This document shows, in pieces, positions 1 through 64,000 of a stretch of DNA of 64,000 bases; position 1 is the first letter of the stretch, and each line of letters starts with the position of its first letter. The translations under genes were made by a program, and so were the position numbers. The DNA comes from Candidatus Nezhaarchaeales archaeon (GTDB lineage: Archaea; Thermoproteota; Methanomethylicia; Nezhaarchaeales; WYZ-LMO8). The stretch covers positions 224,001 through 288,000 of the forward strand of contig JAWAKK010000001.1 in NCBI GenBank assembly GCA_038887515.1. Reading direction: 5' to 3'. Below the pieces are notes generated by a model. That model worked only from the letters and a program-made list of their open reading frames with translations, was not told the DNA's origin and did not search any database.

Positions 1-2865
1 GCTAAAGCCCTTCGTCGATGCTACGTACAGAAGGTCGTCTGTAGTAAAGGGAGGGGGTGGGTTAACCTCGACTTCTTCAAGAGACACGTCTTCGACAACG
101 ACTTGAGATTCTTTGATCCGGTGATATTGATCTTTAAGTTCTTTAAATGGTAGGGGGACTTCAAAATGAAGTTTAAAGCCTTCTTGGACGTCGACTACTA
201 CGTAGTTGGTTATGTTCCTCTTCCACTCCTCGCATCTTTCTATTATCCACCCTAAGACGGGCGTCTGAACCCTACCTGCAGCAAGCCACTTCTTGCCAAA
301 GATATCCCACAACTTTTCACTCAATCCAAAACCTATCCACCTATCTTCTATTCTTCGAACTATCTGAGCTTCTACCATTGATACGCTTATATCACGAGGT
401 TTATTTAATGATTCATAGATAGCCCTTCTAGTAACCTCGTGAAACTCGCTTCTTCGTACCGTGTTCAAGTAAGGGGCTATGGTACAGGCTATGTCCCATC
501 CTATCTTTTCTCCTTCGACGTCGGGGTCGGTCGCTATGAAGGCTAAGTCGACTTCGCTTGCTATTTTTCTAATTACGTTCACAACTTCATATGAACTAAA
601 TATTAAGTTCGATCCGCACTTAGGGCACCTATCATCACTTGATGCGAACTGATACCCACACTTCTTACATCTCTTAATGGTGCTATAGAGCGGAGCATAG
701 CCCTCACCTATCAATAGCACTCCGTACTTACCTACATCCTCTGTCACCAGGTCGTAAACATGTCCTCTAGTCGCGACTATACTCAATAGGAAGTTCCCGG
801 CAAAAACCTCGAAAACCTTTAAAGATCCCACAGTTCTCCTAGATGGTCTTCCAAAAAAGTTTGCGATAGCACGTGCCTTTGTTGGGCTTTCAACAACCAT
901 TAAGGCGCTTTTAACGGGATCCTTTACTTCTTCGACTTCGCCGGTTATAGCTTTCTTAGCCTTGACCCTATCTTCGTCTATCTCCTTGAGCACTTCTTCC
1001 AATCTCACTTCAGAGAGATGTTTCCATTGTACATCGTCTATGTAAATTCTAGTCTGCTTCATTAAGTTATTGAGGGCGTTACGATCGTTAGGTAAGCATA
1101 TCACTACACTAAGTCCCTTTGTTAAGCCACCAGTATACATTCTTGAGGTTCTTCCGCTTGCCTGTATGTACGTCATCACATCAGGGATGAACATGTACAA
1201 CTTTCCATCTATTTCTCTTACGTCGATTAGTTGGCTTTCAAGTAGCTGCTTCTTGATTTCCTCTCTCTTTAGTAACTCATTCATTAAGTTCTTTGCGTCT
1301 TCAAAGATTTTCCTTACTTCTTCGAGGTAACCCTCGAGCTTCGTGGCGCTACGGAGTGCATCAGCTATAAGTCTCGCTTCGTCATATCTAAGTCTCAGAG
1401 CGTGTTTCCTCATTTCAGCTACCATCTTAGCTAAGTGGAATGCTTCCTCTCCTTTGACAATCGTTTGTAGAACCGACATTACCTGAAGGAGCCTTATTGG
1501 GTGACCTTCTTCGGAGTCTAATGTAAACCTGAACTTTGGCACAGCGACAAAGACCGCGTACCTAACCCTTTCAGGGAGATCGAGACCTCTAACTATAACA
1601 CCATAGTAACTTGCAACCCCGACTAGCACATCAAGTTCTCCTTTAGCAAAGTCTTCTACAAGCTTCTTTACACCCCTCATTCCGGACTTAGCAAAAGCGG
1701 CTTTAATACCATTTGAAACCAAATAGTCCGTAAGAGCCTGAGCGAATTTTGCTCCTAAATCATACGAAACATATATGAGACCTCCAACGCCTAGCCTCCT
1801 TATAAGCTCAAGAGCTGGCTCCATTAGATCTTCAAGTTTGCTACCATCAATCACTACGTAGCAGTCTTGAATGTTCCTCATGTACTCCATTATTGTACCC
1901 GCTTCAAACCCAAGCAGCTCCCGAAACAACCTCACCCTCAAACCTCTAGCTCGGCCGGTCGCGCTTAGAACTATAAGTTGACCGAACTCGTTATTAGAAG
2001 TCAAGTCCTTTAATTCCGCAGTCATCATGTCAAGCTTAGACCTAACTTCTTCAATCTTCTCCTTACGTCCAGCCTTCAGCAAATCGACTAATTTAGTCTT
2101 TTCTTTTACCAATCTCATGGCTAAAGTGATAGCCTCAGGCGGGAATCCCATCAAATTCAGAACTCTGTCTATGTTTTTCGACCTTCTAAGTAGAGCGTCG
2201 ACATCATCTACAGCTACTAAGTTGAACTTGGCTCCTACCATTTTCTGGAAGTTCTTTGCAAGTGACATCGGGGTAGTTACTACAACGTCTACTTCTCCCC
2301 TCTTTATGGCATCGAATGCTTCTTCTTTATCCTTAACGTGTCCGCCGAACAGTGGAATTATCTTTAAATTGAGCAAGGCTTTCTCAGCATACTTGTTAAG
2401 CCAATCGTAAACTTGGTTTGCGAGTACTATAGTAGGCAATATGAAGAGCGACTTTTTCCCTTGCTTAGCGTAATACAACGTTAACGTAACTGCGAATAGT
2501 GTTTTTCCAACACCTGTTGGAGCTATTACAGCAAAGCTAAGCCCTGACAAAGCTCTCTTAGCCCACGTCCTTTGAGCACTCCACATCTTTTTTCCTGTAA
2601 CTTCGCTGAAGAAGTCTTCAAAGTCTTTCAACTTGTGAGCTAATATGACATAATCTTTGAGCCCCTTCAGCTTATTGGCCTTCTCTAAGAGCTCTCCGAG
2701 CTTTAACCTAAAGTCGATGGGCGACGATTTAGCTAGATCTATTAGCTTCTGTACTTCCTCGCCATCGGGTAGACAGTTATCACAAGGCAGGCCAGCTAAG
2801 AGCCTCTCATCGGTTACGTCCCCGTTACAGTTAGGGCAAAGACCCTTGAACACTGCGCGCATCAT
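1..2865 (-). CDS. rgy: Reverse gyrase (3' end runs off the window)
   Basis: Missing from the ORF track because it has no stop in the window. Minus-strand translation begins M(M)RAVFKGLCPNCNGDVTDERLLAGLPCDNC (N-terminal Zn finger) and contains APTGVGKT (helicase motif I), VESPTKARAIANFFG and IATDPDVEGEKIGWD (TOPRIM), and AGRVQTPVLGWII (topo IA). Confidence 0.97.
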   Translation of the reverse strand, partial: MMRAVFKGLCPNCNGDVTDERLLAGLPCDNCLPDGEEVQKLIDLAKSSPIDFRLKLGELLEKANKLKGLKDYVILAHKLKDFEDFFSEVTGKKMWSAQRTWAKRALSGLSFAVIAPTGVGKTLFAVTLTLYYAKQGKKSLFILPTIVLANQVYDWLNKYAEKALLNLKIIPLFGGHVKDKEEAFDAIKRGEVDVVVTTPMSLAKNFQKMVGAKFNLVAVDDVDALLRRSKNIDRVLNLMGFPPEAITLAMRLVKEKTKLVDLLKAGRKEKIEEVRSKLDMMTAELKDLTSNNEFGQLIVLSATGRARGLRVRLFRELLGFEAGTIMEYMRNIQDCYVVIDGSKLEDLMEPALELIRRLGVGGLIYVSYDLGAKFAQALTDYLVSNGIKAAFAKSGMRGVKKLVEDFAKGELDVLVGVASYYGVIVRGLDLPERVRYAVFVAVPKFRFTLDSEEGHPIRLLQVMSVLQTIVKGEEAFHLAKMVAEMRKHALRLRYDEARLIADALRSATKLEGYLEEVRKIFEDAKNLMNELLKREEIKKQLLESQLIDVREIDGKLYMFIPDVMTYIQASGRTSRMYTGGLTKGLSVVICLPNDRNALNNLMKQTRIYIDDVQWKHLSEVRLEEVLKEIDEDRVKAKKAITGEVEEVKDPVKSALMVVESPTKARAIANFFGRPSRRTVGSLKVFEVFAGNFLLSIVATRGHVYDLVTEDVGKYGVLLIGEGYAPLYSTIKRCKKCGYQFASSDDRCPKCGSNLIFSSYEVVNVIRKIASEVDLAFIATDPDVEGEKIGWDIACTIAPYLNTVRRSEFHEVTRRAIYESLNKPRDISVSMVEAQIVRRIEDRWIGFGLSEKLWDIFGKKWLAAGRVQTPVLGWIIERCEEWKRNITNYVVVDVQEGFKLHFEVPLPFKELKDQYHRIKESQVVVEDVSLEEVEVNPPPPFTTDDLLYVASTKGFS

Positions 2866-2900
2866 CACTACTCAAAAAACCAGAAAAACTAGGAGCTTAT

Positions 2901-3311
2901 TTAATCTTGCTTAGCCCTAAGGTCCTCAACATCCTCTATGTACATTATGTTGAAGTTTAAGTCATCTACGAAACGCATTCTTGCCTTAACCCTAGTGGAT
3001 CCGTACCTCACAACTACTTTTACGTCTATAGCGTCCCCCTTAAGTGAAGAATAATCGTATGGTAACCTTCCATTCCCTTTAATGACCCTAACGTTAAAAT
3101 CGACCTTCACCTCTTCTCTAAAAGGTTGTAAAGACATGGATTTTTCGATTGCCTCTTTGACTGCATTAAGTACGTCTTCTCTCTTGGCTATGGGGAGCCC
3201 AACGAATTGGTGATAGAGAGCTCCAAGAGCTATCCCAGCTTCAAATATGGCCCTCTCTCTATCTGTTATCGAACGATGAAAGTATTTTTTTGCTGGATCC
3301 TCAAGACTCAT
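2901..3311 (-). CDS. mptD: Archaeal dihydroneopterin aldolase (MptD/MJ0408 family)
   Basis: ITDRERAIFEAGIALGALYHQFVG and YSSL motifs are typical of this family. Confidence 0.85.
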   Translation of the reverse strand: MSLEDPAKKYFHRSITDRERAIFEAGIALGALYHQFVGLPIAKREDVLNAVKEAIEKSMSLQPFREEVKVDFNVRVIKGNGRLPYDYSSLKGDAIDVKVVVRYGSTRVKARMRFVDDLNFNIMYIEDVEDLRAKQD

Positions 3312-3329
3312 ATTACTCTCGTTACAGTT

Positions 3330-4511
3330 CTAGGCTTTTAAAGGTACCTTTAACTCCGTGCCTTTACTCATAGCTACTCTTCGTAGATCCGCTATAAGTT
3401 CGTCAATAAGCTTCTCTGTATGATGAGGCATTAACACGACCCTCAGGTGAGTAGGAAACTCAGATAAAAACCATCCTAAACCCCTTACAATACGTGAGAA
3501 ATCTTTAACGCTTAAATTTTTGGCCCTAATACCTACAATGTTCATTACAGGCTTTACTAGGAGCTCTAGGTGACCATCGTTTTCAATTTCTTTCGACAAT
3601 CTTTCCGTTAGCTTCATGCATTTACTTATCATGTTCCTGTAACCTTCCTTACCTAAAACTCTCAATAATGTCCATACTGCAGTCACTGAACCTCCAGGCC
3701 TGCTTCCAGCTATCGTAAAGCTCTTGGCGTTGCCTCCAGCTAAGTAGGGAGTCCTGAAAGTTATCGAGTCGACAAGCTCAGGATCCTTAAAAAGTATGCC
3801 TCCAGCCGGTATAGGGACAAAACCCATTTTATGGGGGTCAACGGTTATGGATTGCACACCTTCTAGTCTGAAGTCGAAGTCCGGAACCGTGTACCCTAGA
3901 TCTCTTAGAAATGGCAAAACCATTCCTCCAAAGGCTGCATCGACATGCAAATATACATTCCTTTCAACCGCTAGCTCGCTAAGCTCTACTATTGGATCCA
4001 CAACGCCTAGAGCAGTTGTTCCAGCTATACCGACTATTGCAGCCGTATTTTTCGTAATACTACGCCTAACATAGTCGACATCGACTGTAAAATCACTATT
4101 TAATGGAACCCTTATGACTCTTAAGCCTAAGAGATCGGCAGCTTTATAAATAGAAATGTGGCATGACGATGGGACTATAATTTCACGCTTCTTTGTGTAG
4201 TTTCTTGCAGCCCATAAAGCAATTACGTTCGCTTCAGATCCGCTTGAGACTATGGCTCCAACCGCCCTCGGATTTGATAGAAGTCCTCCAAGATCCTTGA
4301 TGACCTCTTCCTCTAACTTAGCTATACCTCGCCAAACTCCGGGATCTCCTACGTTTCCATTCATGCCCATTAGGTATGCAATCTTAGATATGAGAAGGGG
4401 CTTAGGACACATAGAGCCGATGGCCCTATAGCTGAACCTTCTTACGTCTGATTCAACTATTTCTGCAAGATTCTTCAGTACCTTCTGTGGTTCTTCTCCC
4501 TTTTCCCTCAT
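3330..4511 (-). CDS. mfnA: PLP-dependent L-tyrosine/L-aspartate decarboxylase (MfnA family)
   Basis: GSMC, N.GDPG, SGSEAN, HVDAAFGG and ITVDPHKMG (PLP lysine) motifs. Confidence 0.9.
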   Translation of the reverse strand: MREKGEEPQKVLKNLAEIVESDVRRFSYRAIGSMCPKPLLISKIAYLMGMNGNVGDPGVWRGIAKLEEEVIKDLGGLLSNPRAVGAIVSSGSEANVIALWAARNYTKKREIIVPSSCHISIYKAADLLGLRVIRVPLNSDFTVDVDYVRRSITKNTAAIVGIAGTTALGVVDPIVELSELAVERNVYLHVDAAFGGMVLPFLRDLGYTVPDFDFRLEGVQSITVDPHKMGFVPIPAGGILFKDPELVDSITFRTPYLAGGNAKSFTIAGSRPGGSVTAVWTLLRVLGKEGYRNMISKCMKLTERLSKEIENDGHLELLVKPVMNIVGIRAKNLSVKDFSRIVRGLGWFLSEFPTHLRVVLMPHHTEKLIDELIADLRRVAMSKGTELKVPLKA

Positions 4512-4725
4512 CGAGGATCATCATTTCATCTCTCAATGATTTGAAGACATACGCTCAGTTGGAAGGCCACTTTCCTTAAAAAGCTTTACGTAGATACGCC
4601 TCTTTTCTATATTTTTGATGCGTATAAATATGTACTTCTATGTAAATTTTTGGGATTGTATAAACAACATTAGAAGCCTTTTGTAGTCAAGCTTTTAAGT
4701 TGGTTGCCAGAGAGCCTATGTCGGC

Positions 4726-6090
4726 TTGGACATGACTGTTAGAGCAATAATTTTGGGCTCTGGCAAAGAAGTGGGCAGAGCCTGCATAGTAATTAAGGGA
4801 GATAGTGGATCAATAATGCTGGACTGCGGAATTCATCCTACAATTACTGGCCTCGAAGGAACACCGAAGCTCGATCTAATCGATATGGGGTCCGTGACAA
4901 ATGTCGTACTAACCCACGCTCATCTAGATCATAGTGGAACCATACCGAGGCTCTTAAATTTAGGGTTTAAAGGAGACATCGTAGCTACCTTGCCTACCGC
5001 AGCTCTAGTAGGGATGATGTGGAGGGATCAAGTCAGTATAATGAAAAGGGAGTGGCCCGAGGAGTTGAGACTCTGGGATGTGAAGGAGATGAATAAGGTG
5101 CTTGCAAGCCACATACGATACGTAACATACGAAGAAGAGGTTAGACTGCCCAATGGCGTAAACTTGAAACTTCACGATGCGGGTCACATCTTGGGTTCAT
5201 CGTTTGTCGAACTAGAAATTGATGGTTTGAAGATAGGTTACACAGGCGATCTGGGTACATCATCCAACCACCTTCAATACTGGGACGCCTCAGCCCTCAG
5301 AGGGGTCCACGTGCTTTTCTGTGAATCGACATATGGGGGTATTGAGAGGAAAGGTAGGGAGGCCCTTGAAAGGGAGCTTGTGGAAGCCGTAAAGTCGACG
5401 CTTGAAGGCGGAGGGAAGGTATTAATACCCGCAATGTCTGTCGGTAAGGCCCAAGAAATTTTATTGACACTTAAAAGGCATGAAACCAAGATACCCGACG
5501 CCCCAGTGGTGCTTGACGGTATGGCCTACAAAGCGACGAGGATATACTCTCAGTTCATAATGTATATGAACGATAGGATAAAGAGGGCCTTCATAATCAA
5601 CGGTGAAGATCCATTCGATTGGGAGAGATTATTCCAACCTAAGTCCCTTAAAAAGAGACGCGAACTAGTCGAAAGCGAAAATCCCTGCATATTCATAGCT
5701 CCCTCTGGAATGCTTAAGGGCGGATGGAGCCAGTGGTACTTAGCTAAGCTTGCACCTAATCCGGAGAATGCAGTAGTGATATGCGGCTACGTAGATCCTC
5801 AAACACCAGCTAGCGAACTGGTCTCAGGAGCCAAGGAGGTGAAGGTTACGGACTTCATCGCTAAAGAGGAAGTTAGAGTACAAATAAATTGCAAGGTTTA
5901 CCACGTAGAGATCTCTAGACACGCTATGCACTCAGAGCTCTGTAGGTTCATAGCTACAGTTAAGCCTGAAAACCTAGTCTTACTGCACGGTAATAGTGAA
6001 AACATTAAGAAATTAATGGATTCTGTTGGCAGTTATTCGAAGAGGGTAGAGGTTCCCGAGAACGGCTCAACTATTAGTCTTAGAGACTGA
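4726..6090 (+). CDS. MBL-fold beta-CASP ribonuclease (archaeal CPSF2-like)
   Basis: GSGKEVGRAC, THAHLDHSG, AGHILGS, YTGD, ESTYG and SGML.GG motifs; no N-terminal KH domains. Confidence 0.9.
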   Translation: MDMTVRAIILGSGKEVGRACIVIKGDSGSIMLDCGIHPTITGLEGTPKLDLIDMGSVTNVVLTHAHLDHSGTIPRLLNLGFKGDIVATLPTAALVGMMWRDQVSIMKREWPEELRLWDVKEMNKVLASHIRYVTYEEEVRLPNGVNLKLHDAGHILGSSFVELEIDGLKIGYTGDLGTSSNHLQYWDASALRGVHVLFCESTYGGIERKGREALERELVEAVKSTLEGGGKVLIPAMSVGKAQEILLTLKRHETKIPDAPVVLDGMAYKATRIYSQFIMYMNDRIKRAFIINGEDPFDWERLFQPKSLKKRRELVESENPCIFIAPSGMLKGGWSQWYLAKLAPNPENAVVICGYVDPQTPASELVSGAKEVKVTDFIAKEEVRVQINCKVYHVEISRHAMHSELCRFIATVKPENLVLLHGNSENIKKLMDSVGSYSKRVEVPENGSTISLRD

Positions 6091-6164
6091 TAGATTTACG
6101 TGATCGAATCATTCACCGTAAGGTAATTAAGTTCAAGGATTACTTATAAGAATCGCTAGGTTAG

Positions 6165-7031
6165 GTGTCTGCTTTGTACGTCTCAAAGTATATGAGTTCA
6201 CCCGTTGTAACCGCTAAATTAACTGATAACTTAGCGTACGTTAGGAACCTAATGCTAAAGCACGAAATAAGTAGGGTACTCATAGTCGACGACGCGTTAA
6301 AACCTATAGGCATCATAACTAAGGGCGACATGATTAGGATAATGATATCAAGGGACTGGAGGGACAGACCTCTAGAGTCGATACACGTAAATGACGTCAA
6401 GGGACCCATGGAACTGAAGCTTGCAACACCACGAATGACCGTTAAGAGGGCAGCTAGTGTTATGATAAAGAATCTGATAAGCGGCCTTCCAGTAATCTTA
6501 CCAGCTTCCGGGGATCTCGTAGGGATAATAACTAAAACCGATTTGTTAGAAGCATTCGTAGATGGTTACGTCGGTTTATACAAGGTCGGAGACCTCATGA
6601 CTAAGTACCCGATAACGGTCAAGAGAACCCATAGCATATTTAAGGTTCAAGAGCTACTAGCTAAGTATAATGTTTCAAGGATAATAGTTGTTGATAATAA
6701 GAAGCCTATAGGCATCATAACCGAGACAGACGTCGTCTTCGGTAAACATGTTAAACCAGTGCTAGACAAGGGTAAGTTCATAAAACAGAGGGTTAAAGAC
6801 CACTACAAGGATAGAGAAGCGGTCGTGAGGGTCTACAGGGTTCCAATAGTAGAAGACTTCATGACTCCAGACCCTTACGTTATAAGTGTTGACGAGGATG
6901 CTACAAAGGCTGCTACTATGATGCTTGAACATGGTATAAGCGGTCTACCGGTCGTGAATCGCGATGAGCTTGTAGGGATAATAACTAAAACCGATTTGGT
7001 TAAAGGGATGGCAGGGTTAATAAAGAGTTAA
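6165..7031 (+). CDS. CBS domain protein (four CBS repeats)
   Basis: Four repeats of GIIT(K/E)(G/T)D with ISGLPV/ISRVLIV motifs. Confidence 0.92.
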   Translation: MSALYVSKYMSSPVVTAKLTDNLAYVRNLMLKHEISRVLIVDDALKPIGIITKGDMIRIMISRDWRDRPLESIHVNDVKGPMELKLATPRMTVKRAASVMIKNLISGLPVILPASGDLVGIITKTDLLEAFVDGYVGLYKVGDLMTKYPITVKRTHSIFKVQELLAKYNVSRIIVVDNKKPIGIITETDVVFGKHVKPVLDKGKFIKQRVKDHYKDREAVVRVYRVPIVEDFMTPDPYVISVDEDATKAATMMLEHGISGLPVVNRDELVGIITKTDLVKGMAGLIKS

Positions 7032-7042
7032 GGGTCGTCAAC

Positions 7043-8122
7043 GTGAAGATAGCAGTATACGAGTACTTCACAGCCGTCAAGGCACTTAACGACCCCTCTT
7101 GGATTGAAGGAAACTCTATGCTGAATGCCGCGATCGAAGACTTTAGGAGAGCCGGGTATGAAGTAGAGGTAGTCGAGTCTATACCACCTAAGCGACCTGT
7201 AGACTTAGTGGTACTAATAGCTCCTTCGATTGGTAGAACACTCTACGGCCTAGTTAAGGCCTGCGAAGATGAGGGGTTAGAAGTCGTTGACTCTCCATCG
7301 ACCGCGGTCTTTCTTGCAACGGATAAAGCATTATTGTCTAGAAACCTCGAGCTTTGCGGAATAAAAACCCCTAAGACTATAGTCTCCAGGTTCGAAAACG
7401 GATTAGAAGCAATAGAGAAGGCCTTAATAACTCACAGTAGAGTGGTGGTTAAGCCAGCTGATGGAGACGGTTGCGCAGGGCTTTGCCTTGTATCAGACAT
7501 GGTCGAAGCACGTAAAGCTCTAAACGTAGTAAAGCAGAGCTCTAAGTTGCCATACTTTTTAATTCAAGAGTTCACTGATGGGTTGAATTTGAGCGTAAGC
7601 ATATTGGCATGCGAAGACCTCGTAATACCAATATCAATAAACATGCAGAACATACACCTCGAAGGTCCTTCGGGAAGCTCACGCTACCTTGGAAGCGTAG
7701 TGCCCTACGAGCATAACGAAAAGGTCCTTGATGTAGCTGTGCGGGCAGTAAGATCTCTAGGCAACGTAAAGGGCTTCTTTGGCGTCGATGTAGTATTAAA
7801 GAAGAATGAACCTTACGTCATTGAGGTCAATCCAAGACTAACCACGAGTTACCTAGCGCTAAGGGAAATATCTGAGGACAATATACTCGAAATGCTCGTC
7901 AAATCATACTTCGACAAGAATTCGCTAAAGCCGATTAAGCTGAGGGGTAGGGCAATCGTTGAGAAACTCGTAGCTGACAGAGACATGGTTCTAAGCACTT
8001 TGGACGTAAGCTTAAGGTTGCCAAGTGGCGCTAAACTTCTCTCAACGATTGTTGATGGCCGGCATGCTATAAGAAAAGGAGAAGCTTACGCCTTATACGT
8101 GATGAGAGATTCATACCCCTAG
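7043..8122 (+). CDS. ATP-grasp ligase, tyramine--L-glutamate ligase (MfnD)-like
   Basis: MKIAVYEY start, EG.SML, LIAP, VVKPADGDGC, GVDVV and IEVNPRLTTSY motifs. Confidence 0.75.
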   Translation: MKIAVYEYFTAVKALNDPSWIEGNSMLNAAIEDFRRAGYEVEVVESIPPKRPVDLVVLIAPSIGRTLYGLVKACEDEGLEVVDSPSTAVFLATDKALLSRNLELCGIKTPKTIVSRFENGLEAIEKALITHSRVVVKPADGDGCAGLCLVSDMVEARKALNVVKQSSKLPYFLIQEFTDGLNLSVSILACEDLVIPISINMQNIHLEGPSGSSRYLGSVVPYEHNEKVLDVAVRAVRSLGNVKGFFGVDVVLKKNEPYVIEVNPRLTTSYLALREISEDNILEMLVKSYFDKNSLKPIKLRGRAIVEKLVADRDMVLSTLDVSLRLPSGAKLLSTIVDGRHAIRKGEAYALYVMRDSYP

Positions 8123-8132
8123 CTCGTGGTAG

Positions 8133-8140
8133 CTTATAAA
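8133..8140 (+). promoter_or_regulatory. Putative TATA box of the flavoprotein operon
   Basis: TTATAAAT about 45 nt upstream of ATG 8183. Confidence 0.45.
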
Positions 8141-8182
8141 TCCTCTTGGCGTTATAGGGGTCTTAGGCGACTTAAGAGCTAT

Positions 8183-8803
8183 ATGAAGGACGTACTTGGT
8201 CGAGACGTCGCAGAAAAAGAGATAAATATTAAAATAGCAAGCTACTTTGGCTCAGAGAGTGAATTAAAGATGCTGAAAGCGGGTAAATTCGATCGATTCA
8301 TGGAGAGATATAAAGCATTGCTCAACGATGACCCCGAACTTAAGAGGCGCTTAACTCCCTATAGCACCTTTTGTGGGGGCCCTCTTCCATACCCTGGGCC
8401 TGGCCCTTATCCTCCACCAAATATAGCATTGGATCCAAGTGGTTGGAGTAAAGCCCGCGGCTACCCAAAGACAATCTTGCTGGGTAAAGAGCTCGTAACT
8501 TTCAAGATTAAGGGGGTGGTAACGTTTACAGTAAGGCTCGCGGAGAACGGTGTCTTTGATGTCGAGGTGAGGGAGGGCCGTGATCCTATACTGTCAGTGG
8601 AGATGACGCCTGAACTATTTAAGAAAATGGTCTTAGGCAAAGAGAGGGTAATATACGCTCTCGCGCATCCGGATAACGTTGTGTCCTTTAAGGACGGCAT
8701 TGCCTTTAGCGATTGGATAACTATATTCGAAGTCATTGGAATCCTCCAAGAACTTGTTGAATCAGACCCAGAAATGTGGCGTTTTATTGAGGAGGGGCTT
8801 TAA
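8183..8803 (+). CDS. Hypothetical protein, C-terminal half SCP2 (sterol carrier)-like
   Basis: The ORF track starts at GTG 8126; ATG 8183 is preferred because it follows a TATA box. The FTVRLAENG...EG..P.LSVEMTPELFKKMVLGK pattern resembles SCP2; there is a Pro-rich segment PLPYPGPGPYPPP. Confidence 0.6.
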   Translation: MKDVLGRDVAEKEINIKIASYFGSESELKMLKAGKFDRFMERYKALLNDDPELKRRLTPYSTFCGGPLPYPGPGPYPPPNIALDPSGWSKARGYPKTILLGKELVTFKIKGVVTFTVRLAENGVFDVEVREGRDPILSVEMTPELFKKMVLGKERVIYALAHPDNVVSFKDGIAFSDWITIFEVIGILQELVESDPEMWRFIEEGL

Positions 8804-8804
8804 G

Positions 8805-10277
8805 TTGGAGGTAAAGGTTCAAGTATCTAAGGAGTTCGTAGTAGAGACTTTATCGAAGATAGTTGGTGATCGTAACGTTGTTGTCGATATAAAAGAGCTA
8901 GAGCCCTACTCCAAGGACGATAGCTTTGTCAAGCCGATCATGCCGTTGTGCGTAGTAAAGCCTGTCGCGATTGAAGAGGTCCAAGAAGTCGTCAGATTTG
9001 CGAATCAGTACAAAATACCAATAACTCCTACTTCGAGCGGCCCCAATAATCTAGGTGGAACTATACCTTCACCCGATGGCTTAGTCATAGATCTTAGGAA
9101 CATGAACCGCGTATTGGATATCGACTACAGGGCTTGGATGGCGTCGGTAGAACCAGGTGTAACATTCTCTCAACTTCAAAGTATCGTTAATAAGGAGGGC
9201 CTTCGAGTCCTAACTCCATCAGAAAACCCGGCATCCTCATCAGTGCTCTCGACCTATTTGGACTTAGTTCCATTGTACGGGTGGGTGTATTATGGAGAGG
9301 AGAACCTAACAACCATGACGGTAGTACTGCCCAACGGAGATTTAGTTAAAACTGGTGAAGCAGCTTTTCCAGAAATGCACCACCCGTACATGCACTCGCA
9401 TGCCTCACCACTCGCAGGATTGATGAATTACATGTGGTATCAATCACAAGGTACGCTTGGCATAGTGGTTCAGGGGTGGATTAAACTCAAACCTAAAGGA
9501 GAGATGGAAAAGGTTTACTTTATTCCAATAGATGACGCTAAAGACCTTCAAGGAATACTGCGGGCAATCATGTGGCTACGGTACCCACGCGATATGGCAG
9601 TACTAAATAAGCAGGACTTTGCCTTAATGTTTGCAGAGTCCTCTCCTAAATGTTATCCCGAGAAAGTCAGGGAACTAAGAGAGGTTCTACCCAATTGGGT
9701 TATTATGTTCTCACTTAGGGGGAGAGCTGAGGCCGTTGAAGTAATGGAGAGCGACTTGAAGAAGCTAGGCGAGGAGAGATCGTTTAAACTTGTAGACGAG
9801 ATTTGTGGCATCACATCCGAGATGGCCCTTAGTGAGATAGCAACTCCATCTGGCTTCACTAAGTGGCGTAACTACAAAGGGGCCAGGAACATAATACCAT
9901 TCATAGCGTCGATTAAGGACGTTCCAGCGATTTACAAAGAGGTACTTAAGATTTCAGAAAAACTTCGTTACCCCAAAGACGATGTAGGGGTAACGATTAT
10001 TCCGACGGATAGGATAGGAGTTGTCGCCTGCTCCATAAGCTTTGCTAGAGACCCAACGTCTCAAGAAAATACCGATTTAGTTAAGAAGGTTTACGTAGAG
10101 TCGGCGAAGGCTTTACTTGACCTAGGCGCTTTCTACAGTAGACCCTATGGTTTGCTCTCCAGCTTAATTTATAGTAGGTGTCAGACGTACTATGAAGTCC
10201 TGCTGGATATAAAGAGGGTTATCGACCCTAACAATATCATGAACCCTAGAAGGTTACAATTTGGAGGTGACGACTAA
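8805..10277 (+). CDS. FAD-binding oxidoreductase (VAO/PCMH/GlcD superfamily), subunit 1
   Basis: VVKP..IEEVQEVVRFAN, IDLRNMNRVLDID, VEPGVTF, QGTLGIV and DPNNIMNP motifs. TTG 8805 follows the upstream stop and a GGAGGGG SD-like sequence. Confidence 0.9.
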   Translation: MEVKVQVSKEFVVETLSKIVGDRNVVVDIKELEPYSKDDSFVKPIMPLCVVKPVAIEEVQEVVRFANQYKIPITPTSSGPNNLGGTIPSPDGLVIDLRNMNRVLDIDYRAWMASVEPGVTFSQLQSIVNKEGLRVLTPSENPASSSVLSTYLDLVPLYGWVYYGEENLTTMTVVLPNGDLVKTGEAAFPEMHHPYMHSHASPLAGLMNYMWYQSQGTLGIVVQGWIKLKPKGEMEKVYFIPIDDAKDLQGILRAIMWLRYPRDMAVLNKQDFALMFAESSPKCYPEKVRELREVLPNWVIMFSLRGRAEAVEVMESDLKKLGEERSFKLVDEICGITSEMALSEIATPSGFTKWRNYKGARNIIPFIASIKDVPAIYKEVLKISEKLRYPKDDVGVTIIPTDRIGVVACSISFARDPTSQENTDLVKKVYVESAKALLDLGAFYSRPYGLLSSLIYSRCQTYYEVLLDIKRVIDPNNIMNPRRLQFGGDD

Positions 10278-11494
10278 TGGATGGAGAGGTTGAGAAAATG
10301 TGGATTTTTCCAGCCGAGCGAAGGAGGGTTCTAGAGGATTTCTATGACTTAATGATATTGTGCAACAAGTGTGGGTACTGCAAGTTTATTTATGCTCCAG
10401 AGGCGAAGGATGCGAGATTTGTGACTCAATGCCCGCGAGGAAACGTGTTTAAGCATCTAGCTTATTACGCTAGCGGAACTATGGAGGTAGCAAGAGGCAT
10501 CGTGGAGAAGAGGCTTAAGTGGAGCAAGACGATAGAACACGTACTGTATACATGTACAGACTGTTATCACTGCGAATTTTGGTGTAATGTAGCGATGCGG
10601 GTCTACCCACTCACGATAATGGAGATAATGAAGGAGACATACATAAAGGAAGTCTGCCTTCCAGATCACTACAAGTGCGTATTAGACAACTTAGAGAAGA
10701 ATCGTAACCCATATGGTGAACCGCACGAAAAGCGCTTTTCATGGCTTAGCAACCCATTGCCTCCGAAGAAGGCTGAACTCATGCTATTTATAGGAGACGA
10801 AGCTGCGTACAAGAATAGAAGCATCGCCTTAGCAGCGGTCAATATACTTCGAAGGTTAAAGGTAGACTTCGGTCTCCTATATGAAGACGAGTGGCATAGT
10901 GGGTACCTACTATTTAGAGGCGGGTTACGTGAAAAAGGCATGGAGATGGTTAAGCACAACTTTGAGGCATTAGTAAGGGCAGGTGCAAAGAGAGTGGTGG
11001 TAGTAAGCCCACATGATTATAGAACATTCAAAGTTGATGCTGAAAATAGCGGCCTACATCCAGACTTTGAAGTACAACACATACTAGAATTCCTTCATCC
11101 TCTAATAGAGGAAAATAAGAACGAATTTAAGATGCTCAACAGGAAGGTAACATACCATGATCCTTGTCAACTGGTAAGACACGTAATGCCGTTCAAGATT
11201 TCGGAACAGCCGCGAGAAATATTAAAAGCGCTAGGCATGGAGGTCGTCGAAATGCCGAGAAATAGGCTAAACGCGTACTGTTGCGGTGCGGGTGGGGGGG
11301 TCCCATTCGGTTACCCCAATGTGACTAAGCTCGTCGCTAGGGCTAGGCTAGCAGAGGCCGCTACAACTGGAGCTAAAGAAGTGGTCGTGTCGTGTCCATC
11401 ATGCGAAATGAGTTTAGGAGCAGTCTGCGGAGAATTCGGGTTATCGGTTAAACACATCCTCACGTTAATTCAAGAAGCTTTGGGTGGTCAGTAA
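10277..11494 (+). CDS. HdrD/GlpC/GlcF-like Fe-S protein (2x[4Fe-4S] plus CCG domains)
   Basis: CNKCGYC..CP and CTDCYHC...C motifs; C-terminal YHDPC, CCGAGG and SCPSC. The first CCG domain is degenerate. Confidence 0.9.
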   Translation: MDGEVEKMWIFPAERRRVLEDFYDLMILCNKCGYCKFIYAPEAKDARFVTQCPRGNVFKHLAYYASGTMEVARGIVEKRLKWSKTIEHVLYTCTDCYHCEFWCNVAMRVYPLTIMEIMKETYIKEVCLPDHYKCVLDNLEKNRNPYGEPHEKRFSWLSNPLPPKKAELMLFIGDEAAYKNRSIALAAVNILRRLKVDFGLLYEDEWHSGYLLFRGGLREKGMEMVKHNFEALVRAGAKRVVVVSPHDYRTFKVDAENSGLHPDFEVQHILEFLHPLIEENKNEFKMLNRKVTYHDPCQLVRHVMPFKISEQPREILKALGMEVVEMPRNRLNAYCCGAGGGVPFGYPNVTKLVARARLAEAATTGAKEVVVSCPSCEMSLGAVCGEFGLSVKHILTLIQEALGGQ

Positions 11495-12993
11495 TGAGTG
11501 ATGACAATAAAGTTGGTGTAGTAAAGAAAGTCCTAAGCGACATAGTGGGCGCTGAATGGGTCTCGGACGACCCCGCCATCCTCATAGCTTATTCACGCGA
11601 CTACGCGACATACATGAAGTTTAACTGGAAAAGCATATCCCCCCATCTCGTCGTTCTTCCGAGAACTGTTGACGAAGTGAAGGCCATAGTGAAGGTGGCT
11701 AGAGAATACAAAATACCGATAGTCCCCGTAGGCTCTTTTGGTAATCAATTTGCTTGGGGGGTTCCGAAAGCAGGTGGAATAATAGTCGATGTGTCCAGGA
11801 TGGACGAGATACTATGGATAGACGAAGACAACATGGTTGCAGTCGTGGAGGCTGGTTGTCCAATCTTCAAGTTACAAGCAGAAATGTTGAAGAGGAGAAT
11901 GTTTATACATCAACCCGGAGCGTGCTCCACATTTTTAATAGGATCTCACTATACTCACGGCATAGTTAACAAGGCAACCGCTAGGCTAGGATATGTAAAT
12001 CGCCAAATAGTTGGTTATGAAATGGTTCTTGGAGATGGTAGAGTCATCAGGACCGGGAGCTTAGCAAATTACTCTAACCCTAGAGCGCTATGGCCTCACG
12101 GTCCTGGTCCAGACCTTGGTCACTTGCCTAGGATGGCTCAAGGAACTCTAGGCATAGTAACTAAGGTCGCGGTAAGAGGACATCCGTTAGATGAAGAAAC
12201 GAAAATTATTCAGCCTGCTTTCAATGACGTCGATAGGGCGACGGCAGCTCTCGACGAAATAGTGAAGTCAGAGCTCACCACTGGAAGCTCAATGTACACA
12301 GGCTTTAAGTTCACTCAGTACTTCGCCGATACGCCTGAGAGCGCTGATAGGCTTGACAGGGTCAACCCAGAGTGGATGCTCATGCTGTCGTTGCAGGGGA
12401 CCAAGAGGTGGATAGAGTACGCTGAGAAAAGGGTTAGAGAAATTACTAAGAAACACGGCGGGCTAATAGTAACCGATAAGTTGCCATTCTATCAAATGTT
12501 TGCTGATGCTCAAATAAATCAGTCGTGCTCGCTCTTCTCCGAGTTTCCAATAAAGTATTGGTCATACCCAGGGACTGTTGGGGCTCCAGCCGGCATGGTG
12601 GTCTCGGCGCTCTACGACTTCCCGAAGTACTTCAAGTTGATGACGTTGCTATACCTTTACGATCCTATTCTCGGGGATCCAGACGAACTTGACGTGATGT
12701 GGAAGAGAGGTGCAATAATTTATCCGGAGCAGAACGGCCATTACGCGATGTTTGAGTTAATGATAGCTGGCCATCCAACGGATCCACGATTAATCAGAGA
12801 GGTAGCTCCACGGTTCGCTCCAAGGTATTTAAGAGCCCTCGTCAAGCTTGGATTAAGGCTGGACGCTAAATACGGACTTGCACGGCCTTGTGAAGTAGGT
12901 GTAATACCAACGTACATGGACCTTGCAAGGAGGTTGAAGAACCTACTCGATCCGGATGAAATAATGTCTCCAGGAGCATGGGAGGGCATTTAG
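11494..12993 (+). CDS. FAD-binding oxidoreductase (VAO/PCMH/GlcD superfamily), subunit 2
   Basis: VVLPRTVDEV, VDVSRMDEILWIDE, GPGPDL, QGTLGIVTK and DPDEIMSPG motifs. Confidence 0.9.
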   Translation: MSDDNKVGVVKKVLSDIVGAEWVSDDPAILIAYSRDYATYMKFNWKSISPHLVVLPRTVDEVKAIVKVAREYKIPIVPVGSFGNQFAWGVPKAGGIIVDVSRMDEILWIDEDNMVAVVEAGCPIFKLQAEMLKRRMFIHQPGACSTFLIGSHYTHGIVNKATARLGYVNRQIVGYEMVLGDGRVIRTGSLANYSNPRALWPHGPGPDLGHLPRMAQGTLGIVTKVAVRGHPLDEETKIIQPAFNDVDRATAALDEIVKSELTTGSSMYTGFKFTQYFADTPESADRLDRVNPEWMLMLSLQGTKRWIEYAEKRVREITKKHGGLIVTDKLPFYQMFADAQINQSCSLFSEFPIKYWSYPGTVGAPAGMVVSALYDFPKYFKLMTLLYLYDPILGDPDELDVMWKRGAIIYPEQNGHYAMFELMIAGHPTDPRLIREVAPRFAPRYLRALVKLGLRLDAKYGLARPCEVGVIPTYMDLARRLKNLLDPDEIMSPGAWEGI

Positions 12994-13005
12994 GGGCTGA
13001 GAAAG

Positions 13006-13224
13006 ATGGTTAACCCAATAGACCCCCTTGAGCTAAGCGAAGAGGTCATAGAGAGAACGGACGTTAACGAATACCTATGGAATGTGTATCGCGAGAAGCT
13101 GCTTTCAAAGCCCAGGAAGAAGAAGTATTGGCAAAAGGAATACGAATATCGTCAAAGAGTTCTAAAGGTATTAGAGGAAATAAGGGACCTCAAAAGTTCC
13201 CTACCTGAAGAAAACGTGAAGTAG
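13006..13224 (+). CDS. Small hypothetical protein, last gene of the flavoprotein operon
   Basis: 72 aa, 12 nt after the upstream stop, with GGGGCTGAGAAAG SD-like spacing. Confidence 0.65.
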   Translation: MVNPIDPLELSEEVIERTDVNEYLWNVYREKLLSKPRKKKYWQKEYEYRQRVLKVLEEIRDLKSSLPEENVK

Positions 13225-13623
13225 AGCCAAGTGACTGTGAAAAACCTAAAACAAACAGCCGCCTTTCTTCCCACAATTCCTATAAATACCTAGACAATTA
13301 TAAGTTCACGTGCGTTCAAAACTTCAAGCGCAATGCTTAGCTATGCAAGATAATGATAAGATTAGCAACAAGCTTTTTCCATAAATATTCGAATTATAAT
13401 TGCTCCTCGCCCTCTTAATACGGAAGGTACTTTAAGTAAGCAACATGACTTAAAATTTTACCTGACGACTCCTTTGATGTCAACGAGTCTTCAACGTCCT
13501 GCCCTACTTTCGATATCGTTCATAATAGATGAAAGTGAGTGGACATGTCCAATTGCTATGTGCAAGACGATATTGTTGCTTAAAGCTTAAAAAACCTTAA
13601 GAGAAAGGTTTAAAAGAAATTTC

Positions 13624-13640
13624 GGTTGGATAATCCGACC
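13624..13640. promoter_or_regulatory. 17-bp imperfect palindrome (candidate repressor operator) just downstream of the btuF TATA box
   Basis: GGTTGGATAATCCGACC after GAAAGG-TTTAAAAG (TATA at 13609-13616); similar copies at 53844 and 54094. Confidence 0.6.
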
Positions 13641-13642
13641 AA

Positions 13643-14695
13643 GTGATTCCTATGAATTTAAGGTATGTGGCTATAATATTAGTAGCTGTTATAGTGGTTG
13701 AGGCTTTAGCAATCGGTTACATGGCCCTTAACAATAACCAGCTTAGTGAAACACTTTCACAGCTTCAAAGCGAATATCGGAAGCTTCAAAGCGAATACCA
13801 AGCCCTCGTAGGCGAGTACAGGCAGTTCACGACTGCTATATACCCCCTGACGTTGATTGACGATGCGAATAGAGTCATAACAATAAGTTCAGAACCTCTC
13901 AGAATAGTATCTTTAGCTCCTTCTATAACCGAAATTCTCTTCACTTTAAACTTGAGCGATAGGGTCCTCGGGGTAACAATGTTCTGCGACTATCCTCCAA
14001 TAGTTAACGAAATGAAGGAGAAAGGAAGATTAACAGTTATAGGCGGCTACTGGGATCCTGATGCCGAGAAGATAATAGGACTACGACCAGATCTCGTGAT
14101 AGGTTACGCATCAGTCTCACCACACGTCGACCTCGCTGAGAGGCTAACAGCTTTAAACATAACCGTTATGCTCTTGTACCCGCATAATTTGCACGAAGTC
14201 TTCAACAACATAATCTTAATAGGGAAAGCTACTGGGAAACTCGTGGAAGCACAGAAGCTAGTTCAACAGCTTGAAGCTAGGGTCAATAGCACCATCGAAA
14301 AGATCAAGAACTTACCTAAGATCAAGGTATACTACGAAATATGGTTTGACCCGATATGGACTACAGGCCCTGGCACTTTCATAGACGAGCTCATATCGTT
14401 AGCCGGAGGTATAAACGTGTTTGGCGACGCTAAGACCATGGGGGTTGTAGTTAGTTATGAGGACGTAGTAAACAGGAACCCGGACGTAATTGTGCTTCCC
14501 GATACTTACATGAAGGAGTTCAGCATCTCAAAGGAACAAGTGATCTCAAGACCTGGGTGGTCTGCGATAAATGCCGTCAAGAACGACAGGATATACTTCA
14601 TAGATGAAGACATAGTAGTGAGACCTGGACCTCGATTAGTTGAAGGTCTAGAGGTTTTGGCGAGGTTAATACATCCAGAGGCGTTTGGTGGTTGA
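13643..14695 (+). CDS. btuF: Cobalamin/Fe-siderophore ABC transporter substrate-binding protein (BtuF-like)
   Basis: N-terminal TM helix plus coiled coil, then RIVSLAPSITEILF, CDYPP, TFIDELISLAGG and RPGPRLVEGLE. Confidence 0.88.
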   Translation: MIPMNLRYVAIILVAVIVVEALAIGYMALNNNQLSETLSQLQSEYRKLQSEYQALVGEYRQFTTAIYPLTLIDDANRVITISSEPLRIVSLAPSITEILFTLNLSDRVLGVTMFCDYPPIVNEMKEKGRLTVIGGYWDPDAEKIIGLRPDLVIGYASVSPHVDLAERLTALNITVMLLYPHNLHEVFNNIILIGKATGKLVEAQKLVQQLEARVNSTIEKIKNLPKIKVYYEIWFDPIWTTGPGTFIDELISLAGGINVFGDAKTMGVVVSYEDVVNRNPDVIVLPDTYMKEFSISKEQVISRPGWSAINAVKNDRIYFIDEDIVVRPGPRLVEGLEVLARLIHPEAFGG

Positions 14696-15741
14696 CGCTA
14701 GAACACATAGAGGCTAGGAGACGTAGATGGAAGCTATACATGACGTCATTAGGAGTACTACTACTAACTACATTTTTTTCCATATGCATAGGTTCATCGC
14801 TTATACCATTTGAGGAAACGTTAAAGGTGTTTTTTAAATGGCTCTTGCCGTCTATGAATGTAGACCCGCTATACGAACAGATAATTTGGACCATCAGGTT
14901 ACCGAGGGTACTGATGGGCTGCATGGTTGGAGCAGCTTTATCGCTCGCAGGCGCACTACTTCAAGGTATATTTAGGAATCCTATGGCCGACCCCTATGTT
15001 ATAGGGGTCTCGTCGGGTGCTGCTTTAGGTGCATCTATAGCTATAGTGCTAGGCTTCGGCTTCACAATCTTTGGTTCAGCTGCCATATCATCTATGGCCT
15101 TCATATTCGCCATGACATCATTGATCATAGTTTATAGCTTGAGCCGCGTAGGCGGTAAGGTCCCAGTAATGACCTTACTCTTATCCGGTATAGCTGTCGG
15201 CATACTTTTTTCGGCAATAACATCCTTCCTCTCGCTGTTTGTAGGCGAGAAGCTAGCTAACGTTTACTTTTGGTTGCTTGGCAACTTGTCTAAGTCTGAG
15301 TGGAACCACGTAGTAGTTTCGGCGCCGGTGTTGATATCATGTAGCGTAGTTGCAATGCTTTACGCTAGAGACCTAAATTTAATGTCTATGGGCGAAGATA
15401 CCGCCATAAGCCTCGGTATAGACGTCGAAAACACTAAACTTGTACTAATAACAATTAGTTCCCTCATGACTTCAATAGCCGTCTCCTTCACTGGGATGAT
15501 AGCTTTCGTAGGTCTCATGGTTCCCCACATAGTAAGACTCATAGTAGGTCCGGATCATAGAGTCCTGCTTCCTTGCTCGACGCTCTTTGGGGCCCTCTTC
15601 TTAATTGTATGCGATGACATGGCAAGGGCATTTGCTTTAATTACTTCAACTCAAATACCTGTAGGCATAATAACAGCCTTGGCTGGAGGTCCCTTCTTCA
15701 TATACCTCTTAAGGCGCAGGAAGAAGGAATATTCCCTTTAA
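14692..15741 (+). CDS. btuC: FecCD/BtuC family ABC permease
   Basis: IRLPRV, QGIFRNPMADPYVIGVSSGA, GMIAFVGLMVPHIVR and PVGIITALAGGPFF motifs. Confidence 0.92.
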   Translation: MTLEHIEARRRRWKLYMTSLGVLLLTTFFSICIGSSLIPFEETLKVFFKWLLPSMNVDPLYEQIIWTIRLPRVLMGCMVGAALSLAGALLQGIFRNPMADPYVIGVSSGAALGASIAIVLGFGFTIFGSAAISSMAFIFAMTSLIIVYSLSRVGGKVPVMTLLLSGIAVGILFSAITSFLSLFVGEKLANVYFWLLGNLSKSEWNHVVVSAPVLISCSVVAMLYARDLNLMSMGEDTAISLGIDVENTKLVLITISSLMTSIAVSFTGMIAFVGLMVPHIVRLIVGPDHRVLLPCSTLFGALFLIVCDDMARAFALITSTQIPVGIITALAGGPFFIYLLRRRKKEYSL

Positions 15742-15818
15742 GAGCTCTATGATTGTTGACTAAGCAACGCAAATTCAATAATAGATTTGACGAATTAGAA
15801 TTTGTGACCCTCAAAGTC

Positions 15819-16262
15819 TTAATGACTTTGACCCTCTAATAACTTCTCAAGTCCTCCTCTCTCCACATAGTCCTTAAGCTCAGTTAAGCTCCTTAACACA
15901 ACGTCTGAGTGTAGTGTTATCCAGGGACTTGGATTATCGAACTCTATTATTGAAATTACTTTCTTGCCCTTCAGTTTAGCATAGAACAATTCCATACAGG
16001 CTCCAGCCGAAATCTTAGGCAGATAGGCTATCAAGACATCACACCTCTCAACATCCCTTAAATCTCTATCTATGAAGTCTCTAGGTTGAGCCTTCTTCCA
16101 CCATTCTCCTTCAATAGCTCTATAAATTACTCTTTCCCTTTCCCACGGATCTATAACTTCGTAACCTCTGGCTTCGAGGATCCTTCTTATCTTGGCTCTA
16201 TACTCTTGCCTATCTTCCATGCCCTGTATAGGTCCAGCCACGAAGACTCTAATCATAATCAT
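15819..16262 (-). CDS. Nucleoside 2-deoxyribosyltransferase-like protein
   Basis: VFVAGPI, RDLRDVERCDVLIAY and SAGACMELFYA motifs. Confidence 0.8.
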   Translation of the reverse strand: MIMIRVFVAGPIQGMEDRQEYRAKIRRILEARGYEVIDPWERERVIYRAIEGEWWKKAQPRDFIDRDLRDVERCDVLIAYLPKISAGACMELFYAKLKGKKVISIIEFDNPSPWITLHSDVVLRSLTELKDYVERGGLEKLLEGQSH

Positions 16263-16374
16263 TCACCGGCATCGATTCAATACTGCTTTTAGGAGTTTGG
16301 GAAGCAAGGATGTAGGTAAGCTCGATAGCCCAAAAAGTTTAAGGATGGTATAAGTTGGCAACGTAAAAAATCAT

Positions 16375-17277
16375 TTAGAAGCGCGATATTTTAAATCTCG
16401 GGTGAGTTGATGGCGGACGTTTTCCATCTTCCATCAGTACTTGACCATAGGCTGCGCTTATAATAGCTATCGCGGGAACAATGAATTCTGCTTCGTGTAT
16501 AGGACCGAAGAACACGAAGTCCCCTCCAATGGCTATTGGCAACCCACTTACGATTGCGGAGCAGGCAGCTGTTAGAGCTATGTTCTTTTTCTGTTTGAGA
16601 GACCTCCACAGTGCAATAGCGTTGTGAGCTCCACAGCCACAAGGATAACCGTAGCGGCTCTTAATTTCGTAAATCGCTTTACAAGCTAGCCCGAGCGTTG
16701 CAAGGTCCATCACTACCGTGTCTATCATTATCTTCTCTATCCCAAAGCTCTTCATTTTAGGGATTAAAACGTCGAGTAGCCTTATCCTCTCTTTGTAAGA
16801 TATTATAGCCTTAGAACTGTAGGTAAGTGCGACCGCCGCTTTAAGCCCAACTTCTTTGGCTTTTTGATATACGTGCTCTTTAGTCTCGGGGTTAAAGGAG
16901 TTTAGAAGCGTTCTATCTAGTATTCCAAGTTCTTTAGCGGTTTGTAGACCACTGATAGCAGCTTCATCGGTTACGTAGTCTATCAGTATTGGTATCTTAG
17001 TTGCATCGGCGGCGAACTCTATGCGTCTCTTTGCGTTTTCAGCGTTAGTACAAACTACGTCAAGCATGCATGGAAGTCCAACCTTATCACATACCTCTTG
17101 GTATTTTGCAATTAAGTCTTGCGCGGCTTCCTTATCTATATTGCCGCTCTCGTCCGAAGTTTTATCGTCTTTAAAGAATATACTGCCTATGACCACTGTG
17201 GGGTACTCTCCAGGCTGTCCACCAACTTTGACACCTGCAATGTCAAAGGTCAATTGGTCCTTCTCAAACTTAAACAC
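16375..17277 (-). CDS. mtrH: Stand-alone MtrH-family corrinoid:tetrahydropterin methyltransferase (MtoA/MtgA-like)
   Basis: MFKFEKDQ...GVKVGGQPGEYPTVVIGSIF, GYPCGCGAHNA and GGDFVFFGPI motifs; no other mtr subunits nearby. Confidence 0.9.
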   Translation of the reverse strand: MFKFEKDQLTFDIAGVKVGGQPGEYPTVVIGSIFFKDDKTSDESGNIDKEAAQDLIAKYQEVCDKVGLPCMLDVVCTNAENAKRRIEFAADATKIPILIDYVTDEAAISGLQTAKELGILDRTLLNSFNPETKEHVYQKAKEVGLKAAVALTYSSKAIISYKERIRLLDVLIPKMKSFGIEKIMIDTVVMDLATLGLACKAIYEIKSRYGYPCGCGAHNAIALWRSLKQKKNIALTAACSAIVSGLPIAIGGDFVFFGPIHEAEFIVPAIAIISAAYGQVLMEDGKRPPSTHPRFKISRF

Positions 17278-17417
17278 AGCACTTAACCCCCAATGTATAT
17301 AACGGAGAGAGTTGCTTCGGCTCGCTTAAAAAGCCTTTCTATAAGCGTAGGGAGGATGAACTCGATGTTAAGCATATTAAGGGCTCAGCATCTTTACATA
17401 ACTCCAGTTGACCATAT

Positions 17418-19331
17418 ATGACGTTAGAACACAAAACCTCTAAAAAAGTAATGGTCCGCTTTGAACCTCAAGGAAGGAAGGTATCAGTAGAGCAGGGGTT
17501 AACAATTTTAGAAGTTGCGCAGAAAGCTGGTGTTGGAATTAGGAGTGAGTGTGGTGGCCGAGGACTATGTGGGAAGTGTTTAGTTGTAGTTGAAGATCAA
17601 TCAAACTTGAACCCGATATCAATTATTGAACTGCAACAAGTACCTAGAGACAAACTTAAGCTAGGATACAGGCTTGCATGTCAAAGCATTGTCAAAGGCG
17701 ATGTAATGATATTCATCCCACCAGAAAGTAGAATGGAAACAAGGAGAATATTAAGTGAGGGGGCTGAAGAGACCTTCATGCTGGATCCGTCAGTCAAGAA
17801 AATTTACCTATCGTTGCCAAAGCCTAGCCTACAGGACGTTACTCCCGACCTAGAAAGACTTTGTTATCTATTGAGTGAAATGGGAATAGTTGGTGTTGAT
17901 ATAGATCATAAACTAATACAGGCGTTGCCATTGATCTTGAGGCAAGCCGACTGGAAGGTTACAATTACCCTATGGATGGATAAAGAAATAATAGCTATAG
18001 AGGAGGGAAATAAGACCAGCGAAATATACGGCATCTCTGTAGATATAGGCACGTCAAAGATTGTCTTACACTTAGTGAATCTTGCTTCTGGTGAAACTAC
18101 CTCCGTAAAATCTATGGAGAATCCGCAAATAGCCTACGGAGAGGACGTCATCTCGAGGATAAGCTATGCCTCCTTCAATGAGGGAGGGTTGAGAAGGTTG
18201 CAAGAAATCGTAGTTGAAGCCATAAATTCGCTCATAGAAGAAGCGTGCCGAGAAGCCGGCGTAAAGAAAGATAACATATATGAGATAACGGTCGTAGGAA
18301 ACACGGCAATGCACCACATCTTCTTGGGGTACTCACCGAAACAGCTCGCTATCGCGCCATACGTCCCAGTTGTTAAGCGGCCGATAAATGTGAAGGCCGA
18401 GTGCCTGAACCTCAAGGTAAACCCGCTGGCCAACGTCCACGTGCTTCCAATTATAGCTGGTTTCGTGGGCGCTGACGCAGTTGCAGATGTTTTGGCTACG
18501 AGAATTTATGAACTCGATGAAATAAGCTTGCTAATAGACATTGGGACTAACAGTGAAGTCTTCGTAGGTAATAGGGAGGATATAATTTCATGCTCATGCG
18601 CTGCCGGCCCAGCATTCGAAGGGATGCACATAGAGCACGGTATGAAGGCGGTGACGGGAGCTATCGAGAAGGTTAGGATAGACCCTAAAGACTATGAGGT
18701 GGACTATGAAACTATCAATAGTGCTAAGCCTATAGGGATTTGTGGCTCAGCGATAATAGATGCCATTGCCGAGATGTTTAAGTGCGGGATAATAGATAGC
18801 CGCGGACGCTTCAAACGAGACGTCCAATCAAAGCGCTTACGTAGCGAGAATGGTAGGCTAAAATTTGTGATAGCTTGGAGGGAGGAGACCGGAACTGGCC
18901 ACGATATAACCATTAGCGAGAGGGATATACAAGAAATCATATTAGCGAAGGCGGCAATACGTACTGGTATATCGATACTAATGAAGGAGAAGAATTTGAA
19001 GGAAAAGGACTTAGATCGCATATACGTTGCCGGAGCCTTTGGAAACTACTTAAACCCTGAAAGCGCGTTATTCGTAGGCTTATTCCCCGATGTCGACTTA
19101 AGCAAGATAAGATTCGTCGGCAACGCAGCAATAACTGGAGCAAAGCTTTGTCTACTTTCAAAGAATATGAGGAAAAGCGCTGAATACCTTTCAAACACCA
19201 TCCGCTACGTCGAGCTAACGATACATCCGGACTTTCATAGAGAATTCGTCGAGGCCCTTTTCATTCCACATCGAGATATAAACAGGTACCCGACCGTAGC
19301 GAGGTATTTGGGCAAAAAATTAACCACCTAG
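17418..19331 (+). CDS. ATP-dependent reductive activator of corrinoid proteins (RACo/RamA-like, ASKHA, N-terminal 2Fe-2S)
   Basis: CGGRGLCGKC...RLACQ, DIGTS, NPQ..YGEDVISRI, IDIGTNSE, AAGPAFEG, GICGS and AGAFGNY motifs. Confidence 0.95.
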   Translation: MTLEHKTSKKVMVRFEPQGRKVSVEQGLTILEVAQKAGVGIRSECGGRGLCGKCLVVVEDQSNLNPISIIELQQVPRDKLKLGYRLACQSIVKGDVMIFIPPESRMETRRILSEGAEETFMLDPSVKKIYLSLPKPSLQDVTPDLERLCYLLSEMGIVGVDIDHKLIQALPLILRQADWKVTITLWMDKEIIAIEEGNKTSEIYGISVDIGTSKIVLHLVNLASGETTSVKSMENPQIAYGEDVISRISYASFNEGGLRRLQEIVVEAINSLIEEACREAGVKKDNIYEITVVGNTAMHHIFLGYSPKQLAIAPYVPVVKRPINVKAECLNLKVNPLANVHVLPIIAGFVGADAVADVLATRIYELDEISLLIDIGTNSEVFVGNREDIISCSCAAGPAFEGMHIEHGMKAVTGAIEKVRIDPKDYEVDYETINSAKPIGICGSAIIDAIAEMFKCGIIDSRGRFKRDVQSKRLRSENGRLKFVIAWREETGTGHDITISERDIQEIILAKAAIRTGISILMKEKNLKEKDLDRIYVAGAFGNYLNPESALFVGLFPDVDLSKIRFVGNAAITGAKLCLLSKNMRKSAEYLSNTIRYVELTIHPDFHREFVEALFIPHRDINRYPTVARYLGKKLTT

Positions 19332-19566
19332 GATTGGGCAGTTCTTTTGGAAAGGCTTCGAATTTTATGTTAACAAAGAAGTTTATCGTCCAAAGCTTAC
19401 AGTTATCCGTTTGACTTTTTATAGATGCCTAGACTTACGTTAAATTGATCGTTGAGTCGCTTAACTAATGCTTGCAATCGGCATCCTACATTGATCGTTA
19501 AAAGCGTAAAAACATATTTAAATGTAAAATGAGCGTAAAAAGTAAACCCCCAGGAGGTTCAGTAAA

Positions 19567-20232
19567 ATGTGTCCTACTATCGAAAATGAACTAAAAGAAT
19601 TATTGAAAGCAATAGTGGATCTCGAAGAGGGCAGGGCTATCGAAATAACGAAGAGGCTCGTAGAGTCCGGTGTAGACCCAGTAAGGATACTGGATTGCGT
19701 TCGAGAAGCATCTGAAGAGATAGGGAAGAGATTTGAAAGCGGAGAGTACTTCGTGGCCGACTTAGTGATGGCAGGAGAGATATTGAAAGGAATAAGTGAA
19801 ATAGTGAGACCTAAGCTCAAAGAGTTTGGGAAGTCCAGAGAAGTAATAGGTAGACTATTAATAGGAACTGTTGAGGGAGACATACATGACATAGGTAAGA
19901 AGATCGTTATAACGATGGCTGAAGCCGCTGGGTTCGAAGTCCTCGATATAGGGGAAGATGTGCCCCCACAGAAGTTTGTTGAAGCGATAAAGGAGTTCAA
20001 CCCCGACATAGTTGGAATGTCCGGTTTACTTACGCTAGTAATAGACTCAATGAAGAGGACAGTCGACGCAATAAAGGCTGCAGGTCTTAGAGACAAGGTG
20101 AAAATAATAATCGGAGGTGGAAGGGTGGACGAGCATGCCAAGGAATACACCGGCGCAGATGCTTGGACAAACGATGCTGCGTCGGGAGTAAGAACGATGG
20201 TGAAATGGATGGAGGAGAGGAAAAGGAAATGA
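19567..20232 (+). CDS. Corrinoid (B12-binding) methyl-carrier protein (MtaC/MtoC-like)
   Basis: GTVEGDIHDIGK (DxHxxG), GMSGLL and IIGGG motifs; GGAGG SD upstream. Confidence 0.95.
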   Translation: MCPTIENELKELLKAIVDLEEGRAIEITKRLVESGVDPVRILDCVREASEEIGKRFESGEYFVADLVMAGEILKGISEIVRPKLKEFGKSREVIGRLLIGTVEGDIHDIGKKIVITMAEAAGFEVLDIGEDVPPQKFVEAIKEFNPDIVGMSGLLTLVIDSMKRTVDAIKAAGLRDKVKIIIGGGRVDEHAKEYTGADAWTNDAASGVRTMVKWMEERKRK

Positions 20233-21497
20233 TTAAGGAACCCATAGACGAAATGAGAGAGAGACAGAAGAAAGAGCCCGAAGAGGTCCTGAAAGAGAGG
20301 GCCACAATATTTGAAGCAGCGGTAGATCTTAAAGAGCCCGAAAGAGTTCCATTGCTACTACTTTCATGTGGTCACCTGCTCGGTAAGTATTACAAATTAA
20401 GCGAGATATTCTTCAACTACGATACATTAAAGAAGGCTTCACTAAAAGTCATCGAAAACTTCCCAGCAGACTTATTTGCACCGGTACCTGCCGCCGATGG
20501 CTTCATATTTTCAGTAGCCTTCGCAGATTACCCCGATCTCTCACCCGTAGTCCGCTTCATAGCGGGACCTATACACGACATTTTGGGTGATAAATACACT
20601 CGATGGCCTGGAAGGGAGCTTAGCGAGAACACTACTTTTCAGTTTATAGGTGGAAAGTTCATGGAGGTCGAAGAGTACGACAAGCTTATTGAAGACCCAA
20701 TAGGTTTCATAAATGAGGTAGTGGTGCCTAGAGTTTGCACAAACCTAGCTAAACCAGGTATATCTAGGTACGCGACGTATGCTAGACTCGGCATAGCTGG
20801 TCGAGACTTCCTATTTAACGGTATGATAGGGACAAGCATCGAGCTAACTAAGGTCGGCATACCACCAATTCCGCTTACGTCTGCTTATGCCCCGCTAGAC
20901 GTCATAAGTGACTTTATGAGGTATCCAACTAATATGATGCTCGACTTACGTAGGTACCCTGATAAAGTTAAGAGTGCTACCGAGGTGCTGGTTGAGCCAA
21001 TAATCAAGATAGCGATGGCACTTAAGCCAGCAGGAGCGAAATTTGCTTTCATTCCGCTACATTTAAATGAGATGCTTCCTCCAAAGCTTTACAACGAGTT
21101 CTACTGGCCCTACTTAAAGGAAGTAATAGTGAGACTTTACCAAAACGGTATAAGGTCATACATTCTTTTTGAAGGGAACCACATGCCCCACTTAGAGACG
21201 ATACTTGAGTTACCTAAAGGATGGGGTCTCGGGGTCTTTGAAAAAGGCGATATAAAGAAGATTAGAGAAACCTTAAAGGGACATACTTGCGTTGCCGGAG
21301 GCATCCCCATATCGTTGCTCCTGCAAGCCACTCCGGACAAAATAGATAGTTACGTCAAAGAATTGCTTGCAGACCTAGCTCCAGGTGGAGGCTTCATACT
21401 TGGGCCAGGTATAGGCGAAATACCAGCCGAAGTACCGGATGCCAATTTAAGGGCACTGGTCAACGCAGCACTAAAGTATGGTAGATATAAGAGGTAA
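20229..21497 (+). CDS. UroD-family substrate:corrinoid methyltransferase (aryl O-demethylase MtoB/MtvB/OdmB-like)
   Basis: ATGA overlap with the corrinoid gene. KEPERVP, FMEVEEYDKLIEDP, PLDVISDFMR, FIPLH, FYWPYLKE, LELPKG and APGGGFIL motifs. Confidence 0.8.
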   Translation: MIKEPIDEMRERQKKEPEEVLKERATIFEAAVDLKEPERVPLLLLSCGHLLGKYYKLSEIFFNYDTLKKASLKVIENFPADLFAPVPAADGFIFSVAFADYPDLSPVVRFIAGPIHDILGDKYTRWPGRELSENTTFQFIGGKFMEVEEYDKLIEDPIGFINEVVVPRVCTNLAKPGISRYATYARLGIAGRDFLFNGMIGTSIELTKVGIPPIPLTSAYAPLDVISDFMRYPTNMMLDLRRYPDKVKSATEVLVEPIIKIAMALKPAGAKFAFIPLHLNEMLPPKLYNEFYWPYLKEVIVRLYQNGIRSYILFEGNHMPHLETILELPKGWGLGVFEKGDIKKIRETLKGHTCVAGGIPISLLLQATPDKIDSYVKELLADLAPGGGFILGPGIGEIPAEVPDANLRALVNAALKYGRYKR

Positions 21498-21716
21498 TCA
21501 ATTCTTTAACCTTCACATTTTTATCCTCCAAAGGGCGATATAGCCGGTTAACCTAGACTTTAACCTTTTAAGTCGTCCATCTTTTCTTACCCCCTAAGAC
21601 CATAAGATCGTGGTTCTTTCCTTCAGACAAGGATTGAAGAAGTTGAAGACAGAAATTATTCTTTTTTTAGAAAAAGCTTATAAAAATTTCGACACCAACA
21701 ATTCTTCGTGGTATAA

Positions 21717-23627
21717 ATGTTCGTAAAGAGAGGAGTACACGTTTACAGGGGTAACGAGTATCATCAAAGGCTCCACGATTACGATGAGGCTATAAGACCC
21801 CAGAAGATAAGCTTGGAGACTTGGGGAAAAATTAAGGACAAGATAGAATGCGTGTACTTCCTTGGATACCCTGAAATATCGAAGGAACCTGAAAGTCGAC
21901 CACAATATAAGGTTAAGGTAGAGAAGGACGTTATGATACCTGTGAGGGATGGGGTAAAGATAGCAGCTGACGTCTATAGACCGGATGCAGAGGGCAAGTT
22001 TCCAACGATCTTGTCGTTCGGTAGCTGGGGCAAAGATATATGTGAAATGGTCATGTGGTTGCCTCCTCAGCAGTATCAGCCAGACACACCTTTCTGGGCC
22101 GGGAACCTTGAAGCCGGTCCTATACCTTATCTCGTTGAGCGTGGTTACGTAGTAGTAGTCCCTGATCCTAGAGGATGGAAGCTATCAGGTGGAGAGATAG
22201 ACGTATTTGTTGAAACTATGTTCAATGATTGGCCTCGGGATATATACGACATAATCGACTGGATAATAAAGCAACCCTGGTCTAATGGCGTAGTAGGAAT
22301 GATGGGAGAATGCATATATGGTGCAGCTCAAATATTCGCTGCAGCACTAGCCCCTCATCCAGCCCTTAAGGCTATAGCTCCTTGGGAATTCGTAGGCGTG
22401 CTGGTAAGCGACGTCAATTTTACTGGTGTAGTACATACGATGCTCTACAGCATCTTGACTAATAGGCACGTAAACGACTCAAATGCTTGGCCGAGATGTA
22501 AGCTGAGACCTTGGGCCTTTAAGCATTTAAGCAAAGACGAGGTAGAAAACAGATTAAAGGAACTACTTGAACATCCCGACATCAAGTACAACGCAAGGTA
22601 TTATGGAGTCCTACAGTATCCCGACATGGATCCTGCAGGCTTCATGGTTGATGGGCTAATGTTCTGGTTACATCCACCTCCTCCTGGAAAAGAGTTCCCG
22701 ATAAACGACAACTTCCCTTACGATAAGATAAAGATACCAGTATATCTCAACACACCGTGGAACGTCGTAGTATACATATGGGACACATTCTATGCTTACG
22801 AGAAGGTGGGCTCTAAAGCTAAGAAGTTGTTCGTCTCTATACCAAGAGAGATGAGAAGACCTTGGGTTGACTATCCCGAAGAGATTCTTAGATGGCACGA
22901 CTACTGGCTCAAAGGCATAGACACGGGAATCGTTGATGAACCGCCCGTCAAGCTGTTCGTTACAGGAATAAACATGTGGAAGTTCGAAAGAGAATGGCCT
23001 CCAGCTAGAGCAAGTTATACGAAGATTTACTTGCATCCAGGAGGTTGCTTATCGTTCGAGAAGCCTCCAGCAAACTCGCCCCCAGACTACTTCGTACAGC
23101 ATCCTCTCTACGAGGACCCAACAGTTTACGCGATGTTCTATACGTCAGAGCCTCTAAAAGAGGAAATAGAAGCCATAGGTCCCGTAGAGTTGATACTTGA
23201 GGCTAGCATAGACGGTGACTTCACGAACTGGATCATCGACTTAGTTGATATATCTCCATTAGGAGAAGCGCAGGTTCTAGGTCAAGGATGGCTTTGCACG
23301 TACTTCAGGGAAATTGATGAAGCAAAGTCTAGGCCTGGATGGCCTCGATATAAGAGGACGCATGCTAAACCAACACCTCGCAACGAGAAAATAAGGTATA
23401 GGATAGCATTAATGCCTATTGCCCACGTATTCCAAGTTGGCCATAGAATACAGGTTATAGTTAGAAACCAAGACGACCTGCTGAGCATAGACGGCTTGAT
23501 AAGGGACTACATACTCCCAAGAATGGAGAAAGTCACTCACACGATATACTACGGAGAGTCAGCATTGCTGCTACCTATAGTACCTAAACCGAGAGAGAGG
23601 ATCGTAATAGCGGAGGGACTAGCCTAA
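21717..23627 (+). CDS. CocE/NonD-family alpha/beta hydrolase with atypical catalytic residues
   Basis: DVMIPVRDGVKIAADVYRP, RGYVVVVPDPRG, IIDWIIKQPWSNGVVGM, EILRWHDYWLKG, and a C-terminal PepX-like domain (AHVFQVGHRI). Confidence 0.88.
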   Translation: MFVKRGVHVYRGNEYHQRLHDYDEAIRPQKISLETWGKIKDKIECVYFLGYPEISKEPESRPQYKVKVEKDVMIPVRDGVKIAADVYRPDAEGKFPTILSFGSWGKDICEMVMWLPPQQYQPDTPFWAGNLEAGPIPYLVERGYVVVVPDPRGWKLSGGEIDVFVETMFNDWPRDIYDIIDWIIKQPWSNGVVGMMGECIYGAAQIFAAALAPHPALKAIAPWEFVGVLVSDVNFTGVVHTMLYSILTNRHVNDSNAWPRCKLRPWAFKHLSKDEVENRLKELLEHPDIKYNARYYGVLQYPDMDPAGFMVDGLMFWLHPPPPGKEFPINDNFPYDKIKIPVYLNTPWNVVVYIWDTFYAYEKVGSKAKKLFVSIPREMRRPWVDYPEEILRWHDYWLKGIDTGIVDEPPVKLFVTGINMWKFEREWPPARASYTKIYLHPGGCLSFEKPPANSPPDYFVQHPLYEDPTVYAMFYTSEPLKEEIEAIGPVELILEASIDGDFTNWIIDLVDISPLGEAQVLGQGWLCTYFREIDEAKSRPGWPRYKRTHAKPTPRNEKIRYRIALMPIAHVFQVGHRIQVIVRNQDDLLSIDGLIRDYILPRMEKVTHTIYYGESALLLPIVPKPRERIVIAEGLA

Positions 23628-23637
23628 AGATTAGGAC

Positions 23638-23769
23638 ATGATGGGGTTGGTGTACATGATATATTGGGAATGGTTGCTTGGATGGGAAGGCCTAGCCTTC
23701 TACGTACTGATAATATTGTGCATCATAGGGGCATTGGCCTTAAGAAAAGGCAAGAAGCGAGGAGGATGA
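23638..23769 (+). CDS. Unannotated small membrane protein (type A) upstream of symporter 1
   Basis: MMGLVYMIYWEWLLGWEGLAFYVLIILCIIGALALRKGKKRGG*: one TM helix and a basic tail. It ends in GGAGGA-TGA just before the symporter start and is homologous to 34334-34474. The start could be 23656. Confidence 0.8.
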   Translation: MMGLVYMIYWEWLLGWEGLAFYVLIILCIIGALALRKGKKRGG

Positions 23770-23773
23770 AAAT

Positions 23774-25315
23774 ATGGAAATTAGGTATGATATATTGATA
23801 CCAACAATGGTATACTACTTCATAGCCACCATAGGTTTTGGTCTCTACTATCGCAAGAGATATGGTAAAGCTGCATACGACTTCGCTTTGGCGAGCAGAA
23901 CTCTACCGTGGTGGCTAGTTTTCACAGGCGCTGTCCTCATACCTTTCGGAGGGGGGCATACCGTATCGCCAGCCGAGGCTACATGGGCTTTCGGTGTTGG
24001 CCCACTGTTATGGCCCATCTTGGGCGCCGTTCCCTCGCTCTTGTTGCTCTTCTTCGTTACTGGTAGAATCATGAGGGGAATAGGTGCTAGAACCGTCGGT
24101 GAGGCTATGGAAATGACTTTCGGCCCTACGGCAAGGATTCTACTGGCGGTCACGACATGCCTCCACATGATGATTATAGCTGGTCTAGAACTTTATGGCA
24201 CAGCCTCGGCAATCTACGGGTTTACAGGGTTCGAATACGCATTCTGCATAGTCATAGCTTTCGTCTTAATCATAATATACACATTCTTCGCGGGCGTAAT
24301 GCAAGCCTCGGTACTCAATGCTATTAACCTTGCAGTCTACTACGTAGGCTTCATATTAGCGTTCGTAGCCTTAACCTTCTGGCTTGCACCTATCGGCGGT
24401 TGGGATGCTGCCGCCCAAGCGATAGTTCAGCGTATGGGCGATGCGGGGGTAACACTGTTCTCTAGTAGAGCAGCTGAGATGATAGCAATCCTCGGCATAC
24501 CTATAGCTATATCCCACATAGCTGCCGTCACGGTATGCCAAGGAGCCGCTCAACCCGTTCTATCAGCAAAAGATCCAAAGGAGATAATTAAGGGATGGCC
24601 CCTACTCATAATATTTAACGGCCTTGCCCCCATAATATGGGTCATCGCAGGTCTCTTAGCCTTCTCAGCGCCAGCTTCCCTTTATGGCGGGGCCGCAACA
24701 CTCATAGAAAATATGAGGGCTCAAGGGTTAGCCGTGCCAGCGACTATAGTCACAATAACACAGCTATGGCCTGCCGCCGCCGCGGCACTATTAATGGCAC
24801 TATTAGCTGCAACGCTGTCTACAGCCGGGGCCTTCTGTTTAGGTGCTGCTACGTCACTAACTGAGGACATAGTTAGGCGCTTCTTAAAACCGGATATGAG
24901 CGAGAGAAGTGCAGTAACACTGATGAGGCTCCTAATAGTGTTAACTGGAGTCATAGCGCTAATAAGCGCCTTCCTGAAACCATTCTTGATGGCTGGCTTC
25001 ATCTGGATATTTACGTTCTACATACCTCTATTCGTATCGTTCATACTAGGGCTCGCTTGGAAGAGAAACGAAAAAGCAACAATAGCGACCACCATGATAA
25101 GCTGGGCCATAAATATACTATGGATACTCTTCAAGCCGGTAATAGAGCAGACGATGCCAATATACTTACACCCAGCTATGGGTAACGTCTACCCAGTCAC
25201 GATAGCCTCAATAATAGTATACGTAGTTCTAGTACTAGTAATGAAAGGAACTAAACCGGGCCTACTTAAAGAAATTAAAGGTACCGCCGTCGAACAAGCC
25301 ATAGTAAAACCATAA
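23774..25315 (+). CDS. Sodium:solute symporter (SSS) family protein 1
   Basis: About 13 TM helices; DFALASRTLPWWL, GGGHT, AATLST and LTEDI motifs. Confidence 0.92.
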   Translation: MEIRYDILIPTMVYYFIATIGFGLYYRKRYGKAAYDFALASRTLPWWLVFTGAVLIPFGGGHTVSPAEATWAFGVGPLLWPILGAVPSLLLLFFVTGRIMRGIGARTVGEAMEMTFGPTARILLAVTTCLHMMIIAGLELYGTASAIYGFTGFEYAFCIVIAFVLIIIYTFFAGVMQASVLNAINLAVYYVGFILAFVALTFWLAPIGGWDAAAQAIVQRMGDAGVTLFSSRAAEMIAILGIPIAISHIAAVTVCQGAAQPVLSAKDPKEIIKGWPLLIIFNGLAPIIWVIAGLLAFSAPASLYGGAATLIENMRAQGLAVPATIVTITQLWPAAAAALLMALLAATLSTAGAFCLGAATSLTEDIVRRFLKPDMSERSAVTLMRLLIVLTGVIALISAFLKPFLMAGFIWIFTFYIPLFVSFILGLAWKRNEKATIATTMISWAINILWILFKPVIEQTMPIYLHPAMGNVYPVTIASIIVYVVLVLVMKGTKPGLLKEIKGTAVEQAIVKP

Positions 25316-25335
25316 CCTTTTTCCCTCTTTTTGTT
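25316..25335 (+). terminator. T-rich archaeal terminator
   Basis: CCTTTTTCCCTCTTTTTGTT immediately after the stop. Confidence 0.5.
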
Positions 25336-25415
25336 AATGGTAAGTAATAGTAAGCAATAGATGGACTTTTATTTATGTGAACAAAAATAGTTAATGAGAT
25401 ATATGGGAAGCACTT

Positions 25416-25544
25416 TTAAGCAGGAGCCTTTGGCCTCTTAGCCTCCTTACTCAAGGCTTTATATCCAACCCAGAACCATATGTTTACTACCCAAAGCAAT
25501 ATTAGGGTCTCTACGAAGAGACTTAATGGCAACGGAATACTCAA
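25416..25544 (-). CDS. Unannotated small membrane protein (type B), convergent with symporter 1
   Basis: TTG start: MSIPLPLSLFVETLILLWVVNIWFWVGYKALSKEAKRPKAPA*. GGGGGA SD and TTATAAAT TATA box (25578-25585) upstream; clearly homologous to 34197-34334. Confidence 0.8.
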   Translation of the reverse strand: MSIPLPLSLFVETLILLWVVNIWFWVGYKALSKEAKRPKAPA

Positions 25545-25762
25545 AATTCTTCCCCCACAAAAAGGTTTGGTAAAGTGATTTATAAGACTTGTCACGACAC
25601 TAAACTCTAAATTTCATGGGTTAAGAAGAAAACTTACGTGAAAACTCCTAAGTAACGGTTAAATGAAAGCTTTACGTCTTATGTGATAATGGTTTCTTAG
25701 CAAAGTTTAAATAAGGTTCTGAAGTCGATAAAGAGAAGAAGCTTTCCCCTCTAAGTAAGGCG

Positions 25763-26509
25763 ATGATAAACTATTGGGTGCAACGCATGCTTGAAGGAAA
25801 AGGGTTATCAAAATATTTCGGTAAACTAGCAGCAGTTAAAGATGTTAACTTCAAGATATGCGAAAGGGAAATAGTGGGCCTCATAGGTCCAAATGGTTCC
25901 GGAAAAACGACTTTATTTAACGTAATATCAGGATTCTACAAACCGGAAACAGGTAAAGTCTTCTTCATGGGGAAAGACATAACAGGTCTTCCCCCTTTTA
26001 AGATATGTAGAATGGGTATTGCAAGGACGTTTCAACTTATTAGGCCCTTCTTGACCATGACGGTGCTTGAGAACGTAATGGTTGGTAGCCTATATGGCGC
26101 CGGTAAGGGTATGATTACTAGTCGAGAAGAAGCCATGGAACTCCTCAAATTCGTCGGGTTAGACAAGAAAAAAGACGTCTTAGCAAGCCAGCTTAACCTT
26201 TGCGAGCGAAAATTCCTTGAAATCGCGAGGGCCTTAGCTACGAAACCTAAGGTGCTTTTACTTGATGAACCATTAAGCGGTCTAAACCCTACGGAGATAC
26301 TTCAAGCAAGAGAACTAATCAGAAAAATTAGGGACGACTTCGGAATTACAGTGTTTTGGGTAGAACACATAATGAAGGCCCTAAGAGGAGTCGTTGAAAG
26401 AGTCATCGTATTGAATTATGGAGAGAAGATAGCCGAGGGCCCCCTCGAAGAGGTCACGCGAGACCCTAAGGTCGTAGAAGCTTACTTAGGAGAGAGGTGG
26501 ATGATCTAG
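25763..26509 (+). CDS. livG: Liv-type ABC transporter ATPase (start may be 25787)
   Basis: GPNGSGKTT, GIARTFQ, LLLDEP and EAYLG motifs. Confidence 0.93.
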   Translation: MINYWVQRMLEGKGLSKYFGKLAAVKDVNFKICEREIVGLIGPNGSGKTTLFNVISGFYKPETGKVFFMGKDITGLPPFKICRMGIARTFQLIRPFLTMTVLENVMVGSLYGAGKGMITSREEAMELLKFVGLDKKKDVLASQLNLCERKFLEIARALATKPKVLLLDEPLSGLNPTEILQARELIRKIRDDFGITVFWVEHIMKALRGVVERVIVLNYGEKIAEGPLEEVTRDPKVVEAYLGERWMI

Positions 26510-26518
26510 GTGATATGA

Positions 26519-27226
26519 ATGCTTGAAGTACAAAACGTAGACGTATTTTACGGAGAGCTGCAAGTCCTATGGGGTGTTTCGTTAAAGGTTGAGAAGGGCG
26601 AGATAGTTGCATTGATAGGTCCTAATGGAGCAGGCAAATCAACACTATGCAAGTCGGTCATAGGCTTGCTCCGCCCAAAGAACGGCACCATCACATTCAT
26701 GGGCAAGCGGATAGACAACTTATCAACGCCAGACATAATAAGGCTCGGAATATCCATAGTACCAGAGGGTCGAAGGCTCTTTGGAAACATGACAGTAAGG
26801 GAAAACCTCGAACTTGGAGCATACGTTTCCGAGGTCAGAAAGAACATAGGTGAACAGCTTGAATGGGTCTTCAACATATTCCCCATATTAAAGGAAAGGC
26901 AGAATCAGCTTGCAGGAAGTTTGAGCGGTGGCCAGCAACAGATGTTGGCTATAGCGAGAGCTTTGATGTCGAAACCTAGGTTCCTAATACTCGATGAGCC
27001 GTCGCTCGGTTTAGCACCGAAAGTTGTGCTCACAGTTTATGAAATTATAAGGAAGTTGCGCGATGAAGGGGTAACCATACTTCTAGTCGAGCAGTATGCT
27101 AGTCAAGCTTTGAAGAACTCCGATAAAGCTTTCATACTTGAAAATGGGAGGATCGTTGGTTGGGGGGCGTCAGAAAACCTTCTTAAAGACGAACGTGTTA
27201 GGAAAGCTTACTTAGGAGAGGAGTAG
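26519..27226 (+). CDS. livF: Liv-type ABC transporter ATPase
   Basis: GPNGAGKST, VPEGRRLF, LSGGQQQMLAIARALM and LDEPSLGLAP motifs. Confidence 0.95.
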   Translation: MLEVQNVDVFYGELQVLWGVSLKVEKGEIVALIGPNGAGKSTLCKSVIGLLRPKNGTITFMGKRIDNLSTPDIIRLGISIVPEGRRLFGNMTVRENLELGAYVSEVRKNIGEQLEWVFNIFPILKERQNQLAGSLSGGQQQMLAIARALMSKPRFLILDEPSLGLAPKVVLTVYEIIRKLRDEGVTILLVEQYASQALKNSDKAFILENGRIVGWGASENLLKDERVRKAYLGEE

Positions 27227-27227
27227 C

Positions 27228-28112
27228 ATGTCTGTTCCTGGACTTACAGACTTATTAAGCATAGGAAACATAGTAGTCAACGGCTTGCTCCTTGGCGGTC
27301 TATTCGCATTAATAGCGTTTGGATTATCGGTATTCGTGGGAGTCATGAGGGTTATAAACATAGCTCACGGAGACTTTGCAATTTTATCAGCATACTTTGC
27401 GCTATCAATAATGTTATTCCTAAGAGTTGATCCTTTCATAAGCTTAATAGCCGTTGTACCGATAATGTTCGTGGTGGGCTACGCCTTTCAAAGGTTCATA
27501 ATAAATAGGCTACTCCCCATGGGAGCTAACCAACCTGTCATAGCGACTTTTGCACTAAGCATCGTAATACAAAATCTATTACTCTTGACTTTCACAGCGG
27601 ACGCCCGAAGCCTGATAGTTCCCTACTTACTAGAGCCCCTAGAATTCTTTGGAATAAGCATTTCACGACGCTACGGGGTGAGCTTCCTTACTGCCCTTAT
27701 AATGTTCGTGGCTATATACTTCTTCCTTAAGAAGACTTATACCGGCAAGGCTATGCGAGCGGTGCCATTTGATATCGAAGCTGCGAAAATGCTTGGAATA
27801 AGGCCCTTCTCGATCTATAATTTTGCGGCAGGCTTCGCTATGATTGCGGTAGCTGTTGCAGGCGTGCTGTTAGGTATGGTTTTCACATTTTACCCCGATA
27901 CGGGCCCGATGTTCCTATTATTGTCTTTCGGAGCCGTAGTGGTCGGGGGCGTTGGAAGCCTAAAGGGAACTCTCATAGGAGGCATAATAATGGGCGAAGC
28001 ACTGGTCCTGGGAGGATACTTGGGTTCACACTACCAGTTAATGTTTTGCTACCTAGTAATATTAGCAATCCTAATAGCAAGACCTCAAGGAATCTTCGGG
28101 GAGAGGTTCTAA
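27228..28112 (+). CDS. livH: Liv-type ABC permease
   Basis: NGLLLG..FALIA.GL, INIAHG, GKAMRA and RPQGIFG motifs. Confidence 0.92.
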   Translation: MSVPGLTDLLSIGNIVVNGLLLGGLFALIAFGLSVFVGVMRVINIAHGDFAILSAYFALSIMLFLRVDPFISLIAVVPIMFVVGYAFQRFIINRLLPMGANQPVIATFALSIVIQNLLLLTFTADARSLIVPYLLEPLEFFGISISRRYGVSFLTALIMFVAIYFFLKKTYTGKAMRAVPFDIEAAKMLGIRPFSIYNFAAGFAMIAVAVAGVLLGMVFTFYPDTGPMFLLLSFGAVVVGGVGSLKGTLIGGIIMGEALVLGGYLGSHYQLMFCYLVILAILIARPQGIFGERF

Positions 28113-28113
28113 G

Positions 28114-29064
28114 ATGTCCATACTAAAATTTGAGCTTAAACGAAACTATGTTTACATAGTAGTCGTAATAGCAATACTTGCATCCCTACCTATGTGGGTA
28201 GGCGGCTTTTTGAGAGATGCATTGATACTCTTCTTCTTATACCTTGCTGCTGCTGAGGTCTGGGGCTTTATGGCTAAGCACGCCGGCATGGTTTCTCTAG
28301 GTCAACAAATTTTCATAGGAATTGGAGGCTATATGACTGCGGTCCTATGTATGTATGAGGGCCTGCCGTTGTGGGCTAGTGTTATAGTCGCCGCCTTAAT
28401 AGGGAGTGGATTGGCAGCAGCCCTCTCCTTTCCGTTGTTAAGGTTGCGCGGCATTTACTTCTCGATAGGCTCCTTCCTTACAGCTGAAATTATTAAGTTA
28501 ATCTTCAATAGCTGGGAGTACGTTGGCGCCGGTAAGGGGCTAATATTTGTCGGAGCCTACGGTATACCCACGACAGTAATCTACTACCCTGCCATGGTTA
28601 TCGGTCTGTCCTCTATGTTCTTAATATATTACTTGTACCATTCAAAGCTAGGCTTCGGCCTTAGAAGCATAGGAGCTGATGAAGATGCTGCCGCTAGCCT
28701 TGGCGTTGACACATTTAGATGTAAAGCTCTCCTCTTCGTCTTTTCCGGCTTCATTACAAGCTTAGTGGGAGCAATAAATGCAATCCACCATACCTATCTA
28801 CATCCAACTTCAGCATTCAACATACTTTGGACGGTAAGCTTCCTATTCGTAGCGGTCCTGGGAGGACTTGGAACGATAATTGGGCCAGTTATCGGAAGCG
28901 CTATCTTTACGGCTTTAACATACTTGTTCTCTATGTACATTGGGCTAAGCCTGCTACTAGAGGGATTGGTCGTACTCGTTATATTACTGGTAGTTCCAGG
29001 AGGAATTTGGGGCTCCATAGCAAAGAAGTTGAGATACAAGATAAAACTAAAAGAACCCCTCTAA
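28114..29064 (+). CDS. livM: Liv-type ABC permease
   Basis: GMVSLGQ, LRLRGIYFSI, DEDAAASLGVD, LGGLGTIIGP and PGGIWG motifs. Confidence 0.92.
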   Translation: MSILKFELKRNYVYIVVVIAILASLPMWVGGFLRDALILFFLYLAAAEVWGFMAKHAGMVSLGQQIFIGIGGYMTAVLCMYEGLPLWASVIVAALIGSGLAAALSFPLLRLRGIYFSIGSFLTAEIIKLIFNSWEYVGAGKGLIFVGAYGIPTTVIYYPAMVIGLSSMFLIYYLYHSKLGFGLRSIGADEDAAASLGVDTFRCKALLFVFSGFITSLVGAINAIHHTYLHPTSAFNILWTVSFLFVAVLGGLGTIIGPVIGSAIFTALTYLFSMYIGLSLLLEGLVVLVILLVVPGGIWGSIAKKLRYKIKLKEPL

Positions 29065-29136
29065 TGGTTCATAATTGAAGGAGCTCGATGATTACCCGGT
29101 AATAAAACTTTTATTCTTTTTCATTACTATATTCTA

Positions 29137-30507
29137 TTGATTCTTATGAAGAAGACGTATGCTGCAATCATTGCTATAGTGGTCGTTGTCGTCGTTATTG
29201 TTGCGGGCGTTGCCGCCTACTTCTTAACCCTACCTCCACCAGGTCCAGCTGCCCCCGAGTACATAAAGATCGGCTGGCCAGTCCCATTAACTGGGGGCAT
29301 AGCAGCCTTCGGAGAGCCAGATCCTTGGATTGCTAGACAAATCGAGGATTACGTTAACAACGTTATGGGCGGCGTTTACTTAGCTGAGTACGGTAAGAAG
29401 GTCCCGATAAAGATCATTATGAGGGATACTAAGAGCGATCCTAATACTGCTGCTTCAGTTGCTGCTGAGCTAATAACTAGAGAGAACGTAGACTTAATGG
29501 TAGTCCTACACACGCCCGGAACAGTTAACCCGGTAACGGGGCAATGTGAGAGGTACGGGGTACCATGCATAGCTCTCGATTGTCCCGTGCTCTCATGGCT
29601 TGAAGGTGCTCCTTACAGGTGGTCGTACTTAGCGTTCTGGACTGAAGTCGACGTAGCCCACGTTTTTGTGGGGATATGGGACTCCTTGGGAGACAAGACT
29701 AACAAAGTTGTTGCAGGTCTATGGAGCGATGATCCTGACGGCAGGACGTTCCGAGAACTAACAGTTAAGCTGGCAAGGACACGGGGATATAGAGTTATAG
29801 ACTCCGGCTTAGTGCCCTACGGCACCTCCGATTTCAGCACATACATTGAAGAGTGGAAGAGAGCTGGAGCAGAAATACTTACTGGGAACTTTATTCCACC
29901 AGACTTTGCTACTCTCTGGAGGCAATGCCGTGAGCGCAGCTTTGTACCTAAAGTCGCTACAATAGGAAGGTCAGTTCTCTTCCCAGCTCAAGTAGAGGCC
30001 CTAGGAGGCGACTTAGGGGTCGGCCTGACAACTGAAGTATGGGTGCACGTGGTTTCTCCATTCCATTCATCGCTGACTGGCCAGACTCCAAGAGACCTAG
30101 CTGAAGCATACGAAAAAGCTTCGGGCAAACAGTGGAGTACGCCGTTAATATTCTCGCACGCGGCTTTCGAGCTAGTGGTCGACGTTCTTAAGAGGGCTGG
30201 TAGCTTGGATAAGGAGAAGGTTAGGGTGGCTATTGCGAATACTGACTTGGATACCATTGTTGGTCACATAAACTACAAGAAGCCGTTAAAGGAGATACTT
30301 AGCCCCGAAGAGTATGCAATCTACCAAGAATATCCGAAGTTGGTACAATACCAAGACCACTACTCCATAACTCCAGTCATCGGCGGACAGTGGGTTAGAG
30401 GGACGAAGTGGCCGTTCGAGCTCGAAGTAATCTACAACTGGAAGTACGGCAACATACCAGAAACAGCACCAGTAAGGCTTATACCCGAACTTCTCGGCAG
30501 AACATAA
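29137..30507 (+). CDS. ABC transporter substrate-binding protein (LivJ/K-like PBP1 family; aromatic ligand plausible)
   Basis: N-terminal TM anchor, IKIGWPVPLTG..AAFG, RDTKSDPN and LDTIVG motifs. Confidence 0.88.
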   Translation: MILMKKTYAAIIAIVVVVVVIVAGVAAYFLTLPPPGPAAPEYIKIGWPVPLTGGIAAFGEPDPWIARQIEDYVNNVMGGVYLAEYGKKVPIKIIMRDTKSDPNTAASVAAELITRENVDLMVVLHTPGTVNPVTGQCERYGVPCIALDCPVLSWLEGAPYRWSYLAFWTEVDVAHVFVGIWDSLGDKTNKVVAGLWSDDPDGRTFRELTVKLARTRGYRVIDSGLVPYGTSDFSTYIEEWKRAGAEILTGNFIPPDFATLWRQCRERSFVPKVATIGRSVLFPAQVEALGGDLGVGLTTEVWVHVVSPFHSSLTGQTPRDLAEAYEKASGKQWSTPLIFSHAAFELVVDVLKRAGSLDKEKVRVAIANTDLDTIVGHINYKKPLKEILSPEEYAIYQEYPKLVQYQDHYSITPVIGGQWVRGTKWPFELEVIYNWKYGNIPETAPVRLIPELLGRT

Positions 30508-30679
30508 ATCTTCAGAAACTTCATACTATTTTTTTGTGTAAAGTCTTAGAGAGAAGAAAATTTTCTTCTCTTTTTTTTAAATTTTATCCATGAAATTTAA
30601 TCATGCTACTTCTTTTTTTCACTACTTATTGAGAGGTGCAAACCTTAAATACTCACTTCATGTCCCTTACCTATTTATT

Positions 30680-33316
30680 GTGGGAACCTTGCCTGAACCT
30701 GAGACCGGTTTTGGTATATTATTGCCTGACGGTACTAGGCGATGCACTGGCTGTACTGTCGGCGGACCAGTGTTCGCCTACGTCAAAGACGGAAAGATAA
30801 CTAGGGTGACGCCAATCGAATTCGGGCCAGACGATGCTGAAAGCTGGGAAATAGAGGCTAGAGGGAGAGTCTTTAGACCTCCTCGAAAGGCACTTGTAGC
30901 GCCATACGTCTTGTCTGTTAGGAGCAGAATTTACTCGCCCGAAAGGCTACTGACGCCCATGAAGAGGATTGACTTTGATCCTGACGCTCCACCTGACAAG
31001 AGAAAGCAAGAAAACAGGGGGAAGTCGGGTTACGAACCTATAACTTGGGAAGAAGCTCTAGAGATAGTTGCCAACGAGATAGAGAGGGTTAGGAGGCAGT
31101 ACGGACCTGAAGCGATTGCCGCTACAGCAGATTCTCACTACGAGTGGGGCAACATACACTATAGGCATAGCACTCGCTTTAGGTTCTTCAACTTACTTGG
31201 TTTCACTTACGTAGATCATAACCCTGATAGCTGGGAGGGATGGCATTGGGGAGCAATGCACATGTGGGGCTTCAGCTGGAGGTTGGGTATCCCCGAACAG
31301 TACGATCTATTGTGGGACGCATTAAACCACTGCGACATGATCGTGTTCTGGAGTGCAGACCCGGATACGAATAGAGCTATAGGCTATCAAGGATATGAGT
31401 CAGCCCCCTGGAGGCTTTGGCTTAAGGAGCTCGGAGTCAAGGTCGTGGCTGTAGATCCGTTCTACAATTGGACAGCCCACATTATGTGGGCCGACAAGTG
31501 GTTTGCCCCTAGACCCGGTACCGATACTGCGCTGGCGGCAGCAATAGCCTATGTATGGATAACGGAGGATAGATACGACAAGAAGTTCGTTGAGACTAAA
31601 TGTTATGGATTTGACGAATTCAAGAAGTACATCCTCGGAGAAGCCGATCATACACCTAAGACCCCCAAGTGGGCTGAAGAACTGACCGGAATACCGGCTC
31701 GAGAAATAGTGGCGCTTGCTAGAGAGTGGGCTTCGAAGAGGACGATGCTAGCCGCTGGAGGTCTAGGTGGTTGGGGCGGAGCGTGTAGGAGTGCATATGG
31801 TCATGAGTGGGCCAGGTTCATGGTTGCTCTTGCCGCAATGCAAGGCATCGGAAAGCCGGGAGTCAACATTTGGGGTACTACGCAAGGCGCCCCCGTTGAC
31901 TGCACGTTCTTCTTCCCAGGATACGCTGAAGGTGGTATCTCGGGAGACCCCGTGAAGAGCGCTGCCTTCAAGAACCTATTAGCTCGCGGAATGACTAAGA
32001 TACCCACTTATTGTACGATACACGACAACAACCACATAGCTAGGTTACTACTACCCGAATGCATAACGTATCCACCAGAGAAGTACGTTACTTGGAGGGG
32101 GAGAGGCTTCTGTGGAGAGTCTCTACAGCATCAGTTTAGGCCGTATAGATATCCAGCCCCTGGCTATAACCCCATGAAGATGCTTTACAGGATAGGTGCT
32201 GGCTACATAGGTACGATGACCCACACAAACAGGTGGGTAAGGGCCTATAGGAGCCCGAAGTTAGAGTTCTTCGTCGTACAAACAATATTTGCTAATGAAC
32301 CTGAGTGCAAGTTTGCGGACGTTTTGTTACCAGTCTGTACGAACTTTGAACGTTGGGATATAAGTGAGTGGGCAAGCTGCTCTGGTTACATACCGCATTC
32401 ATTCACTGGCGTCAACCATAGAACCATAGTACTACACATGAAGTGTATAGAACCTCTAGGACAGTCTAGAAGCGACTATTGGATATTTGAGCAGCTAGCA
32501 AAGAAGCTCGGCTTCTGGTACGAGTTCACGGAAGGAGGTATGACAGACCTAGATTGGGTCAAGAGGATGTTTGAGGTAAGCGACTTACCAAAGTACATAA
32601 CTTGGGAAGAGTTCAAGAAGAAGGGCTACTTCGTAGTACCACCGCCAAAGCCCTACAAGCCTACGCCTGCCCTAAGGTGGTTCTACGAGGATAGAGAAAG
32701 GGACACACCCGACTGGGCTCCGCCATACCCGAAGAAGGGCCTTGCCACGCCAACCGGTAAAATAGAGTTCTACTCCAAGACTATAGAGAAGTTCAAGCAG
32801 GATGATCCGGAAGAAGAGAGACCGATCATACCCATGTACATACCTTCGTGGGAGGGTCATACGAGTGAGATGGCCAAGAAGTACCCGCTACAACTCGTAA
32901 CACCTCACCCGAGGTACTCTTACCACACGCACCACGATGGTAAGGGTACGTGGATAAACGAGATTCCAGAGCATAGAATAAAGAAGGAGGATGGAAGGTA
33001 CTACTGGGTGCTATATATCAATCCAAAGGATGCAGAGGCTAGAGGCATAAAACACGGCGATATAGTCAGAGTCTTTAACGATAGAGGCTCAGTGCTATGT
33101 GTAGCCTTCGTCACAGAGAGAGTGAGACCGGGGGTTGTAAGGGCTTGGGAATCCTGCAATGTTTATGATCCAATAGGTGAACCTGGCGATCCCAAGAGCG
33201 TAGATAGAGGAGGTTGCTTGAACCTCATTACTCCAGAGAAGTTCCTATCAAAGAACGCCTGCGGTATGGCTCCAAACTCATGCCTAGTCGAAGTTGAGAA
33301 GTGGAAGGGGGTGTAG
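30680..33316 (+). CDS. athL: Molybdopterin oxidoreductase, pyrogallol-phloroglucinol transhydroxylase large subunit homolog
   Basis: Long motifs matching Pelobacter acidigallici AthL as I recall it: GGPVF.YVKDGKI, HNPDSWEGWHWG.MHMWGFSWRLG.PEQYDLL, AAGGLGGWGGACR, FPGYAEGGISGD, CTNFERWDISE.A.CSGYIP and DRGGC.N..TP. No Tat signal. The start is likely GTG 30680 or TTG 30689, not 30590. Confidence 0.9.
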   Translation: MGTLPEPETGFGILLPDGTRRCTGCTVGGPVFAYVKDGKITRVTPIEFGPDDAESWEIEARGRVFRPPRKALVAPYVLSVRSRIYSPERLLTPMKRIDFDPDAPPDKRKQENRGKSGYEPITWEEALEIVANEIERVRRQYGPEAIAATADSHYEWGNIHYRHSTRFRFFNLLGFTYVDHNPDSWEGWHWGAMHMWGFSWRLGIPEQYDLLWDALNHCDMIVFWSADPDTNRAIGYQGYESAPWRLWLKELGVKVVAVDPFYNWTAHIMWADKWFAPRPGTDTALAAAIAYVWITEDRYDKKFVETKCYGFDEFKKYILGEADHTPKTPKWAEELTGIPAREIVALAREWASKRTMLAAGGLGGWGGACRSAYGHEWARFMVALAAMQGIGKPGVNIWGTTQGAPVDCTFFFPGYAEGGISGDPVKSAAFKNLLARGMTKIPTYCTIHDNNHIARLLLPECITYPPEKYVTWRGRGFCGESLQHQFRPYRYPAPGYNPMKMLYRIGAGYIGTMTHTNRWVRAYRSPKLEFFVVQTIFANEPECKFADVLLPVCTNFERWDISEWASCSGYIPHSFTGVNHRTIVLHMKCIEPLGQSRSDYWIFEQLAKKLGFWYEFTEGGMTDLDWVKRMFEVSDLPKYITWEEFKKKGYFVVPPPKPYKPTPALRWFYEDRERDTPDWAPPYPKKGLATPTGKIEFYSKTIEKFKQDDPEEERPIIPMYIPSWEGHTSEMAKKYPLQLVTPHPRYSYHTHHDGKGTWINEIPEHRIKKEDGRYYWVLYINPKDAEARGIKHGDIVRVFNDRGSVLCVAFVTERVRPGVVRAWESCNVYDPIGEPGDPKSVDRGGCLNLITPEKFLSKNACGMAPNSCLVEVEKWKGV

Positions 33317-33319
33317 GAT

Positions 33320-34162
33320 ATGGTTAGGTACGCAATAGTCGTAGACATAACTAAATGCAATGGTTGCTACAACTGTTTCTTAGCTTGTAAAGACGAGTTT
33401 TGGGATAACGATTGGCTACCGTACTCCGTTGGACAGCCTAGACATGGACATCAATGGATTAGGCTACTGTATAAGGAGAGAGGAAACTATCCACATGTCA
33501 GGATCACGTATGTTCCAATGCTGTGTTTCCACTGCGAAAATCCAAACTGCATAAAGGCGGCTAAAGAAGGCGCCGTATACAAGAGACCAGACGGAATAGT
33601 AATAATAGACCCAGTAAAGGCCAAGGGACAGAGACAACTTGTCGAAGCTTGTCCCTATGGAAACATTTTCTGGAACGAAGAGAAAAACGTACCTCAAAAA
33701 TGTACCATGTGCATACACTTACTAGAACAGGGATGGAAAGAACCTCGCTGTGTACAAGCATGCCCAACAGGAGCTTTAAAGTTTGGTGATCTAGATGATC
33801 CGAAGAGTGAAGTTTACGGAATGGTAAAGTCCGGGCGTGCGATACCATTTAAGCCCGAAGCGGGACTGAGGTCAGGAGTATTCTACGTGGGTCTCCACCG
33901 ATACGCAAAGGAGTTGCTGGCTGGAAGTGTCGCACTTAAAGGTAGTGACGAGGTTGCTAAAGGCGCGAAGGTAATGCTAGTAAATAAGAAGACAGGCGAG
34001 AAGCTGGTCACAGAGACAAACGAGTTTGGATTATTCGAGTTCGACGGCCTTGAGTTAGGGCAATACACGTTGACCATAGAGTATCCAGGCTACAAGACCA
34101 AGGCCCTCGACATAGTTCTCTCGAAGAGCTTATATATGGGTTACATTGAGCTAGAAAGATAA
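33320..34162 (+). CDS. bthL: Transhydroxylase small Fe-S subunit homolog (3x[4Fe-4S] plus C-terminal fibronectin-like domain)
   Basis: CNGCYNCFLACKDE, ERGNYP, CFHCENPNC, CPYG and KCTMC motifs; the C-terminal ETNEFGLFEFDGL..G.YT extension is characteristic of BthL. Confidence 0.9.
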   Translation: MVRYAIVVDITKCNGCYNCFLACKDEFWDNDWLPYSVGQPRHGHQWIRLLYKERGNYPHVRITYVPMLCFHCENPNCIKAAKEGAVYKRPDGIVIIDPVKAKGQRQLVEACPYGNIFWNEEKNVPQKCTMCIHLLEQGWKEPRCVQACPTGALKFGDLDDPKSEVYGMVKSGRAIPFKPEAGLRSGVFYVGLHRYAKELLAGSVALKGSDEVAKGAKVMLVNKKTGEKLVTETNEFGLFEFDGLELGQYTLTIEYPGYKTKALDIVLSKSLYMGYIELER

Positions 34163-34196
34163 TTAATTTTACAAGAAAAGTGAAGGGGTAATTGAC

Positions 34197-34334
34197 ATGT
34201 TAATCCCCATAGAACAAATCCCCATAGAAGCCCTGCCAGTAAGACTATTTGTTGAAGCGTGGATAGCAATGATAATCACGAACATATGGTTCTACATAGG
34301 CTACAAGATCGCTCAGAGTAGAAAGAAGGAGTGA
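34197..34334 (+). CDS. Unannotated small membrane protein (type B) upstream of symporter 2
   Basis: MLIPIEQIPIEALPVRLFVEAWIAMIITNIWFYIGYKIAQSRKKE*; GAAGGGG SD; homolog at 25416-25544. Confidence 0.82.
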   Translation: MLIPIEQIPIEALPVRLFVEAWIAMIITNIWFYIGYKIAQSRKKE

Positions 34335-34474
34335 TGGCCATGGAGCTCAATGTAGATTGGCTAACTACATGGGAGGGCTTCTGGTTCTACATTTTCATAA
34401 TATTTTTAATACTGTTCTACGGCGGCGTAAGGAAAAGCAAGAAAACTTCGGAGTCAGCCACTAAAAGTGGGTGA
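34334..34474 (+). CDS. Unannotated small membrane protein (type A) upstream of symporter 2
   Basis: MAMELNVDWLTTWEGFWFYIFIIFLILFYGGVRKSKKTSESATKSG*; TGATG overlap with the previous peptide; homolog at 23638-23769. Confidence 0.82.
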   Translation: MAMELNVDWLTTWEGFWFYIFIIFLILFYGGVRKSKKTSESATKSG

Positions 34475-34480
34475 TATGAC

Positions 34481-35971
34481 ATGGCGCTTAGGATGGAGAT
34501 ATTACTTCCAGTAGTGATATACTACTTGGTAGTCACCATTGGTGTTGGGACCTACTTCATAAGGAAATACGGTAGGGCGGCGAGAGACTTTACGGTTGCA
34601 GCGATGTCATTGCCGTGGTGGCTAGTAGCTATGGGCATAGTATTGGGGCCTTTCGGTGCCGGACATACATTGAGCCCGGCCGAAGCATCATGGAGATGGG
34701 GCGCTACGCCGAACTGGTGGTCAATAGTAGGTGGTACCCTATCACTAACTATAGCGATATTCACTATCGGTAGGTGGTACAGGAGGCTTGGAGCTTCAAC
34801 AATAGCTGAAGCCTACGAGAAGGTTTTCAGCCCAGGAGTAAGAGCGCTTGCGTCAGCTACAACTCTCTTGGCATCTCTAGCTATAGGTAGTCTAGAGTTT
34901 TATGCAAGCGCTGCAGCTATCTCGGGCTTTACCGGACTAGACATAGGGTTCTGCCTCATATTCTCCTTCGTGTTCTTCATAATATACGTGTTGTTCTCGG
35001 GAGTAATGCAGCTAGCCGTCGTCAACTTAATAAACATAATAGTGTACTACGTTGGCGTGGTACTAGCGCTCGTAGTTCTAACTTCAATTGTCGGACAAAT
35101 AGGTGGTTGGAAGGTCGCTGAACAATTAATAGTTCAGAAAGTGGGTACAAAGGGAGTTACATTATTTGCTCCTGAGCTCGGACCATTCCTCGGCTTAGTG
35201 CTCCCAATAGCAATACTTCATGCATGTTATACGCCACTAGTCCAAGGGTTCATGCAACCAGTGCTAGCTGCAAAGGATGAGAAGCAGATAACGAAGGGGT
35301 GGCCCCTAGTGCTAGTGTTGAACGCAAGTGCTACGACGGCATTCGTGGTCATAGGTTTGGCGTCGTTTACTCTGCCGTCGACGCTTTACGGTCCACTAGC
35401 TCCTACCATAGAAGCGCTTAGAGCCCAAGGTGCAGGCGTGCCAGCCATAATACTTACCATAACGGAACTACTTCCTGGTGCAGGTGCGCTAATCTTGATG
35501 TCGTTGTTAGCTGCCACGTTATCCACGGGTGGTGCTTTCGTACTAGGTTCTTCAACTGCAATAGTCGAAGACCTTATATCAATGTACAAGAAGTTCGACG
35601 AGAGAGTAAGACTGATACTGCTACGTGTATTCATTATCGTCGCATGTATACTATGTCTCGTTGGAGCAATGTTCATGCCATACCTGATAGCTGCCTTCTT
35701 ATGGGTATTCGGATGGACTGTGCCCTTCTTCGTTGGTTTAGTGTTTGCATGGTTATGGCGCAGAAGCACTAAGGCAATGCTTGGAACGGTAGCGATCACG
35801 TGGATCGTGCACGTGCTATGGACTATATTCGGAGTCAATGTACCCTTTGAGTGGCTAAAGCCTCCTCTAGGCAACACCTATCCGCTAATCATAATAGCCA
35901 TAATAGTATACGTGGTACTGGCCTTAGCATCCAAGGATAGCAAAGAACCCGGTAAGTTGCTGACAAAATAA
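34481..35971 (+). CDS. Sodium:solute symporter (SSS) family protein 2, paralog of symporter 1
   Basis: DFTVAAMSLPWWL, PFGAGHTLSPAEA, QPVLAAKD and LLAATLSTGGAF; many motifs shared with 23774-25315. Confidence 0.92.
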   Translation: MALRMEILLPVVIYYLVVTIGVGTYFIRKYGRAARDFTVAAMSLPWWLVAMGIVLGPFGAGHTLSPAEASWRWGATPNWWSIVGGTLSLTIAIFTIGRWYRRLGASTIAEAYEKVFSPGVRALASATTLLASLAIGSLEFYASAAAISGFTGLDIGFCLIFSFVFFIIYVLFSGVMQLAVVNLINIIVYYVGVVLALVVLTSIVGQIGGWKVAEQLIVQKVGTKGVTLFAPELGPFLGLVLPIAILHACYTPLVQGFMQPVLAAKDEKQITKGWPLVLVLNASATTAFVVIGLASFTLPSTLYGPLAPTIEALRAQGAGVPAIILTITELLPGAGALILMSLLAATLSTGGAFVLGSSTAIVEDLISMYKKFDERVRLILLRVFIIVACILCLVGAMFMPYLIAAFLWVFGWTVPFFVGLVFAWLWRRSTKAMLGTVAITWIVHVLWTIFGVNVPFEWLKPPLGNTYPLIIIAIIVYVVLALASKDSKEPGKLLTK

Positions 35972-36218
35972 AACCTCTTTCTTTTTTATTAATACTTTTC
36001 TCCTTAAACCCGTTTTTGTAAAGGAATGTTAATTTTAAATTTAATGTTTAAAGAGTTCTTGAAGTTATGGATGGTTAGACCACATCTTTAATTATGCTAT
36101 CAGATAAATTTCGCTTAAGGAAGTTAAGGCTAGCTTCCTATAACCTCAAAGCAAATCTTTAAGATTTTATGGATCTCGAATAATGATATTTTGTTTTAAT
36201 ACCGCTTTACGAATTACG

Positions 36219-36788
36219 TCAAATTCTACTAAACCAAGAAGTTTTCGATGTGTTTATTGCGAACATTAAGAGCCAGAGTGTTGCGACGATTAAGACCGAT
36301 ACTTCAAGCATGCCGACCGAGGTCCATGGAATTAAAGCGAAGATTAATGCTATTACACTTAGCGTTAGCAAGACAATGCCTAAGGCCCTTTTTATCTTCA
36401 TGGTCCATATGCTTACAACGATCATTGAAAGTATTAAGAACGAAAAGAACATAACCGAAACGAAGTAGTGAGGCCTGGTACCTTCAGGGTATGTGGAAAC
36501 TAACGTTAAGAATATGGACGATATTGAAAAGAAGACTCCTCCTATACGTCCTAACCGACCCCTCAATTTTAATATCAAGGTGCAACCATATGCTAATGCA
36601 AGAAATGAGGCTACAATAAGCCCTCCATTAAAAACGTAACTGAATGATACTCCTATTGCGCCTAGATCGCTTAAAGCATTTCTATATAATGAGAACCATG
36701 GATTAAGAATTATTGATATAAGTATTGTTACCCAGCCAATAAACATGGCTATAATCCCAAGTAGGTGAGTAAGGAGGCTAAGTCTCAT
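36219..36788 (-). CDS. DUF998-like membrane protein
   Basis: NPWFSL..NALSDLG, FNGGLI and PE...PH..VS motifs. Confidence 0.75.
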   Translation of the reverse strand: MRLSLLTHLLGIIAMFIGWVTILISIILNPWFSLYRNALSDLGAIGVSFSYVFNGGLIVASFLALAYGCTLILKLRGRLGRIGGVFFSISSIFLTLVSTYPEGTRPHYFVSVMFFSFLILSMIVVSIWTMKIKRALGIVLLTLSVIALIFALIPWTSVGMLEVSVLIVATLWLLMFAINTSKTSWFSRI

Positions 36789-36954
36789 GAAGGCATCAAT
36801 ATAAAGTTCTAATAATGTATGACAATTTAAAGCTTTAGAAGTCTAACAATACCTAATCTAATTTCGTACCTATTTAGTTATTAAATCTTCATTGGCAGGT
36901 AAACACAGTAAAATTTTTCAACAAAAGTCATGGAATTGGTTAGGAAAATCTTAA

Positions 36955-37335
36955 TTATCTTACGAATATACGTTCTTCGCATGAATCTTTATACGGCCTT
37001 ATATGATTGTAATTTCTTTCGAAAACGATCCTATCGTTAAGCTTTTTCAATACGTAATTGCACACAGGCTCCGAGACGTACTTGCACGTAAACCTTGTAT
37101 CTAAGCCTAGAAGCAACGTGAATTTAAGTATTGGGCATGGGTTTCTGCAGCGCGTTATTAATTCAGTGTTGGTAAGCTTAACTACCTCGATATCTCTCAT
37201 ACGAATCCTCAAGAACTTGAAGTAGAAAAGTTCGAGGATTTCGTTCACATTACTTGCCTTTGGTGCACTAAGAGTCCATAGCAGACCGTATGGGTAAAAT
37301 ATTTGCTTAGCCAGAAAGAGAACGAGGTTCTTCAA
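36955..37335 (-). CDS. Hypothetical Cys-containing protein (possible 5' extension to ATG 37387 across a G5 run)
   Basis: TRCRNPCP...C....EP.C and IRPY...CEE motifs. Confidence 0.6.
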   Translation of the reverse strand: MKNLVLFLAKQIFYPYGLLWTLSAPKASNVNEILELFYFKFLRIRMRDIEVVKLTNTELITRCRNPCPILKFTLLLGLDTRFTCKYVSEPVCNYVLKKLNDRIVFERNYNHIRPYKDSCEERIFVR

Positions 37336-37529
37336 TAATTCACGTCCCCCACTTCGGCTTCTCAGAAACCAGTAAGACTATGAGCATAAAATAAGCCTTT
37401 TAGAAGAAAAATTAGAAGAATCAATTTCTAAGTCCTAATCAGTTAAATCCTACAATTAAATAGGACATCTAGCTAAGAAACCGTAAACCTCATAACTTGT
37501 CTGTTGAAGTGTTAATCGGTTGAGTTCCA

Positions 37530-38825
37530 ATGCGTGGCTCGGATATTGTAGCTAATGTATTAAGGTTAGTTAAGGAGCACGACCATTGGAGGTCCTCTTG
37601 CCTAAATCTCATTCCGAGCGAAAATGTGACTAGCAAATTTGTCAGATTGATGTTAACGTCAGATCTCGGTCATAGGTATGCTGAAGGAAAGCCGTTTAAG
37701 AGGTACTACTGTGGAACTCGATTCATAGATGAAATAGAAGCGGTGGCTATAGAGCTAGCAAAGAAACTATTTAAATGCAAGTTTTCTTCTGTAAAACCTA
37801 TTTCAGGGACCATTGCCAATTTAGCTGTCTTCTCAGCTCTAGCGAAACCAGGGGACACCATTATGGGTCTCAGCATACCATGTGGTGGACACATAAGTTT
37901 TGCCGAAGTTGGCGCCGCAGGTATTAGAGGGCTGCGCGTGGTTAATTTGCCTTTCGATTATAGAGATATGAACGTAGATATCGAAAAGGCCATCGACACA
38001 ATAGCTAAAGTTAGACCTAAGCTAATAGTCCTAGGGGCTAGCCTCTTTCTATTCCCTCATCCGGTGAGGGAGCTCAGTAAGACAGCGGAAGAATTCGATG
38101 GACTTGTAGTTTACGATGGATCCCATGTTCTAGGCCTTATAGCCGGCGGTCAATTTCAAGATCCGCTATCTGAAGGAGCTCTCGCACTTATGGGCAGCAC
38201 CCACAAGACTTTTCCGGGCCCTCAAGGTGGTATAGTTCTGTCAAACGAAGAGACAGTCATGGAGAAAGTAGAAGAAGCACTATTTCCGGGGTTGGTTAGC
38301 AACCACCATCTACATAGGGTTGCCGCGCTAGTAATATCTCTGGCCGAAATGATAGAATTCGGAAGAGAGTACGCCAGGGACGTTGTGGATAACGCAAAAG
38401 AGCTTGCGAGATCGCTTTACGATAGAGGATTTAAGGTCCTTTGTCCGCATAAGGGCTTTACCTCATCTCATCAAATAGTAATTGACGTAGCTGAGTTGGG
38501 CGGTGGAAGGTGGGTCTCGAAGAGGCTCGAGGAGGCAAACATAATAACTAACATGAACTTACTCCCATGGGATGACGTTAAAAAAGCTAAAGACCCAAGC
38601 GGATTAAGGCTTGGAGTTCAAGAAGTCACAAGGTTAGGAATGAAGAGGGACGAAATGAACTTCATAGCTGAGAAGATAGAGGAAGTTCTATTGATGAATC
38701 GTAACCCAGCCGACGTCAGAAATGATGTGGCAAACTTTATGGCCTCTTATCAAGAGGTTAAGTATTGCTTCAACGGCTCTAAAGCATATAGAATAATAGA
38801 CTACTTAGAAGCGTTTGAGGTATGA
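37530..38825 (+). CDS. glyA: Serine hydroxymethyltransferase (archaeal type)
   Basis: LNLIPSEN, RYAEG, GGHIS, GSTHKTFPGPQGG and SNHHLHR motifs. Confidence 0.97.
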   Translation: MRGSDIVANVLRLVKEHDHWRSSCLNLIPSENVTSKFVRLMLTSDLGHRYAEGKPFKRYYCGTRFIDEIEAVAIELAKKLFKCKFSSVKPISGTIANLAVFSALAKPGDTIMGLSIPCGGHISFAEVGAAGIRGLRVVNLPFDYRDMNVDIEKAIDTIAKVRPKLIVLGASLFLFPHPVRELSKTAEEFDGLVVYDGSHVLGLIAGGQFQDPLSEGALALMGSTHKTFPGPQGGIVLSNEETVMEKVEEALFPGLVSNHHLHRVAALVISLAEMIEFGREYARDVVDNAKELARSLYDRGFKVLCPHKGFTSSHQIVIDVAELGGGRWVSKRLEEANIITNMNLLPWDDVKKAKDPSGLRLGVQEVTRLGMKRDEMNFIAEKIEEVLLMNRNPADVRNDVANFMASYQEVKYCFNGSKAYRIIDYLEAFEV

Positions 38826-39076
38826 AGTCCTAGGCCATTAATGCATATTGTCCATTAAAACCCTCCTCTATAACGCTACTAGTTATAAGTTAACGTCAGA
38901 TTTGGTGGGGTCGCCAAGGCTTAATTTCCTTAGAATACAGCGTACATCAGTGAAGATATGGAGTTCTTCATATTACTTCTTGCCGAACGTGGTAGGAAAC
39001 TAGAAAAAGATATAAGCTTATTAATGTAAAATTTTTCATATCCTAATTCTAAGGCCTGGTCGGTGGAAGAGAATTC

Positions 39077-39611
39077 ATGTCTGAGTCACCCTTAGAACTC
39101 GTAGTAAATTGGCTTAGAGCTCTTAGGTTTATGATACTTGATGTGATATCTCGTCTGAAAAACGTGGAGCCAAAGGCTAAAAGAGACATTTCAGTCTTCG
39201 TAACCTTAATAACTAACAGACTGAATAACATCGCTAATAGCTTAAACAGCGTATTGAAGCTTCTCGGAATAAACCCCGACGAGAAGTTAGAGTCACTCGA
39301 GCATCAACTGGGGGAGATAGTTGTAGGTCCTTAGAGGGTTTACTTCTATCGCTGAAGAGATCTTGAATAGAGACGTTTTAAGCGCAGAAAGAGTCGTATC
39401 TTCACTAGAAGAAATGTTGCATAGGATCGAAATGGTAATTGTTGGATCTAGAGCATTGTCTTTAATGGTTCAAGCGTTGCATGATAAAAATCGTGCTATT
39501 TTAAAGGTTGCGTTCGACGATGTGATGGATGATTGGTGCATAATAGCTAAGCGCTTTAGGGAACTTAACGAAGCGTGTGTAACTATGGGTGTAATGGGAG
39601 AGATGGGATAA
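39077..39611 (+). pseudogene. Helical hypothetical protein apparently split by a frameshift (ORFs 39077-39334 and 39363-39611)
   Basis: The second frame is already open from 39327 (VLRGFTSIAEEILNR), overlapping the end of the first ORF. Confidence 0.4.
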
Positions 39612-39667
39612 AGGAGAAAATTACGCTCAACTCGTGGTGTAGAGTAGGATAGTACTTAACGTTGAAA

Positions 39668-40486
39668 TTAAGATCTTATCGGTACGCCTCTTTCAGCCAG
39701 GTACTTCTTCACGTCTGATATGCTATAAACGCCGAAGTGAAATATTGATGCCGCCAACGCCGCATCTGCCTTACCTATAGTTAGTGCCTCATACATGTGA
39801 TGTGGATTTCCAGCCCCACCACTGGCAATAACTGGTACGCTTACCGCTTCAGCGACAGCTCTCGTCAACTCTATATCGTAGCCGCCTGTAGTACCGTCTT
39901 TGTCCATACTCGTTAAAAGTATCTCACCAGCTCCTAGCTCAGCAACCTTCTTAGCCCACCAAACGGCGTCTATACCTGTCGGTTGCCTACCACCATAAAT
40001 GTAAACCTCCCACCATACCTCTCCTTCGCTAGTCTCGACGTAAAATCCTTGAGGGCTCGGTCTCTCTTGCCTTAAGACTCTTTTTGCATCTATAGCCACT
40101 ACTATGCACTGAGAGCCGAAGATATCTGACGCCTCTTTGACAAGCTGCGGCCTCTTGACTGCGGCAGTATTTATCGAGACTTTATCAGCTCCAGCGACTA
40201 GCAACTCCCTTATATCGTCTATGTCTTTAATACCGCCTCCAACCGTGAAAGGTATGCTTAACGTATCTGCCGTCCTCTCGACGGCTTCTACTAAAGTCCT
40301 TCTTCCTTCGTAGGAAGCGGTTATGTCTAGGAATACCACTTCGTCAGCCCCTTGACTTTCGTAGTACGCAGCTAACTCAGCTGGATCACCCGCATCGCGT
40401 AGATTTACGAACCTAACCCCCTTTACAACTCGACCCCACTTAACGTCTAGACACGGTATAATCCTTTTAGTAAGCATGATAGTCAC
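39668..40486 (-). CDS. hisF: Imidazole glycerol phosphate synthase cyclase subunit
   Basis: [30 protein letters not shown] and ALAASIFH motifs. Confidence 0.98.
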
Positions 40487-41206
40487 CTAACAATCCTTAC
40501 ATACCCTTATGGCCTCTCTAAGGCTTATTAATCCCTCATAGAGTGCTTTACCAACTATTAAGCCATAGGCTCCAGCTTTCTTTGCCTTTTCTACGTCCTG
40601 TAAACTTGAGACCCCTCCGGCAGCTAGTACCTTGATCTCACCTATCTTTGCTACGCTCTCAATGCTTTTTTCATCTATACCACTAAGTGTGCCGTCCCTC
40701 GCAGCCGACGACACGAGTATCCACTTAAAGCCCATCTCCTTAGCTCTCCTAGCTTCGTCGACGAGAAGCCTTTCAGTGACCTCTTTCCAACCCTTAATTG
40801 CTACCTTACCGTCGAAATGGTCTAAAGCTACTACGATTTTGTCCCCGCCTATTTGCTTTACGAACTCTTCTGCTAACTCCATCTTTTCTATGAATATCGT
40901 GCCTATAACGACTCTCGCTGCTCCGGCCTCAAGTAGTGTAAGCGCCTTCTCTATGCTCCTAATTCCTCCAGCCACCTGCACCTCAATGTTTGCTTCAGAT
41001 ATCAATTGCAGTATAGTCTCCATGTTGCTACCCCTGCCGTGGGCCGCATCTAGATCCACTACGTGGACTACTTCAGCGCCTTCTTGCTCCCACTTCCTTA
41101 AAGCCTCGAGAGGCTTCAGTTGGTAGATCGTCAACTTATTCATGTCACCCATGTAGAGTCTCGCGACCTTTCGACTAACTATGTCTATTGCTGGTATTAT
41201 CTTCAA
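40487..41206 (-). CDS. hisA: ProFAR isomerase
   Basis: IIPAID, HVVDLDAA, QVAGGIRS, RDGTLSG and IVGKALYEG motifs. Confidence 0.96.
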   Translation of the reverse strand: MKIIPAIDIVSRKVARLYMGDMNKLTIYQLKPLEALRKWEQEGAEVVHVVDLDAAHGRGSNMETILQLISEANIEVQVAGGIRSIEKALTLLEAGAARVVIGTIFIEKMELAEEFVKQIGGDKIVVALDHFDGKVAIKGWKEVTERLLVDEARRAKEMGFKWILVSSAARDGTLSGIDEKSIESVAKIGEIKVLAAGGVSSLQDVEKAKKAGAYGLIVGKALYEGLISLREAIRVCKDC

Positions 41207-41212
41207 ACACGT

Positions 41213-41824
41213 TCACCGTTTAGCAAGCTTAACAAAGTTCTTAAGAATCGTCAAGCCATCCTTACCGCTCTTTTCAGGGTGAAATTGGGTTCCAAAGATC
41301 AGAGGTTTAGTCTCAATAATTGAGGGAAACTCGCACCCATACGTTGTAGTCGCAATTACGTTTTCCCATCTTTTTGGGCTCACTTTATAAGAATGGACGA
41401 AATACATGTAGGCTTCGTCACGAATTCCTTCAATTATTGGGCTCCAAGACCTTATTTTAATGGTGTTCCAACCGATATGGGGTATCTTAACTATATTGGG
41501 AAGTTTATCGACGAAACCTTCGATGATCCCTAATCCCCTTACACCTCCACCCTCTTCGCTCCATTCGAAACATAATTGGAGCCCGAGACATATGCCGAGG
41601 ACTGGTCTTCCACCTCTTATAGTCTCTTGCAATGAATGTAGCATGTCGCCAAGGTTTTGCATAGCACTTTTAAAAGATCCTACCCCCGGCAGGACTACCG
41701 CGTCAGAACTCATAACGTCTTCTTCTCTAGCAGTTACGACTGCGGTTGCACCAGCCCTCTCAAGCCCTCTCTTAATGCTTCTTAAGTTCCCTATACCGTA
41801 GTCTATTATTGCTACGACCACCAT
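41213..41824 (-). CDS. hisH: IGP synthase glutamine amidotransferase subunit
   Basis: IDYGIGNL, LPGVG, GICLG, YFVHSY and QFHPEKS motifs. Confidence 0.98.
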   Translation of the reverse strand: MVVVAIIDYGIGNLRSIKRGLERAGATAVVTAREEDVMSSDAVVLPGVGSFKSAMQNLGDMLHSLQETIRGGRPVLGICLGLQLCFEWSEEGGGVRGLGIIEGFVDKLPNIVKIPHIGWNTIKIRSWSPIIEGIRDEAYMYFVHSYKVSPKRWENVIATTTYGCEFPSIIETKPLIFGTQFHPEKSGKDGLTILKNFVKLAKR

Positions 41825-41837
41825 GCCCTACACACTT

Positions 41838-42425
41838 CTACAGTATGCCCTTTATGCTTGGAATACCTCCACGATTTATAGCGACAGCCTGTTTTAACGC
41901 TAACGCAAGAGCTTTAAATGCTGCTTCCACCTTGTGATGGTCATTGCTCCCACATAGGGTCCTTACGTGTATTGCTATCTTAGCTGAGTCGCACATAGAC
42001 TTAAAGAAGTGCATTATGTCTTCAACCTTCACGTCTTCGACGTAATCTGACTTCACGTCCAGGCTCGCGTTAAACGAAGGCCTTCCCGAAAGGTCCACAG
42101 CTACTAGAGCTAGTGCATCATCCATGGGTACTATAGCCCAGCCAAACCTGTTCACCCCCTCTCTTCCTCCAAGAGCCTTTGCAAGTGCTTCACCAATAGC
42201 TAAGCCCACATCTTCAGCTATGTGGTGTTCTAAATCGCCTTCAAGTACTCTGACTTTGAGATCCAGTGAACCATGATAAGACAACGTCTTAAGCATGTGA
42301 TCTAGAAATAGAAAGCCTGTCTCGGCTTCGCATGAACCGGATCCATCTAGCTCTAGCTCAACCTCTACTTGCGTTTCCGAAGTTTTTCTCTCAACCCTCG
42401 CCCTTCTCAAGGGGCCTTCCCCCAA
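41838..42425 (-). CDS. hisB: Imidazoleglycerol-phosphate dehydratase
   Basis: RKTSET, FLDHML, HHIAED, PMDDAL and NDHHKVEAAFKA motifs. Confidence 0.97.
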   Translation of the reverse strand: MGEGPLRRARVERKTSETQVEVELELDGSGSCEAETGFLFLDHMLKTLSYHGSLDLKVRVLEGDLEHHIAEDVGLAIGEALAKALGGREGVNRFGWAIVPMDDALALVAVDLSGRPSFNASLDVKSDYVEDVKVEDIMHFFKSMCDSAKIAIHVRTLCGSNDHHKVEAAFKALALALKQAVAINRGGIPSIKGIL

Positions 42426-42480
42426 TTAACGATATCTTATTTTAAGGAATCCATAAAAGTTCTTCTACTAGGTCATGCAT

Positions 42481-43554
42481 TTAAAGTGTCAGAACTTCTC
42501 TTAAAGCTTGAACGAAGAGCTTATTGACGTCTCGAGGACCAACTGTAACTCTTATACAATTCTCCAATAATGGTTTAAGGTCTCTTTCTCTGACGTAGAA
42601 GCCCATGGACTCCAGCCTCTCAATAAGCTCCCTTGAACCTCCAATATTTACTCTGAATAGCACGAAGTTTGCCTTTGAATCGTAGGGTCTTATCCCCTTA
42701 ATAGAAGCAAGCTCTCTGAGGAGGAACTCTCTTTCCCTCTTTACTTCCTCAATGGTCTTTTTCACGACATGCCACTTATCTAAGACGATTTCCACAACCT
42801 CTTGTGCCAACGAATTTACCGAATATGGCGACTGAAGTCTGTTAATGAAGCTATGTACTTCCTCGCTGACAACTGCGTATCCTATCCTAAGGCCAGCGAG
42901 TCCAGCGACCTTGGAGAAAGACCTTAATACTACTACGTTCTCGTACTTCAGCGGCAGATCCCACAGACTAAAGTCTCCAAAGTCAGCGTAGGCCTCATCG
43001 ATTACTAGGATACCATCGAACTCCTCAGCTAAAGTCTCTAACAGCTCTCTTGGATACTGCTTGCCAGTAGGGTTATTCGGTGAAGCTAGGAAGATAGCTT
43101 TCGCCCCCCTAGAAACTTCGAGCAATTTATCGGCGCTTATTGAGAAGTCGCTATTCACGTAGAAGCTATCGACTACACCTCCTAAAGCCTCTACGTAGAA
43201 CCTATACATCTCGAACGTCGGCTCCACTATCAACGCCCTCCCTTGGCCTACAAAACACTTGGCTACAAGGTCTATGATGGCATCACTGCCATTGTCTACT
43301 ATAACGTTCCTCTTTGAAACTCCTAGAAACTTAGCTATTGCCTCAACAGCCTTAGATGCGTACGCCGGTGGGTAGAGCCTAACATCAACTCTTTCGAGGG
43401 CCTCCTTGACTAAGCTCCTAATCCAATCTTCATCTAATATCAAGTTCTCGTTAGCATCGAGCTTATACGCTTTAGTTTTTCGAAGAGCTCTCTCCCTGAC
43501 TTCGTATTTAAGTAGCTTCTTCACGTAAGGGTTAACGTAAGACTCGATCTTCAA
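42481..43554 (-). CDS. hisC: Histidinol-phosphate aminotransferase
   Basis: KLDANEN, NGSD, SPNNPTG, DEAY and RSFSKVAGLAGLRIGY motifs. Confidence 0.96.
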   Translation of the reverse strand: MKIESYVNPYVKKLLKYEVRERALRKTKAYKLDANENLILDEDWIRSLVKEALERVDVRLYPPAYASKAVEAIAKFLGVSKRNVIVDNGSDAIIDLVAKCFVGQGRALIVEPTFEMYRFYVEALGGVVDSFYVNSDFSISADKLLEVSRGAKAIFLASPNNPTGKQYPRELLETLAEEFDGILVIDEAYADFGDFSLWDLPLKYENVVVLRSFSKVAGLAGLRIGYAVVSEEVHSFINRLQSPYSVNSLAQEVVEIVLDKWHVVKKTIEEVKREREFLLRELASIKGIRPYDSKANFVLFRVNIGGSRELIERLESMGFYVRERDLKPLLENCIRVTVGPRDVNKLFVQALREVLTL

Positions 43555-44822
43555 TCAACTATTCTCCTCCTTAACGCTTCGGCGTGAAACTTAAAGCCCT
43601 CGATTTCGGCCAACCTTATTGCAGCCCAGTATACTTCCTTGTTAACCTCATATACTTCAACATAATGCATAAGCTTCATGAAGGTCAGCGTCGAGATCCC
43701 GCTCCTAAACCTAGAGCATCCACCTGTAGGTAAAACGTGGCTTGGGCCAGCGCAGTAATCGCTTAAAGCCGTTGGGGCCTGAGGTCCGACGAGCAGGACT
43801 CCAGTAGACCTTATTTCATGAACGAACTCTTCCGGATTTAGAACCATTAATTGGAGGTGCTCAGGAGCATACGCGTTAGCAAACTCTATTAAGCTCATAG
43901 GGTCCCCGTAAACTGCGATGAAGTGCTTTTCGAGTACTTCATTTACTACGGGGCTCTCTGACGCTATAAGTTTAAGCTCCTCTACCACTTTCTCTATGAT
44001 CCTTAAACTTGTTGTTGCAAGCGCTATTTGAGCTAGTGGATCGTGCTCGGCCTGAGACGCTAAGTCCAAAGCTACTAACTTTGGATCAACACTCTCATCT
44101 GCTATTACCAGTAGTTCACTAGGACCTGCCAGCACATCTATCCCAACAACGTTACTTACAAGGTACTTAGCGGCCGTTACGTAAATGTTGCCTGGTCCAG
44201 CTATGACATCAACCTTCTTAATACTCTCCGTTCCATACGCCATGGCAGCTATGGCTTGAGCTCCACCGGCCTTGTAGATTTCGTCAACTCCAACTTCGTT
44301 AAGTGCTACCAATATGTAAGGGTTAAGCCTTCCATTGGCTTTTGGAGGGGAGCAAGCTACGACTTTCTTTACTCCAGCGACCTTTGCAGGGACGCCAGTC
44401 ATGACTGCTGACGACGGATAAGGGGCCCGTCCACCGGGGATGTATAGGCCAGCTACGTCGACTGGCCTTGGTAATACACCGACTTTTATTCCTTTCTTTA
44501 CTTCCTTAGTCCAAGGGCTTGGTCTCTCTTCTTCGTGAAACCTCTTGACTACGTCGATGGCAACCTTCAAAGCTTCTACGAACTCCTCACTAACGTAGGA
44601 GTAGGCTTCCTCGACTTCACTCCTTGAAACCTTAATTTCATAGTCGCAAGATATATTAGAGAACTTTTTGTCAAATCCCTTGACCGCCTTATCCCCTTCT
44701 TCTCGGACGGCCCTTAATATCGGCTTGACGGCTTCTACCGCCTCTTCAAACTTTTCAGCTCCTCTCCTAGAGACCTCTTTCAAGGCCTCCTCCATGCTTT
44801 CATGCAAGTTGAATATCCTCAA
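43551..44822 (-). CDS. hisD: Histidinol dehydrogenase
   Basis: YIPGG, GGAQA, GPGNIYV, AGPSE, QAEHD, APEHL and GPSHVLPT motifs. Confidence 0.98.
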   Translation of the reverse strand: MRIFNLHESMEEALKEVSRRGAEKFEEAVEAVKPILRAVREEGDKAVKGFDKKFSNISCDYEIKVSRSEVEEAYSYVSEEFVEALKVAIDVVKRFHEEERPSPWTKEVKKGIKVGVLPRPVDVAGLYIPGGRAPYPSSAVMTGVPAKVAGVKKVVACSPPKANGRLNPYILVALNEVGVDEIYKAGGAQAIAAMAYGTESIKKVDVIAGPGNIYVTAAKYLVSNVVGIDVLAGPSELLVIADESVDPKLVALDLASQAEHDPLAQIALATTSLRIIEKVVEELKLIASESPVVNEVLEKHFIAVYGDPMSLIEFANAYAPEHLQLMVLNPEEFVHEIRSTGVLLVGPQAPTALSDYCAGPSHVLPTGGCSRFRSGISTLTFMKLMHYVEVYEVNKEVYWAAIRLAEIEGFKFHAEALRRRIVD

Positions 44823-45442
44823 CTTGATCCCCTCATCACATTTAATAACCTAGTTATTTCGTTTTCTCTTGCCCTAAACGAAACTTTATTGCATATGAGC
44901 CTTGCTGTAGACTCAAGAATCGTAGCTATTTCCTTGAGACCGTTCTCCTTCAACGTTGTGCCGGTCGTAGATAGGTCAACTATGGCATCTGCTAAGCCGA
45001 GTTTCGGGGCTATCTCGACAGCTCCTTCTACTTCAACAACCTTTACGCTTAGTCCTAAGCCCTCAAAGTATCTATTCGTTATGCGTGGAAAACTAGTAGC
45101 TATCCTGGAGCCTTGAGGTACCTCGTACACGTTGTTTATGTTCGAGTCTTCAGGTACTGCAACCACCATCTTGCACCATCCAAAACCCAAATCCATGAGT
45201 TCGTAGACGTCGACCTCTTTTTCTAAGACTAAGTCGTGACCTGTAATGCCTAGATCTACTGCCCCAAAGTGGACGTAGACAGGTATGTCGGCCGCTCTTG
45301 CAAAAATGACTTGGAGGTCGTTGACTCTCACGCTATAGGACCTAGAACCCTCTTCAACCTTAAAGCCAATCCTTCTTAATAGTTCAAGAGATGGTTTGTG
45401 GAGTCTCCCCTTGTTGGGGATCGCTATTCTAAGTAACCTCAC
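44819..45442 (-). CDS. hisG: ATP phosphoribosyltransferase, short form
   Basis: IAIPNKGRL, DLGITG.D, GAVEIAP..GLADAIVD and TG.TL..NGL motifs; 207 aa, no C-terminal regulatory domain. Confidence 0.96.
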   Translation of the reverse strand: MRLLRIAIPNKGRLHKPSLELLRRIGFKVEEGSRSYSVRVNDLQVIFARAADIPVYVHFGAVDLGITGHDLVLEKEVDVYELMDLGFGWCKMVVAVPEDSNINNVYEVPQGSRIATSFPRITNRYFEGLGLSVKVVEVEGAVEIAPKLGLADAIVDLSTTGTTLKENGLKEIATILESTARLICNKVSFRARENEITRLLNVMRGSS

Positions 45443-45443
45443 T

Positions 45444-46629
45444 TTACTCCACCACTTCTAAGTTCGCTCCAATCCTTTCAGCCCTAGCTTGGGCCCCCTT
45501 GATATCGCCTACTGGATGGAGTTCGACTATAACTCCCTGGCCTCTAAGACTTCGTGCTCTTGCCATCGCTTTGCCGTAACTCTTAAGGTTTGCCGGGACT
45601 ATTATAACGCTCTTCCTTTTACTAATCCTTTGAATTATCGAGTCTACGCCTATTGCTTCAACTAAATAGTCGACTACTAGTGCAAAGCCTGTTGCCGGGA
45701 CCTCCTTACCTGTAAACGTAGCTATCAGATCGTCGTATCTACCTCCTCCACCTAAAGCTCTCCCGAACGTGGGAGTATAAGGTTCGAAGATTATACCAGT
45801 ATAGTAGTCAAATCCCCTAATGAGACTTAAATCTAAGGTAACTTTATCTTGAACTCCGTTGTATTTCAATAGTTCAAACAGTAATAAGATCTCGTTGGCT
45901 TGCCTAACAAGTTGATCGTCACTTAATATACACAAAACCTCGTCAAGCACCCCTAGACCCCTACGATCGCATATAGCTTCAAAGACCTTCATAACCTCAG
46001 CTCGACAGCCCACCCTCCTAAGCAATCCTTTTAGACCGGTCGAATCCTTCATCGATACGAGGTTCTTGACCATCTCGCTTTCTTCAACATTAAGATCGGC
46101 AAGGGATAATAGCCTCTTAAATATCCCCGCGTGGCCTATATCTATCTTAACCTCCTTCAAGCCCAGCTCGTTGAGGGACGATATCATAAGTGATATGACT
46201 TCAGCGTCGGCATCAACTCCTCTGTAACCTATTAGCTCAACTCCAGCTTGCCAGAACTCTCGGGGATAACTCCGAAATCCCTCCTTAAACCTTACGACGT
46301 TACTTATGTAGCATAACCTTAGAGGCATGAGCTCTCCAATCATCTTAGAGCAGACGAGTCTAGCTACTGGTGCGGTCATCTCAGCCCTAAATGCTACAAG
46401 CTTGCCGTCGTCATCTTGAGCCTTAAACATCGAATGTACTAAGTCCTTACCAACTTTCTTGGATAGAACGTCTAGGTACTCAAAAATTGGAGTCCTAACT
46501 TCTCTATAACCCCACAAGGTGAAGATTTCGAGGAGCTTAGACTCGACATACCTAAAAGCTTCACTGAGTGGAGGGATTAAGTCTCTAGTACCTCTTGGTG
46601 TCTGAGTGAACTGGAGCCCCCCTAACCAT
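45444..46629 (-). CDS. hisZ: ATP phosphoribosyltransferase regulatory subunit (5' end has a one-base frameshift in a G6 run)
   Basis: The conserved TPRGTRD and WGYREVRTP extend upstream of the annotated TTG 46517; REFWQAGVELIG, YYTGIIFE, GGGRYDDL and PATGF motifs. ATG 46629 is in frame only if the run at 46617-46622 is G5. Confidence 0.88.
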
Positions 46630-46896
46630 TAGCTAAACCCTCCGACAAGCTAGCGGGCTTGGAGCTATTAAACCTTACTATAAGGGCCTCAATAAAAGCT
46701 TTGCAAAAGACAGGTCTCCATACTATCGAGACCTAAGGATTCAACATGCTTAGCCTAAACTATGTGCTAAAAGCTCAGATTATGCTTATGACCCTCTCGA
46801 AGTCATGGTACGAAATGTGTAAATTTGTCTATATTTTTCGTACTTTCTTTTCCGAAAAATTTAAATTTTTGTTCTCAGCTCATTTAGCGATTCGGC

Positions 46897-48288
46897 ATGT
46901 CCATAACGAAAGTCTTACTGGTCGACACTACTCTTAGGGAGGGCGAGCAGACTCCAGGCGTAAACTTCACGGTCGACGAGAAGCTCGAGATAGCTAGAGC
47001 TTTAGATAGTATTGGTGTTCACATGATTGAAGCCGGCGATCCCAACGTCTCTGAAGACGTATATCGAGCCGTCAAACTGATAGCTCAAGAGGGACTCTCC
47101 GCCGACATCATAGCCCATTGTAGGGCTAGCATAAAGGACGTAGAGAAAGCTATTTCATGTGACGTCGATAGGGTCGCAATATTTCTAGGAGTTACAGATA
47201 CTAAGCTTAAGTCTATGAAGTTATCTGAAGACGAAGCTGTCGAGAAGGTCGTAAACGCGATAGAGTACGCTAAGAGCCACGGGGTTAAGGTTAGGTTCAC
47301 GGCTGAGGATGGCATGAGGGCTCGATACGACTTCTTAGTTAGGATATGTATCGAAGCTGTCCAAGCAGGCGCTGATAGGATAAGCCTACCAGATACTGTC
47401 GGAGTAATGACTCCTGGGAAGACTAAGGAATTTTTTGAGAGAATAAGCAGAGACGTTAGGAATGTAGAGTTCGACTGCCACTGCCATAACGATCTCGGCA
47501 TGGCAGTTGCAAATGCGCTATCTGCCCTTGAAGGGGGAGCCACAGGAGTCCACGTTACTGTTAATGGGATAGGCGAGAGGGCTGGCATTACTAGTCTTGA
47601 GACAATAGCAGTCGCCTTAAAGGTTCTCTATGGCATGGAGGTCGTAAAATTGGACAGGCTCTCGTGGATTTCAGCCCTAGTTGAAAGACTTAGTGGTGTA
47701 GTCGTTCCACCAAACGCACCGGTAGTTGGTGAAAATGCCTTTTCTCATAAGGGAGGAGTCCACATAGCGGCAGTATTGTACGATCCTTCGACGTATGAAG
47801 CCTTCCCGCCTGAACTTGTTGGTAGGAAGAGGGAGATAGTTGTAAGTAAGTACGCAGGGAAGCATGCTGTTAAAGCTAGGCTTGAGGCTCTAGGTATTCA
47901 GCTTAGCGATGAGCATGTCGAAAAGATGATTCAATTGATAAAGAGCAGGAACGACGTTAGAACTTATAGAGATGCTGACCTTATAGAGTTGGCTGAGAAA
48001 GTTACTGGAATTAAGTTGACTCCGGACGTTCCCTCTATGGTGGAGGCTATAATACTTGTTAAATGCGAACCCAACGTCTACACGACCTCAATAGCTAGGA
48101 GAATAGCATCGATGAGAGAAGTAGTTGAAGTATATGAAATAAGCGGTGAGTACGACATTCAAATTAGGATCTCGACGTCCTCTATTTCCGAGCTGAACGA
48201 CTGTCTTGAGAAGATAAGAGGAATAAAGGGTGTTAGTAGCACGTACACACACTTAGTACTCAAGTCTTTAAGGCCCCTGCAGCGATGA
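46897..48288 (+). CDS. Homocitrate synthase with C-terminal RAM (Lrp/AsnC ligand-binding) domain
   Basis: DTTLREGEQ, HCHNDLG, GIGERAG and AFSHKGGVH motifs; C-terminal EVYEISGEYDI...TYTHLVLK RAM domain as in Sulfolobales homocitrate synthases. Confidence 0.82.
   Translation: MSITKVLLVDTTLREGEQTPGVNFTVDEKLEIARALDSIGVHMIEAGDPNVSEDVYRAVKLIAQEGLSADIIAHCRASIKDVEKAISCDVDRVAIFLGVTDTKLKSMKLSEDEAVEKVVNAIEYAKSHGVKVRFTAEDGMRARYDFLVRICIEAVQAGADRISLPDTVGVMTPGKTKEFFERISRDVRNVEFDCHCHNDLGMAVANALSALEGGATGVHVTVNGIGERAGITSLETIAVALKVLYGMEVVKLDRLSWISALVERLSGVVVPPNAPVVGENAFSHKGGVHIAAVLYDPSTYEAFPPELVGRKREIVVSKYAGKHAVKARLEALGIQLSDEHVEKMIQLIKSRNDVRTYRDADLIELAEKVTGIKLTPDVPSMVEAIILVKCEPNVYTTSIARRIASMREVVEVYEISGEYDIQIRISTSSISELNDCLEKIRGIKGVSSTYTHLVLKSLRPLQR
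46922..46962 (+). repeat. 41-bp exact repeat shared between the HCS and IPMS genes (second copy 48435-48475)
   Basis: TCGACACTACTCTTAGGGAGGGCGAGCAGACTCCAGGCGTA occurs in both genes. Confidence 0.95.
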
Positions 48289-48352
48289 GGATAGCAAATA
48301 ATTAAGGCGGGCTACACGTGTTAGAAGGGAATAGGTAAACGGTGAATGGTAC

Positions 48353-49939
48353 TTGCCAATAGATAAGATACCGTTCGTAAGTGACTATGTAAAAAAAGTA
48401 GCTTGTACGCTTAAGATAGGTGAAGTTAGAATTTTCGACACTACTCTTAGGGAGGGCGAGCAGACTCCAGGCGTAGTCTTTAGAATTGATGAGAAGCTCG
48501 AGATAGCTAAGCAACTAGACAAGCTGGGTGTAGACACTATCGAGGCTGGCTTTCCTGCGAGTTCGGATGAAGAATTTAAGGCTGTTAAAAGCATAGCCGA
48601 CCTCGGCCTTAAAGCCGAGATATGCGCTCTAGCTAGAACTCTGAAGTCCGATGTGGACCAAGCCTTAAAGGCTGACGTTGACGCAATACATACTTTCATA
48701 GGGACCTCCGAGTGGCACATAAAGTACAAGCTCAAGACCAGTCCAGAACAAGTCATAAAGATGGCTGTTGAAGCCGTCGACTACATAAAAGATCACGGTG
48801 TTATATGTGAATTCTCATGTGAAGACGCTACGAGAACAGACTTGAACTTCTTAATAAAGATGTACAAAGCGGTAGTGGACGCTGGTGTAGATAGAATAAA
48901 CGTTCCAGACACCGTCGGCGTGATGTCGCCTGAAGCAATGAAATACTTAATAGAGACGTTAAAGGAAAATATAAAGGTCCCAATATCGGTTCACTGTCAT
49001 AACGACCTTGGCATGGCCAATGCTAATGCTCTTGCAGCAATCGTAGCTGGGGCGACCCAAGTCCACGTTACTGTCAACGGCTTAGGCGAGAGGGCTGGTC
49101 ACGCTTCTCTAGAAGTCGTCGTCGTCGCGCTTGAGGCTCTCTACGGCGTTAAGACAAAGATAAAGAAGGAGTACTTAACGGAGACATGTAGACTCGTTGA
49201 GAAGTACAGCTTAGTGTACAATCCACCTAATTACCCCATAGTTGGTAAGAACGCTTTTGCGCATAGATCTGGTATTCATGTTCACGGCGTGATAGAAGAG
49301 CCCATAACGTATGAGCCATTTCCGCCGGAGTACGTTGGACAAACTAGAAGGATCGTCTTTGGGAAGCATAGTGGCAAGCACGGCATCAAGGCCCTCTTAG
49401 AGCAATACGGTATTCAGGCAGCTGAAGAGCAGCTAGCTAAGATAGCTGAGAAGGTTAGGGAGCTGGGTGAAAAGAAAAAGGCCGTTATGGAGGAAGACGT
49501 AGTTGCGATAGCTGAGGCGGTCGTGGGGGGTATACCTGAGCTGGAGAAGCCAGTTGTACTCAAAGAGCTCGTTGTAGTGACCGGAAACACTATAACACCG
49601 ACTTCGTCAGTCATGCTAAAGGTCTTCGACAAAGAGTTAAGGGCTGCAGCTATAGGTGTAGGCCCGGTAGATGCTTCAGCTAAGGCTATTGAGAGGGCGC
49701 TTGGCTCTTTGGGCCAATACACCTTAAGCGAATTCAAGTTGGAAGCGATAAGCGGCGGTACTGATAGTCTAGCAAGTGTAGAAATAGCTATAAGGGACCC
49801 CGAGGGGTCTACCTTCAAGGCTAAGGCTGTTGATAAAGACATAGTTATAGCGTCCGTTACAGCCTTGGTTGATGCCATAAACAAGGCTCTTATATTCAAG
49901 AAGGTAAAGGAGAAACGCAGCACAAAAGAGGGACTATAA
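48353..49939 (+). CDS. leuA: 2-isopropylmalate synthase (or citramalate synthase)
   Basis: FDTTLREGEQ, IEAGFP, HCHNDLG, AFAHRSGIH and GKHSG motifs; C-terminal regulatory domain GVGPVDA...DIVIAS. Confidence 0.88.
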   Translation: MPIDKIPFVSDYVKKVACTLKIGEVRIFDTTLREGEQTPGVVFRIDEKLEIAKQLDKLGVDTIEAGFPASSDEEFKAVKSIADLGLKAEICALARTLKSDVDQALKADVDAIHTFIGTSEWHIKYKLKTSPEQVIKMAVEAVDYIKDHGVICEFSCEDATRTDLNFLIKMYKAVVDAGVDRINVPDTVGVMSPEAMKYLIETLKENIKVPISVHCHNDLGMANANALAAIVAGATQVHVTVNGLGERAGHASLEVVVVALEALYGVKTKIKKEYLTETCRLVEKYSLVYNPPNYPIVGKNAFAHRSGIHVHGVIEEPITYEPFPPEYVGQTRRIVFGKHSGKHGIKALLEQYGIQAAEEQLAKIAEKVRELGEKKKAVMEEDVVAIAEAVVGGIPELEKPVVLKELVVVTGNTITPTSSVMLKVFDKELRAAAIGVGPVDASAKAIERALGSLGQYTLSEFKLEAISGGTDSLASVEIAIRDPEGSTFKAKAVDKDIVIASVTALVDAINKALIFKKVKEKRSTKEGL

Positions 49940-49944
49940 GTAAC

Positions 49945-50916
49945 ATGCCTTCAATGCTAGACTTACTGGCAATAATATGGGCTAAGCTAAGAGGCAAAAA
50001 AGTCTGTCTAAGCCACTCAAGCGATGCTGACGGGATTGTCTGTGCAGCTTTATTCCTTAGACGAATCCAAAGTGACGGTCTTGTGGTCCTAGCAGAGCCG
50101 TACGAAATACAAGGTGGCAGCTGGCTCAACTTCTTTAAGTGGGATTACGTGTTAGATTTGCCCTGCCCCCCAAAGGCTACAATCTTTATAGATCACCATA
50201 AAACGAATAAGCCTAGCCCCACGGTTAAAGAGGTCTTTCATGATCCGACGTCGCCTTCAGCGGCAGCTTTAGCCATTAAGGCTTTTAAGCTGGAGAGCGA
50301 CCCAGTAGCTTTAAGGCTTGTCGAGTTAGCTAATGAATGCGACACAGCTAACATAGTGAGCAACGAAGCTTGGGACCTCAATGATGCTGTCAAGGGAAGT
50401 CCGAGGAATAGGAGAGTTAAGCTAACGATACTTCTAAGTAGGTTCGGTTTAGAGGCCCTCAAACTTCCTGAAGTTCAAATTTGGATTGCCAAAAATAGAG
50501 AGAGAAGGGAGAGGACAAAGCAACTAGCCGAAAAAATACCTATTGAGGACAAGGTCTTCATAGAGTTGAAGGGCGAAGAGGACATTTCGCCGAGGAACCT
50601 TATGATAACGCTTGAAAAGATGGGGGCAAAGGTTACATGTGTCATCACTCCTAGAGAGGACAAATATAAGATACACTTAGGTTCTAGGGAGGACTCTGAC
50701 GTTGATTGTTCAAAGATCGCGTTGAAGATGGGTGGCGGAGGCCATAAACATGCTGCTGGAGCGACCGTCGGCGATGTAAAAAAGGCCATCAAGATAATAG
50801 CTAAAAAACTTGGCCTTAAGAAGATAAAAGTCTACGTTGTGGAAGGATCCAATGTTGTGGGTATTAAAGTGTTTAAAGTCAAAAGGCACCGAAGAAAGGG
50901 GGTAAACAATCGTTAG
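49945..50916 (+). CDS. DHH/DHHA1 phosphoesterase
   Basis: H..DADG, LD, IDHH and GGGGHKHAAG motifs. Confidence 0.9.
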   Translation: MPSMLDLLAIIWAKLRGKKVCLSHSSDADGIVCAALFLRRIQSDGLVVLAEPYEIQGGSWLNFFKWDYVLDLPCPPKATIFIDHHKTNKPSPTVKEVFHDPTSPSAAALAIKAFKLESDPVALRLVELANECDTANIVSNEAWDLNDAVKGSPRNRRVKLTILLSRFGLEALKLPEVQIWIAKNRERRERTKQLAEKIPIEDKVFIELKGEEDISPRNLMITLEKMGAKVTCVITPREDKYKIHLGSREDSDVDCSKIALKMGGGGHKHAAGATVGDVKKAIKIIAKKLGLKKIKVYVVEGSNVVGIKVFKVKRHRRKGVNNR

Positions 50917-51312
50917 TTGGAGACTAAGGATCCAGAAGCTAGGGCTAGTTTAAATAACTCGTCTCTAAATTTAATGCAGGAGAACCTATCGGATGTGATA
51001 CATTTGCCTTACCTACCCATTCCGAGAAGGACACCATTAGTACCCGAAGAATTGTCGCAACAAAGAGCCTTTGGTCCAGACGAGCCCGATGACCTAGAAG
51101 AACTGATTCAAACAATAGCTTCAAGTCAGGGGTTTGACGCCATAATGGGGGTCATAGATTCGCTTATCTCAACGATAGAACGTCAGGAAATCATAATATG
51201 GAGTTTAGCTAAGTTGCTTGAAGAAAAGGGTCTCATAAACAGAGAGGAACTCTTAAAGAAGATAGAAGAATTTAACAAGAAGAAAGCTATATATAGAGTC
51301 GATACAGACTAA
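50917..51312 (+). CDS. Hypothetical protein
   Basis: Abuts the DHH gene; LLEEKGLI.REEL C-terminal helix motif; start uncertain. Confidence 0.6.
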   Translation: METKDPEARASLNNSSLNLMQENLSDVIHLPYLPIPRRTPLVPEELSQQRAFGPDEPDDLEELIQTIASSQGFDAIMGVIDSLISTIERQEIIIWSLAKLLEEKGLINREELLKKIEEFNKKKAIYRVDTD

Positions 51313-51666
51313 CTTCATTTTATGGTATTAGTTCGTCGGACAAGCATAATTGATGCTGTCCTAAGCCCTTTTCTTCCATATAGTAGGGCTACAAACGCAA
51401 AGCTTCGTTGTAAGCTATAACAGAAACCATTAAAGATAATCGCAATTATGTTAGAGAGCTCTGCGTAGCCTATCCTCCACCAAAAAATCGGTCCCCAAGG
51501 TACTTAATGCTGTAACCGCTCATGAAGTTGAGGGCATTGACATCAGCTTGGGTTTAACAAGTTTGACAAGCCTGTCTGGATCATTTAAAATATGAATAGT
51601 ATTGCAATTCATTATCGACGCTTACTTTCTACAATCAATTTACGTTTTTAGAATATTCGCGAGCCG

Positions 51667-52443
51667 TCATCTCTGGCAGATCTCACACACGAAAGTCCTT
51701 CTATTTATAGGCTTTTGCACGTAGAATTTAATGGGGTGCCCGCAAACTAAACAAAGCCCTCTAGACCTATTGTAGACGTAGAGGATTTCTCTCAACCCCC
51801 TCCCCTGCAGTTTAAGTTCCAAGAATTTTTCGCTCAATTCTTTTGCGATGCGAATTATTCTGTAAATTTCGTCTTGCGAAAGATTGCTCACCATCCTCTC
51901 AGGGTTAATATTCGCCCTGAAAAGGATCTCGTTCCTCAAGATGTTTCCTATCCCAGCCATAACCGATTGGTTGAGTAATACGACTCCTATCTTCTCGTTT
52001 CGATACTTTCTGATGTTCTCGTACACTTGCTCTTCACTCCAATCATTGCTCAGCGGATCAGGACCCAATTCCAGCTTTAATCGTTCTAATATGTGATTTC
52101 CTCTCCCTAGCTCAACGATTGGTGCGTTGTAGACTACAAGTTTCCTATGATGTCCAGTAAGCATCAACCTGACTCTATCCATGGGCTTAAGGAGCGACTC
52201 GCCCAATTCATAGACGTATATTGAGCCAAACATCATTAAATGAAGTCTCGCGACCATGTCACCATCAAACATGAGTATAATGTTCTTGCCGAACGAATCC
52301 GCTTTAACGAACTTTCTTCCAATAAGCTCCTCAATAGAGATGAAGATCTTCTTAGACCTTACAAAAACCTCTCTGATGTATTCACCTCCAAATTTGTTAC
52401 AGATCTTAATGGCATAGGCTCTAGCTGTGGGACCCTCAACCAC
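51667..52443 (-). CDS. nei: Fpg/Nei family DNA glycosylase/AP lyase
   Basis: N-terminal (M)VEGP, GKN, HLMMFGS, LGPDPL, LLNQSVMAGIGNILRNEILF (H2TH) and a C-terminal CxxC...CxxCQ zinc finger. Confidence 0.92.
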   Translation of the reverse strand: MVEGPTARAYAIKICNKFGGEYIREVFVRSKKIFISIEELIGRKFVKADSFGKNIILMFDGDMVARLHLMMFGSIYVYELGESLLKPMDRVRLMLTGHHRKLVVYNAPIVELGRGNHILERLKLELGPDPLSNDWSEEQVYENIRKYRNEKIGVVLLNQSVMAGIGNILRNEILFRANINPERMVSNLSQDEIYRIIRIAKELSEKFLELKLQGRGLREILYVYNRSRGLCLVCGHPIKFYVQKPINRRTFVCEICQR

Positions 52444-52619
52444 ATCTAGTAGATTACTTCGTTCTCGAACTTAAAACTTGAAGTCTCTAACAAACGAAGC
52501 ATCACGAGACCTACATCGATTTATGTTCAAGACATTAAACTTCTTGACTAAAATTTAAGTAGTCTAGATAAATTTAAACATAAAAAACATAAGATTTTAT
52601 GTCTAATCGGTTTCTGATG

Positions 52620-53707
52620 TTAATTGTTGATTAGTTCACCATACTCTTCATATACTGCCTTCTCTAACTCGTCGAAGTTCTTGTCCATTAACACATGAGC
52701 TAGGAAGGCTGTGCCTCCAGCACCAACTCCCTCCTTGACGTATCCCTTCTCGTAATAGCGTAATCCTTCATAGGGGGCGTTAGAGAAGTTTAGGTTTATT
52801 GATACTATCGGTATTAAAGGATCTATAGCTTTGAGTAGAGCTACTATGTTTGATGAAGGGTCAGAGGCTATCCACCTTGTCGTGGCAATAATAGTTCTTT
52901 GAAGCTTCACATTAGTATGTTTCGCTAGAGCTATGACCGACGCCATCTGAGTTCCACCTACCAACACTACACATGCTCCCTCCTCTAAGGCCCCCTTAGA
53001 AAGCCAGCCATGGAGACGTGTACCGGATCTCCTAATGCTGAAACAGCTTTCATCGGATCTCGTCTCGTCTCATCGATATTCAACCCCGATTTCTCGAGAC
53101 CCTCCCTCACAACTCCCTCCTTAAGTTCATGAGGATTTAGTGGGGTTGCGCTGCTAACCTTACCCCAAGCATCGTAGCCTAGCGCTACTAGAATTCCTAG
53201 CGCGGTGGTGGTTCCTCCAGGTATGCTCTCACCAAGTAGGTATACGTCGGTTCCACGAAGCATGTGAGCTAGAACTCGGGCTTCACTATAGAGAGCTTGA
53301 GCTACCTCATAGGGTAGTGCTGATCCAGTATTTATTGCCTCGCCCATCTTTCGACTCGGCAAGGCTATATGTGGTATCTTGGGCTCTATGGCTGAGCCAG
53401 TATCGACAATCATGTATGACATGTTGCAAAGTTTTAAGCAAGACCTAGTTATTATTGCTGGAGTTGGTATCCCTTCAGGGGTTACCGGTATGACGTTGAA
53501 ACTCTTAGGTTTTCCGTAGACTAAATACTCCACATCGCAAGCAGGAGTATACAAAGTTAGATCGGGAGTAGCACCTGCAATGCTCACTCCAGGTATCGTT
53601 GACGTCCTTGTTGAACCTATGAAATAGAGGGCCATGACCTTGCCCTTTCTAATCCTGTTGATGATATAATCGACTAGGCCAGCATCGCCAATGATTGAGA
53701 GGTTCAT
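52620..53707 (-). pseudogene. cobT: Archaeal-type nicotinate-nucleotide:dimethylbenzimidazole phosphoribosyltransferase, frameshifted
   Basis: PGVSIAG, YTP..D.E, PTPAIIT and GESIPGGTTTA in the 5' part; GGTQM and VKEGVGAGG in the 3' part. One extra G at 52991-52995 joins the two parts (LRGALEEGACVVLVGGTQM). Confidence 0.88.
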
Positions 53708-53843
53708 TCTACATCACAGGGCATCGAAAGCTTAAATCCAAATGTAAGATTTTTATATTAAACGATAAAACGTTATTAAATACCTTGCTCCTTGACTTGT
53801 AAATGTATCAAGCTAATAAGTTCAAGCACGTTTTAAAGGTTAT

Positions 53844-53860
53844 GGATGGTTTATCCAACC
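53844..53860. promoter_or_regulatory. 17-bp palindrome copy 2
   Basis: GGATGGTTTATCCAACC (reverse complement GGTTGGATAAACCATCC, 14/17 identical to copy 1), 4 nt after TTTAAAGG. Confidence 0.55.
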
Positions 53861-53969
53861 AACTACTCTTTAAGTTTAATCGCAGGCGTCAATTTATAAC
53901 TATAAACTTGTGAGGAAGAGCAATATTGACATCGACAAATTGTCGTGATTCGTGGCCTTTGGTCGCGCT

Positions 53970-54041
53970 TTAGGCATTGAAGTTGAGCATCTCTAGCGGC
54001 TCATCTGCCATTCCATCACCAATTATGACTATGGCCTTCAT
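53970..54041 (-). pseudogene. Remnant of a cofactor-independent phosphoglycerate mutase (ApgM-like) 5' end
   Basis: MKAIVIIGDGMADEPLEMLNFNA* matches the family's N-terminal GDGMAD.P motif, then stops. Confidence 0.6.
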
Positions 54042-54093
54042 GTTCTCTAACCACTCGTTGGCATTAAAATTCCGAGGAAAATATAAATGTTCT

Positions 54094-54110
54094 GGACGGG
54101 TAATCCATCC
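54094..54110. promoter_or_regulatory. 17-bp palindrome copy 3
   Basis: GGACGGGTAATCCATCC, 4 nt after GAAAA-TATAAATG (BRE/TATA), upstream of the asparagine-synthase-like gene. Confidence 0.55.
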
Positions 54111-54205
54111 ATAGTAATTACGGTCAACGAACTTCTAAAGCGTAGGATACTTCATGTAAACCCTCAGCTCGTGCAATTACTACAGGAGAACGAAGGTGAA
54201 GATTT

Positions 54206-55168
54206 GTGGAGAAACTTGACAGGCTCTGCTCTAGGATTCGAGCTTTGTTAGAGGAGGCTGTGAGGAGAAACTTATCTGAAGGATTACTTCTATCTGGAGG
54301 CCTAGATACAAGCATATTAGCTGCTGTGGCCTCAAGGTTCGCATCCCCTAAAGCCTTTACTGTCGGGTTCGATGGTGCTCCAACACCGGACATCGAATAT
54401 GCAAAGATTATTTCTTCAAAGCTTCAGCTTAAACATGTAGTACATCGATTTAGCTACGAAGAGTTGTGGGAAGCCATTAAGGAGGTGATTAGGATCTTAA
54501 AGACCTTTGACCCGATGGAAGTTCGCAATAGCGCGGTCCTCTACGTTAGCTTGAGATTGGCCAAAGAACATGGGGTGAAGACGGTTATGACCGGTGATGG
54601 TAGCGACGAACTCTTCGCAGGGTATAGCTTTCTATTTGGTTTAAGTTATGAGGAGCTAAAGTTGAAGTTAAAGAAGCTCTGGGAAAACATGCACTTCTCA
54701 TCAATACCATTAGCGAAAGAATTGGGCCTGGAGGCAAAGCTTCCATTCTTAGACCCGGAGTTTAAGTCCTTCGCAATGAGTATAAGCCCGAGATACAAAG
54801 TTCGGCGTAAAGGAGGTAAGGTTTATGGAAAATGGATTCTTCGCAAGGCCTTTGAAGGAATATTACCAAACGAGATAGTCTGGAGAGATAAAGCCCCCAT
54901 AGAATTTGGTTCTGGAACGGCCATCCTACCAGAGCTATTCGACGAAAGGATATCAGACGATGAGTTTGAAGCGAAGAAGCGTGAGTACCTTGAATTGGAT
55001 GGGGTGTCGATCAGGAGCAAGGAGCAGCTTTTCTACTATGAGGTTTATCGATCAATAGTGGGTAGACCGCATCAAACCAACGTAAGCGGAAAGTCTTGCC
55101 CCTATTGCAAGTCCAGCGTTAGCGAGAAGGCAACGTACTGTAGAACATGCGGTGCATATCCAATTTGA
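54206..55168 (+). CDS. Asparagine synthase C-terminal-domain protein (no glutaminase domain) with C-terminal Zn ribbon
   Basis: LLSGGLDTS, TGDGSDELFAGY, PFLD, KWILRKAF and CPYC...CRTC motifs. Confidence 0.85.
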   Translation: MEKLDRLCSRIRALLEEAVRRNLSEGLLLSGGLDTSILAAVASRFASPKAFTVGFDGAPTPDIEYAKIISSKLQLKHVVHRFSYEELWEAIKEVIRILKTFDPMEVRNSAVLYVSLRLAKEHGVKTVMTGDGSDELFAGYSFLFGLSYEELKLKLKKLWENMHFSSIPLAKELGLEAKLPFLDPEFKSFAMSISPRYKVRRKGGKVYGKWILRKAFEGILPNEIVWRDKAPIEFGSGTAILPELFDERISDDEFEAKKREYLELDGVSIRSKEQLFYYEVYRSIVGRPHQTNVSGKSCPYCKSSVSEKATYCRTCGAYPI

Positions 55169-55371
55169 CCTCATCGCATGCGATGCAAAATTATTATCTA
55201 CTAAGAGTAACCTGCTTTGAGACCTTAATAAATATGCTCGACTATTAGTTCATACGAGACAACAAAGTAACTGAGGGTTACTTGGAGGAGCTAGCGTGGA
55301 AGGTAAGGATCGAGAGGGCTATTGGGGGTAAGTGACCTCTTAAGTTTCATAAAGCCAAGTCAAGTAGGCTC

Positions 55372-55953
55372 TTAGACGAAGTTCGTAAGGAGATTACAAG
55401 GATCACCTATTACTCGACTACGATCACATGCTGATGCACTTAAAATGGCTTTGAGCCTCTTAATAATTTCTTGGATGACCTTCCTAAGCTCGTTGTAGTC
55501 TCTAATTATTACATCCCTAACGTTTATGCATAACAAAGGCTTAACTCCATTAAGTTTTTCAACTACCCTCTCAAGTCGTGTAACACCTACGCTTCGAACA
55601 CTCGTGGTAATGATTATAGGCTTAATAGCGATGTACCTCTTGAGGATTTCTTGAACTGGCGATGACAACGTGTCAATCCATATAGGCGATGCGACGATTA
55701 AGGCATCGTAGTTGCCGGGATTTAGATCGCTTGGCTCAAGCCTACTACTGGTCCCTCTTCTAACGAATGTATCGTACATGAGCCTGAGGTTAACGTGAAG
55801 CGGCTTGAAATATTCCCTCAATGGGACAACCCTATAAACGTCGACCATAAAGCCCTCGTTAGCGAGGCTCAGCTTTAGTTCATTGACGACGCGCTCTGTA
55901 CACCCAGTTCTAGAATAATACACTATTGATATCTTCACATCACCGCTTCTCAT
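55372..55953 (-). CDS. Flavodoxin-like protein
   Basis: IVYYSRTGCT and YDALIVASPIW motifs. Confidence 0.8.
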   Translation of the reverse strand: MRSGDVKISIVYYSRTGCTERVVNELKLSLANEGFMVDVYRVVPLREYFKPLHVNLRLMYDTFVRRGTSSRLEPSDLNPGNYDALIVASPIWIDTLSSPVQEILKRYIAIKPIIITTSVRSVGVTRLERVVEKLNGVKPLLCINVRDVIIRDYNELRKVIQEIIKRLKAILSASACDRSRVIGDPCNLLTNFV

Positions 55954-56377
55954 GGTATGGTAAATATGGTAGTCCTCAAATTAATGTTGTGCTAAACCGA
56001 GCCTTTCAACATAGTTTGGTGCTTTGATAACCCCTAGCATAAACATGGTCTTAAGTTAGAAGTTGCAGGTTAAGGACTTAGGCCTTCTTCCACTCTTTAT
56101 AATGGTATTCGCATATACCCTCAATTTTCGGCACATATTAGGAAGGTATCGTTAGATGTATAATTCCGAAACCCTCTCTTAGAATCATTCACCTTCTTAT
56201 CCTTGGACGCAAAACGTTCTAAACCTATAAAGAAATTTTAAGGATTTACTTTTCAACTTTCACTACGGAACCTTCTTTAAAATCATGACCTTCAATTCTT
56301 TGATTGGCACCGATAACCTGAGCATCGTGTTATTGAGTTTACGGATAATAGTTGTATCGCTTACATTCTTGGCAAGA

Positions 56378-57685
56378 TTAAAAGTTATGTTCTATTTTTC
56401 CCACTGTCTTCTTGAACTTTTCTATTCGTTCATAATGATTAACTATGGGCTCAGGGTAGCCCTTTATCCTATACCTTATTGGATCCTGTATCTCTCTACA
56501 CTCATAGTCTCTCAACTCTGGGATGTACCTTTTTATGTATATGCAGAAAGGATCATACTTCTCCGCTTGTCTTATTGGGTTGAACACTCTAATAGGTAGA
56601 GGGTCTACGCCGACCGAGGCTGACCATTGCCAGTTGCCTATGTTTAGTACTTCGTCATAGTCTATAAGGTGTTCTTTGAAGAATTCCTCTCCAATCCTCC
56701 AATCTACAAGGAGGTCCTTAACTAAGAAGTTGGCTACTATCAATCTCACTCTATTATGTATCCACTTTTCTGCCTTCAATTGTCTTATGCCCGCATCAAC
56801 TATCGGATAGCCAGTCTCTCCTTTTTTAAAAGCATTAATTATGTACTCATCATTTTCCCACGTTATGCCTCTCATGTTAGGTTTAAGCTCCATGGACCTC
56901 ATATGAGGGTACTTGCGTTTTAGATGATAGTAAAACTCTCTCCAAGCTAGTTGTCTTACAAACTCTTCAGAGAACTTTATGGCTCGATTAAATATCTCTC
57001 TAACTGAGACTATGCCGAGACTTATGTACGGAGACAGCCTCGAAGTAGCGTCTAAGTGCGGGTAGTCTTTGACCATATTGTACTTTTCGAAGTTAAAGGA
57101 TTGTAATCTATAAGTCCCCCAGTCGGCCTTCCATACATTGTCCTCGAAGACTCTCCATCCTTGTCTTTTGCACAGCTCCTCTATATCCGGCTCGTCCATC
57201 TCCATGAAACTACGAATCGAGACTTCTTCAGTAATTTGAGAATCAACAAGTCTTCTCCACTGCCTATAGAAGTTTGTGAACGAACTCAATAATGAAGGAC
57301 TAGCTAGGACGTTGTCAACTACCTCGACAAACTTGATACCGATTCTCTGGCAGAGGTTCTTGACTTTTTGTATCATCAAGTCCTCATTCCAAGAGAGGGA
57401 CGAGGCTGTGTAAATGGCGTCGAACCTGTACTTTCCAAGTAGGTCTTCAAAAACTTCGCATGTTTTACCATAGAGTACGTGGAGCCTTATCCTTGCTCCT
57501 AGACTTTTCAAAGCATCTAAGAGAAAATTAAAACGCAGATCTTCAGAGCCAATCCTTCGATCTCTCAAGATGTCTGGATCAATTACGAAGATCGTTGTTA
57601 TCTTACTGGCTTTCGATACCGCTTCTGCAAGCGCTCTATTATCCCTTATCCTCAAATCGCGTCTAAACCAATAGAGAACCTTCAT
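56378..57685 (-). CDS. phrB: Deoxyribodipyrimidine photolyase (class I CPD)
   Basis: WFRRDLRIRDN, TSRLSPY, QLAWREFY, GETGYPIVDAG, HNRVRLIVA and GNWQW motifs. Confidence 0.96.
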   Translation of the reverse strand: MKVLYWFRRDLRIRDNRALAEAVSKASKITTIFVIDPDILRDRRIGSEDLRFNFLLDALKSLGARIRLHVLYGKTCEVFEDLLGKYRFDAIYTASSLSWNEDLMIQKVKNLCQRIGIKFVEVVDNVLASPSLLSSFTNFYRQWRRLVDSQITEEVSIRSFMEMDEPDIEELCKRQGWRVFEDNVWKADWGTYRLQSFNFEKYNMVKDYPHLDATSRLSPYISLGIVSVREIFNRAIKFSEEFVRQLAWREFYYHLKRKYPHMRSMELKPNMRGITWENDEYIINAFKKGETGYPIVDAGIRQLKAEKWIHNRVRLIVANFLVKDLLVDWRIGEEFFKEHLIDYDEVLNIGNWQWSASVGVDPLPIRVFNPIRQAEKYDPFCIYIKRYIPELRDYECREIQDPIRYRIKGYPEPIVNHYERIEKFKKTVGKIEHNF

Positions 57686-58591
57686 TGATTGTCCCCAGCA
57701 AGTATTGATCCAACGCTTATTCCTTCACTCCTAAGTTCCTCAATTAGCCTGGCGATAGCTCTCTCCTTCTTTTTAACCTCTATGATTATGTCCACGGCTT
57801 TTACTCCATCTAACAGCGAAATCAAGTCTTTAAAGTCCTTTACATCAACGTAGTCTCCATGCTCGCCGAAGCGATGCGGTCTTTTTTGGAGCTGACGATA
57901 AATGAACCTCAGGAATTTTGTCACCACAAGTAGCAATTAGCCTATCTACGCTAAACTTTGACGGGTTCAGCATGTGATGATAATAGTCGAAAACCGCTGG
58001 GACACCAAGTACTTCAGCCATTTCTATCACTTCGGAAATGGTGTAATGCCTCTCGTCATTCTCTAACGCAAGCCTCTTTATAAGCCACTGATTTCTCTTC
58101 AATGCCTCCTCAAGCCTCTTAACCACTCTCCTCTTGTCTTTGTAGACACCCCCGACATGTATGACGACAACGCTCTCACTTCCGAGACCTAACGTGTCGA
58201 GCACCCAGAAATGGTATTTTAGCTCCGCAAGAGATCTATTCAAGACCGCTTCATTAGGACTACTAAGTACTACGTATTGGCCCGGGTGCATGGTTATTCT
58301 GATGCCATAATCTCTTATAACGCTGGATACCTTCATTAGGACCTCTCCAAGCTTTTCAAGCCACTCTAACTTAAAATTCGGATGAGAGGCGAACGGAATA
58401 AAACTAGAACCAAGCCTAAATATCGCCAAATTCATCCTCCTTGAGAGCTCTAAAAGAGCTATAAAGTCCTTCAAGTTCTTTTCGAAGGTTCTTAGCAACG
58501 TTTCTTCATTTAGATTATGAAGCTTTACTTTATGATTTGTAGAGAGCTTATTATCACTTGTCGAACAGAAGAATCCTAGTCCTATCCTCAA
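57682..58591 (-). pseudogene. uvsE: UV damage endonuclease UvdE/UvsE, frameshifted near the 3' end
   Basis: FRLGS..IPFASHP, TMHPGQY, IHVGG, LALENDE, FDYYHH and VHLSS motifs. Removing one A from the run at 57882-57887 joins the PKRPHRFGEHGDY...IEVKKKE tail. Confidence 0.88.
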
Positions 58592-58959
58592 TGAGATGCA
58601 CCAATTCCTTATGAAGAGAGCCAAAATTAGAATTTAAGTATTTTTACATCAAGTCAAAATTATCCCGTATCTGATGGACTTGAAGATTCATTAATATTAT
58701 GAGGGGTCTTCTTTGGATAAGATTTTCAGTGGAAGTTAGGGGTCTGTTCCTGCTGACAGTTAAAACTTCATGTATCTTATCTATTTAGCGTCGTTACGGT
58801 AAGCCACGAATATTTGAAGCGTCTTGAGTTATATTAAAGACTTAACGATATATGCCTATATTTGAACTTAATACTTTTGTAGAGACCATATACATACATT
58901 TATCCGTTAAGTTAACGTTTAAGAGGGTCGCGAGATAGATTTTAAGGGGGTGTTTAATT

Positions 58960-59499
58960 TTGAAGAAGGATGTAGAAACCTTCCACTACCTGCTTCATCC
59001 TAGACCGGTCGTTTTAATTTGCTCCGTTGACGATGAGGGTAGGCCGAACGTCATGGCTTGCTCATGGATTACTCCGGTAAGCGAAGAACCCCCAATAATA
59101 GCTCTCTCGCTTTGGAGGAGGGGCTATACTCATCAACTCATAGAGGTCAAAAAAGAGTTTACAGTTAACATACCCTCGGCCGACATGGCCAGAGCCGTGT
59201 GGATAGCAGGCTCTAGGAGCGGTAGGAGGACTAATAAGTTCGCTATAACTGGACTCACAACCCAACCAGCTAAAAAGGTAAGCGTCCCAATAGTAGAACA
59301 ATGTATAGGGCACTTGGAGTGTAAGCTCCTCGATTACGTAAAGGCCGGTGAGTGTAACATCTATATAGCTGAAGTGGTAGCGGCCTATGCCGATGAAGAG
59401 CTATTAAACAATGGCATATGGAACGAAAGGGCTAACGTACTATTGCACGCTGGGGGGAAGCTTTTTACAACACCTCAAGCATGCTTTGAGGTGAAGTAA
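58960..59499 (+). CDS. Flavin reductase-like (flavoredoxin) protein
   Basis: PRPVVLI, NVMACSW, EFTVNIP, SGR..NKF and LEC motifs. Confidence 0.9.
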   Translation: MKKDVETFHYLLHPRPVVLICSVDDEGRPNVMACSWITPVSEEPPIIALSLWRRGYTHQLIEVKKEFTVNIPSADMARAVWIAGSRSGRRTNKFAITGLTTQPAKKVSVPIVEQCIGHLECKLLDYVKAGECNIYIAEVVAAYADEELLNNGIWNERANVLLHAGGKLFTTPQACFEVK

Positions 59500-59502
59500 C
59501 GA

Positions 59503-59895
59503 TTGAAGGGATCGGTACTCATAAAAATAACCTTTGAGTCAGGCCTCTGTATAAAATGCAGAATAACCACCCATGAGAATCCTAAGATTGCTGAGGCCCT
59601 ATTATTGTCATTACCATTTGAATCTGAAACTAAACGTTGGGGGGACGAGGTTTACTTCTCAGTACCCTTTTCTGCTCAACCAGAGAAGCTCCAGGAAGTG
59701 GTCGATGTGGGCAGTGTTGCCTATTGGCCTGAAGAACCATCACTATGCCTGTTCTTTGGGCCGACACCCTCAAGTCCGAGCGCAGAAGTGATAAAGCCTT
59801 ATAGCCCGGTGGGAGTCATAGGCAAGGTTGTTGGAGATCCGAAGATATTAAAAAATGTGAAGGATGGGGAGAGGGTAAGGGTGGAGAGGGGGTAG
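59503..59895 (+). CDS. Cyclophilin-like fold protein (AF2241/DUF369-like)
   Basis: WGDEVYF, G.VAYWP and LCLFFG.TP motifs. Confidence 0.85.
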   Translation: MKGSVLIKITFESGLCIKCRITTHENPKIAEALLLSLPFESETKRWGDEVYFSVPFSAQPEKLQEVVDVGSVAYWPEEPSLCLFFGPTPSSPSAEVIKPYSPVGVIGKVVGDPKILKNVKDGERVRVERG

Positions 59896-59916
59896 CACCT
59901 TACTTTCAATTTGTCG

Positions 59917-61140
59917 TCATCGTGTATACGACGACAACACTTCTAAAGCAGCTTTGGTCATGTCCTTCTTGGGCTTGTAGCCCATCCTCTGGAGCGTTAA
60001 TTGAAGTGATGAAACTAAGGCTAGTATGTCGCTTGGAGTTATCCAGCCCATGTGACCTATTCTAAACGTCGTCTGTCTAAACTGGCCTGAACCTCTTGCC
60101 ACCGTTACTCCTAAACTCTCCATCTCAACTCTTAATTTAGCATCATCGAGCCCTTCTGGCTTATACACAACGGTTACTGTGTCTGATTCAAAGCCTCTTT
60201 TTGCAAAGACTTTCAAGCCCGAGACCCTTATAGCGGCCCTTACAGCTTCTGCTATAACTCTGTGCCTCCTAAACCTCTCTTCTAAGCCCTCTTCAAATAT
60301 CGCATCTAGGGCTTCGTTGATTGCGTACACCATACTTACCGGTTGCGTCGAATAATAGTTCTCAGGATTCCTTACAACCTTAAGCCACCCCTTTAAGTCG
60401 CCGTAGAACGTCGGCACATCGTAATCTCGTGATTCGAGCTCCTCTAAGAAGTTCTTTCCTACGGCTATTAAAGCGCAACCAGGTGGAGCACCTATACCTT
60501 TTTGACTGCAACTTCCGCAAATAGTTATTCCCCAATCGTCGCACCTCACGTCCATAGCCCCAAGAGAGGCTACTGCGTCGACTAGCAACTTAATACCGTG
60601 TTTTAAAGCGACATCTCCTATCTCATCTATGTAGGATATTACCCCCGTAGAAGTTTCAACGTGGGCCACCGTTATTGCCTTGAAGCTTTTCCTTTTTACA
60701 AGTTTCTCTACATCCTTACCGGTAAAGCCCCTACCGTTCAACATCTCAACAGTTTTCGGAATCCCTCCAACCCTAAGTACCATATCCCTGAACCTTGAGC
60801 TGAAGAACCCCGTTACAAGGCAAAGTACTCTATCTTTAGGCCTTACGACGTTTGATACCATTATCTCTTGAGCTAACGTTCCGGTGCCAGCTAGTAAGAA
60901 AGCTTCTCCCTTAGTCTTGAATAGTACCTTGAGCTTCTCCACAACAGCCTTGTACTTCTCCATGAAACCCCTATAGGAGTGAGGCTCAACAGGTCTACTA
61001 AGAGCCCTCAATATTCTGGGGTGCACGTACGTCGGTCCAGGAGTGAAGAACAAGATCTTTTCACTTAGGAGTTCGCTTGGCAATCGAACTATCGACTCCT
61101 GCGAGCTTTCTTTGGTGTTTATGCGGCGTCCGGCTCCCAC
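59917..61140 (-). CDS. Class V PLP aminotransferase (alanine/serine-glyoxylate type)
   Basis: FTPGPT, HVETSTG, VDAVASLG, SQKGIGAPPG and FRIGHMG motifs. Confidence 0.93.
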   Translation of the reverse strand: MGAGRRINTKESSQESIVRLPSELLSEKILFFTPGPTYVHPRILRALSRPVEPHSYRGFMEKYKAVVEKLKVLFKTKGEAFLLAGTGTLAQEIMVSNVVRPKDRVLCLVTGFFSSRFRDMVLRVGGIPKTVEMLNGRGFTGKDVEKLVKRKSFKAITVAHVETSTGVISYIDEIGDVALKHGIKLLVDAVASLGAMDVRCDDWGITICGSCSQKGIGAPPGCALIAVGKNFLEELESRDYDVPTFYGDLKGWLKVVRNPENYYSTQPVSMVYAINEALDAIFEEGLEERFRRHRVIAEAVRAAIRVSGLKVFAKRGFESDTVTVVYKPEGLDDAKLRVEMESLGVTVARGSGQFRQTTFRIGHMGWITPSDILALVSSLQLTLQRMGYKPKKDMTKAALEVLSSYTR

Positions 61141-61221
61141 ATCGGCGGCTACCTCCGCCGCTAAATGCTGGCGAGAGGTAAGAATTTAAACTTTGTCTTA
61201 TTCTGAAAGATCCCGATAATA

Positions 61222-61896
61222 ATGATAAAGGTCGAAGAATGTATAGCATCCCTAGGCGTATTCTTAAAGTGGTGTATACTTCAAGGCGTTAAAGTTTACG
61301 ATTCAAGTTCTCGGGAGTTTGTCGTAAATGTAGTAAAGAGGACCCTAGAAGAGGTCAGATGCGCCTTAACTTTTGAGAACTTAAAGGACCATCCTATAAT
61401 TAGAGCGTTTAGAGACTTTTACTGGCGCTTAGGCATAGACCCAACAAAGGTTAGGCCCTCCGCTGAAGCCCTAATAAGGAGGGCTCTAAGATATGGCTCC
61501 ATACCTCTTATAAACAACATTGTGGATTTGGGCAACGTAGCGTCAATGAAGACAATGATACCTATAGGCATTTACGACCTGGACAAGGTTTCGTTACCCC
61601 TTACGCTCAGGAGGGCTTGCGAGGGCGAGATTTTCTACCCTATAGGAGGCAAACCGGTAAGTCTAAGCCGTAAAGAAATAGTACTAGTCGATTCAAATAA
61701 CGTAGTAATCCACGTTTTCCCTCACCGAGATTCTGCGCATACCATGGTTAGAGAAGACACCAAGAACATATTGATATTGGCTTGCGGAGTTAACGGTGTA
61801 GAAGAGAGAAAGGTCCAAGAAGCTGTAGAGATGGCCTCAAAATTAATACTGTGGTTGTGTAGTATGCAAACACCGAGTAACACCTCAGAGCGGTGA
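61222..61896 (+). CDS. B3/B4 domain protein (stand-alone PheRS-editing-like)
   Basis: GIDPTK.RPS.EAL.RR, IN..VD..N and PIGIYDLDK motifs. Confidence 0.88.
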   Translation: MIKVEECIASLGVFLKWCILQGVKVYDSSSREFVVNVVKRTLEEVRCALTFENLKDHPIIRAFRDFYWRLGIDPTKVRPSAEALIRRALRYGSIPLINNIVDLGNVASMKTMIPIGIYDLDKVSLPLTLRRACEGEIFYPIGGKPVSLSRKEIVLVDSNNVVIHVFPHRDSAHTMVREDTKNILILACGVNGVEERKVQEAVEMASKLILWLCSMQTPSNTSER

Positions 61897-62022
61897 AGGA
61901 AGAGACTTATAACGCTCAACAGTCTTTAAGAGTAAACATTATATTACACTCCTGCTCGCAGTCTCACAGCTCGAAGTTATTATGGCACTTTTGGCTCCAC
62001 TTAATTTCGAGGTGGCGAAATC

Positions 62023-63024
62023 ATGCGTTCTTGCGAGTTAGTTGTTTGGATTGCTACTGGAAGATGCAATCTAAGCTGTAGGCATTGCTATGCTTCACGT
62101 TTTGTTAACTTTAAAGAACTATCAACTGATGAAGCCTTAAGAATGGTTAAAGGCTTAGCTGAAATTAAGGCTAAGCACCTATCGATCACAGGCGGCGAAC
62201 CGACGCTCCGGGACGATTTACCCAAAATAATTATGGAGGCCCAAGATAGGGGTCTTGAAGTAAGCGTGGTCACAAATTCCCTTCTATTAAAAGAGGAGTC
62301 TATGGAGTTCCTGGCCAAGAGAAACGTGGAAGTCCAAGTTAGCATTGACGGTGTTACGAAGGAGTCGTTTACAAAGATAAGGGGGCCATTCTTCGACACG
62401 TTACTAATCAAAATTCAAAAACTCAAAGCTCTTGGAACCAGCCTAAAGCCAATAATGACCATAAACGCGATAAATTACCGCGAGACAGGAGATTACGTAA
62501 AGTTATGTGCAAATATGGAAACTTCAGGAGCAGCCCTAATTCCTCTCATACCCGTTGGGAGGGCGGATAGGGAGTTGATGCCTGATAGCGAAATGGTCAT
62601 GGAGTCCCTCATAATGGCTGCTCAAGTAGCTGAAGAGTTGGGCTTTAGCATAGAGCTTTGGTGTTCACCGTTTGCGCGTTCTTTCCTGGCTTCCAAGCTG
62701 GTTGAGGTTAGTCCCTGCATGATAGCTTTAGGTCTCGACATCGCTCCTGACGGTAGTATACTTCTTTGCGATACCTTAGATGTGAAGGTTACGTCAATCG
62801 ATGTAGGCATTCCGAGAGCTTGGGAGGAGTATTTGAATAGCGAACTAGTGAAGAGCTTGAGCTCGCCGAGCCTCAAAGTACCTTGTAAAACATGTAAATA
62901 CGTAGAAGATTGCCTTGGAGGATGTCACGCAAGGGCGAAGGCGCTCTATGGAGATTTAAAGATGCCCGATCCGCTATGTCCTATCGCCTCGAAAGCTAGA
63001 AACAAAGTTTCTAAGCTTTATTAG
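62023..63024 (+). CDS. Radical SAM/SPASM domain protein
   Basis: CNLSCRHC, TGGEP and VSIDG motifs; SPASM C...C..C.....C.GGC..R..DP.C. Confidence 0.9.
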   Translation: MRSCELVVWIATGRCNLSCRHCYASRFVNFKELSTDEALRMVKGLAEIKAKHLSITGGEPTLRDDLPKIIMEAQDRGLEVSVVTNSLLLKEESMEFLAKRNVEVQVSIDGVTKESFTKIRGPFFDTLLIKIQKLKALGTSLKPIMTINAINYRETGDYVKLCANMETSGAALIPLIPVGRADRELMPDSEMVMESLIMAAQVAEELGFSIELWCSPFARSFLASKLVEVSPCMIALGLDIAPDGSILLCDTLDVKVTSIDVGIPRAWEEYLNSELVKSLSSPSLKVPCKTCKYVEDCLGGCHARAKALYGDLKMPDPLCPIASKARNKVSKLY

Positions 63025-64000
63025 TATTATTGAGAATATTGTGGCAAGTATTCCTACAATTATAAGGGCTGTGACTGCATAGCTTTGATCGGGCCCCACA
63101 ATCCTACTTATCAGGAAGAACACGTACTGGCTTGAAGTTACAGTTGCAACTAAGACAACTAATGATAGTAAGCCTATGAACAGTAAGCTCCTCATGAACC
63201 TCCTAACTATCGGGTTCAAGTTTCTTTGTTCGCATAAAAACTTGTAACAAAGTTCGTCGGCGTGTATGTATACCCTATATGCTATGACTACGATGGAGGC
63301 TACAGCTATGGCCATGACCATCATCGATGACGCAAAGCTATAAGGAGGCTCTAAGAAGCTATCGATAACGTAAAGCATCGATGAAGCGATGAACGCTATA
63401 AGGACCATTAAAGCTCCTTCCTTCATGACTTTCATGAAAGTTTCATGAAGAACTCTACTCACTCTCTTTTCAAATATTTTGTTCAGATATTTAGACGCGT
63501 TATCAATAGGAAGTCTAACCGGGATGGGCATTAAACGGGAAAGGATCGTCACACCTCTATCAGGGTTCCTAGTAAGGGTTGATGATATGATCATTGCAAG
63601 TATTGTCGAAACTGCTGAGATCATTATCATTGGTTGCGATGTTAAACCGAGCCTAGTTGCCTCATAAGCTACTATTAAACCAAACTCGCTTATGGTTATG
63701 GCGAAAAACGTCATTCTGGCCACGTCTTCAAAGCCATAACCGCTGACAAGCCACGTCGAAACCGAGAAGGCTACGAACTTAGTTATTACAACTGGAAGGC
63801 TTAAAGCGAGTGCTATTGAGAGCTGCGGCGTCGGTATCGACGCTATGTTAGCATTGAGTCCCATGGCTACAAAGAAGATCACGAGAAACAGTTCTTTAAG
63901 AGGTCTTATGCGTTCCGATATTTCGTTAGCTTGAGGGTGAGCCGATAACGCTAATCCAGCCGCGAACGCGCCTAGAGCCGGCGACAATCCAGCTCTCCTG
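62974..64000 (-). CDS. Cation:proton antiporter (CPA2/KefB-like), 5' end outside the window
   Basis: GLSPALGAFAAG, PLKELFLVIFFVAMG and ISEFGLI motifs; the frame is open to the window edge. Confidence 0.88.
   Translation of the reverse strand, partial: RRAGLSPALGAFAAGLALSAHPQANEISERIRPLKELFLVIFFVAMGLNANIASIPTPQLSIALALSLPVVITKFVAFSVSTWLVSGYGFEDVARMTFFAITISEFGLIVAYEATRLGLTSQPMIMISAVSTILAMIISSTLTRNPDRGVTILSRLMPIPVRLPIDNASKYLNKIFEKRVSRVLHETFMKVMKEGALMVLIAFIASSMLYVIDSFLEPPYSFASSMMVMAIAVASIVVIAYRVYIHADELCYKFLCEQRNLNPIVRRFMRSLLFIGLLSLVVLVATVTSSQYVFFLISRIVGPDQSYAVTALIIVGILATIFSIILIKLRNFVSSFRGDRT

Follow-up and report, generated by a model that had tools for sequence, protein, structure and literature searches.

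A candidate composite gene island for O-demethylation and ring breakdown of methoxylated or galloyl aromatics in a Nezhaarchaeota-like archaeon

The closest described O-demethylase is MtoABCD of Methermicoccus shengliensis and Archaeoglobus fulgidus, given as a UroD-type MtoB, a corrinoid protein MtoC, an MtrH-type MtoA and an RACo-type MtoD, accompanied by MFS transporters in hosts with tetrahydromethanopterin (H4MPT) C1 genes which release the hydroxylated ring (PMC8630106, PMC8359953). Mto homologues were already reported for a Nezhaarchaeota MAG, and Sporobacter species are cited as bacteria which O-demethylate and then ferment the ring (PMC8359953). The pyrogallol-phloroglucinol transhydroxylase AthL/BthL has its reference structure in the enzyme of Pelobacter acidigallici (PDB 4V4C). 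The family also includes enzymes for other substrates, e.g. the resorcinol hydroxylase RhL, and the RhL/PgtL survey in PMC10100899 gives no archaeal sequence among 285 hits. For phloroglucinol itself, the PGR, DPGC, TfD and TAL cluster of Clostridium scatologenes combines genes for an SDR, a ‘cyclase’, a 3-hydroxyacyl-CoA dehydrogenase (3HCDH), a BKACE and a CoA-transferase as the families of the published pathway, and such clusters were noted bioinformatically in Archaeoglobus (PMC10470551).

The window (the whole stretch of 64,000 nucleotides that was analysed) holds components of both kinds between 13643 and 35971. All genes listed in the initial annotation were recovered at their coordinates with the ORF list, Pfam and NCBIfam. 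From 17418 to 35971 every gene lies on the plus strand with a widest gap of 447 nt (ORF list), and the one-strand run from the RACo activase to symporter 2 comprises 14 large genes. We consider it reasonably probable that the locus is a composite catabolic island, which would serve the demethylation and ring breakdown of methoxylated or galloyl aromatics to acetyl-CoA in a thermophilic, non-methanogenic Nezhaarchaeota-like archaeon. The combination had been proposed as not described in archaea; literature searches returned no such description and it is apparently unpublished.

The first module would consist of a candidate corrinoid importer and a four-part Mto-type O-demethylase. The importer comprises a BtuF-like periplasmic-type substrate-binding protein (13643..14695, plus strand; Pfam Peripla_BP_2, E 1.3e-35) and a BtuC/FecCD-type ABC permease (14692..15741, plus strand; Pfam FecCD, E 7e-98). 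Of the B12 uptake assigned to these genes, the families were confirmed, while the ligand was not: the NCBIfam models BtuF (91 bits, cut-off 234) and BtuC (339 bits, cut-off 461) were both below cut-off, and corrinoid is a best guess only. Neither an adjoining ATPase gene nor a cobalamin riboswitch was found for the importer (13643-15741). On the minus strand follow a nucleoside 2-deoxyribosyltransferase-like protein (15819..16262; Pfam Nuc_deoxyrib_tr, E 8.8e-11; zero NCBIfam matches) and the MtoA-like methyltransferase 2 of the MtrH family (16375..17277; Pfam MtrH, E 1.7e-61). The top PDB matches of the latter were the MtrH 8z9u_B (214 bits) and the methylcorrinoid:tetrahydrofolate methyltransferase 6sj8 (171 bits); it would transfer methyl groups from methyl-corrinoid to a pterin, probably H4MPT. 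On the plus strand, the MtoD-like reductive activase of the corrinoid protein, an RACo with an N-terminal 2Fe-2S domain (17418..19331; Pfam RACo_C_ter, Raco_middle, RACo_linker and Fer2; 565 bits to NCBIfam AcsV, cut-off 800), precedes the MtoC-like corrinoid protein (19567..20232; Pfam B12-binding and B12-binding_2), which was below cut-off for every NCBIfam corrinoid-protein model. The MtoB-like substrate methyltransferase 1 of the UroD superfamily (ORF 20163-21497, plus strand; Pfam URO-D, E 3.2e-22) probably starts at 20205 rather than 20163, because the database form P0121 has 430 AA; the resulting gene (20205..21497) overlaps the 3’ end of MtoC by 28 nt. MtoB would demethylate an aryl methyl ether and load the methyl group onto the Co(I) corrinoid carried by MtoC; from there, the MtrH-like MtoA would pass it on to H4MPT, and the RACo-type MtoD would re-reduce oxidised corrinoid. 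The four parts match those of MtoABCD in kind, whereas the flanking transporters are of the SSS and Liv types instead of MFS, and ring genes adjoin the demethylase and occur elsewhere in the genome (compared with PMC8630106 and PMC8359953).

The host resembles Nezhaarchaeota (nearest named relatives at 76-78%) and has a reverse gyrase, in keeping with the thermophilic archaeon assumed initially. Like the hosts of MtoABCD, it carries H4MPT-type C1 genes (Mch and CdhC), and a genome search for MTHFR, FTHFS and McrA found none; the suggested flow of methyl groups into pterin C1 metabolism is thus possible via H4MPT, with the H4MPT branch and CODH/ACS as their predicted destination. The ring-cleaving methoxydotroph Holophaga foetida is, as are the Sporobacter species, bacterial and tetrahydrofolate-based, whereas the route considered here, which would likewise combine O-demethylation with subsequent ring fermentation, would be archaeal, H4MPT-linked and adapted to high temperature.

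The second module, all on the plus strand, would comprise a CocE-like esterase, two paralogous symporters, a Liv-type ABC importer and AthL/BthL. The CocE/NonD-family alpha/beta hydrolase (21717..23627; NCBIfam CocE_NonD 214 bits, cut-off 66), whose top PDB matches are cocaine esterases, is a candidate aromatic-ester hydrolase. Symporter 1 (23774..25315; sodium:solute symporter family, SSS; Pfam SSF) and symporter 2 of the same family (34481..35971; Pfam SSF) share 46% identity. Just upstream of each lies a short hydrophobic ORF (ORF list), possibly a small subunit, of 43 AA (23638..23769) and 47 AA (34331..34474), respectively, and the two ORFs resemble each other. Between the symporters are encoded LivG, LivF, LivH and LivM-type ABC ATPases and permeases (25763..29064; Pfam ABC_tran, BCA_ABC_TP_C and BPD_transp_2), a Liv-type substrate-binding protein (29137..30507; Pfam Peripla_BP_6, E 8.9e-40), the Mo-bis-MGD large subunit AthL (30590..33316; Pfam AhtL-like_1st, E 1.6e-24) and the Fe-S small subunit BthL (33320..34162; Pfam Fer4_11 and CarboxypepD_reg). 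Among 78 AthL loci, homologues of LivG adjoin AthL in 21 and those of the Peripla_BP_6 binding protein in 13; a symporter homologue does so in three (27-28% identity to symporter 1, 30% to symporter 2). BthL aligns with PDB 4v4c_B over residues 2-278 (E 6.5e-67) and, like its P. acidigallici counterpart, has a C-terminal beta-sandwich domain (CarboxypepD_reg-like) besides the Fe-S domains. The annotated N-terminus of AthL, with ~45 extra residues, is probably too long and contains no twin-arginine motif. AthL/BthL would be a cytoplasmic molybdenum enzyme isomerising pyrogallol to phloroglucinol, sharing with the P. acidigallici enzyme the two subunits, the retained Ser ligand and substrate residues and the missing export signal. 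It differs in its thermophilic archaeal host and in being encoded next to a corrinoid O-demethylase and to importers of the Liv and SSS types.

Candidates for the remaining steps lie outside the window in the same genome. A gallate-type decarboxylase had been suggested as a search target, and a UbiD was found (second copy, G000:C2, ~185.5-186.9 kb, with an MFS transporter nearby), whose best solved relative is the protocatechuate decarboxylase AroY (5o3m, 304 bits). It resembles the AroY/LpdC-type prenyl-FMN hydroxyarylic acid decarboxylases, whereas its best NCBIfam model, VdcC (260 bits), is below the cut-off of 650; it would convert gallate to pyrogallol, gallate being our inference. The search for genes of the reductase, hydrolase and beta-oxidation type likewise gave candidates: a cluster about 320 kb from the island (G000:C1, ~576-582.5 kb) contains cyclase, SDR, cupin, two CoA_trans, BKACE and 3HCDH genes. 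It would reduce phloroglucinol, open the ring and cut the C6 keto acid to acetyl-CoA units. Except for an extra conserved cupin gene, its protein families are those of the C. scatologenes cluster (PMC10470551). SDR and BKACE reach no curated equivalog cut-off; the SDR is not distinctive (best solved relative gluconate 5-dehydrogenase), and the BKACE fails the models for Kce of lysine fermentation (257 bits, cut-off 382) and for 3,5-dioxohexanoate (213 bits, cut-off 430). In the closest genus-mate (G186), saccharopine-dehydrogenase-like genes flank the BKACE-3HCDH pair (93% and 81% identical), neither an SDR nor a cupin or CoA-transferase gene is found close by, and the pair may have another ancestral role. 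Cyclase homologues with an e-value ≤ 1e-40 were present in only five of 401 genomes of the phylum, in none of the nine other genomes of the family and, among the six genomes with a full-motif AthL, in G000 only.

Linkage of ring-breakdown genes to AthL recurs: in 34 of the 78 loci from other genomes, ring-cluster homologues are found no more than 10 kb from AthL (cyclase 22, SDR 21, cupin 18, BKACE 12, 3HCDH 11), and in a Bathyarchaeia record (L036) the genes for AthL, BthL, 3HCDH, BKACE, cupin and SDR follow one another in this order, with identities of 56-66%. The synteny survey proposed for the demethylase-transhydroxylase adjacency turned out negative, with recurrence in none of the 78 loci; MtoA and MtoC never adjoin AthL, and MtoB (29% identity) and RACo do so once each. 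Two unrelated modules could therefore lie side by side, of which Mto would harvest methyl groups from various methoxylated aromatics with export of the hydroxylated ring, as in A. fulgidus, and the esterase, Liv and AthL part would handle tannin-derived gallate or pyrogallol. The three other genomes with both systems (G179, G045 and G197) have them on different contigs, and the genus-mates each miss one part or the other (G186 and G254 have AthL, and MtoB was not found there with the window query). On an independent metagenome contig (L125), an 81%-identical CocE copy accompanies Liv genes and AthL fragments, which ties the esterase to the second module, but no Mto genes occur with it, and cultured methoxydotrophic archaea are described as leaving the ring untouched (PMC8359953, PMC10477458). 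The affinities differ as well: AthL is placed among Bathyarchaeia-labelled sequences (support 1.0), and the best named matches of MtoB are labelled Desulfurococcaceae or Thermoprotei. Given this AthL grouping in a Nezhaarchaeota-like host, the island seems to have been put together by gene transfer. Nevertheless, unrelated modules seem rather unlikely in view of the one-strand run of 14 large genes and the paralogous symporters in both modules. Furthermore, in G045 MtoC-MtoB lies ≤ 7 kb from a copy of the AroY-like UbiD (65% identical), a cupin (64%), an SDR and a Liv binding protein, and MtoB is present in four of the six full-motif-AthL genomes compared to 19 of 401 overall, a contrast overstated by the kinship of these genomes.

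The composite island further presumes an aromatic methyl donor. Grouping of MtoB with methylamine, methanol or thiol enzymes, named beforehand as refuting, is not seen; its sole PDB match at an e-value ≤ 0.01 is CdmB (9rui, E 2.8e-58) of CdmBCA of Acetobacterium dehalogenans, a three-component corrinoid system whose logic the first module shares. CdmB is described as a chloromethane enzyme which, although placed in the O-demethylase branch of the UroD superfamily, leaves methoxylated aromatics unconverted; archaeal homologues are on record (PMC13222342). A non-aromatic donor, for instance chloromethane or a different haloalkane, would turn the first module into a C1-harvesting system that has nothing to do with lignin monomers, but is nonetheless improbable: identity to CdmB is ~33% (hand count, 132 identities in ~400 aligned columns), below the 40% delimiting CdmB-like sequences and near the 31% between CdmB and archaeal MtoB, and methyltransferase 2 is MtrH-type as in Mto, whereas CdmA is closest to MtqA and was modelled on PDB 4O1E (PMC13222342). 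In addition, the context is one of aromatic catabolism in two archaeal genomes, that of the window and G045.

AthL aligns almost end to end (residues 51-907) with the P. acidigallici enzyme (PDB 4v4c_A) at 1074 bits. It keeps all six of H183, R192, D213, S214, Y445 and Y600, which we take to be the active-site residues for substrate and cosubstrate. In an alignment of 26 AthL-family sequences including the window, the 13 with ≥ 45% identity, again including the window, retain H, R/K, D, S, W, Y and Y throughout, whereas all 13 paralogues with ≤ 40% identity lack R192 and are gapped at Y600. It is very improbable that AthL/BthL is another phenol-transforming member of this family (a resorcinol hydroxylase or an unknown hydroxyl-transferase) not making phloroglucinol, as could be argued from the other substrates within the family, from paralogues at 34-40% identity in related archaea and other loci and from AthL-bearing genus-mates without a cyclase homologue, since the bit score, the residues of which every paralogue loses two and the presence of phloroglucinol-pathway families near members of this AthL clade in 34 of 78 loci speak against it.

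For the composite island, both modules would act on one substrate series and their genes would be expressed jointly, leading from syringate-, trimethoxybenzoate- or galloyl-type compounds to acetyl-CoA. Judged from sequence, it is plausible that known kinds of enzymes form an archaeal route by which syringate- or trimethoxybenzoate-type compounds are degraded. Since demethylase and ring-rearranging genes stand side by side and candidates for every later step are found elsewhere in the genome, the island suggests an archaeon which feeds on the aromatic ring in addition to the methyl groups.

All genes named in the initial annotation were recovered at the same coordinates with an ORF map and with Pfam and NCBIfam scans. 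The island comprises a BtuF/BtuC-like pair (13643-15741), an MtrH-family gene on the minus strand (16375-17277) and an unbroken array of plus-strand genes (17418-35971), which in this order encode a RACo activase, a corrinoid protein, a URO-D-type methyltransferase, a CocE/NonD hydrolase, an SSS symporter, LivGFHM with a binding protein, AthL, BthL and a second SSS symporter. The widest gap inside the array is 447 nt, and the URO-D-type gene overlaps the corrinoid gene by 28 nt, if the 430-aa form P0121 is correct. B12 uptake held up in part: BtuF/BtuC-like genes are present, but the B12 label is the weakest in the island, since the scores lie below the NCBI cut-offs and no ATPase gene is adjacent. 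The window was searched for tRNA and Rfam families and none was found, a cobalamin riboswitch included. Repeats in the window were short and at chance level, and a 13-nt motif common to two intergenic regions was not significant (4 matches versus a shuffle mean of 1.66; 5 of 100 shuffles reached 4). The flanking genes are of the housekeeping type: the his and leu operons, reverse gyrase, and genes of pterin and methanofuran-type biosynthesis. The stretch just before the island (8736-12993) carries two genes with FAD_binding_4 and one CCG/Fe-S gene, which resemble GlcD/GlcF as in oxidoreductases for lactate or glycolate.

Residues 51-907 of AthL were aligned to positions 6-869 of 875 in 4v4c_A, the large subunit of the Pelobacter acidigallici transhydroxylase (1074 bits), and identical positions, judged by eye, make up well over half. 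The protein, a large subunit of the DMSO-reductase family, carries the AthL-specific first domain (Pfam AhtL-like_1st, E = 1.6e-24). No twin-arginine signal was found in AthL, the annotated start of which probably lies some 45 codons upstream of the true one. The adjacent BthL matches 4v4c_B over residues 2-278 (E = 6.5e-67) and combines Fe-S clusters (Fer4_11) with a C-terminal beta-sandwich domain (CarboxypepD_reg), as expected of the small subunit. Residues which we take to be the Mo-ligand and the substrate and cosubstrate positions of the P. acidigallici enzyme are His144, Arg153, Asp174, Ser175 (the Mo-ligand), Tyr404 and Tyr560 (presumably as in Messerschmidt et al. 2004); this numbering agrees with the letters in the alignment to 4v4c_A, and the window AthL keeps H183, R192, D213, S214, Y445 and Y600 at these positions. 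In an alignment of 26 AthL-family members, window included, the 13 sequences with at least 45% identity (the window AthL among them) keep all positions, with R changed to K in three, whereas the other 13, paralogues with no more than 40% identity, have without exception lost R192 and are gapped at Y600; Y445 is missing as well from four. Because this split is clean, the window protein is, by its residues, a full-motif AthL, distinct from the divergent paralogues of related archaea. Such paralogues (36-40% identity, R192 replaced, gap at Y600) were seen in the relatives G186, G179, G356, G302, G362, G288, G045 and G254 (loci L014-L023), some with a BthL-like partner of their own. The assignment of AthL/BthL as a pyrogallol-phloroglucinol transhydroxylase is very likely correct.

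Four Mto components are encoded together at 16375-21497, as judged by the Pfam domains URO-D (MtoB, the methyltransferase MT1), B12-binding plus B12-binding_2 (MtoC), MtrH (MtoA, the methyltransferase MT2) and RACo plus Fer2 (MtoD), which matches the architecture described for the Mto systems of Methermicoccus shengliensis and Archaeoglobus fulgidus (PMC8630106, PMC8359953). A grouping of MT1 with methylamine, methanol or thiol enzymes, named in the initial annotation as telling against aryl O-demethylation, was not seen: MT1 has no Pfam match to the MttB, MtmB and MtaB families, and it scores 33-52 bits with the MtaA/CmuA models, far under their cut-offs of 235-244. Its only relative in the PDB is CdmB, with about 33% identity by hand count. 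CdmB is described as a chloromethane enzyme within the O-demethylase branch, 31% identical to archaeal MtoB (PMC13222342). Among the best 120 of 413 MT1 homologues there was no Methermicoccus or Archaeoglobus record, and MT1 is a candidate member of the MtoB clade on the strength of architecture and context rather than of phylogeny. MT2 belongs to the MtrH family, which together with the Mch and CdhC of the genome would fit tetrahydromethanopterin as the methyl acceptor, but the tetrahydrofolate-using MtrH-family enzyme 6sj8 also matches (171 bits). The window Mto system is probably an aryl O-demethylase, judging from its gene set; mto homologues had already been listed for a Nezhaarchaeota MAG (PMC8359953).

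The host genome (G000) is spread over 9 contigs with a total of 1.29 Mb, and the window lies within one of 776 kb. The reverse gyrase has its nearest named relatives in proteins labeled Candidatus Nezhaarchaeota or Nezhaarchaeales (76-78% identity). Mch and the CODH/ACS subunit CdhC are present, MTHFR, FTHFS and McrA were not found in this 94% complete genome, and together these results suggest that the host is a thermophilic archaeon and no methanogen, with a C1 branch of the H4MPT type. A second MtrH-family gene (G000:C1:115816-116700) scores 419 bits in Pfam versus 208 for the window copy and, in a genome in which no McrA was found, may belong to another methyltransferase system. A serine hydroxymethyltransferase gene (37530-38825) separates the island from the his operon. 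The matching gap of the genus-mate G186 lacks such a gene, and the window copy may connect the island with C1 metabolism.

The initial annotation had proposed that the trihydroxy ring is processed rather than excreted. Genes for an SDR, a cyclase, a 3HCDH and a BKACE were indeed found co-located about 320 kb from the island (locus record L005, 10040-16548, corresponding to G000:C1 ~576-582.5 kb), with Cyclase, SDR and cupin genes on one strand and CoA-transferase A/B, BKACE and 3HCDH genes on the other. Cyclase and BKACE genes occur once each in the genome, 4 kb apart. Individually, the proteins stay below the curated cut-offs: BKACE reaches 257 bits with Kce (cut-off 382) and 213 with the 3,5-dioxohexanoate:acetyl-CoA model (cut-off 430), and the sole match of the cyclase is an arylformamidase model (59 bits, cut-off 223). 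The SDR is nearest to gluconate 5-dehydrogenases in a PDB search that singled out no phloroglucinol reductase; 5g4k and 5g4l, which we take to be phloroglucinol reductase, are low-ranking matches (133 bits). Sequence alone does not prove these functions, and genomic context helps. With AthL as query, 78 loci from other genomes were collected and neighbors within 10 kb were scored at E ≤ 1e-10 and a query coverage of at least 50%. Homologs of the ring cluster lie no more than 10 kb from AthL in 34 of the 78 loci (cyclase 22, SDR 21, cupin 18, BKACE 12, 3HCDH 11). In L036, a Bathyarchaeia record, the genes for AthL, BthL, 3HCDH, BKACE, cupin and SDR are consecutive, at 56-66% identity to the proteins of the host genome. 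The adjoining of phloroglucinol-pathway families to the AthL clade in these 34 loci lends indirect support to conversion of pyrogallol to phloroglucinol by AthL/BthL.

The cupin (118 aa; L005:11931-12287, G000:C1 ~577.9-578.3 kb) lies inside this phloroglucinol-type cluster. Its homologs, with 36-62% identity, adjoin AthL in 18 of the 78 loci, in records of Bathyarchaeia, Dehalococcoidia, Desulfobacteraceae and Holophagae; in 4 of these 18 loci the cyclase was not found within reach. The published pathway account lists PGR, DPGC, TfD and TAL as its families and, in its accessible part, mentions no cupin (PMC10470551). A PDB search with the cupin gave nothing further. The 118-aa protein may be an unrecognized component of the phloroglucinol pathway.

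For the decarboxylation step, a UbiD/LpdC-type enzyme had been anticipated, and one UbiD copy of the genome is nearest to hydroxyarylic acid decarboxylases, with 304 bits to AroY (5o3m). Its best NCBIfam model is VdcC, at 260 bits under a cut-off of 650, and an MFS transporter is encoded nearby. This copy is a candidate gallate decarboxylase. The other of the two UbiD copies was rejected for this role because it adjoins aconitase-X-type (DUF521/DUF126-type) genes, as expected of an isoprenoid/mevalonate-pathway enzyme.

It is reasonably likely that the organism runs an integrated pathway for methoxy groups and ring, although, as the main alternative, the modules could also be mere neighbors without a shared pathway. 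The synteny survey proposed in the initial annotation gave a divided answer. MtoA and MtoC stand next to AthL in none of the 78 loci, which speaks against coupling, yet demethylase and ring genes are joined independently in G045, a genome from another family of the phylum, where the genes within 7 kb of MtoC-MtoB encode a Liv binding protein, an SDR, a copy of the AroY-like UbiD (65% identical) and one of the cupin (64% identical). At the level of gene neighborhood, this arrangement is an independent link of demethylation to ring processing. Across 401 phylum genomes, AthL-like sequences were detected in 11 (E ≤ 1e-100) and MtoB in 19 (E ≤ 1e-60). MtoB occurs in four of the six genomes with a full-motif AthL, but in three of these carriers (G179, G045 and G197) the two genes are on separate contigs, and the genus-mates G186 and G254 carry AthL without MtoB having been found in either. 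Also in favor of unrelated neighbors, a cyclase homolog was present in 5 of the 401 genomes and in none of the 9 other family members, and G186 has a lone BKACE-3HCDH pair (93% and 81% identical), flanked by saccharopine-dehydrogenase-like genes and not by the other cluster members. Against this, the two symporters of the window, one per module, are paralogs (46% identity), and directly before each gene lies a short ORF for a hydrophobic peptide (43 aa at 23638-23769, 47 aa at 34331-34474). These peptides resemble each other in a W..WEG..FY...II core and a Lys-rich tail, which suggests that peptide and transporter form a two-subunit symporter. On balance, an adjacency without a common pathway appears unlikely. 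The gene content itself was confirmed, and the reading that demethylation leads on to ring processing is supported at the genomic level.

Concerning the origin of the island, the order leu-his-BthL-AthL is common to G186 and the window. Housekeeping genes are 71-88% identical between the two (one small ORF 58%), versus 63% for AthL and 55% for BthL, and within 20 kb of the G186 AthL locus nothing resembling Liv, SSS, CocE, Mto or Btu genes was found. In a FastTree phylogeny of 47 sequences, rooted with paralogs, the AthL of the window is placed beside an 85%-identical sequence inside a Bathyarchaeia-labeled clade (support 1.0), and the AthL of G186, that of G179 and a protein labeled Nezhaarchaeales form a separate clade (support 1.0). 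On the metagenome contig L125 (16000 bases), a Liv set lies on either side of an 81%-identical CocE, and the contig begins and ends with AthL fragments, the first of which has no BthL after it as far as found; Mto genes are absent. A second CocE-like hydrolase on this contig is 32% identical to that of the window. An Atlas search with the window CocE gave nothing further. GC over AthL is slightly raised (0.47-0.49 versus 0.43-0.46), which is not decisive. From the AthL tree, the comparison with G186 and contig L125, the island looks like two accreted modules, a Bathyarchaeia-type esterase-Liv-AthL module at the existing AthL site of the genus and the Mto module. Mis-binning of the island was ruled out by its contig context.

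The initial annotation had regarded the combination as not described in archaea, and no paper was found that assigns the route to an archaeon. The main-text literature covered concerned transhydroxylase, pyrogallol and phloroglucinol in archaea, Bathyarchaeia and Nezhaarchaeota, and O-demethylation and aromatics in Nezhaarchaeota. Public annotation already names some Bathyarchaeota and Nezhaarchaeales proteins pyrogallol hydroxytransferase, and phloroglucinol clusters have been noted bioinformatically in Archaeoglobus (PMC10470551). Cultured methoxydotrophic archaea leave the ring unused (PMC8359953, PMC10477458), Methermicoccus, Archaeoglobus and Bathyarchaeum taking methyl groups only (PMC8630106, PMC8359953, PMC10477458); ring-cleaving methoxydotrophic bacteria exist (PMC8359953). 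The kinds of enzymes are all known from bacteria, and the novelty, as far as genomics goes, would be their archaeal, H4MPT-linked and thermophilic combination.

A fuller reading is possible, if slightly on the doubtful side: a hyperthermophilic Nezhaarchaeota-like archaeon would be the first one equipped to consume lignin and tannin monomers of the syringate or trimethoxybenzoate type with their methoxy carbon as well as that of the ring, and its route would combine O-demethylation linked to H4MPT, decarboxylation by a prenyl-FMN enzyme, transhydroxylation by a molybdenum enzyme and the phloroglucinol pathway; this capability would have been assembled recently via transfer of a Bathyarchaeia-type AthL-Liv-esterase set into the AthL locus of the genus, and the conserved 118-aa cupin would be a new member of the phloroglucinol route. 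The window AthL corrects the zero count of archaeal transhydroxylase-family members in a published survey, which reports none among 285 RhL/PgtL hits (PMC10100899). A molybdenum transhydroxylase and a corrinoid O-demethylase, both in thermostable form, become open to expression and assay, and the genome offers a concrete, testable set of about 30 genes. The island illustrates pathway assembly through gene transfer between archaeal classes, and it bears on a possible archaeal share in the anaerobic turnover of aromatic carbon from lignin and tannins, especially in the hot subsurface and in hot springs.

Follow-up and report, generated by a model that had tools for sequence, protein, structure and literature searches.

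A candidate pyrogallol transhydroxylase gene pair and its pathway context in a hot-spring archaeon

Introduction

Pyrogallol transhydroxylase, a molybdenum-type enzyme, rearranges the plant phenol pyrogallol into a ring that can be broken without oxygen and, to our knowledge, has hitherto been studied in bacteria only. The locus described here, on contig JAWAKK010000001.1 of a Candidatus Nezhaarchaeales genome (GCA_038887515.1), raises the question of whether an archaeon encodes this enzyme and, if so, what it would do there. A first-pass annotation of the window (the whole stretch of DNA that was analysed, 64,000 nucleotides) had reported an apparently complete pair of large (AthL) and small (BthL) subunit genes in a thermophilic archaeon. 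Such a host fits the archaeal labelling of the nearest relatives and a reverse gyrase gene, a marker of hyperthermophilic hosts, which was recognized from its Pfam domains (zf_Rg, DEAD, Toprim, and Topoisom_bac); its 5' part occupies positions 1..2868 on the minus strand, and the gene runs off the window.

The large subunit and its active site

The complete gene pair is confirmed as two adjacent plus-strand open reading frames that match chains A and B of the crystallized transhydroxylase (PDB 4v4c) over their full lengths. The longest open reading frame for the large subunit spans 30590..33316 (+), begins with the ATG at 30590, and encodes 908 amino acids. Its homologues start at M-EPETGFG, which corresponds here to the TTG at 30689 (875 amino acids) or the GTG at 30680 (878 amino acids); the 30 upstream residues are therefore probably untranslated, and the AthL-like gene probably occupies 30689..33316 (or starts at 30680) on the plus strand. 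The start at 30680 in the first-pass annotation is thus an in-frame GTG. When the protein was compared with all PDB chains by phmmer, the pyrogallol hydroxytransferase large subunit 4v4c_A was matched at 1074.6 bits (E = 0), with residues 51–907 aligned to 6–869 of the crystal chain, a similarity to the transhydroxylase that is, as a sequence match, far above chance. The second-best solved protein was DMSO reductase 1eu1_A, at 286.9 bits. Pfam assigned PF21423 (the AhtL-like first domain; 85.7 bits, cut-off 27), PF00384, and PF01568, as would befit a catalytic subunit with a Mo/W-bis-MGD cofactor.

These scores also bear on whether the protein might instead be an S- or N-oxide reductase of the TMAO, DMSO, or biotin sulfoxide reductase type, as is suggested by the JGI names of close relatives, which include "trimethylamine-N-oxide reductase" and "S/N-oxide reductase-like", and by the NCBIfam models bisC_fam, dmsA, and torA, which match AthL at 305–391 bits. 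However, those matches lie far under their cut-offs (391 vs 1017, 331 vs 778, and 305 vs 1465), the transhydroxylase structure outscores DMSO reductase by 1074.6 bits to 287, and PF21423, a beta subunit with three clusters and an additional domain, and the absence of a Tat signal are all traits of transhydroxylases, which makes an oxide reductase highly improbable.

All large-subunit motifs listed by the first-pass annotation are present, at positions 181 (DSH), 191 (YRHS), 210 (HNPDSWEGWHWG), 442 (FPGYAEGG), and 597 (CSGY) of the 908-residue frame. In a residue-by-residue HMMER alignment to 4v4c_A, the active-site positions H144, R153, D174, S175, W176, W354, Y404, C557, and Y560, which we take to be pocket or ligand residues from the roles given in the 2004 crystal-structure paper, are all identical in AthL (9/9). 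Their codons lie within 31136..32389 on the plus strand, namely H183 (equivalent to H144) at 31136–31138, R192 (R153) at 31163–31165, D213/S214/W215 (D174/S175/W176) at 31226–31234, W395 (W354) at 31772–31774, Y445 (Y404) at 31922–31924, C597 (C557) at 32378–32380, and Y600 (Y560) at 32387–32389. Residue columns were counted over 105 family members. Among the 88 rows of the main clade, H144, D174, S175, W176, and Y404 are invariant (88/88), followed by Y560 (85/88), R153 (74/88), C557 (58/88), and W354 (43/88). In a paralogue clade of 13 rows (34–39% identity), Y404 is kept once and Y560 and R153 never; these three positions therefore discriminate between the clades, and AthL carries the full reference set. 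H145 of the crystal enzyme is a tyrosine here, as in 3 of the 88 main-clade rows.

The small subunit and cellular location

The BthL-like gene (33320..34162, +; 280 amino acids) encodes a protein that matches 4v4c_B at 228.9 bits in a phmmer search of the PDB, with residues 2–278 aligned to 2–274, so that the tail is covered. Pfam identifies Fer4_11 followed by PF13620, a CarboxypepD_reg-like beta-sandwich (match at residues 201–267; domain at about 201–270). The diagnostic tail claimed by the first-pass annotation is therefore there and aligns to the crystal chain, but its description as fibronectin-like was loose, the Pfam family being carboxypeptidase-regulatory-like. The ferredoxin-type domain contains 12 cysteines, which are kept in 57–67 of 67 homologues and make up the number for three [4Fe–4S] clusters; the cysteines that would bind a fourth cluster are missing in an alignment with the four-cluster PsrB/NrfC protein 2vpw_B. 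Neither the N-terminus of AthL nor those of 13 aligned homologues contain an RRxFLK-type twin-arginine motif, and no NrfD/DmsC-type anchor gene adjoins the pair, whose neighbours are transporters according to Pfam, in agreement with the cytoplasmic location first proposed.

The pair thus resembles the Pelobacter acidigallici enzyme (AthL/BthL, also PgtL; PDB 4v4c/4v4d/4v4e) in the full-length alignment of both subunits, the nine pocket residues, the N-terminal PF21423 domain without an N-terminal Fe–S cysteine motif, the three-cluster beta subunit with 12 cysteines and a C-terminal beta-sandwich, and the lack of a Tat signal or anchor. It differs in the H145-to-tyrosine exchange, in its placement in a separate archaeal subclade with no second AthL/BthL-like pair nearby, and in an overall identity of roughly 55–60%, an approximation from bit scores and a single block counted by hand. 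The host also differs, being a reverse-gyrase-bearing archaeon and not a mesophilic bacterium, and a thermostable enzyme is a fair inference from it. The reading as a complete cytoplasmic AthL+BthL-type transhydroxylase is supported, having passed every sequence-level test.

Family relationships and origin

In trees built without RhL (the large subunit of resorcinol hydroxylase) and without the authentic P. acidigallici sequence, AthL falls inside the main clade, which includes the copies closest to the crystal enzyme (the second copy of locus L043 at 1266.6 bits, L039 at 1220.8, and L007 at 1129.5); the paralogue scores 472.4 bits. The family is large, has several clades and paralogues, with two to five copies in many genomes, and is common to Dehalococcoidia, Bacillota, Actinomycetota, and Desulfobacteraceae. 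In many other genomes, AthL is accompanied by a second AthL/BthL-like pair, which is absent from the host genome, where AthL is a single-copy gene.

This diversity gives some room to the view that the pair belongs to the same AthL/RhL family and acts on another phenol or in another mode, so that phloroglucinol is not the direct product or pyrogallol not the main substrate. Examples would be interconversions of hydroxyhydroquinone and tetrahydroxybenzene, as occur in Pelobacter massiliensis, or water-dependent hydroxylation of the kind carried out by resorcinol hydroxylase, a membrane-associated enzyme that uses water and an electron acceptor and feeds the hydroxyhydroquinone dehydrogenase pathway. 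The several clades and paralogues of unassigned specificity, the H145 exchange, a tree that lacks RhL, and the position of AthL outside the subclade that lies closest to the crystal enzyme (1074.6 bits vs 1220–1267 for Bacillota and Geopsychrobacteraceae copies) would all allow this. PMC10100899 places RhL/RhS of Azoarcus (Aromatoleum) anaerobius together with PgtL in one Ser-coordinating family (RhL/PgtL) of the MopB superfamily. On the other side, all nine pocket positions are those of the pyrogallol enzyme, and the host pair is set apart from the resorcinol hydroxylase, as that enzyme is described, by having no adjoining anchor gene and by its link to a phloroglucinol pathway.

The nearest relatives of AthL are archaeal, in Bathyarchaeia-labelled metagenome-assembled genomes (73–77% identity), and the best metagenome protein (P0003) is 85% identical. 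AthL forms a clade with these Bathyarchaeia-labelled hot-spring genes and P0003 at 100% support, and the copies of the host's congeners fall elsewhere; a class-wide search found no homologue above 65% identity in the host's own class. The GC content of the gene is 0.50 against 0.446 for the genome, a deviation from the bulk of contig 1, where only 1% of 2.6-kb windows reach 0.485. This grouping and the atypical composition point to a probable lateral acquisition of AthL from other archaea of hot springs. Of the earlier proposal that the enzyme was acquired from or shared with anaerobic bacteria, the sharing holds, since the family occurs in four bacterial groups; the immediate exchange, given the archaeal nearest relatives, was probably among hot-spring archaea.

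The same signals could be taken to mean that the pair is a recent import, silent or unintegrated in host metabolism, or an artefact of assembly or binning. In addition, unitig-level contigs from the likely source run are interrupted inside the upstream binding-protein gene (29176–30299), where depth is raised, and two metatranscriptome runs of the same study gave 0 reads at about 3% sampling, a depth too low for this result to weigh either way. Nevertheless, both open reading frames are intact, retain all functional residues, and lie on a 776-kb contig. A 16,682-bp contig of an independent-style assembly is identical from 30270 past 35999 and joins AthL/BthL to a downstream symporter gene; at its 3' end, this gene shares 76% nucleotide identity with congener G058. 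The depths on either side are alike (15.6 and 17.8), and a matching downstream pathway is present in the host genome, so that a silent import or an artefact appears improbable.

Gene neighbourhood and the phloroglucinol cluster

Directly upstream of AthL lies a Liv/branched-chain-type ABC importer (25763..30507, +; two ATPases, two permeases, and a substrate-binding protein, with Pfam ABC_tran twice, BPD_transp_2 twice, and Peripla_BP_6), which probably imports the phenolic substrate. Its homologues occur within 10 kb of AthL in 13–21 of 78 related loci, including the Bathyarchaeia-labelled L002, L003, L005, and L049. Two sodium:solute symporter family transporters (Pfam PF00474) are also encoded, the first at 23774..25315 (+) and the second, the symporter already mentioned, directly downstream of BthL at 34481..35971 (+), recognized by PF00474 only. 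A CocE/NonD-family (S15) hydrolase (21717..23627, +; NCBIfam TIGR00976 at 214 bits, cut-off 66; Pfam Peptidase_S15 and PepX_C) is a candidate aromatic-ester hydrolase, for example for gallate esters, a substrate taken solely from its context; no homologue adjoins AthL in the 78 other loci.

Four families of an Mto-type O-demethylase sit 9–14 kb upstream of AthL. They comprise an MtrH-like (MtoA-like) methyltransferase (16375..17277, −; PF02007, 208 bits), of the family to which PMC8630106 assigns MtoA; a RACo-type reductive activator of corrinoid proteins (MtoD-like; 17418..19331, +; Fer2 plus RACo linker, middle, and C-terminal domains); a corrinoid (B12-binding) protein (MtoC-like; 19567..20232, +; B12-binding_2 and B12-binding); and a URO-D/MtaA-CmuA-superfamily methyltransferase (20163..21497, +; PF01208, E = 3e-22). 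The last is a candidate MtoB/MtvB-like O-demethylase by family and four-gene context, its NCBIfam MtaA/CmuA matches being weak and under cut-off. The same four families make up MtoABCD of Methermicoccus shengliensis and Archaeoglobus fulgidus (PMC8630106, PMC8359953). The published Mto archaea release a hydroxylated aromatic product and do not cleave the ring (PMC8359953), whereas the host has ring-degrading genes, with AthL/BthL 9 kb downstream of the Mto set. The adjacency of Mto and AthL is not conserved (MtrH-like and corrinoid genes at 0 of 78 loci each, RACo and URO-D-like genes at 1 of 78 each), and a distance of about 70 kb separates the two sets in congener G058.

About 320 kb from AthL, on the same contig, the host genome carries a phloroglucinol-type cluster that encodes a cyclase, an SDR, a cupin, two CoA-transferase subunits, a BKACE protein, and a 3-hydroxyacyl-CoA dehydrogenase (3HCDH); no thiolase gene was seen in it. 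PMC10470551 shows the same enzyme families to be PGR, DPGC, TfD, and TAL in Clostridium scatologenes and reports a phloroglucinol cluster in the genus Archaeoglobus. Likened to the C. scatologenes cluster at the family level, the host has the same four families and a CoA-transferase together, plus an extra conserved cupin. By family and context, the SDR is assigned as PGR-like, the cyclase as DPGC-like, the 3HCDH-like gene as TfD-like, and the BKACE protein as TAL-like. The cyclase is 72–73% identical to Archaeoglobus proteins and has no close relative among solved or curated proteins. The best solved relatives of the SDR are gluconate 5-dehydrogenase-type SDRs, with no phloroglucinol reductase among the 60 solved chains listed as matches, and the BKACE protein lies under the NCBIfam cut-offs for Kce (257 vs 382) and for the 3,5-dioxohexanoate enzyme (213 vs 430).

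In the 78 related loci, these families recur within 10 kb of AthL (cyclase in 22, SDR in 21, cupin in 18, BKACE in 12, and 3HCDH in 11). The uncharacterised homologues in Bathyarchaeia genomes (L002, L003, L004, and L049; P0004–P0006), which belong to another archaeal class than the host, share its ABC importer–AthL–BthL arrangement. The order in L002 is ABC–AthL–BthL–3HCDH–BKACE–cupin–SDR; in the host, by contrast, about 320 kb separate AthL from the phloroglucinol genes, and the upstream side holds an Mto cluster. With this cluster in the genome and the linkage in related loci, a true transhydroxylase is the favoured reading of the sequence. The same ties to phloroglucinol-specific downstream families weigh against action on another phenol. 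Methoxyhydroquinone, an Mto growth substrate (PMC8359953), would give hydroxyhydroquinone, which fits that alternative, but the hydroxyhydroquinone route also ends in phloroglucinol by the same reaction type; overall, another substrate or mode seems unlikely.

Proposed role

We consider it likely that AthL/BthL is a pyrogallol transhydroxylase acting as the middle step of a route from plant phenols to acetyl-CoA. This proposal is built on homology, residues, subunit architecture, gene content, and synteny, from which we infer the substrate, direction, Mto link, metal, and expression. Less favourable to it are the family-level assignment of the downstream enzymes, the 320-kb or so between AthL and the phloroglucinol cluster, the unconserved Mto–AthL adjacency, the missing second AthL/BthL-like pair, and the tyrosine at H145. 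The two proteins would pair as a soluble heterodimer in the cytoplasm and belong to the DMSO-reductase (MopB) superfamily; in the large subunit, Ser214 would hold a Mo (or W) bis-MGD cofactor in a pocket with His183, Asp213, Tyr445, Arg192, Cys597, and Tyr600, and the small subunit would contribute three [4Fe–4S] clusters and a beta-sandwich tail. Pyrogallol (1,2,3-trihydroxybenzene) and the co-substrate 1,2,3,5-tetrahydroxybenzene would swap a hydroxyl group to give phloroglucinol (1,3,5-trihydroxybenzene) with no net redox change. The host genome encodes a MobA-like domain and a ModA-like binding protein, which indicates that cofactor capacity is present.

In the proposed route, substrates would be taken up by the ABC importer and/or the symporters, and the Mto-type corrinoid O-demethylase, perhaps helped by the CocE-like esterase and a UbiD-type decarboxylase encoded elsewhere, would convert syringyl-type methoxyphenols, gallate esters, or gallate to pyrogallol. 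Archaeal Mto-dependent growth on 2,6-dimethoxyphenol has been reported (PMC8359953), and double demethylation of this compound would, by our reasoning, yield pyrogallol. AthL/BthL would then form phloroglucinol, and the distant cluster would reduce it, open the ring, and cleave the product through the SDR, cyclase, 3HCDH-like, BKACE, and CoA-transferase proteins. The finding solidly extends a known enzyme family and does not amount to a new kind of enzyme: a heat-loving hot-spring archaeon has intact transhydroxylase genes and, by family assignment, the rest of a breakdown route in its genome.

The AthL/BthL gene pair

The large and small subunits of pyrogallol–phloroglucinol transhydroxylase (AthL and BthL) form a molybdenum enzyme that converts pyrogallol to phloroglucinol with 1,2,3,5-tetrahydroxybenzene as co-substrate. 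The AthL reading frame in its longest form spans 30590..33316 on the plus strand (908 aa), and is followed on the same strand by the BthL reading frame at 33320..34162 (280 aa). The N-terminal alignment places the conserved N-terminus of the homologues at M-EPETGFG, with the 30 codons ahead of it lacking conservation; because the homologues begin at this motif, the AthL start is most likely TTG at 30689 (875 aa) or GTG at 30680 (878 aa). The large subunit matches 4v4c_A, the corresponding chain of the Pelobacter acidigallici crystal structure, with E = 0 and 1074.6 bits (residues 51–907 against 6–869, at a rough identity of 55–60%), and the runner-up among solved proteins is a DMSO reductase with 286.9 bits. 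BthL aligns end to end with the small-subunit chain, 4v4c_B, and the alignment takes in the C-terminal domain (228.9 bits). The full-length alignment of both subunits bears out the first-pass annotation, which had read a complete pair here.

The domain composition agrees with this assignment. AthL carries PF21423, the AhtL-like first domain (85.7 bits against a cut-off of 27), together with PF00384 and PF01568; the Pfam search found no Molybdop_Fe4S4 domain, and the N-terminal four-cysteine Fe–S motif is absent, the N-terminal 60 residues containing two cysteines only. The additional C-terminal tail expected on the small subunit is kept as a CarboxypepD_reg-type beta-sandwich (PF13620, BthL residues 201–267) that aligns with 4v4c_B. 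The claimed absence of a Tat peptide and of a membrane anchor also stands, as no twin-arginine motif was found in the N-terminal alignment of AthL and its homologues, and no NrfD/DmsC-type gene lies beside the pair, which is flanked by ABC and SSF transporters. Resorcinol hydroxylase (RhL/RhS), by contrast, is membrane-associated and feeds a hydroxyhydroquinone dehydrogenase pathway.

Assignment to a DMSO, TMAO or biotin-sulfoxide reductase was rejected on NCBIfam scores (bisC_fam, 391 against a cut-off of 1017.55; dmsA_ynfE, 331 against 777.7), as was a TorA identity, for which scores of 305–320 fall far below cut-offs of 909–1465. Apart from AthL the genome has no such gene; its other PF00384 matches, two in number, are weak. 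No tRNA genes or Rfam families were found within the window. The pair is an archaeal and presumably heat-stable member of the known enzyme family, and the enzyme would probably form phloroglucinol from pyrogallol-type trihydroxybenzenes.

Active-site and iron–sulfur cluster residues

Alignment to the crystal enzyme, a check proposed in the first-pass annotation, finds all nine pocket and ligand positions identical in the HMMER alignment: H144, R153, D174, S175, W176, W354, Y404, C557, and Y560, which correspond to H183, R192, D213, S214, W215, W395, Y445, C597, and Y600 in the 908-residue frame. The motifs listed in the first-pass annotation are located at residues 181, 191, 210, 442, and 597 of the same frame. 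S175 is taken here to be the metal ligand and H144, D174, and Y404 to be catalytic, while R153, W176, W354, C557, and Y560 presumably line the substrate pocket. In a family alignment of 105 rows, comprising 88 main-clade rows and a 13-row paralogue clade among others, H144, D174, S175, W176, and Y404 are invariant in the main clade (88/88), and the other positions vary (Y560 in 85, R153 in 74, C557 in 58, and W354 in 43 of the 88 rows). The paralogue clade, at 34–39% identity, has Y404 in one of its 13 rows and Y560 and R153 in none; the pocket positions are informative because the two clades differ at these three residues. One neighbouring residue of the crystal enzyme, H145, is replaced by tyrosine in the window protein, as in 3 of the 88 rows.

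BthL contains 12 cysteines, at residues 13, 16, 19, 23, 69, 72, 77, 111, 128, 131, 144, and 148, each of which is kept in 57–67 of the 67 full-length homologues. Aligned with 2vpw_B, a protein with four clusters, the window BthL and 4v4c_B alike lack all four ligands of one cluster, and BthL is predicted to carry three, not four, [4Fe–4S] clusters.

A putative phloroglucinol cluster in the same genome

A divergent gene cluster lies about 320 kb from AthL on contig 1 (locus L084, 8040–14548), with a Cyclase-family protein, an SDR, and a small cupin on one strand, and two CoA-transferase subunits, a BKACE protein, and a 3-hydroxyacyl-CoA-dehydrogenase-like (3HCDH) protein on the other. The available portion of PMC10470551 describes the SDR, cyclase, 3HCDH, and BKACE proteins of Clostridium scatologenes as PGR, DPGC, TfD, and TAL, with phloroglucinol reductase, dihydrophloroglucinol cyclohydrolase, (S)-3-hydroxy-5-oxohexanoate dehydrogenase, and triacetate acetoacetate-lyase activities, respectively; CoA-transferase genes are mentioned there too, and Archaeoglobus is reported to have the cluster. 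The archaeal cluster, like that pathway, unites the same four families, whereas its small cupin lies outside the four named in that portion of PMC10470551.

The cyclase shares 72–73% identity with proteins of Archaeoglobus, and among those similar to it are also some labelled Bathyarchaeia, Caldarchaeum, and Freyarchaeota. Against solved structures it gives weak matches to kynurenine formamidase and isatin hydrolase, and it has no close curated relative. The best solved relatives of the SDR are generic SDRs, with no phloroglucinol reductase found among the 60 solved chains listed for it, and the BKACE protein scores below the NCBIfam cut-offs, short of equivalog level. The individual enzymes are putatively assigned to pathway steps by family and context.

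The small cupin (118 aa; L084 9931–10287, contig 1 at about 577.9 kb) has its best curated match below the cut-off. A homologue at 39–62% identity is kept near SDR, cyclase, or AthL genes in 18 of 78 AthL loci, which belong to Bathyarchaeia-labelled genomes, Dehalococcoidia, Desulfobacteraceae, and Holophagae.

Just beyond the cluster, at L084 16794–19769 (contig 1, about 584.8–587.8 kb), are genes for an Amidohydro_2 protein, whose family has non-oxidative decarboxylases of aromatic acids among its members, and for an aldehyde:ferredoxin oxidoreductase (AFOR) of the tungsten type. The search for a gallate decarboxylase returned two UbiD-family genes, one with the best VdcC score (260 against 650) and the other a generic UbiD (386 bits), and a UbiX-like gene is also present; because these UbiD- and UbiX-like genes lie far from both clusters, no gallate decarboxylase was assigned.

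Gene neighbourhoods of AthL across genomes

A pattern scan over one genome per prokaryote species yielded 78 loci with an AthL relative, in which neighbours were counted at a query coverage of at least 50% up to 10 kb around; contig ends cut many of these loci. BthL homologues occur in 66 of the 78, followed by the cyclase (22), SDR (21), cupin (18), BKACE (12), and 3HCDH (11) homologues, and the five ABC-transporter components are each found in 13–21. MtrH-like, corrinoid-protein, CocE-like hydrolase, and CoA-transferase genes were found in none of the 78, and RACo and the URO-D-like methyltransferase in one each. The Bathyarchaeia-labelled locus L002 has the order ABC importer, AthL, BthL, 3HCDH, BKACE, cupin, and SDR, and similar clusters are present in Dehalococcoidia, Actinomycetota, Desulfobacteraceae, and Holophagae. 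That the main AthL clade travels together with predicted phloroglucinol-consuming enzymes over distant lineages is the strongest argument for its function.

Many genomes contain a second, divergent AthL/BthL-like pair (34–44% identical), often abutting the main pair, as at L004, L007, L010, L039, and L076 and at the kin loci L092–L095. Its large-subunit protein keeps the His and Asp-Ser residues, lacks Y404, Y560, and R153, and reaches 472 bits against the crystal enzyme; the second pairs make up separate clades, one of them archaeal. One idea is that such a pair could supply the tetrahydroxybenzene co-substrate. No second pair is present in the window's own genome.

The upstream candidate O-demethylase genes

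Upstream of the pair, the window contains genes for an MtrH-like methyltransferase (MtoA family, PF02007; 16375–17277, minus strand), a RACo activase (MtoD family; 17418–19331), a corrinoid protein (MtoC family; 19567–20232), and a methyltransferase of the URO-D superfamily (MtoB candidate; 20163–21497, URO-D E = 3e-22). These are the MtoA, MtoD, MtoC, and MtoB families described in PMC8630106. By family membership, 16375–21497 is predicted to encode all components of an Mto-like corrinoid O-demethylase; its weakest assignment is the MtoB candidate, for which the MtaA and CmuA models score below cut-off. The O-demethylase genes are separated from the transporters by a gene for a CocE/NonD-family hydrolase (21717–23627), which may cleave galloyl or other aromatic esters. 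The transporters, a symporter and then a five-gene ABC importer, lead to AthL.

The Mto genes are common to two congeners, G056 and G058, at 71% nucleotide identity. No AthL match was found in G056, and in G058 AthL lies about 70 kb from the Mto genes; the adjacency of Mto and AthL is peculiar to the window's genome. Full demethylation of 2,6-dimethoxyphenol would yield pyrogallol directly, and the chances that the neighbouring O-demethylase feeds the window enzyme appear evenly balanced.

Farther upstream, 8736–12993 encodes two FAD_binding_4 proteins on either side of a CCG-domain Fe–S protein, resembling a glycolate- or D-lactate-oxidase-type complex and preceded by ATP-grasp and CBS-domain genes.

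Phylogeny and origin

Two trees were inferred. The FastTree analysis comprised 105 rows, namely 85 open reading frames (at least 85% query coverage, from 105 matches), the window protein, and 19 database proteins that were the top or named matches among 120 listed; the IQ-TREE quick search comprised 53 rows, of which 46 were shared with the FastTree set and 7 came from kin genomes. In both, the window AthL groups with P0003, a database protein 85% identical to it, in a fully supported clade of 8–9 rows whose labelled members are all hot-spring genomes named 'Candidatus Bathyarchaeia', well apart from the paralogue clades at 34–44% identity. This clade nests in the main clade, likewise fully supported, to which a Nezhaarchaeales-type group and sequences of Dehalococcoidia, Bacillota, Actinomycetota, and Desulfobacteraceae belong as well. 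The trees contain neither the authentic P. acidigallici AthL nor RhL, and the reference enzyme is placed in the Bacillota/Geopsychrobacteraceae part of the main clade because of the ranking of bit scores to 4v4c_A (Eubacterium-labelled copy, 1266.6; Geopsychrobacteraceae, 1220.8; Dehalococcoidia, 1129.5; window, 1074.6; paralogue, 472.4).

In the window's class, matches at E ≤ 1e-150 occur in 5 of 62 genomes (the window's own included), all of one family. Three class genomes hold a main-clade AthL at 63–65% identity in two subclades other than that of the window, and in two kin genomes AthL falls together with P0070, which is publicly labelled Nezhaarchaeales. Forcing the window copy to group with the Nezhaarchaeales-type copies, a group picked post hoc from the tree, worsens the likelihood by 63 log units (AU p = 0.011). 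The GC content is 0.50 in AthL and 0.495 in the adjacent gene for the binding protein, compared with 0.446 genome-wide, and a value of 0.485 is attained by only 1% of the 2.6-kb windows on contig 1. The cyclase was found at E ≤ 1e-40 in one of the 62 class genomes, the window's own, unlike BKACE, which is common to the congeners at 84–93%. At the corresponding place G058 has a cupin fragment, BKACE, and 3HCDH only, which suggests gene loss in G058 or gain in the window's genome.

The G058 cupin fragment (L102 7854–8006) covers about 51 residues at 92% identity, with no SDR, cyclase, or CoA-transferase nearby. BthL-like genes at L103 8854–9432 (G058) and L105 10904–11485 (the kin genome G055) match about 193 residues of the window BthL only, and in their products the C-terminal beta-sandwich may be missing or diverged.

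Taken together, the tree, GC content, cyclase distribution, and sharing of BKACE point to a predicted pathway whose genes archaea of hot springs (and Chloroflexi) passed to one another laterally. The first-pass annotation had read the enzyme as probably acquired from or shared with anaerobic bacteria; sharing holds, in that the main clade is common to Dehalococcoidia, Bacillota, Actinomycetota, and Desulfobacteraceae, but the nearest labelled kin are Bathyarchaeia, and the immediate exchange was probably between archaea, not simply from bacteria.

Host genome, cofactor supply and assembly support

The window belongs to a contig of 776 kb, and the genome, 1.29 Mb in all, is 94% complete by marker genes. 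A reverse gyrase gene at 1..2868 on the minus strand upholds the view of the host as a thermophile. A MobA-like domain is found in a 473-aa reading frame, and another protein resembles the binding protein ModA, at 60 bits just short of the 62.5 cut-off; the two proteins together indicate a predicted capacity for the cofactor. The tungstate-type WtpA model TIGR03730 has no match in the genome, and the ModA-like score, the lack of a WtpA match, and the AFOR gene are compatible with either molybdenum or tungsten in AthL. The five smallest contigs of the genome (C5–C9, 6.6–12 kb) have a GC content of 0.50–0.63 against 0.44–0.45 for the large contigs, and may be foreign to it. Two metatranscriptomes of the same study gave no reads for 16000–35999, with about 3% of each run sampled, which is too shallow to tell.

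Assembly was checked against contigs of the run probably behind this genome, and the check is not independent. A single 16,682-bp contig is identical to the window from 30270 to beyond 35999 and links AthL/BthL to a symporter whose 3' end corresponds to G058 at 76%. The unitigs break into short pieces in the ABC binding-protein gene (29176–30299), where depth rises two- to three-fold, to 25–52 against 16–18, with similar depth on both sides; the break and the raised depth imply that related sequence co-occurs in the sample, and sequence related to 29176–30299 is shared with other organisms or strains. A second hot-spring run contains near-identical fragments of this part alone.

Significance

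Among molybdenum enzymes the transhydroxylase is a well-known exception, in that it transfers a hydroxyl group from phenol to phenol with no net redox change, and to our knowledge it has so far been studied in one mesophilic bacterium. A survey of MopB proteins (PMC10100899) lists in its Table 2 285 RhL/PgtL hits (PgtL being AthL), none of them archaeal, and dates the family after the rise of land plants. In the accessible portions of the open-access literature, supplements excluded, an archaeal pyrogallol transhydroxylase is not described under either of the enzyme's two names; AthL serves there as a reference clade in one published tree for Methanoperedenaceae, and another paper on pyrogallol transhydroxylase concerns Hydrogenophaga. 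The same accessible literature offers no link of phloroglucinol to Bathyarchaeia or of pyrogallol to Nezhaarchae- or Bathyarchaeota, and within it PMC10470551 alone mentions archaeal phloroglucinol clusters. Two archaeal relatives, P0023 and P0070, are automatically named 'pyrogallol hydroxytransferase large subunit' in public databases.

The genes of this genome could plausibly make up a complete route by which methoxylated or galloyl phenols are turned into acetyl-CoA. The Mto system would strip methyl groups off syringyl-type lignin phenols, a heat-stable (possibly tungsten-containing) AthL/BthL would isomerise the resulting pyrogallol, and the phloroglucinol would be fermented to acetyl-CoA. 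Tentatively, and with the odds somewhat against the combined reading, this hyperthermophilic archaeon of the Nezhaarchaeales type would be the first for which more than methoxydotrophy is predicted, namely complete cleavage of the ring under anaerobic conditions (Mto to pyrogallol, transhydroxylase, and acetyl-CoA), by a module that seems to have moved between Chloroflexi and archaea of hot springs and among the latter. If this is true, high-temperature polyphenol mineralisation would be partly archaeal, and the RhL/PgtL family would not be confined to Bacteria, contrary to the 2023 survey.

What sets the case apart is a residue-perfect, intact AthL in a reverse-gyrase-bearing archaeon, with a putative phloroglucinol pathway and a predicted O-demethylase in one genome. 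If active, the enzyme would provide a thermostable version for studies of mechanism and structure, including the question of molybdenum versus tungsten, and would lead to the prediction that some hot-spring archaea cleave lignin- and tannin-derived rings, beyond demethylation. It would also be an example of a pathway for plant phenols that has been exchanged between thermophilic archaea and bacteria.
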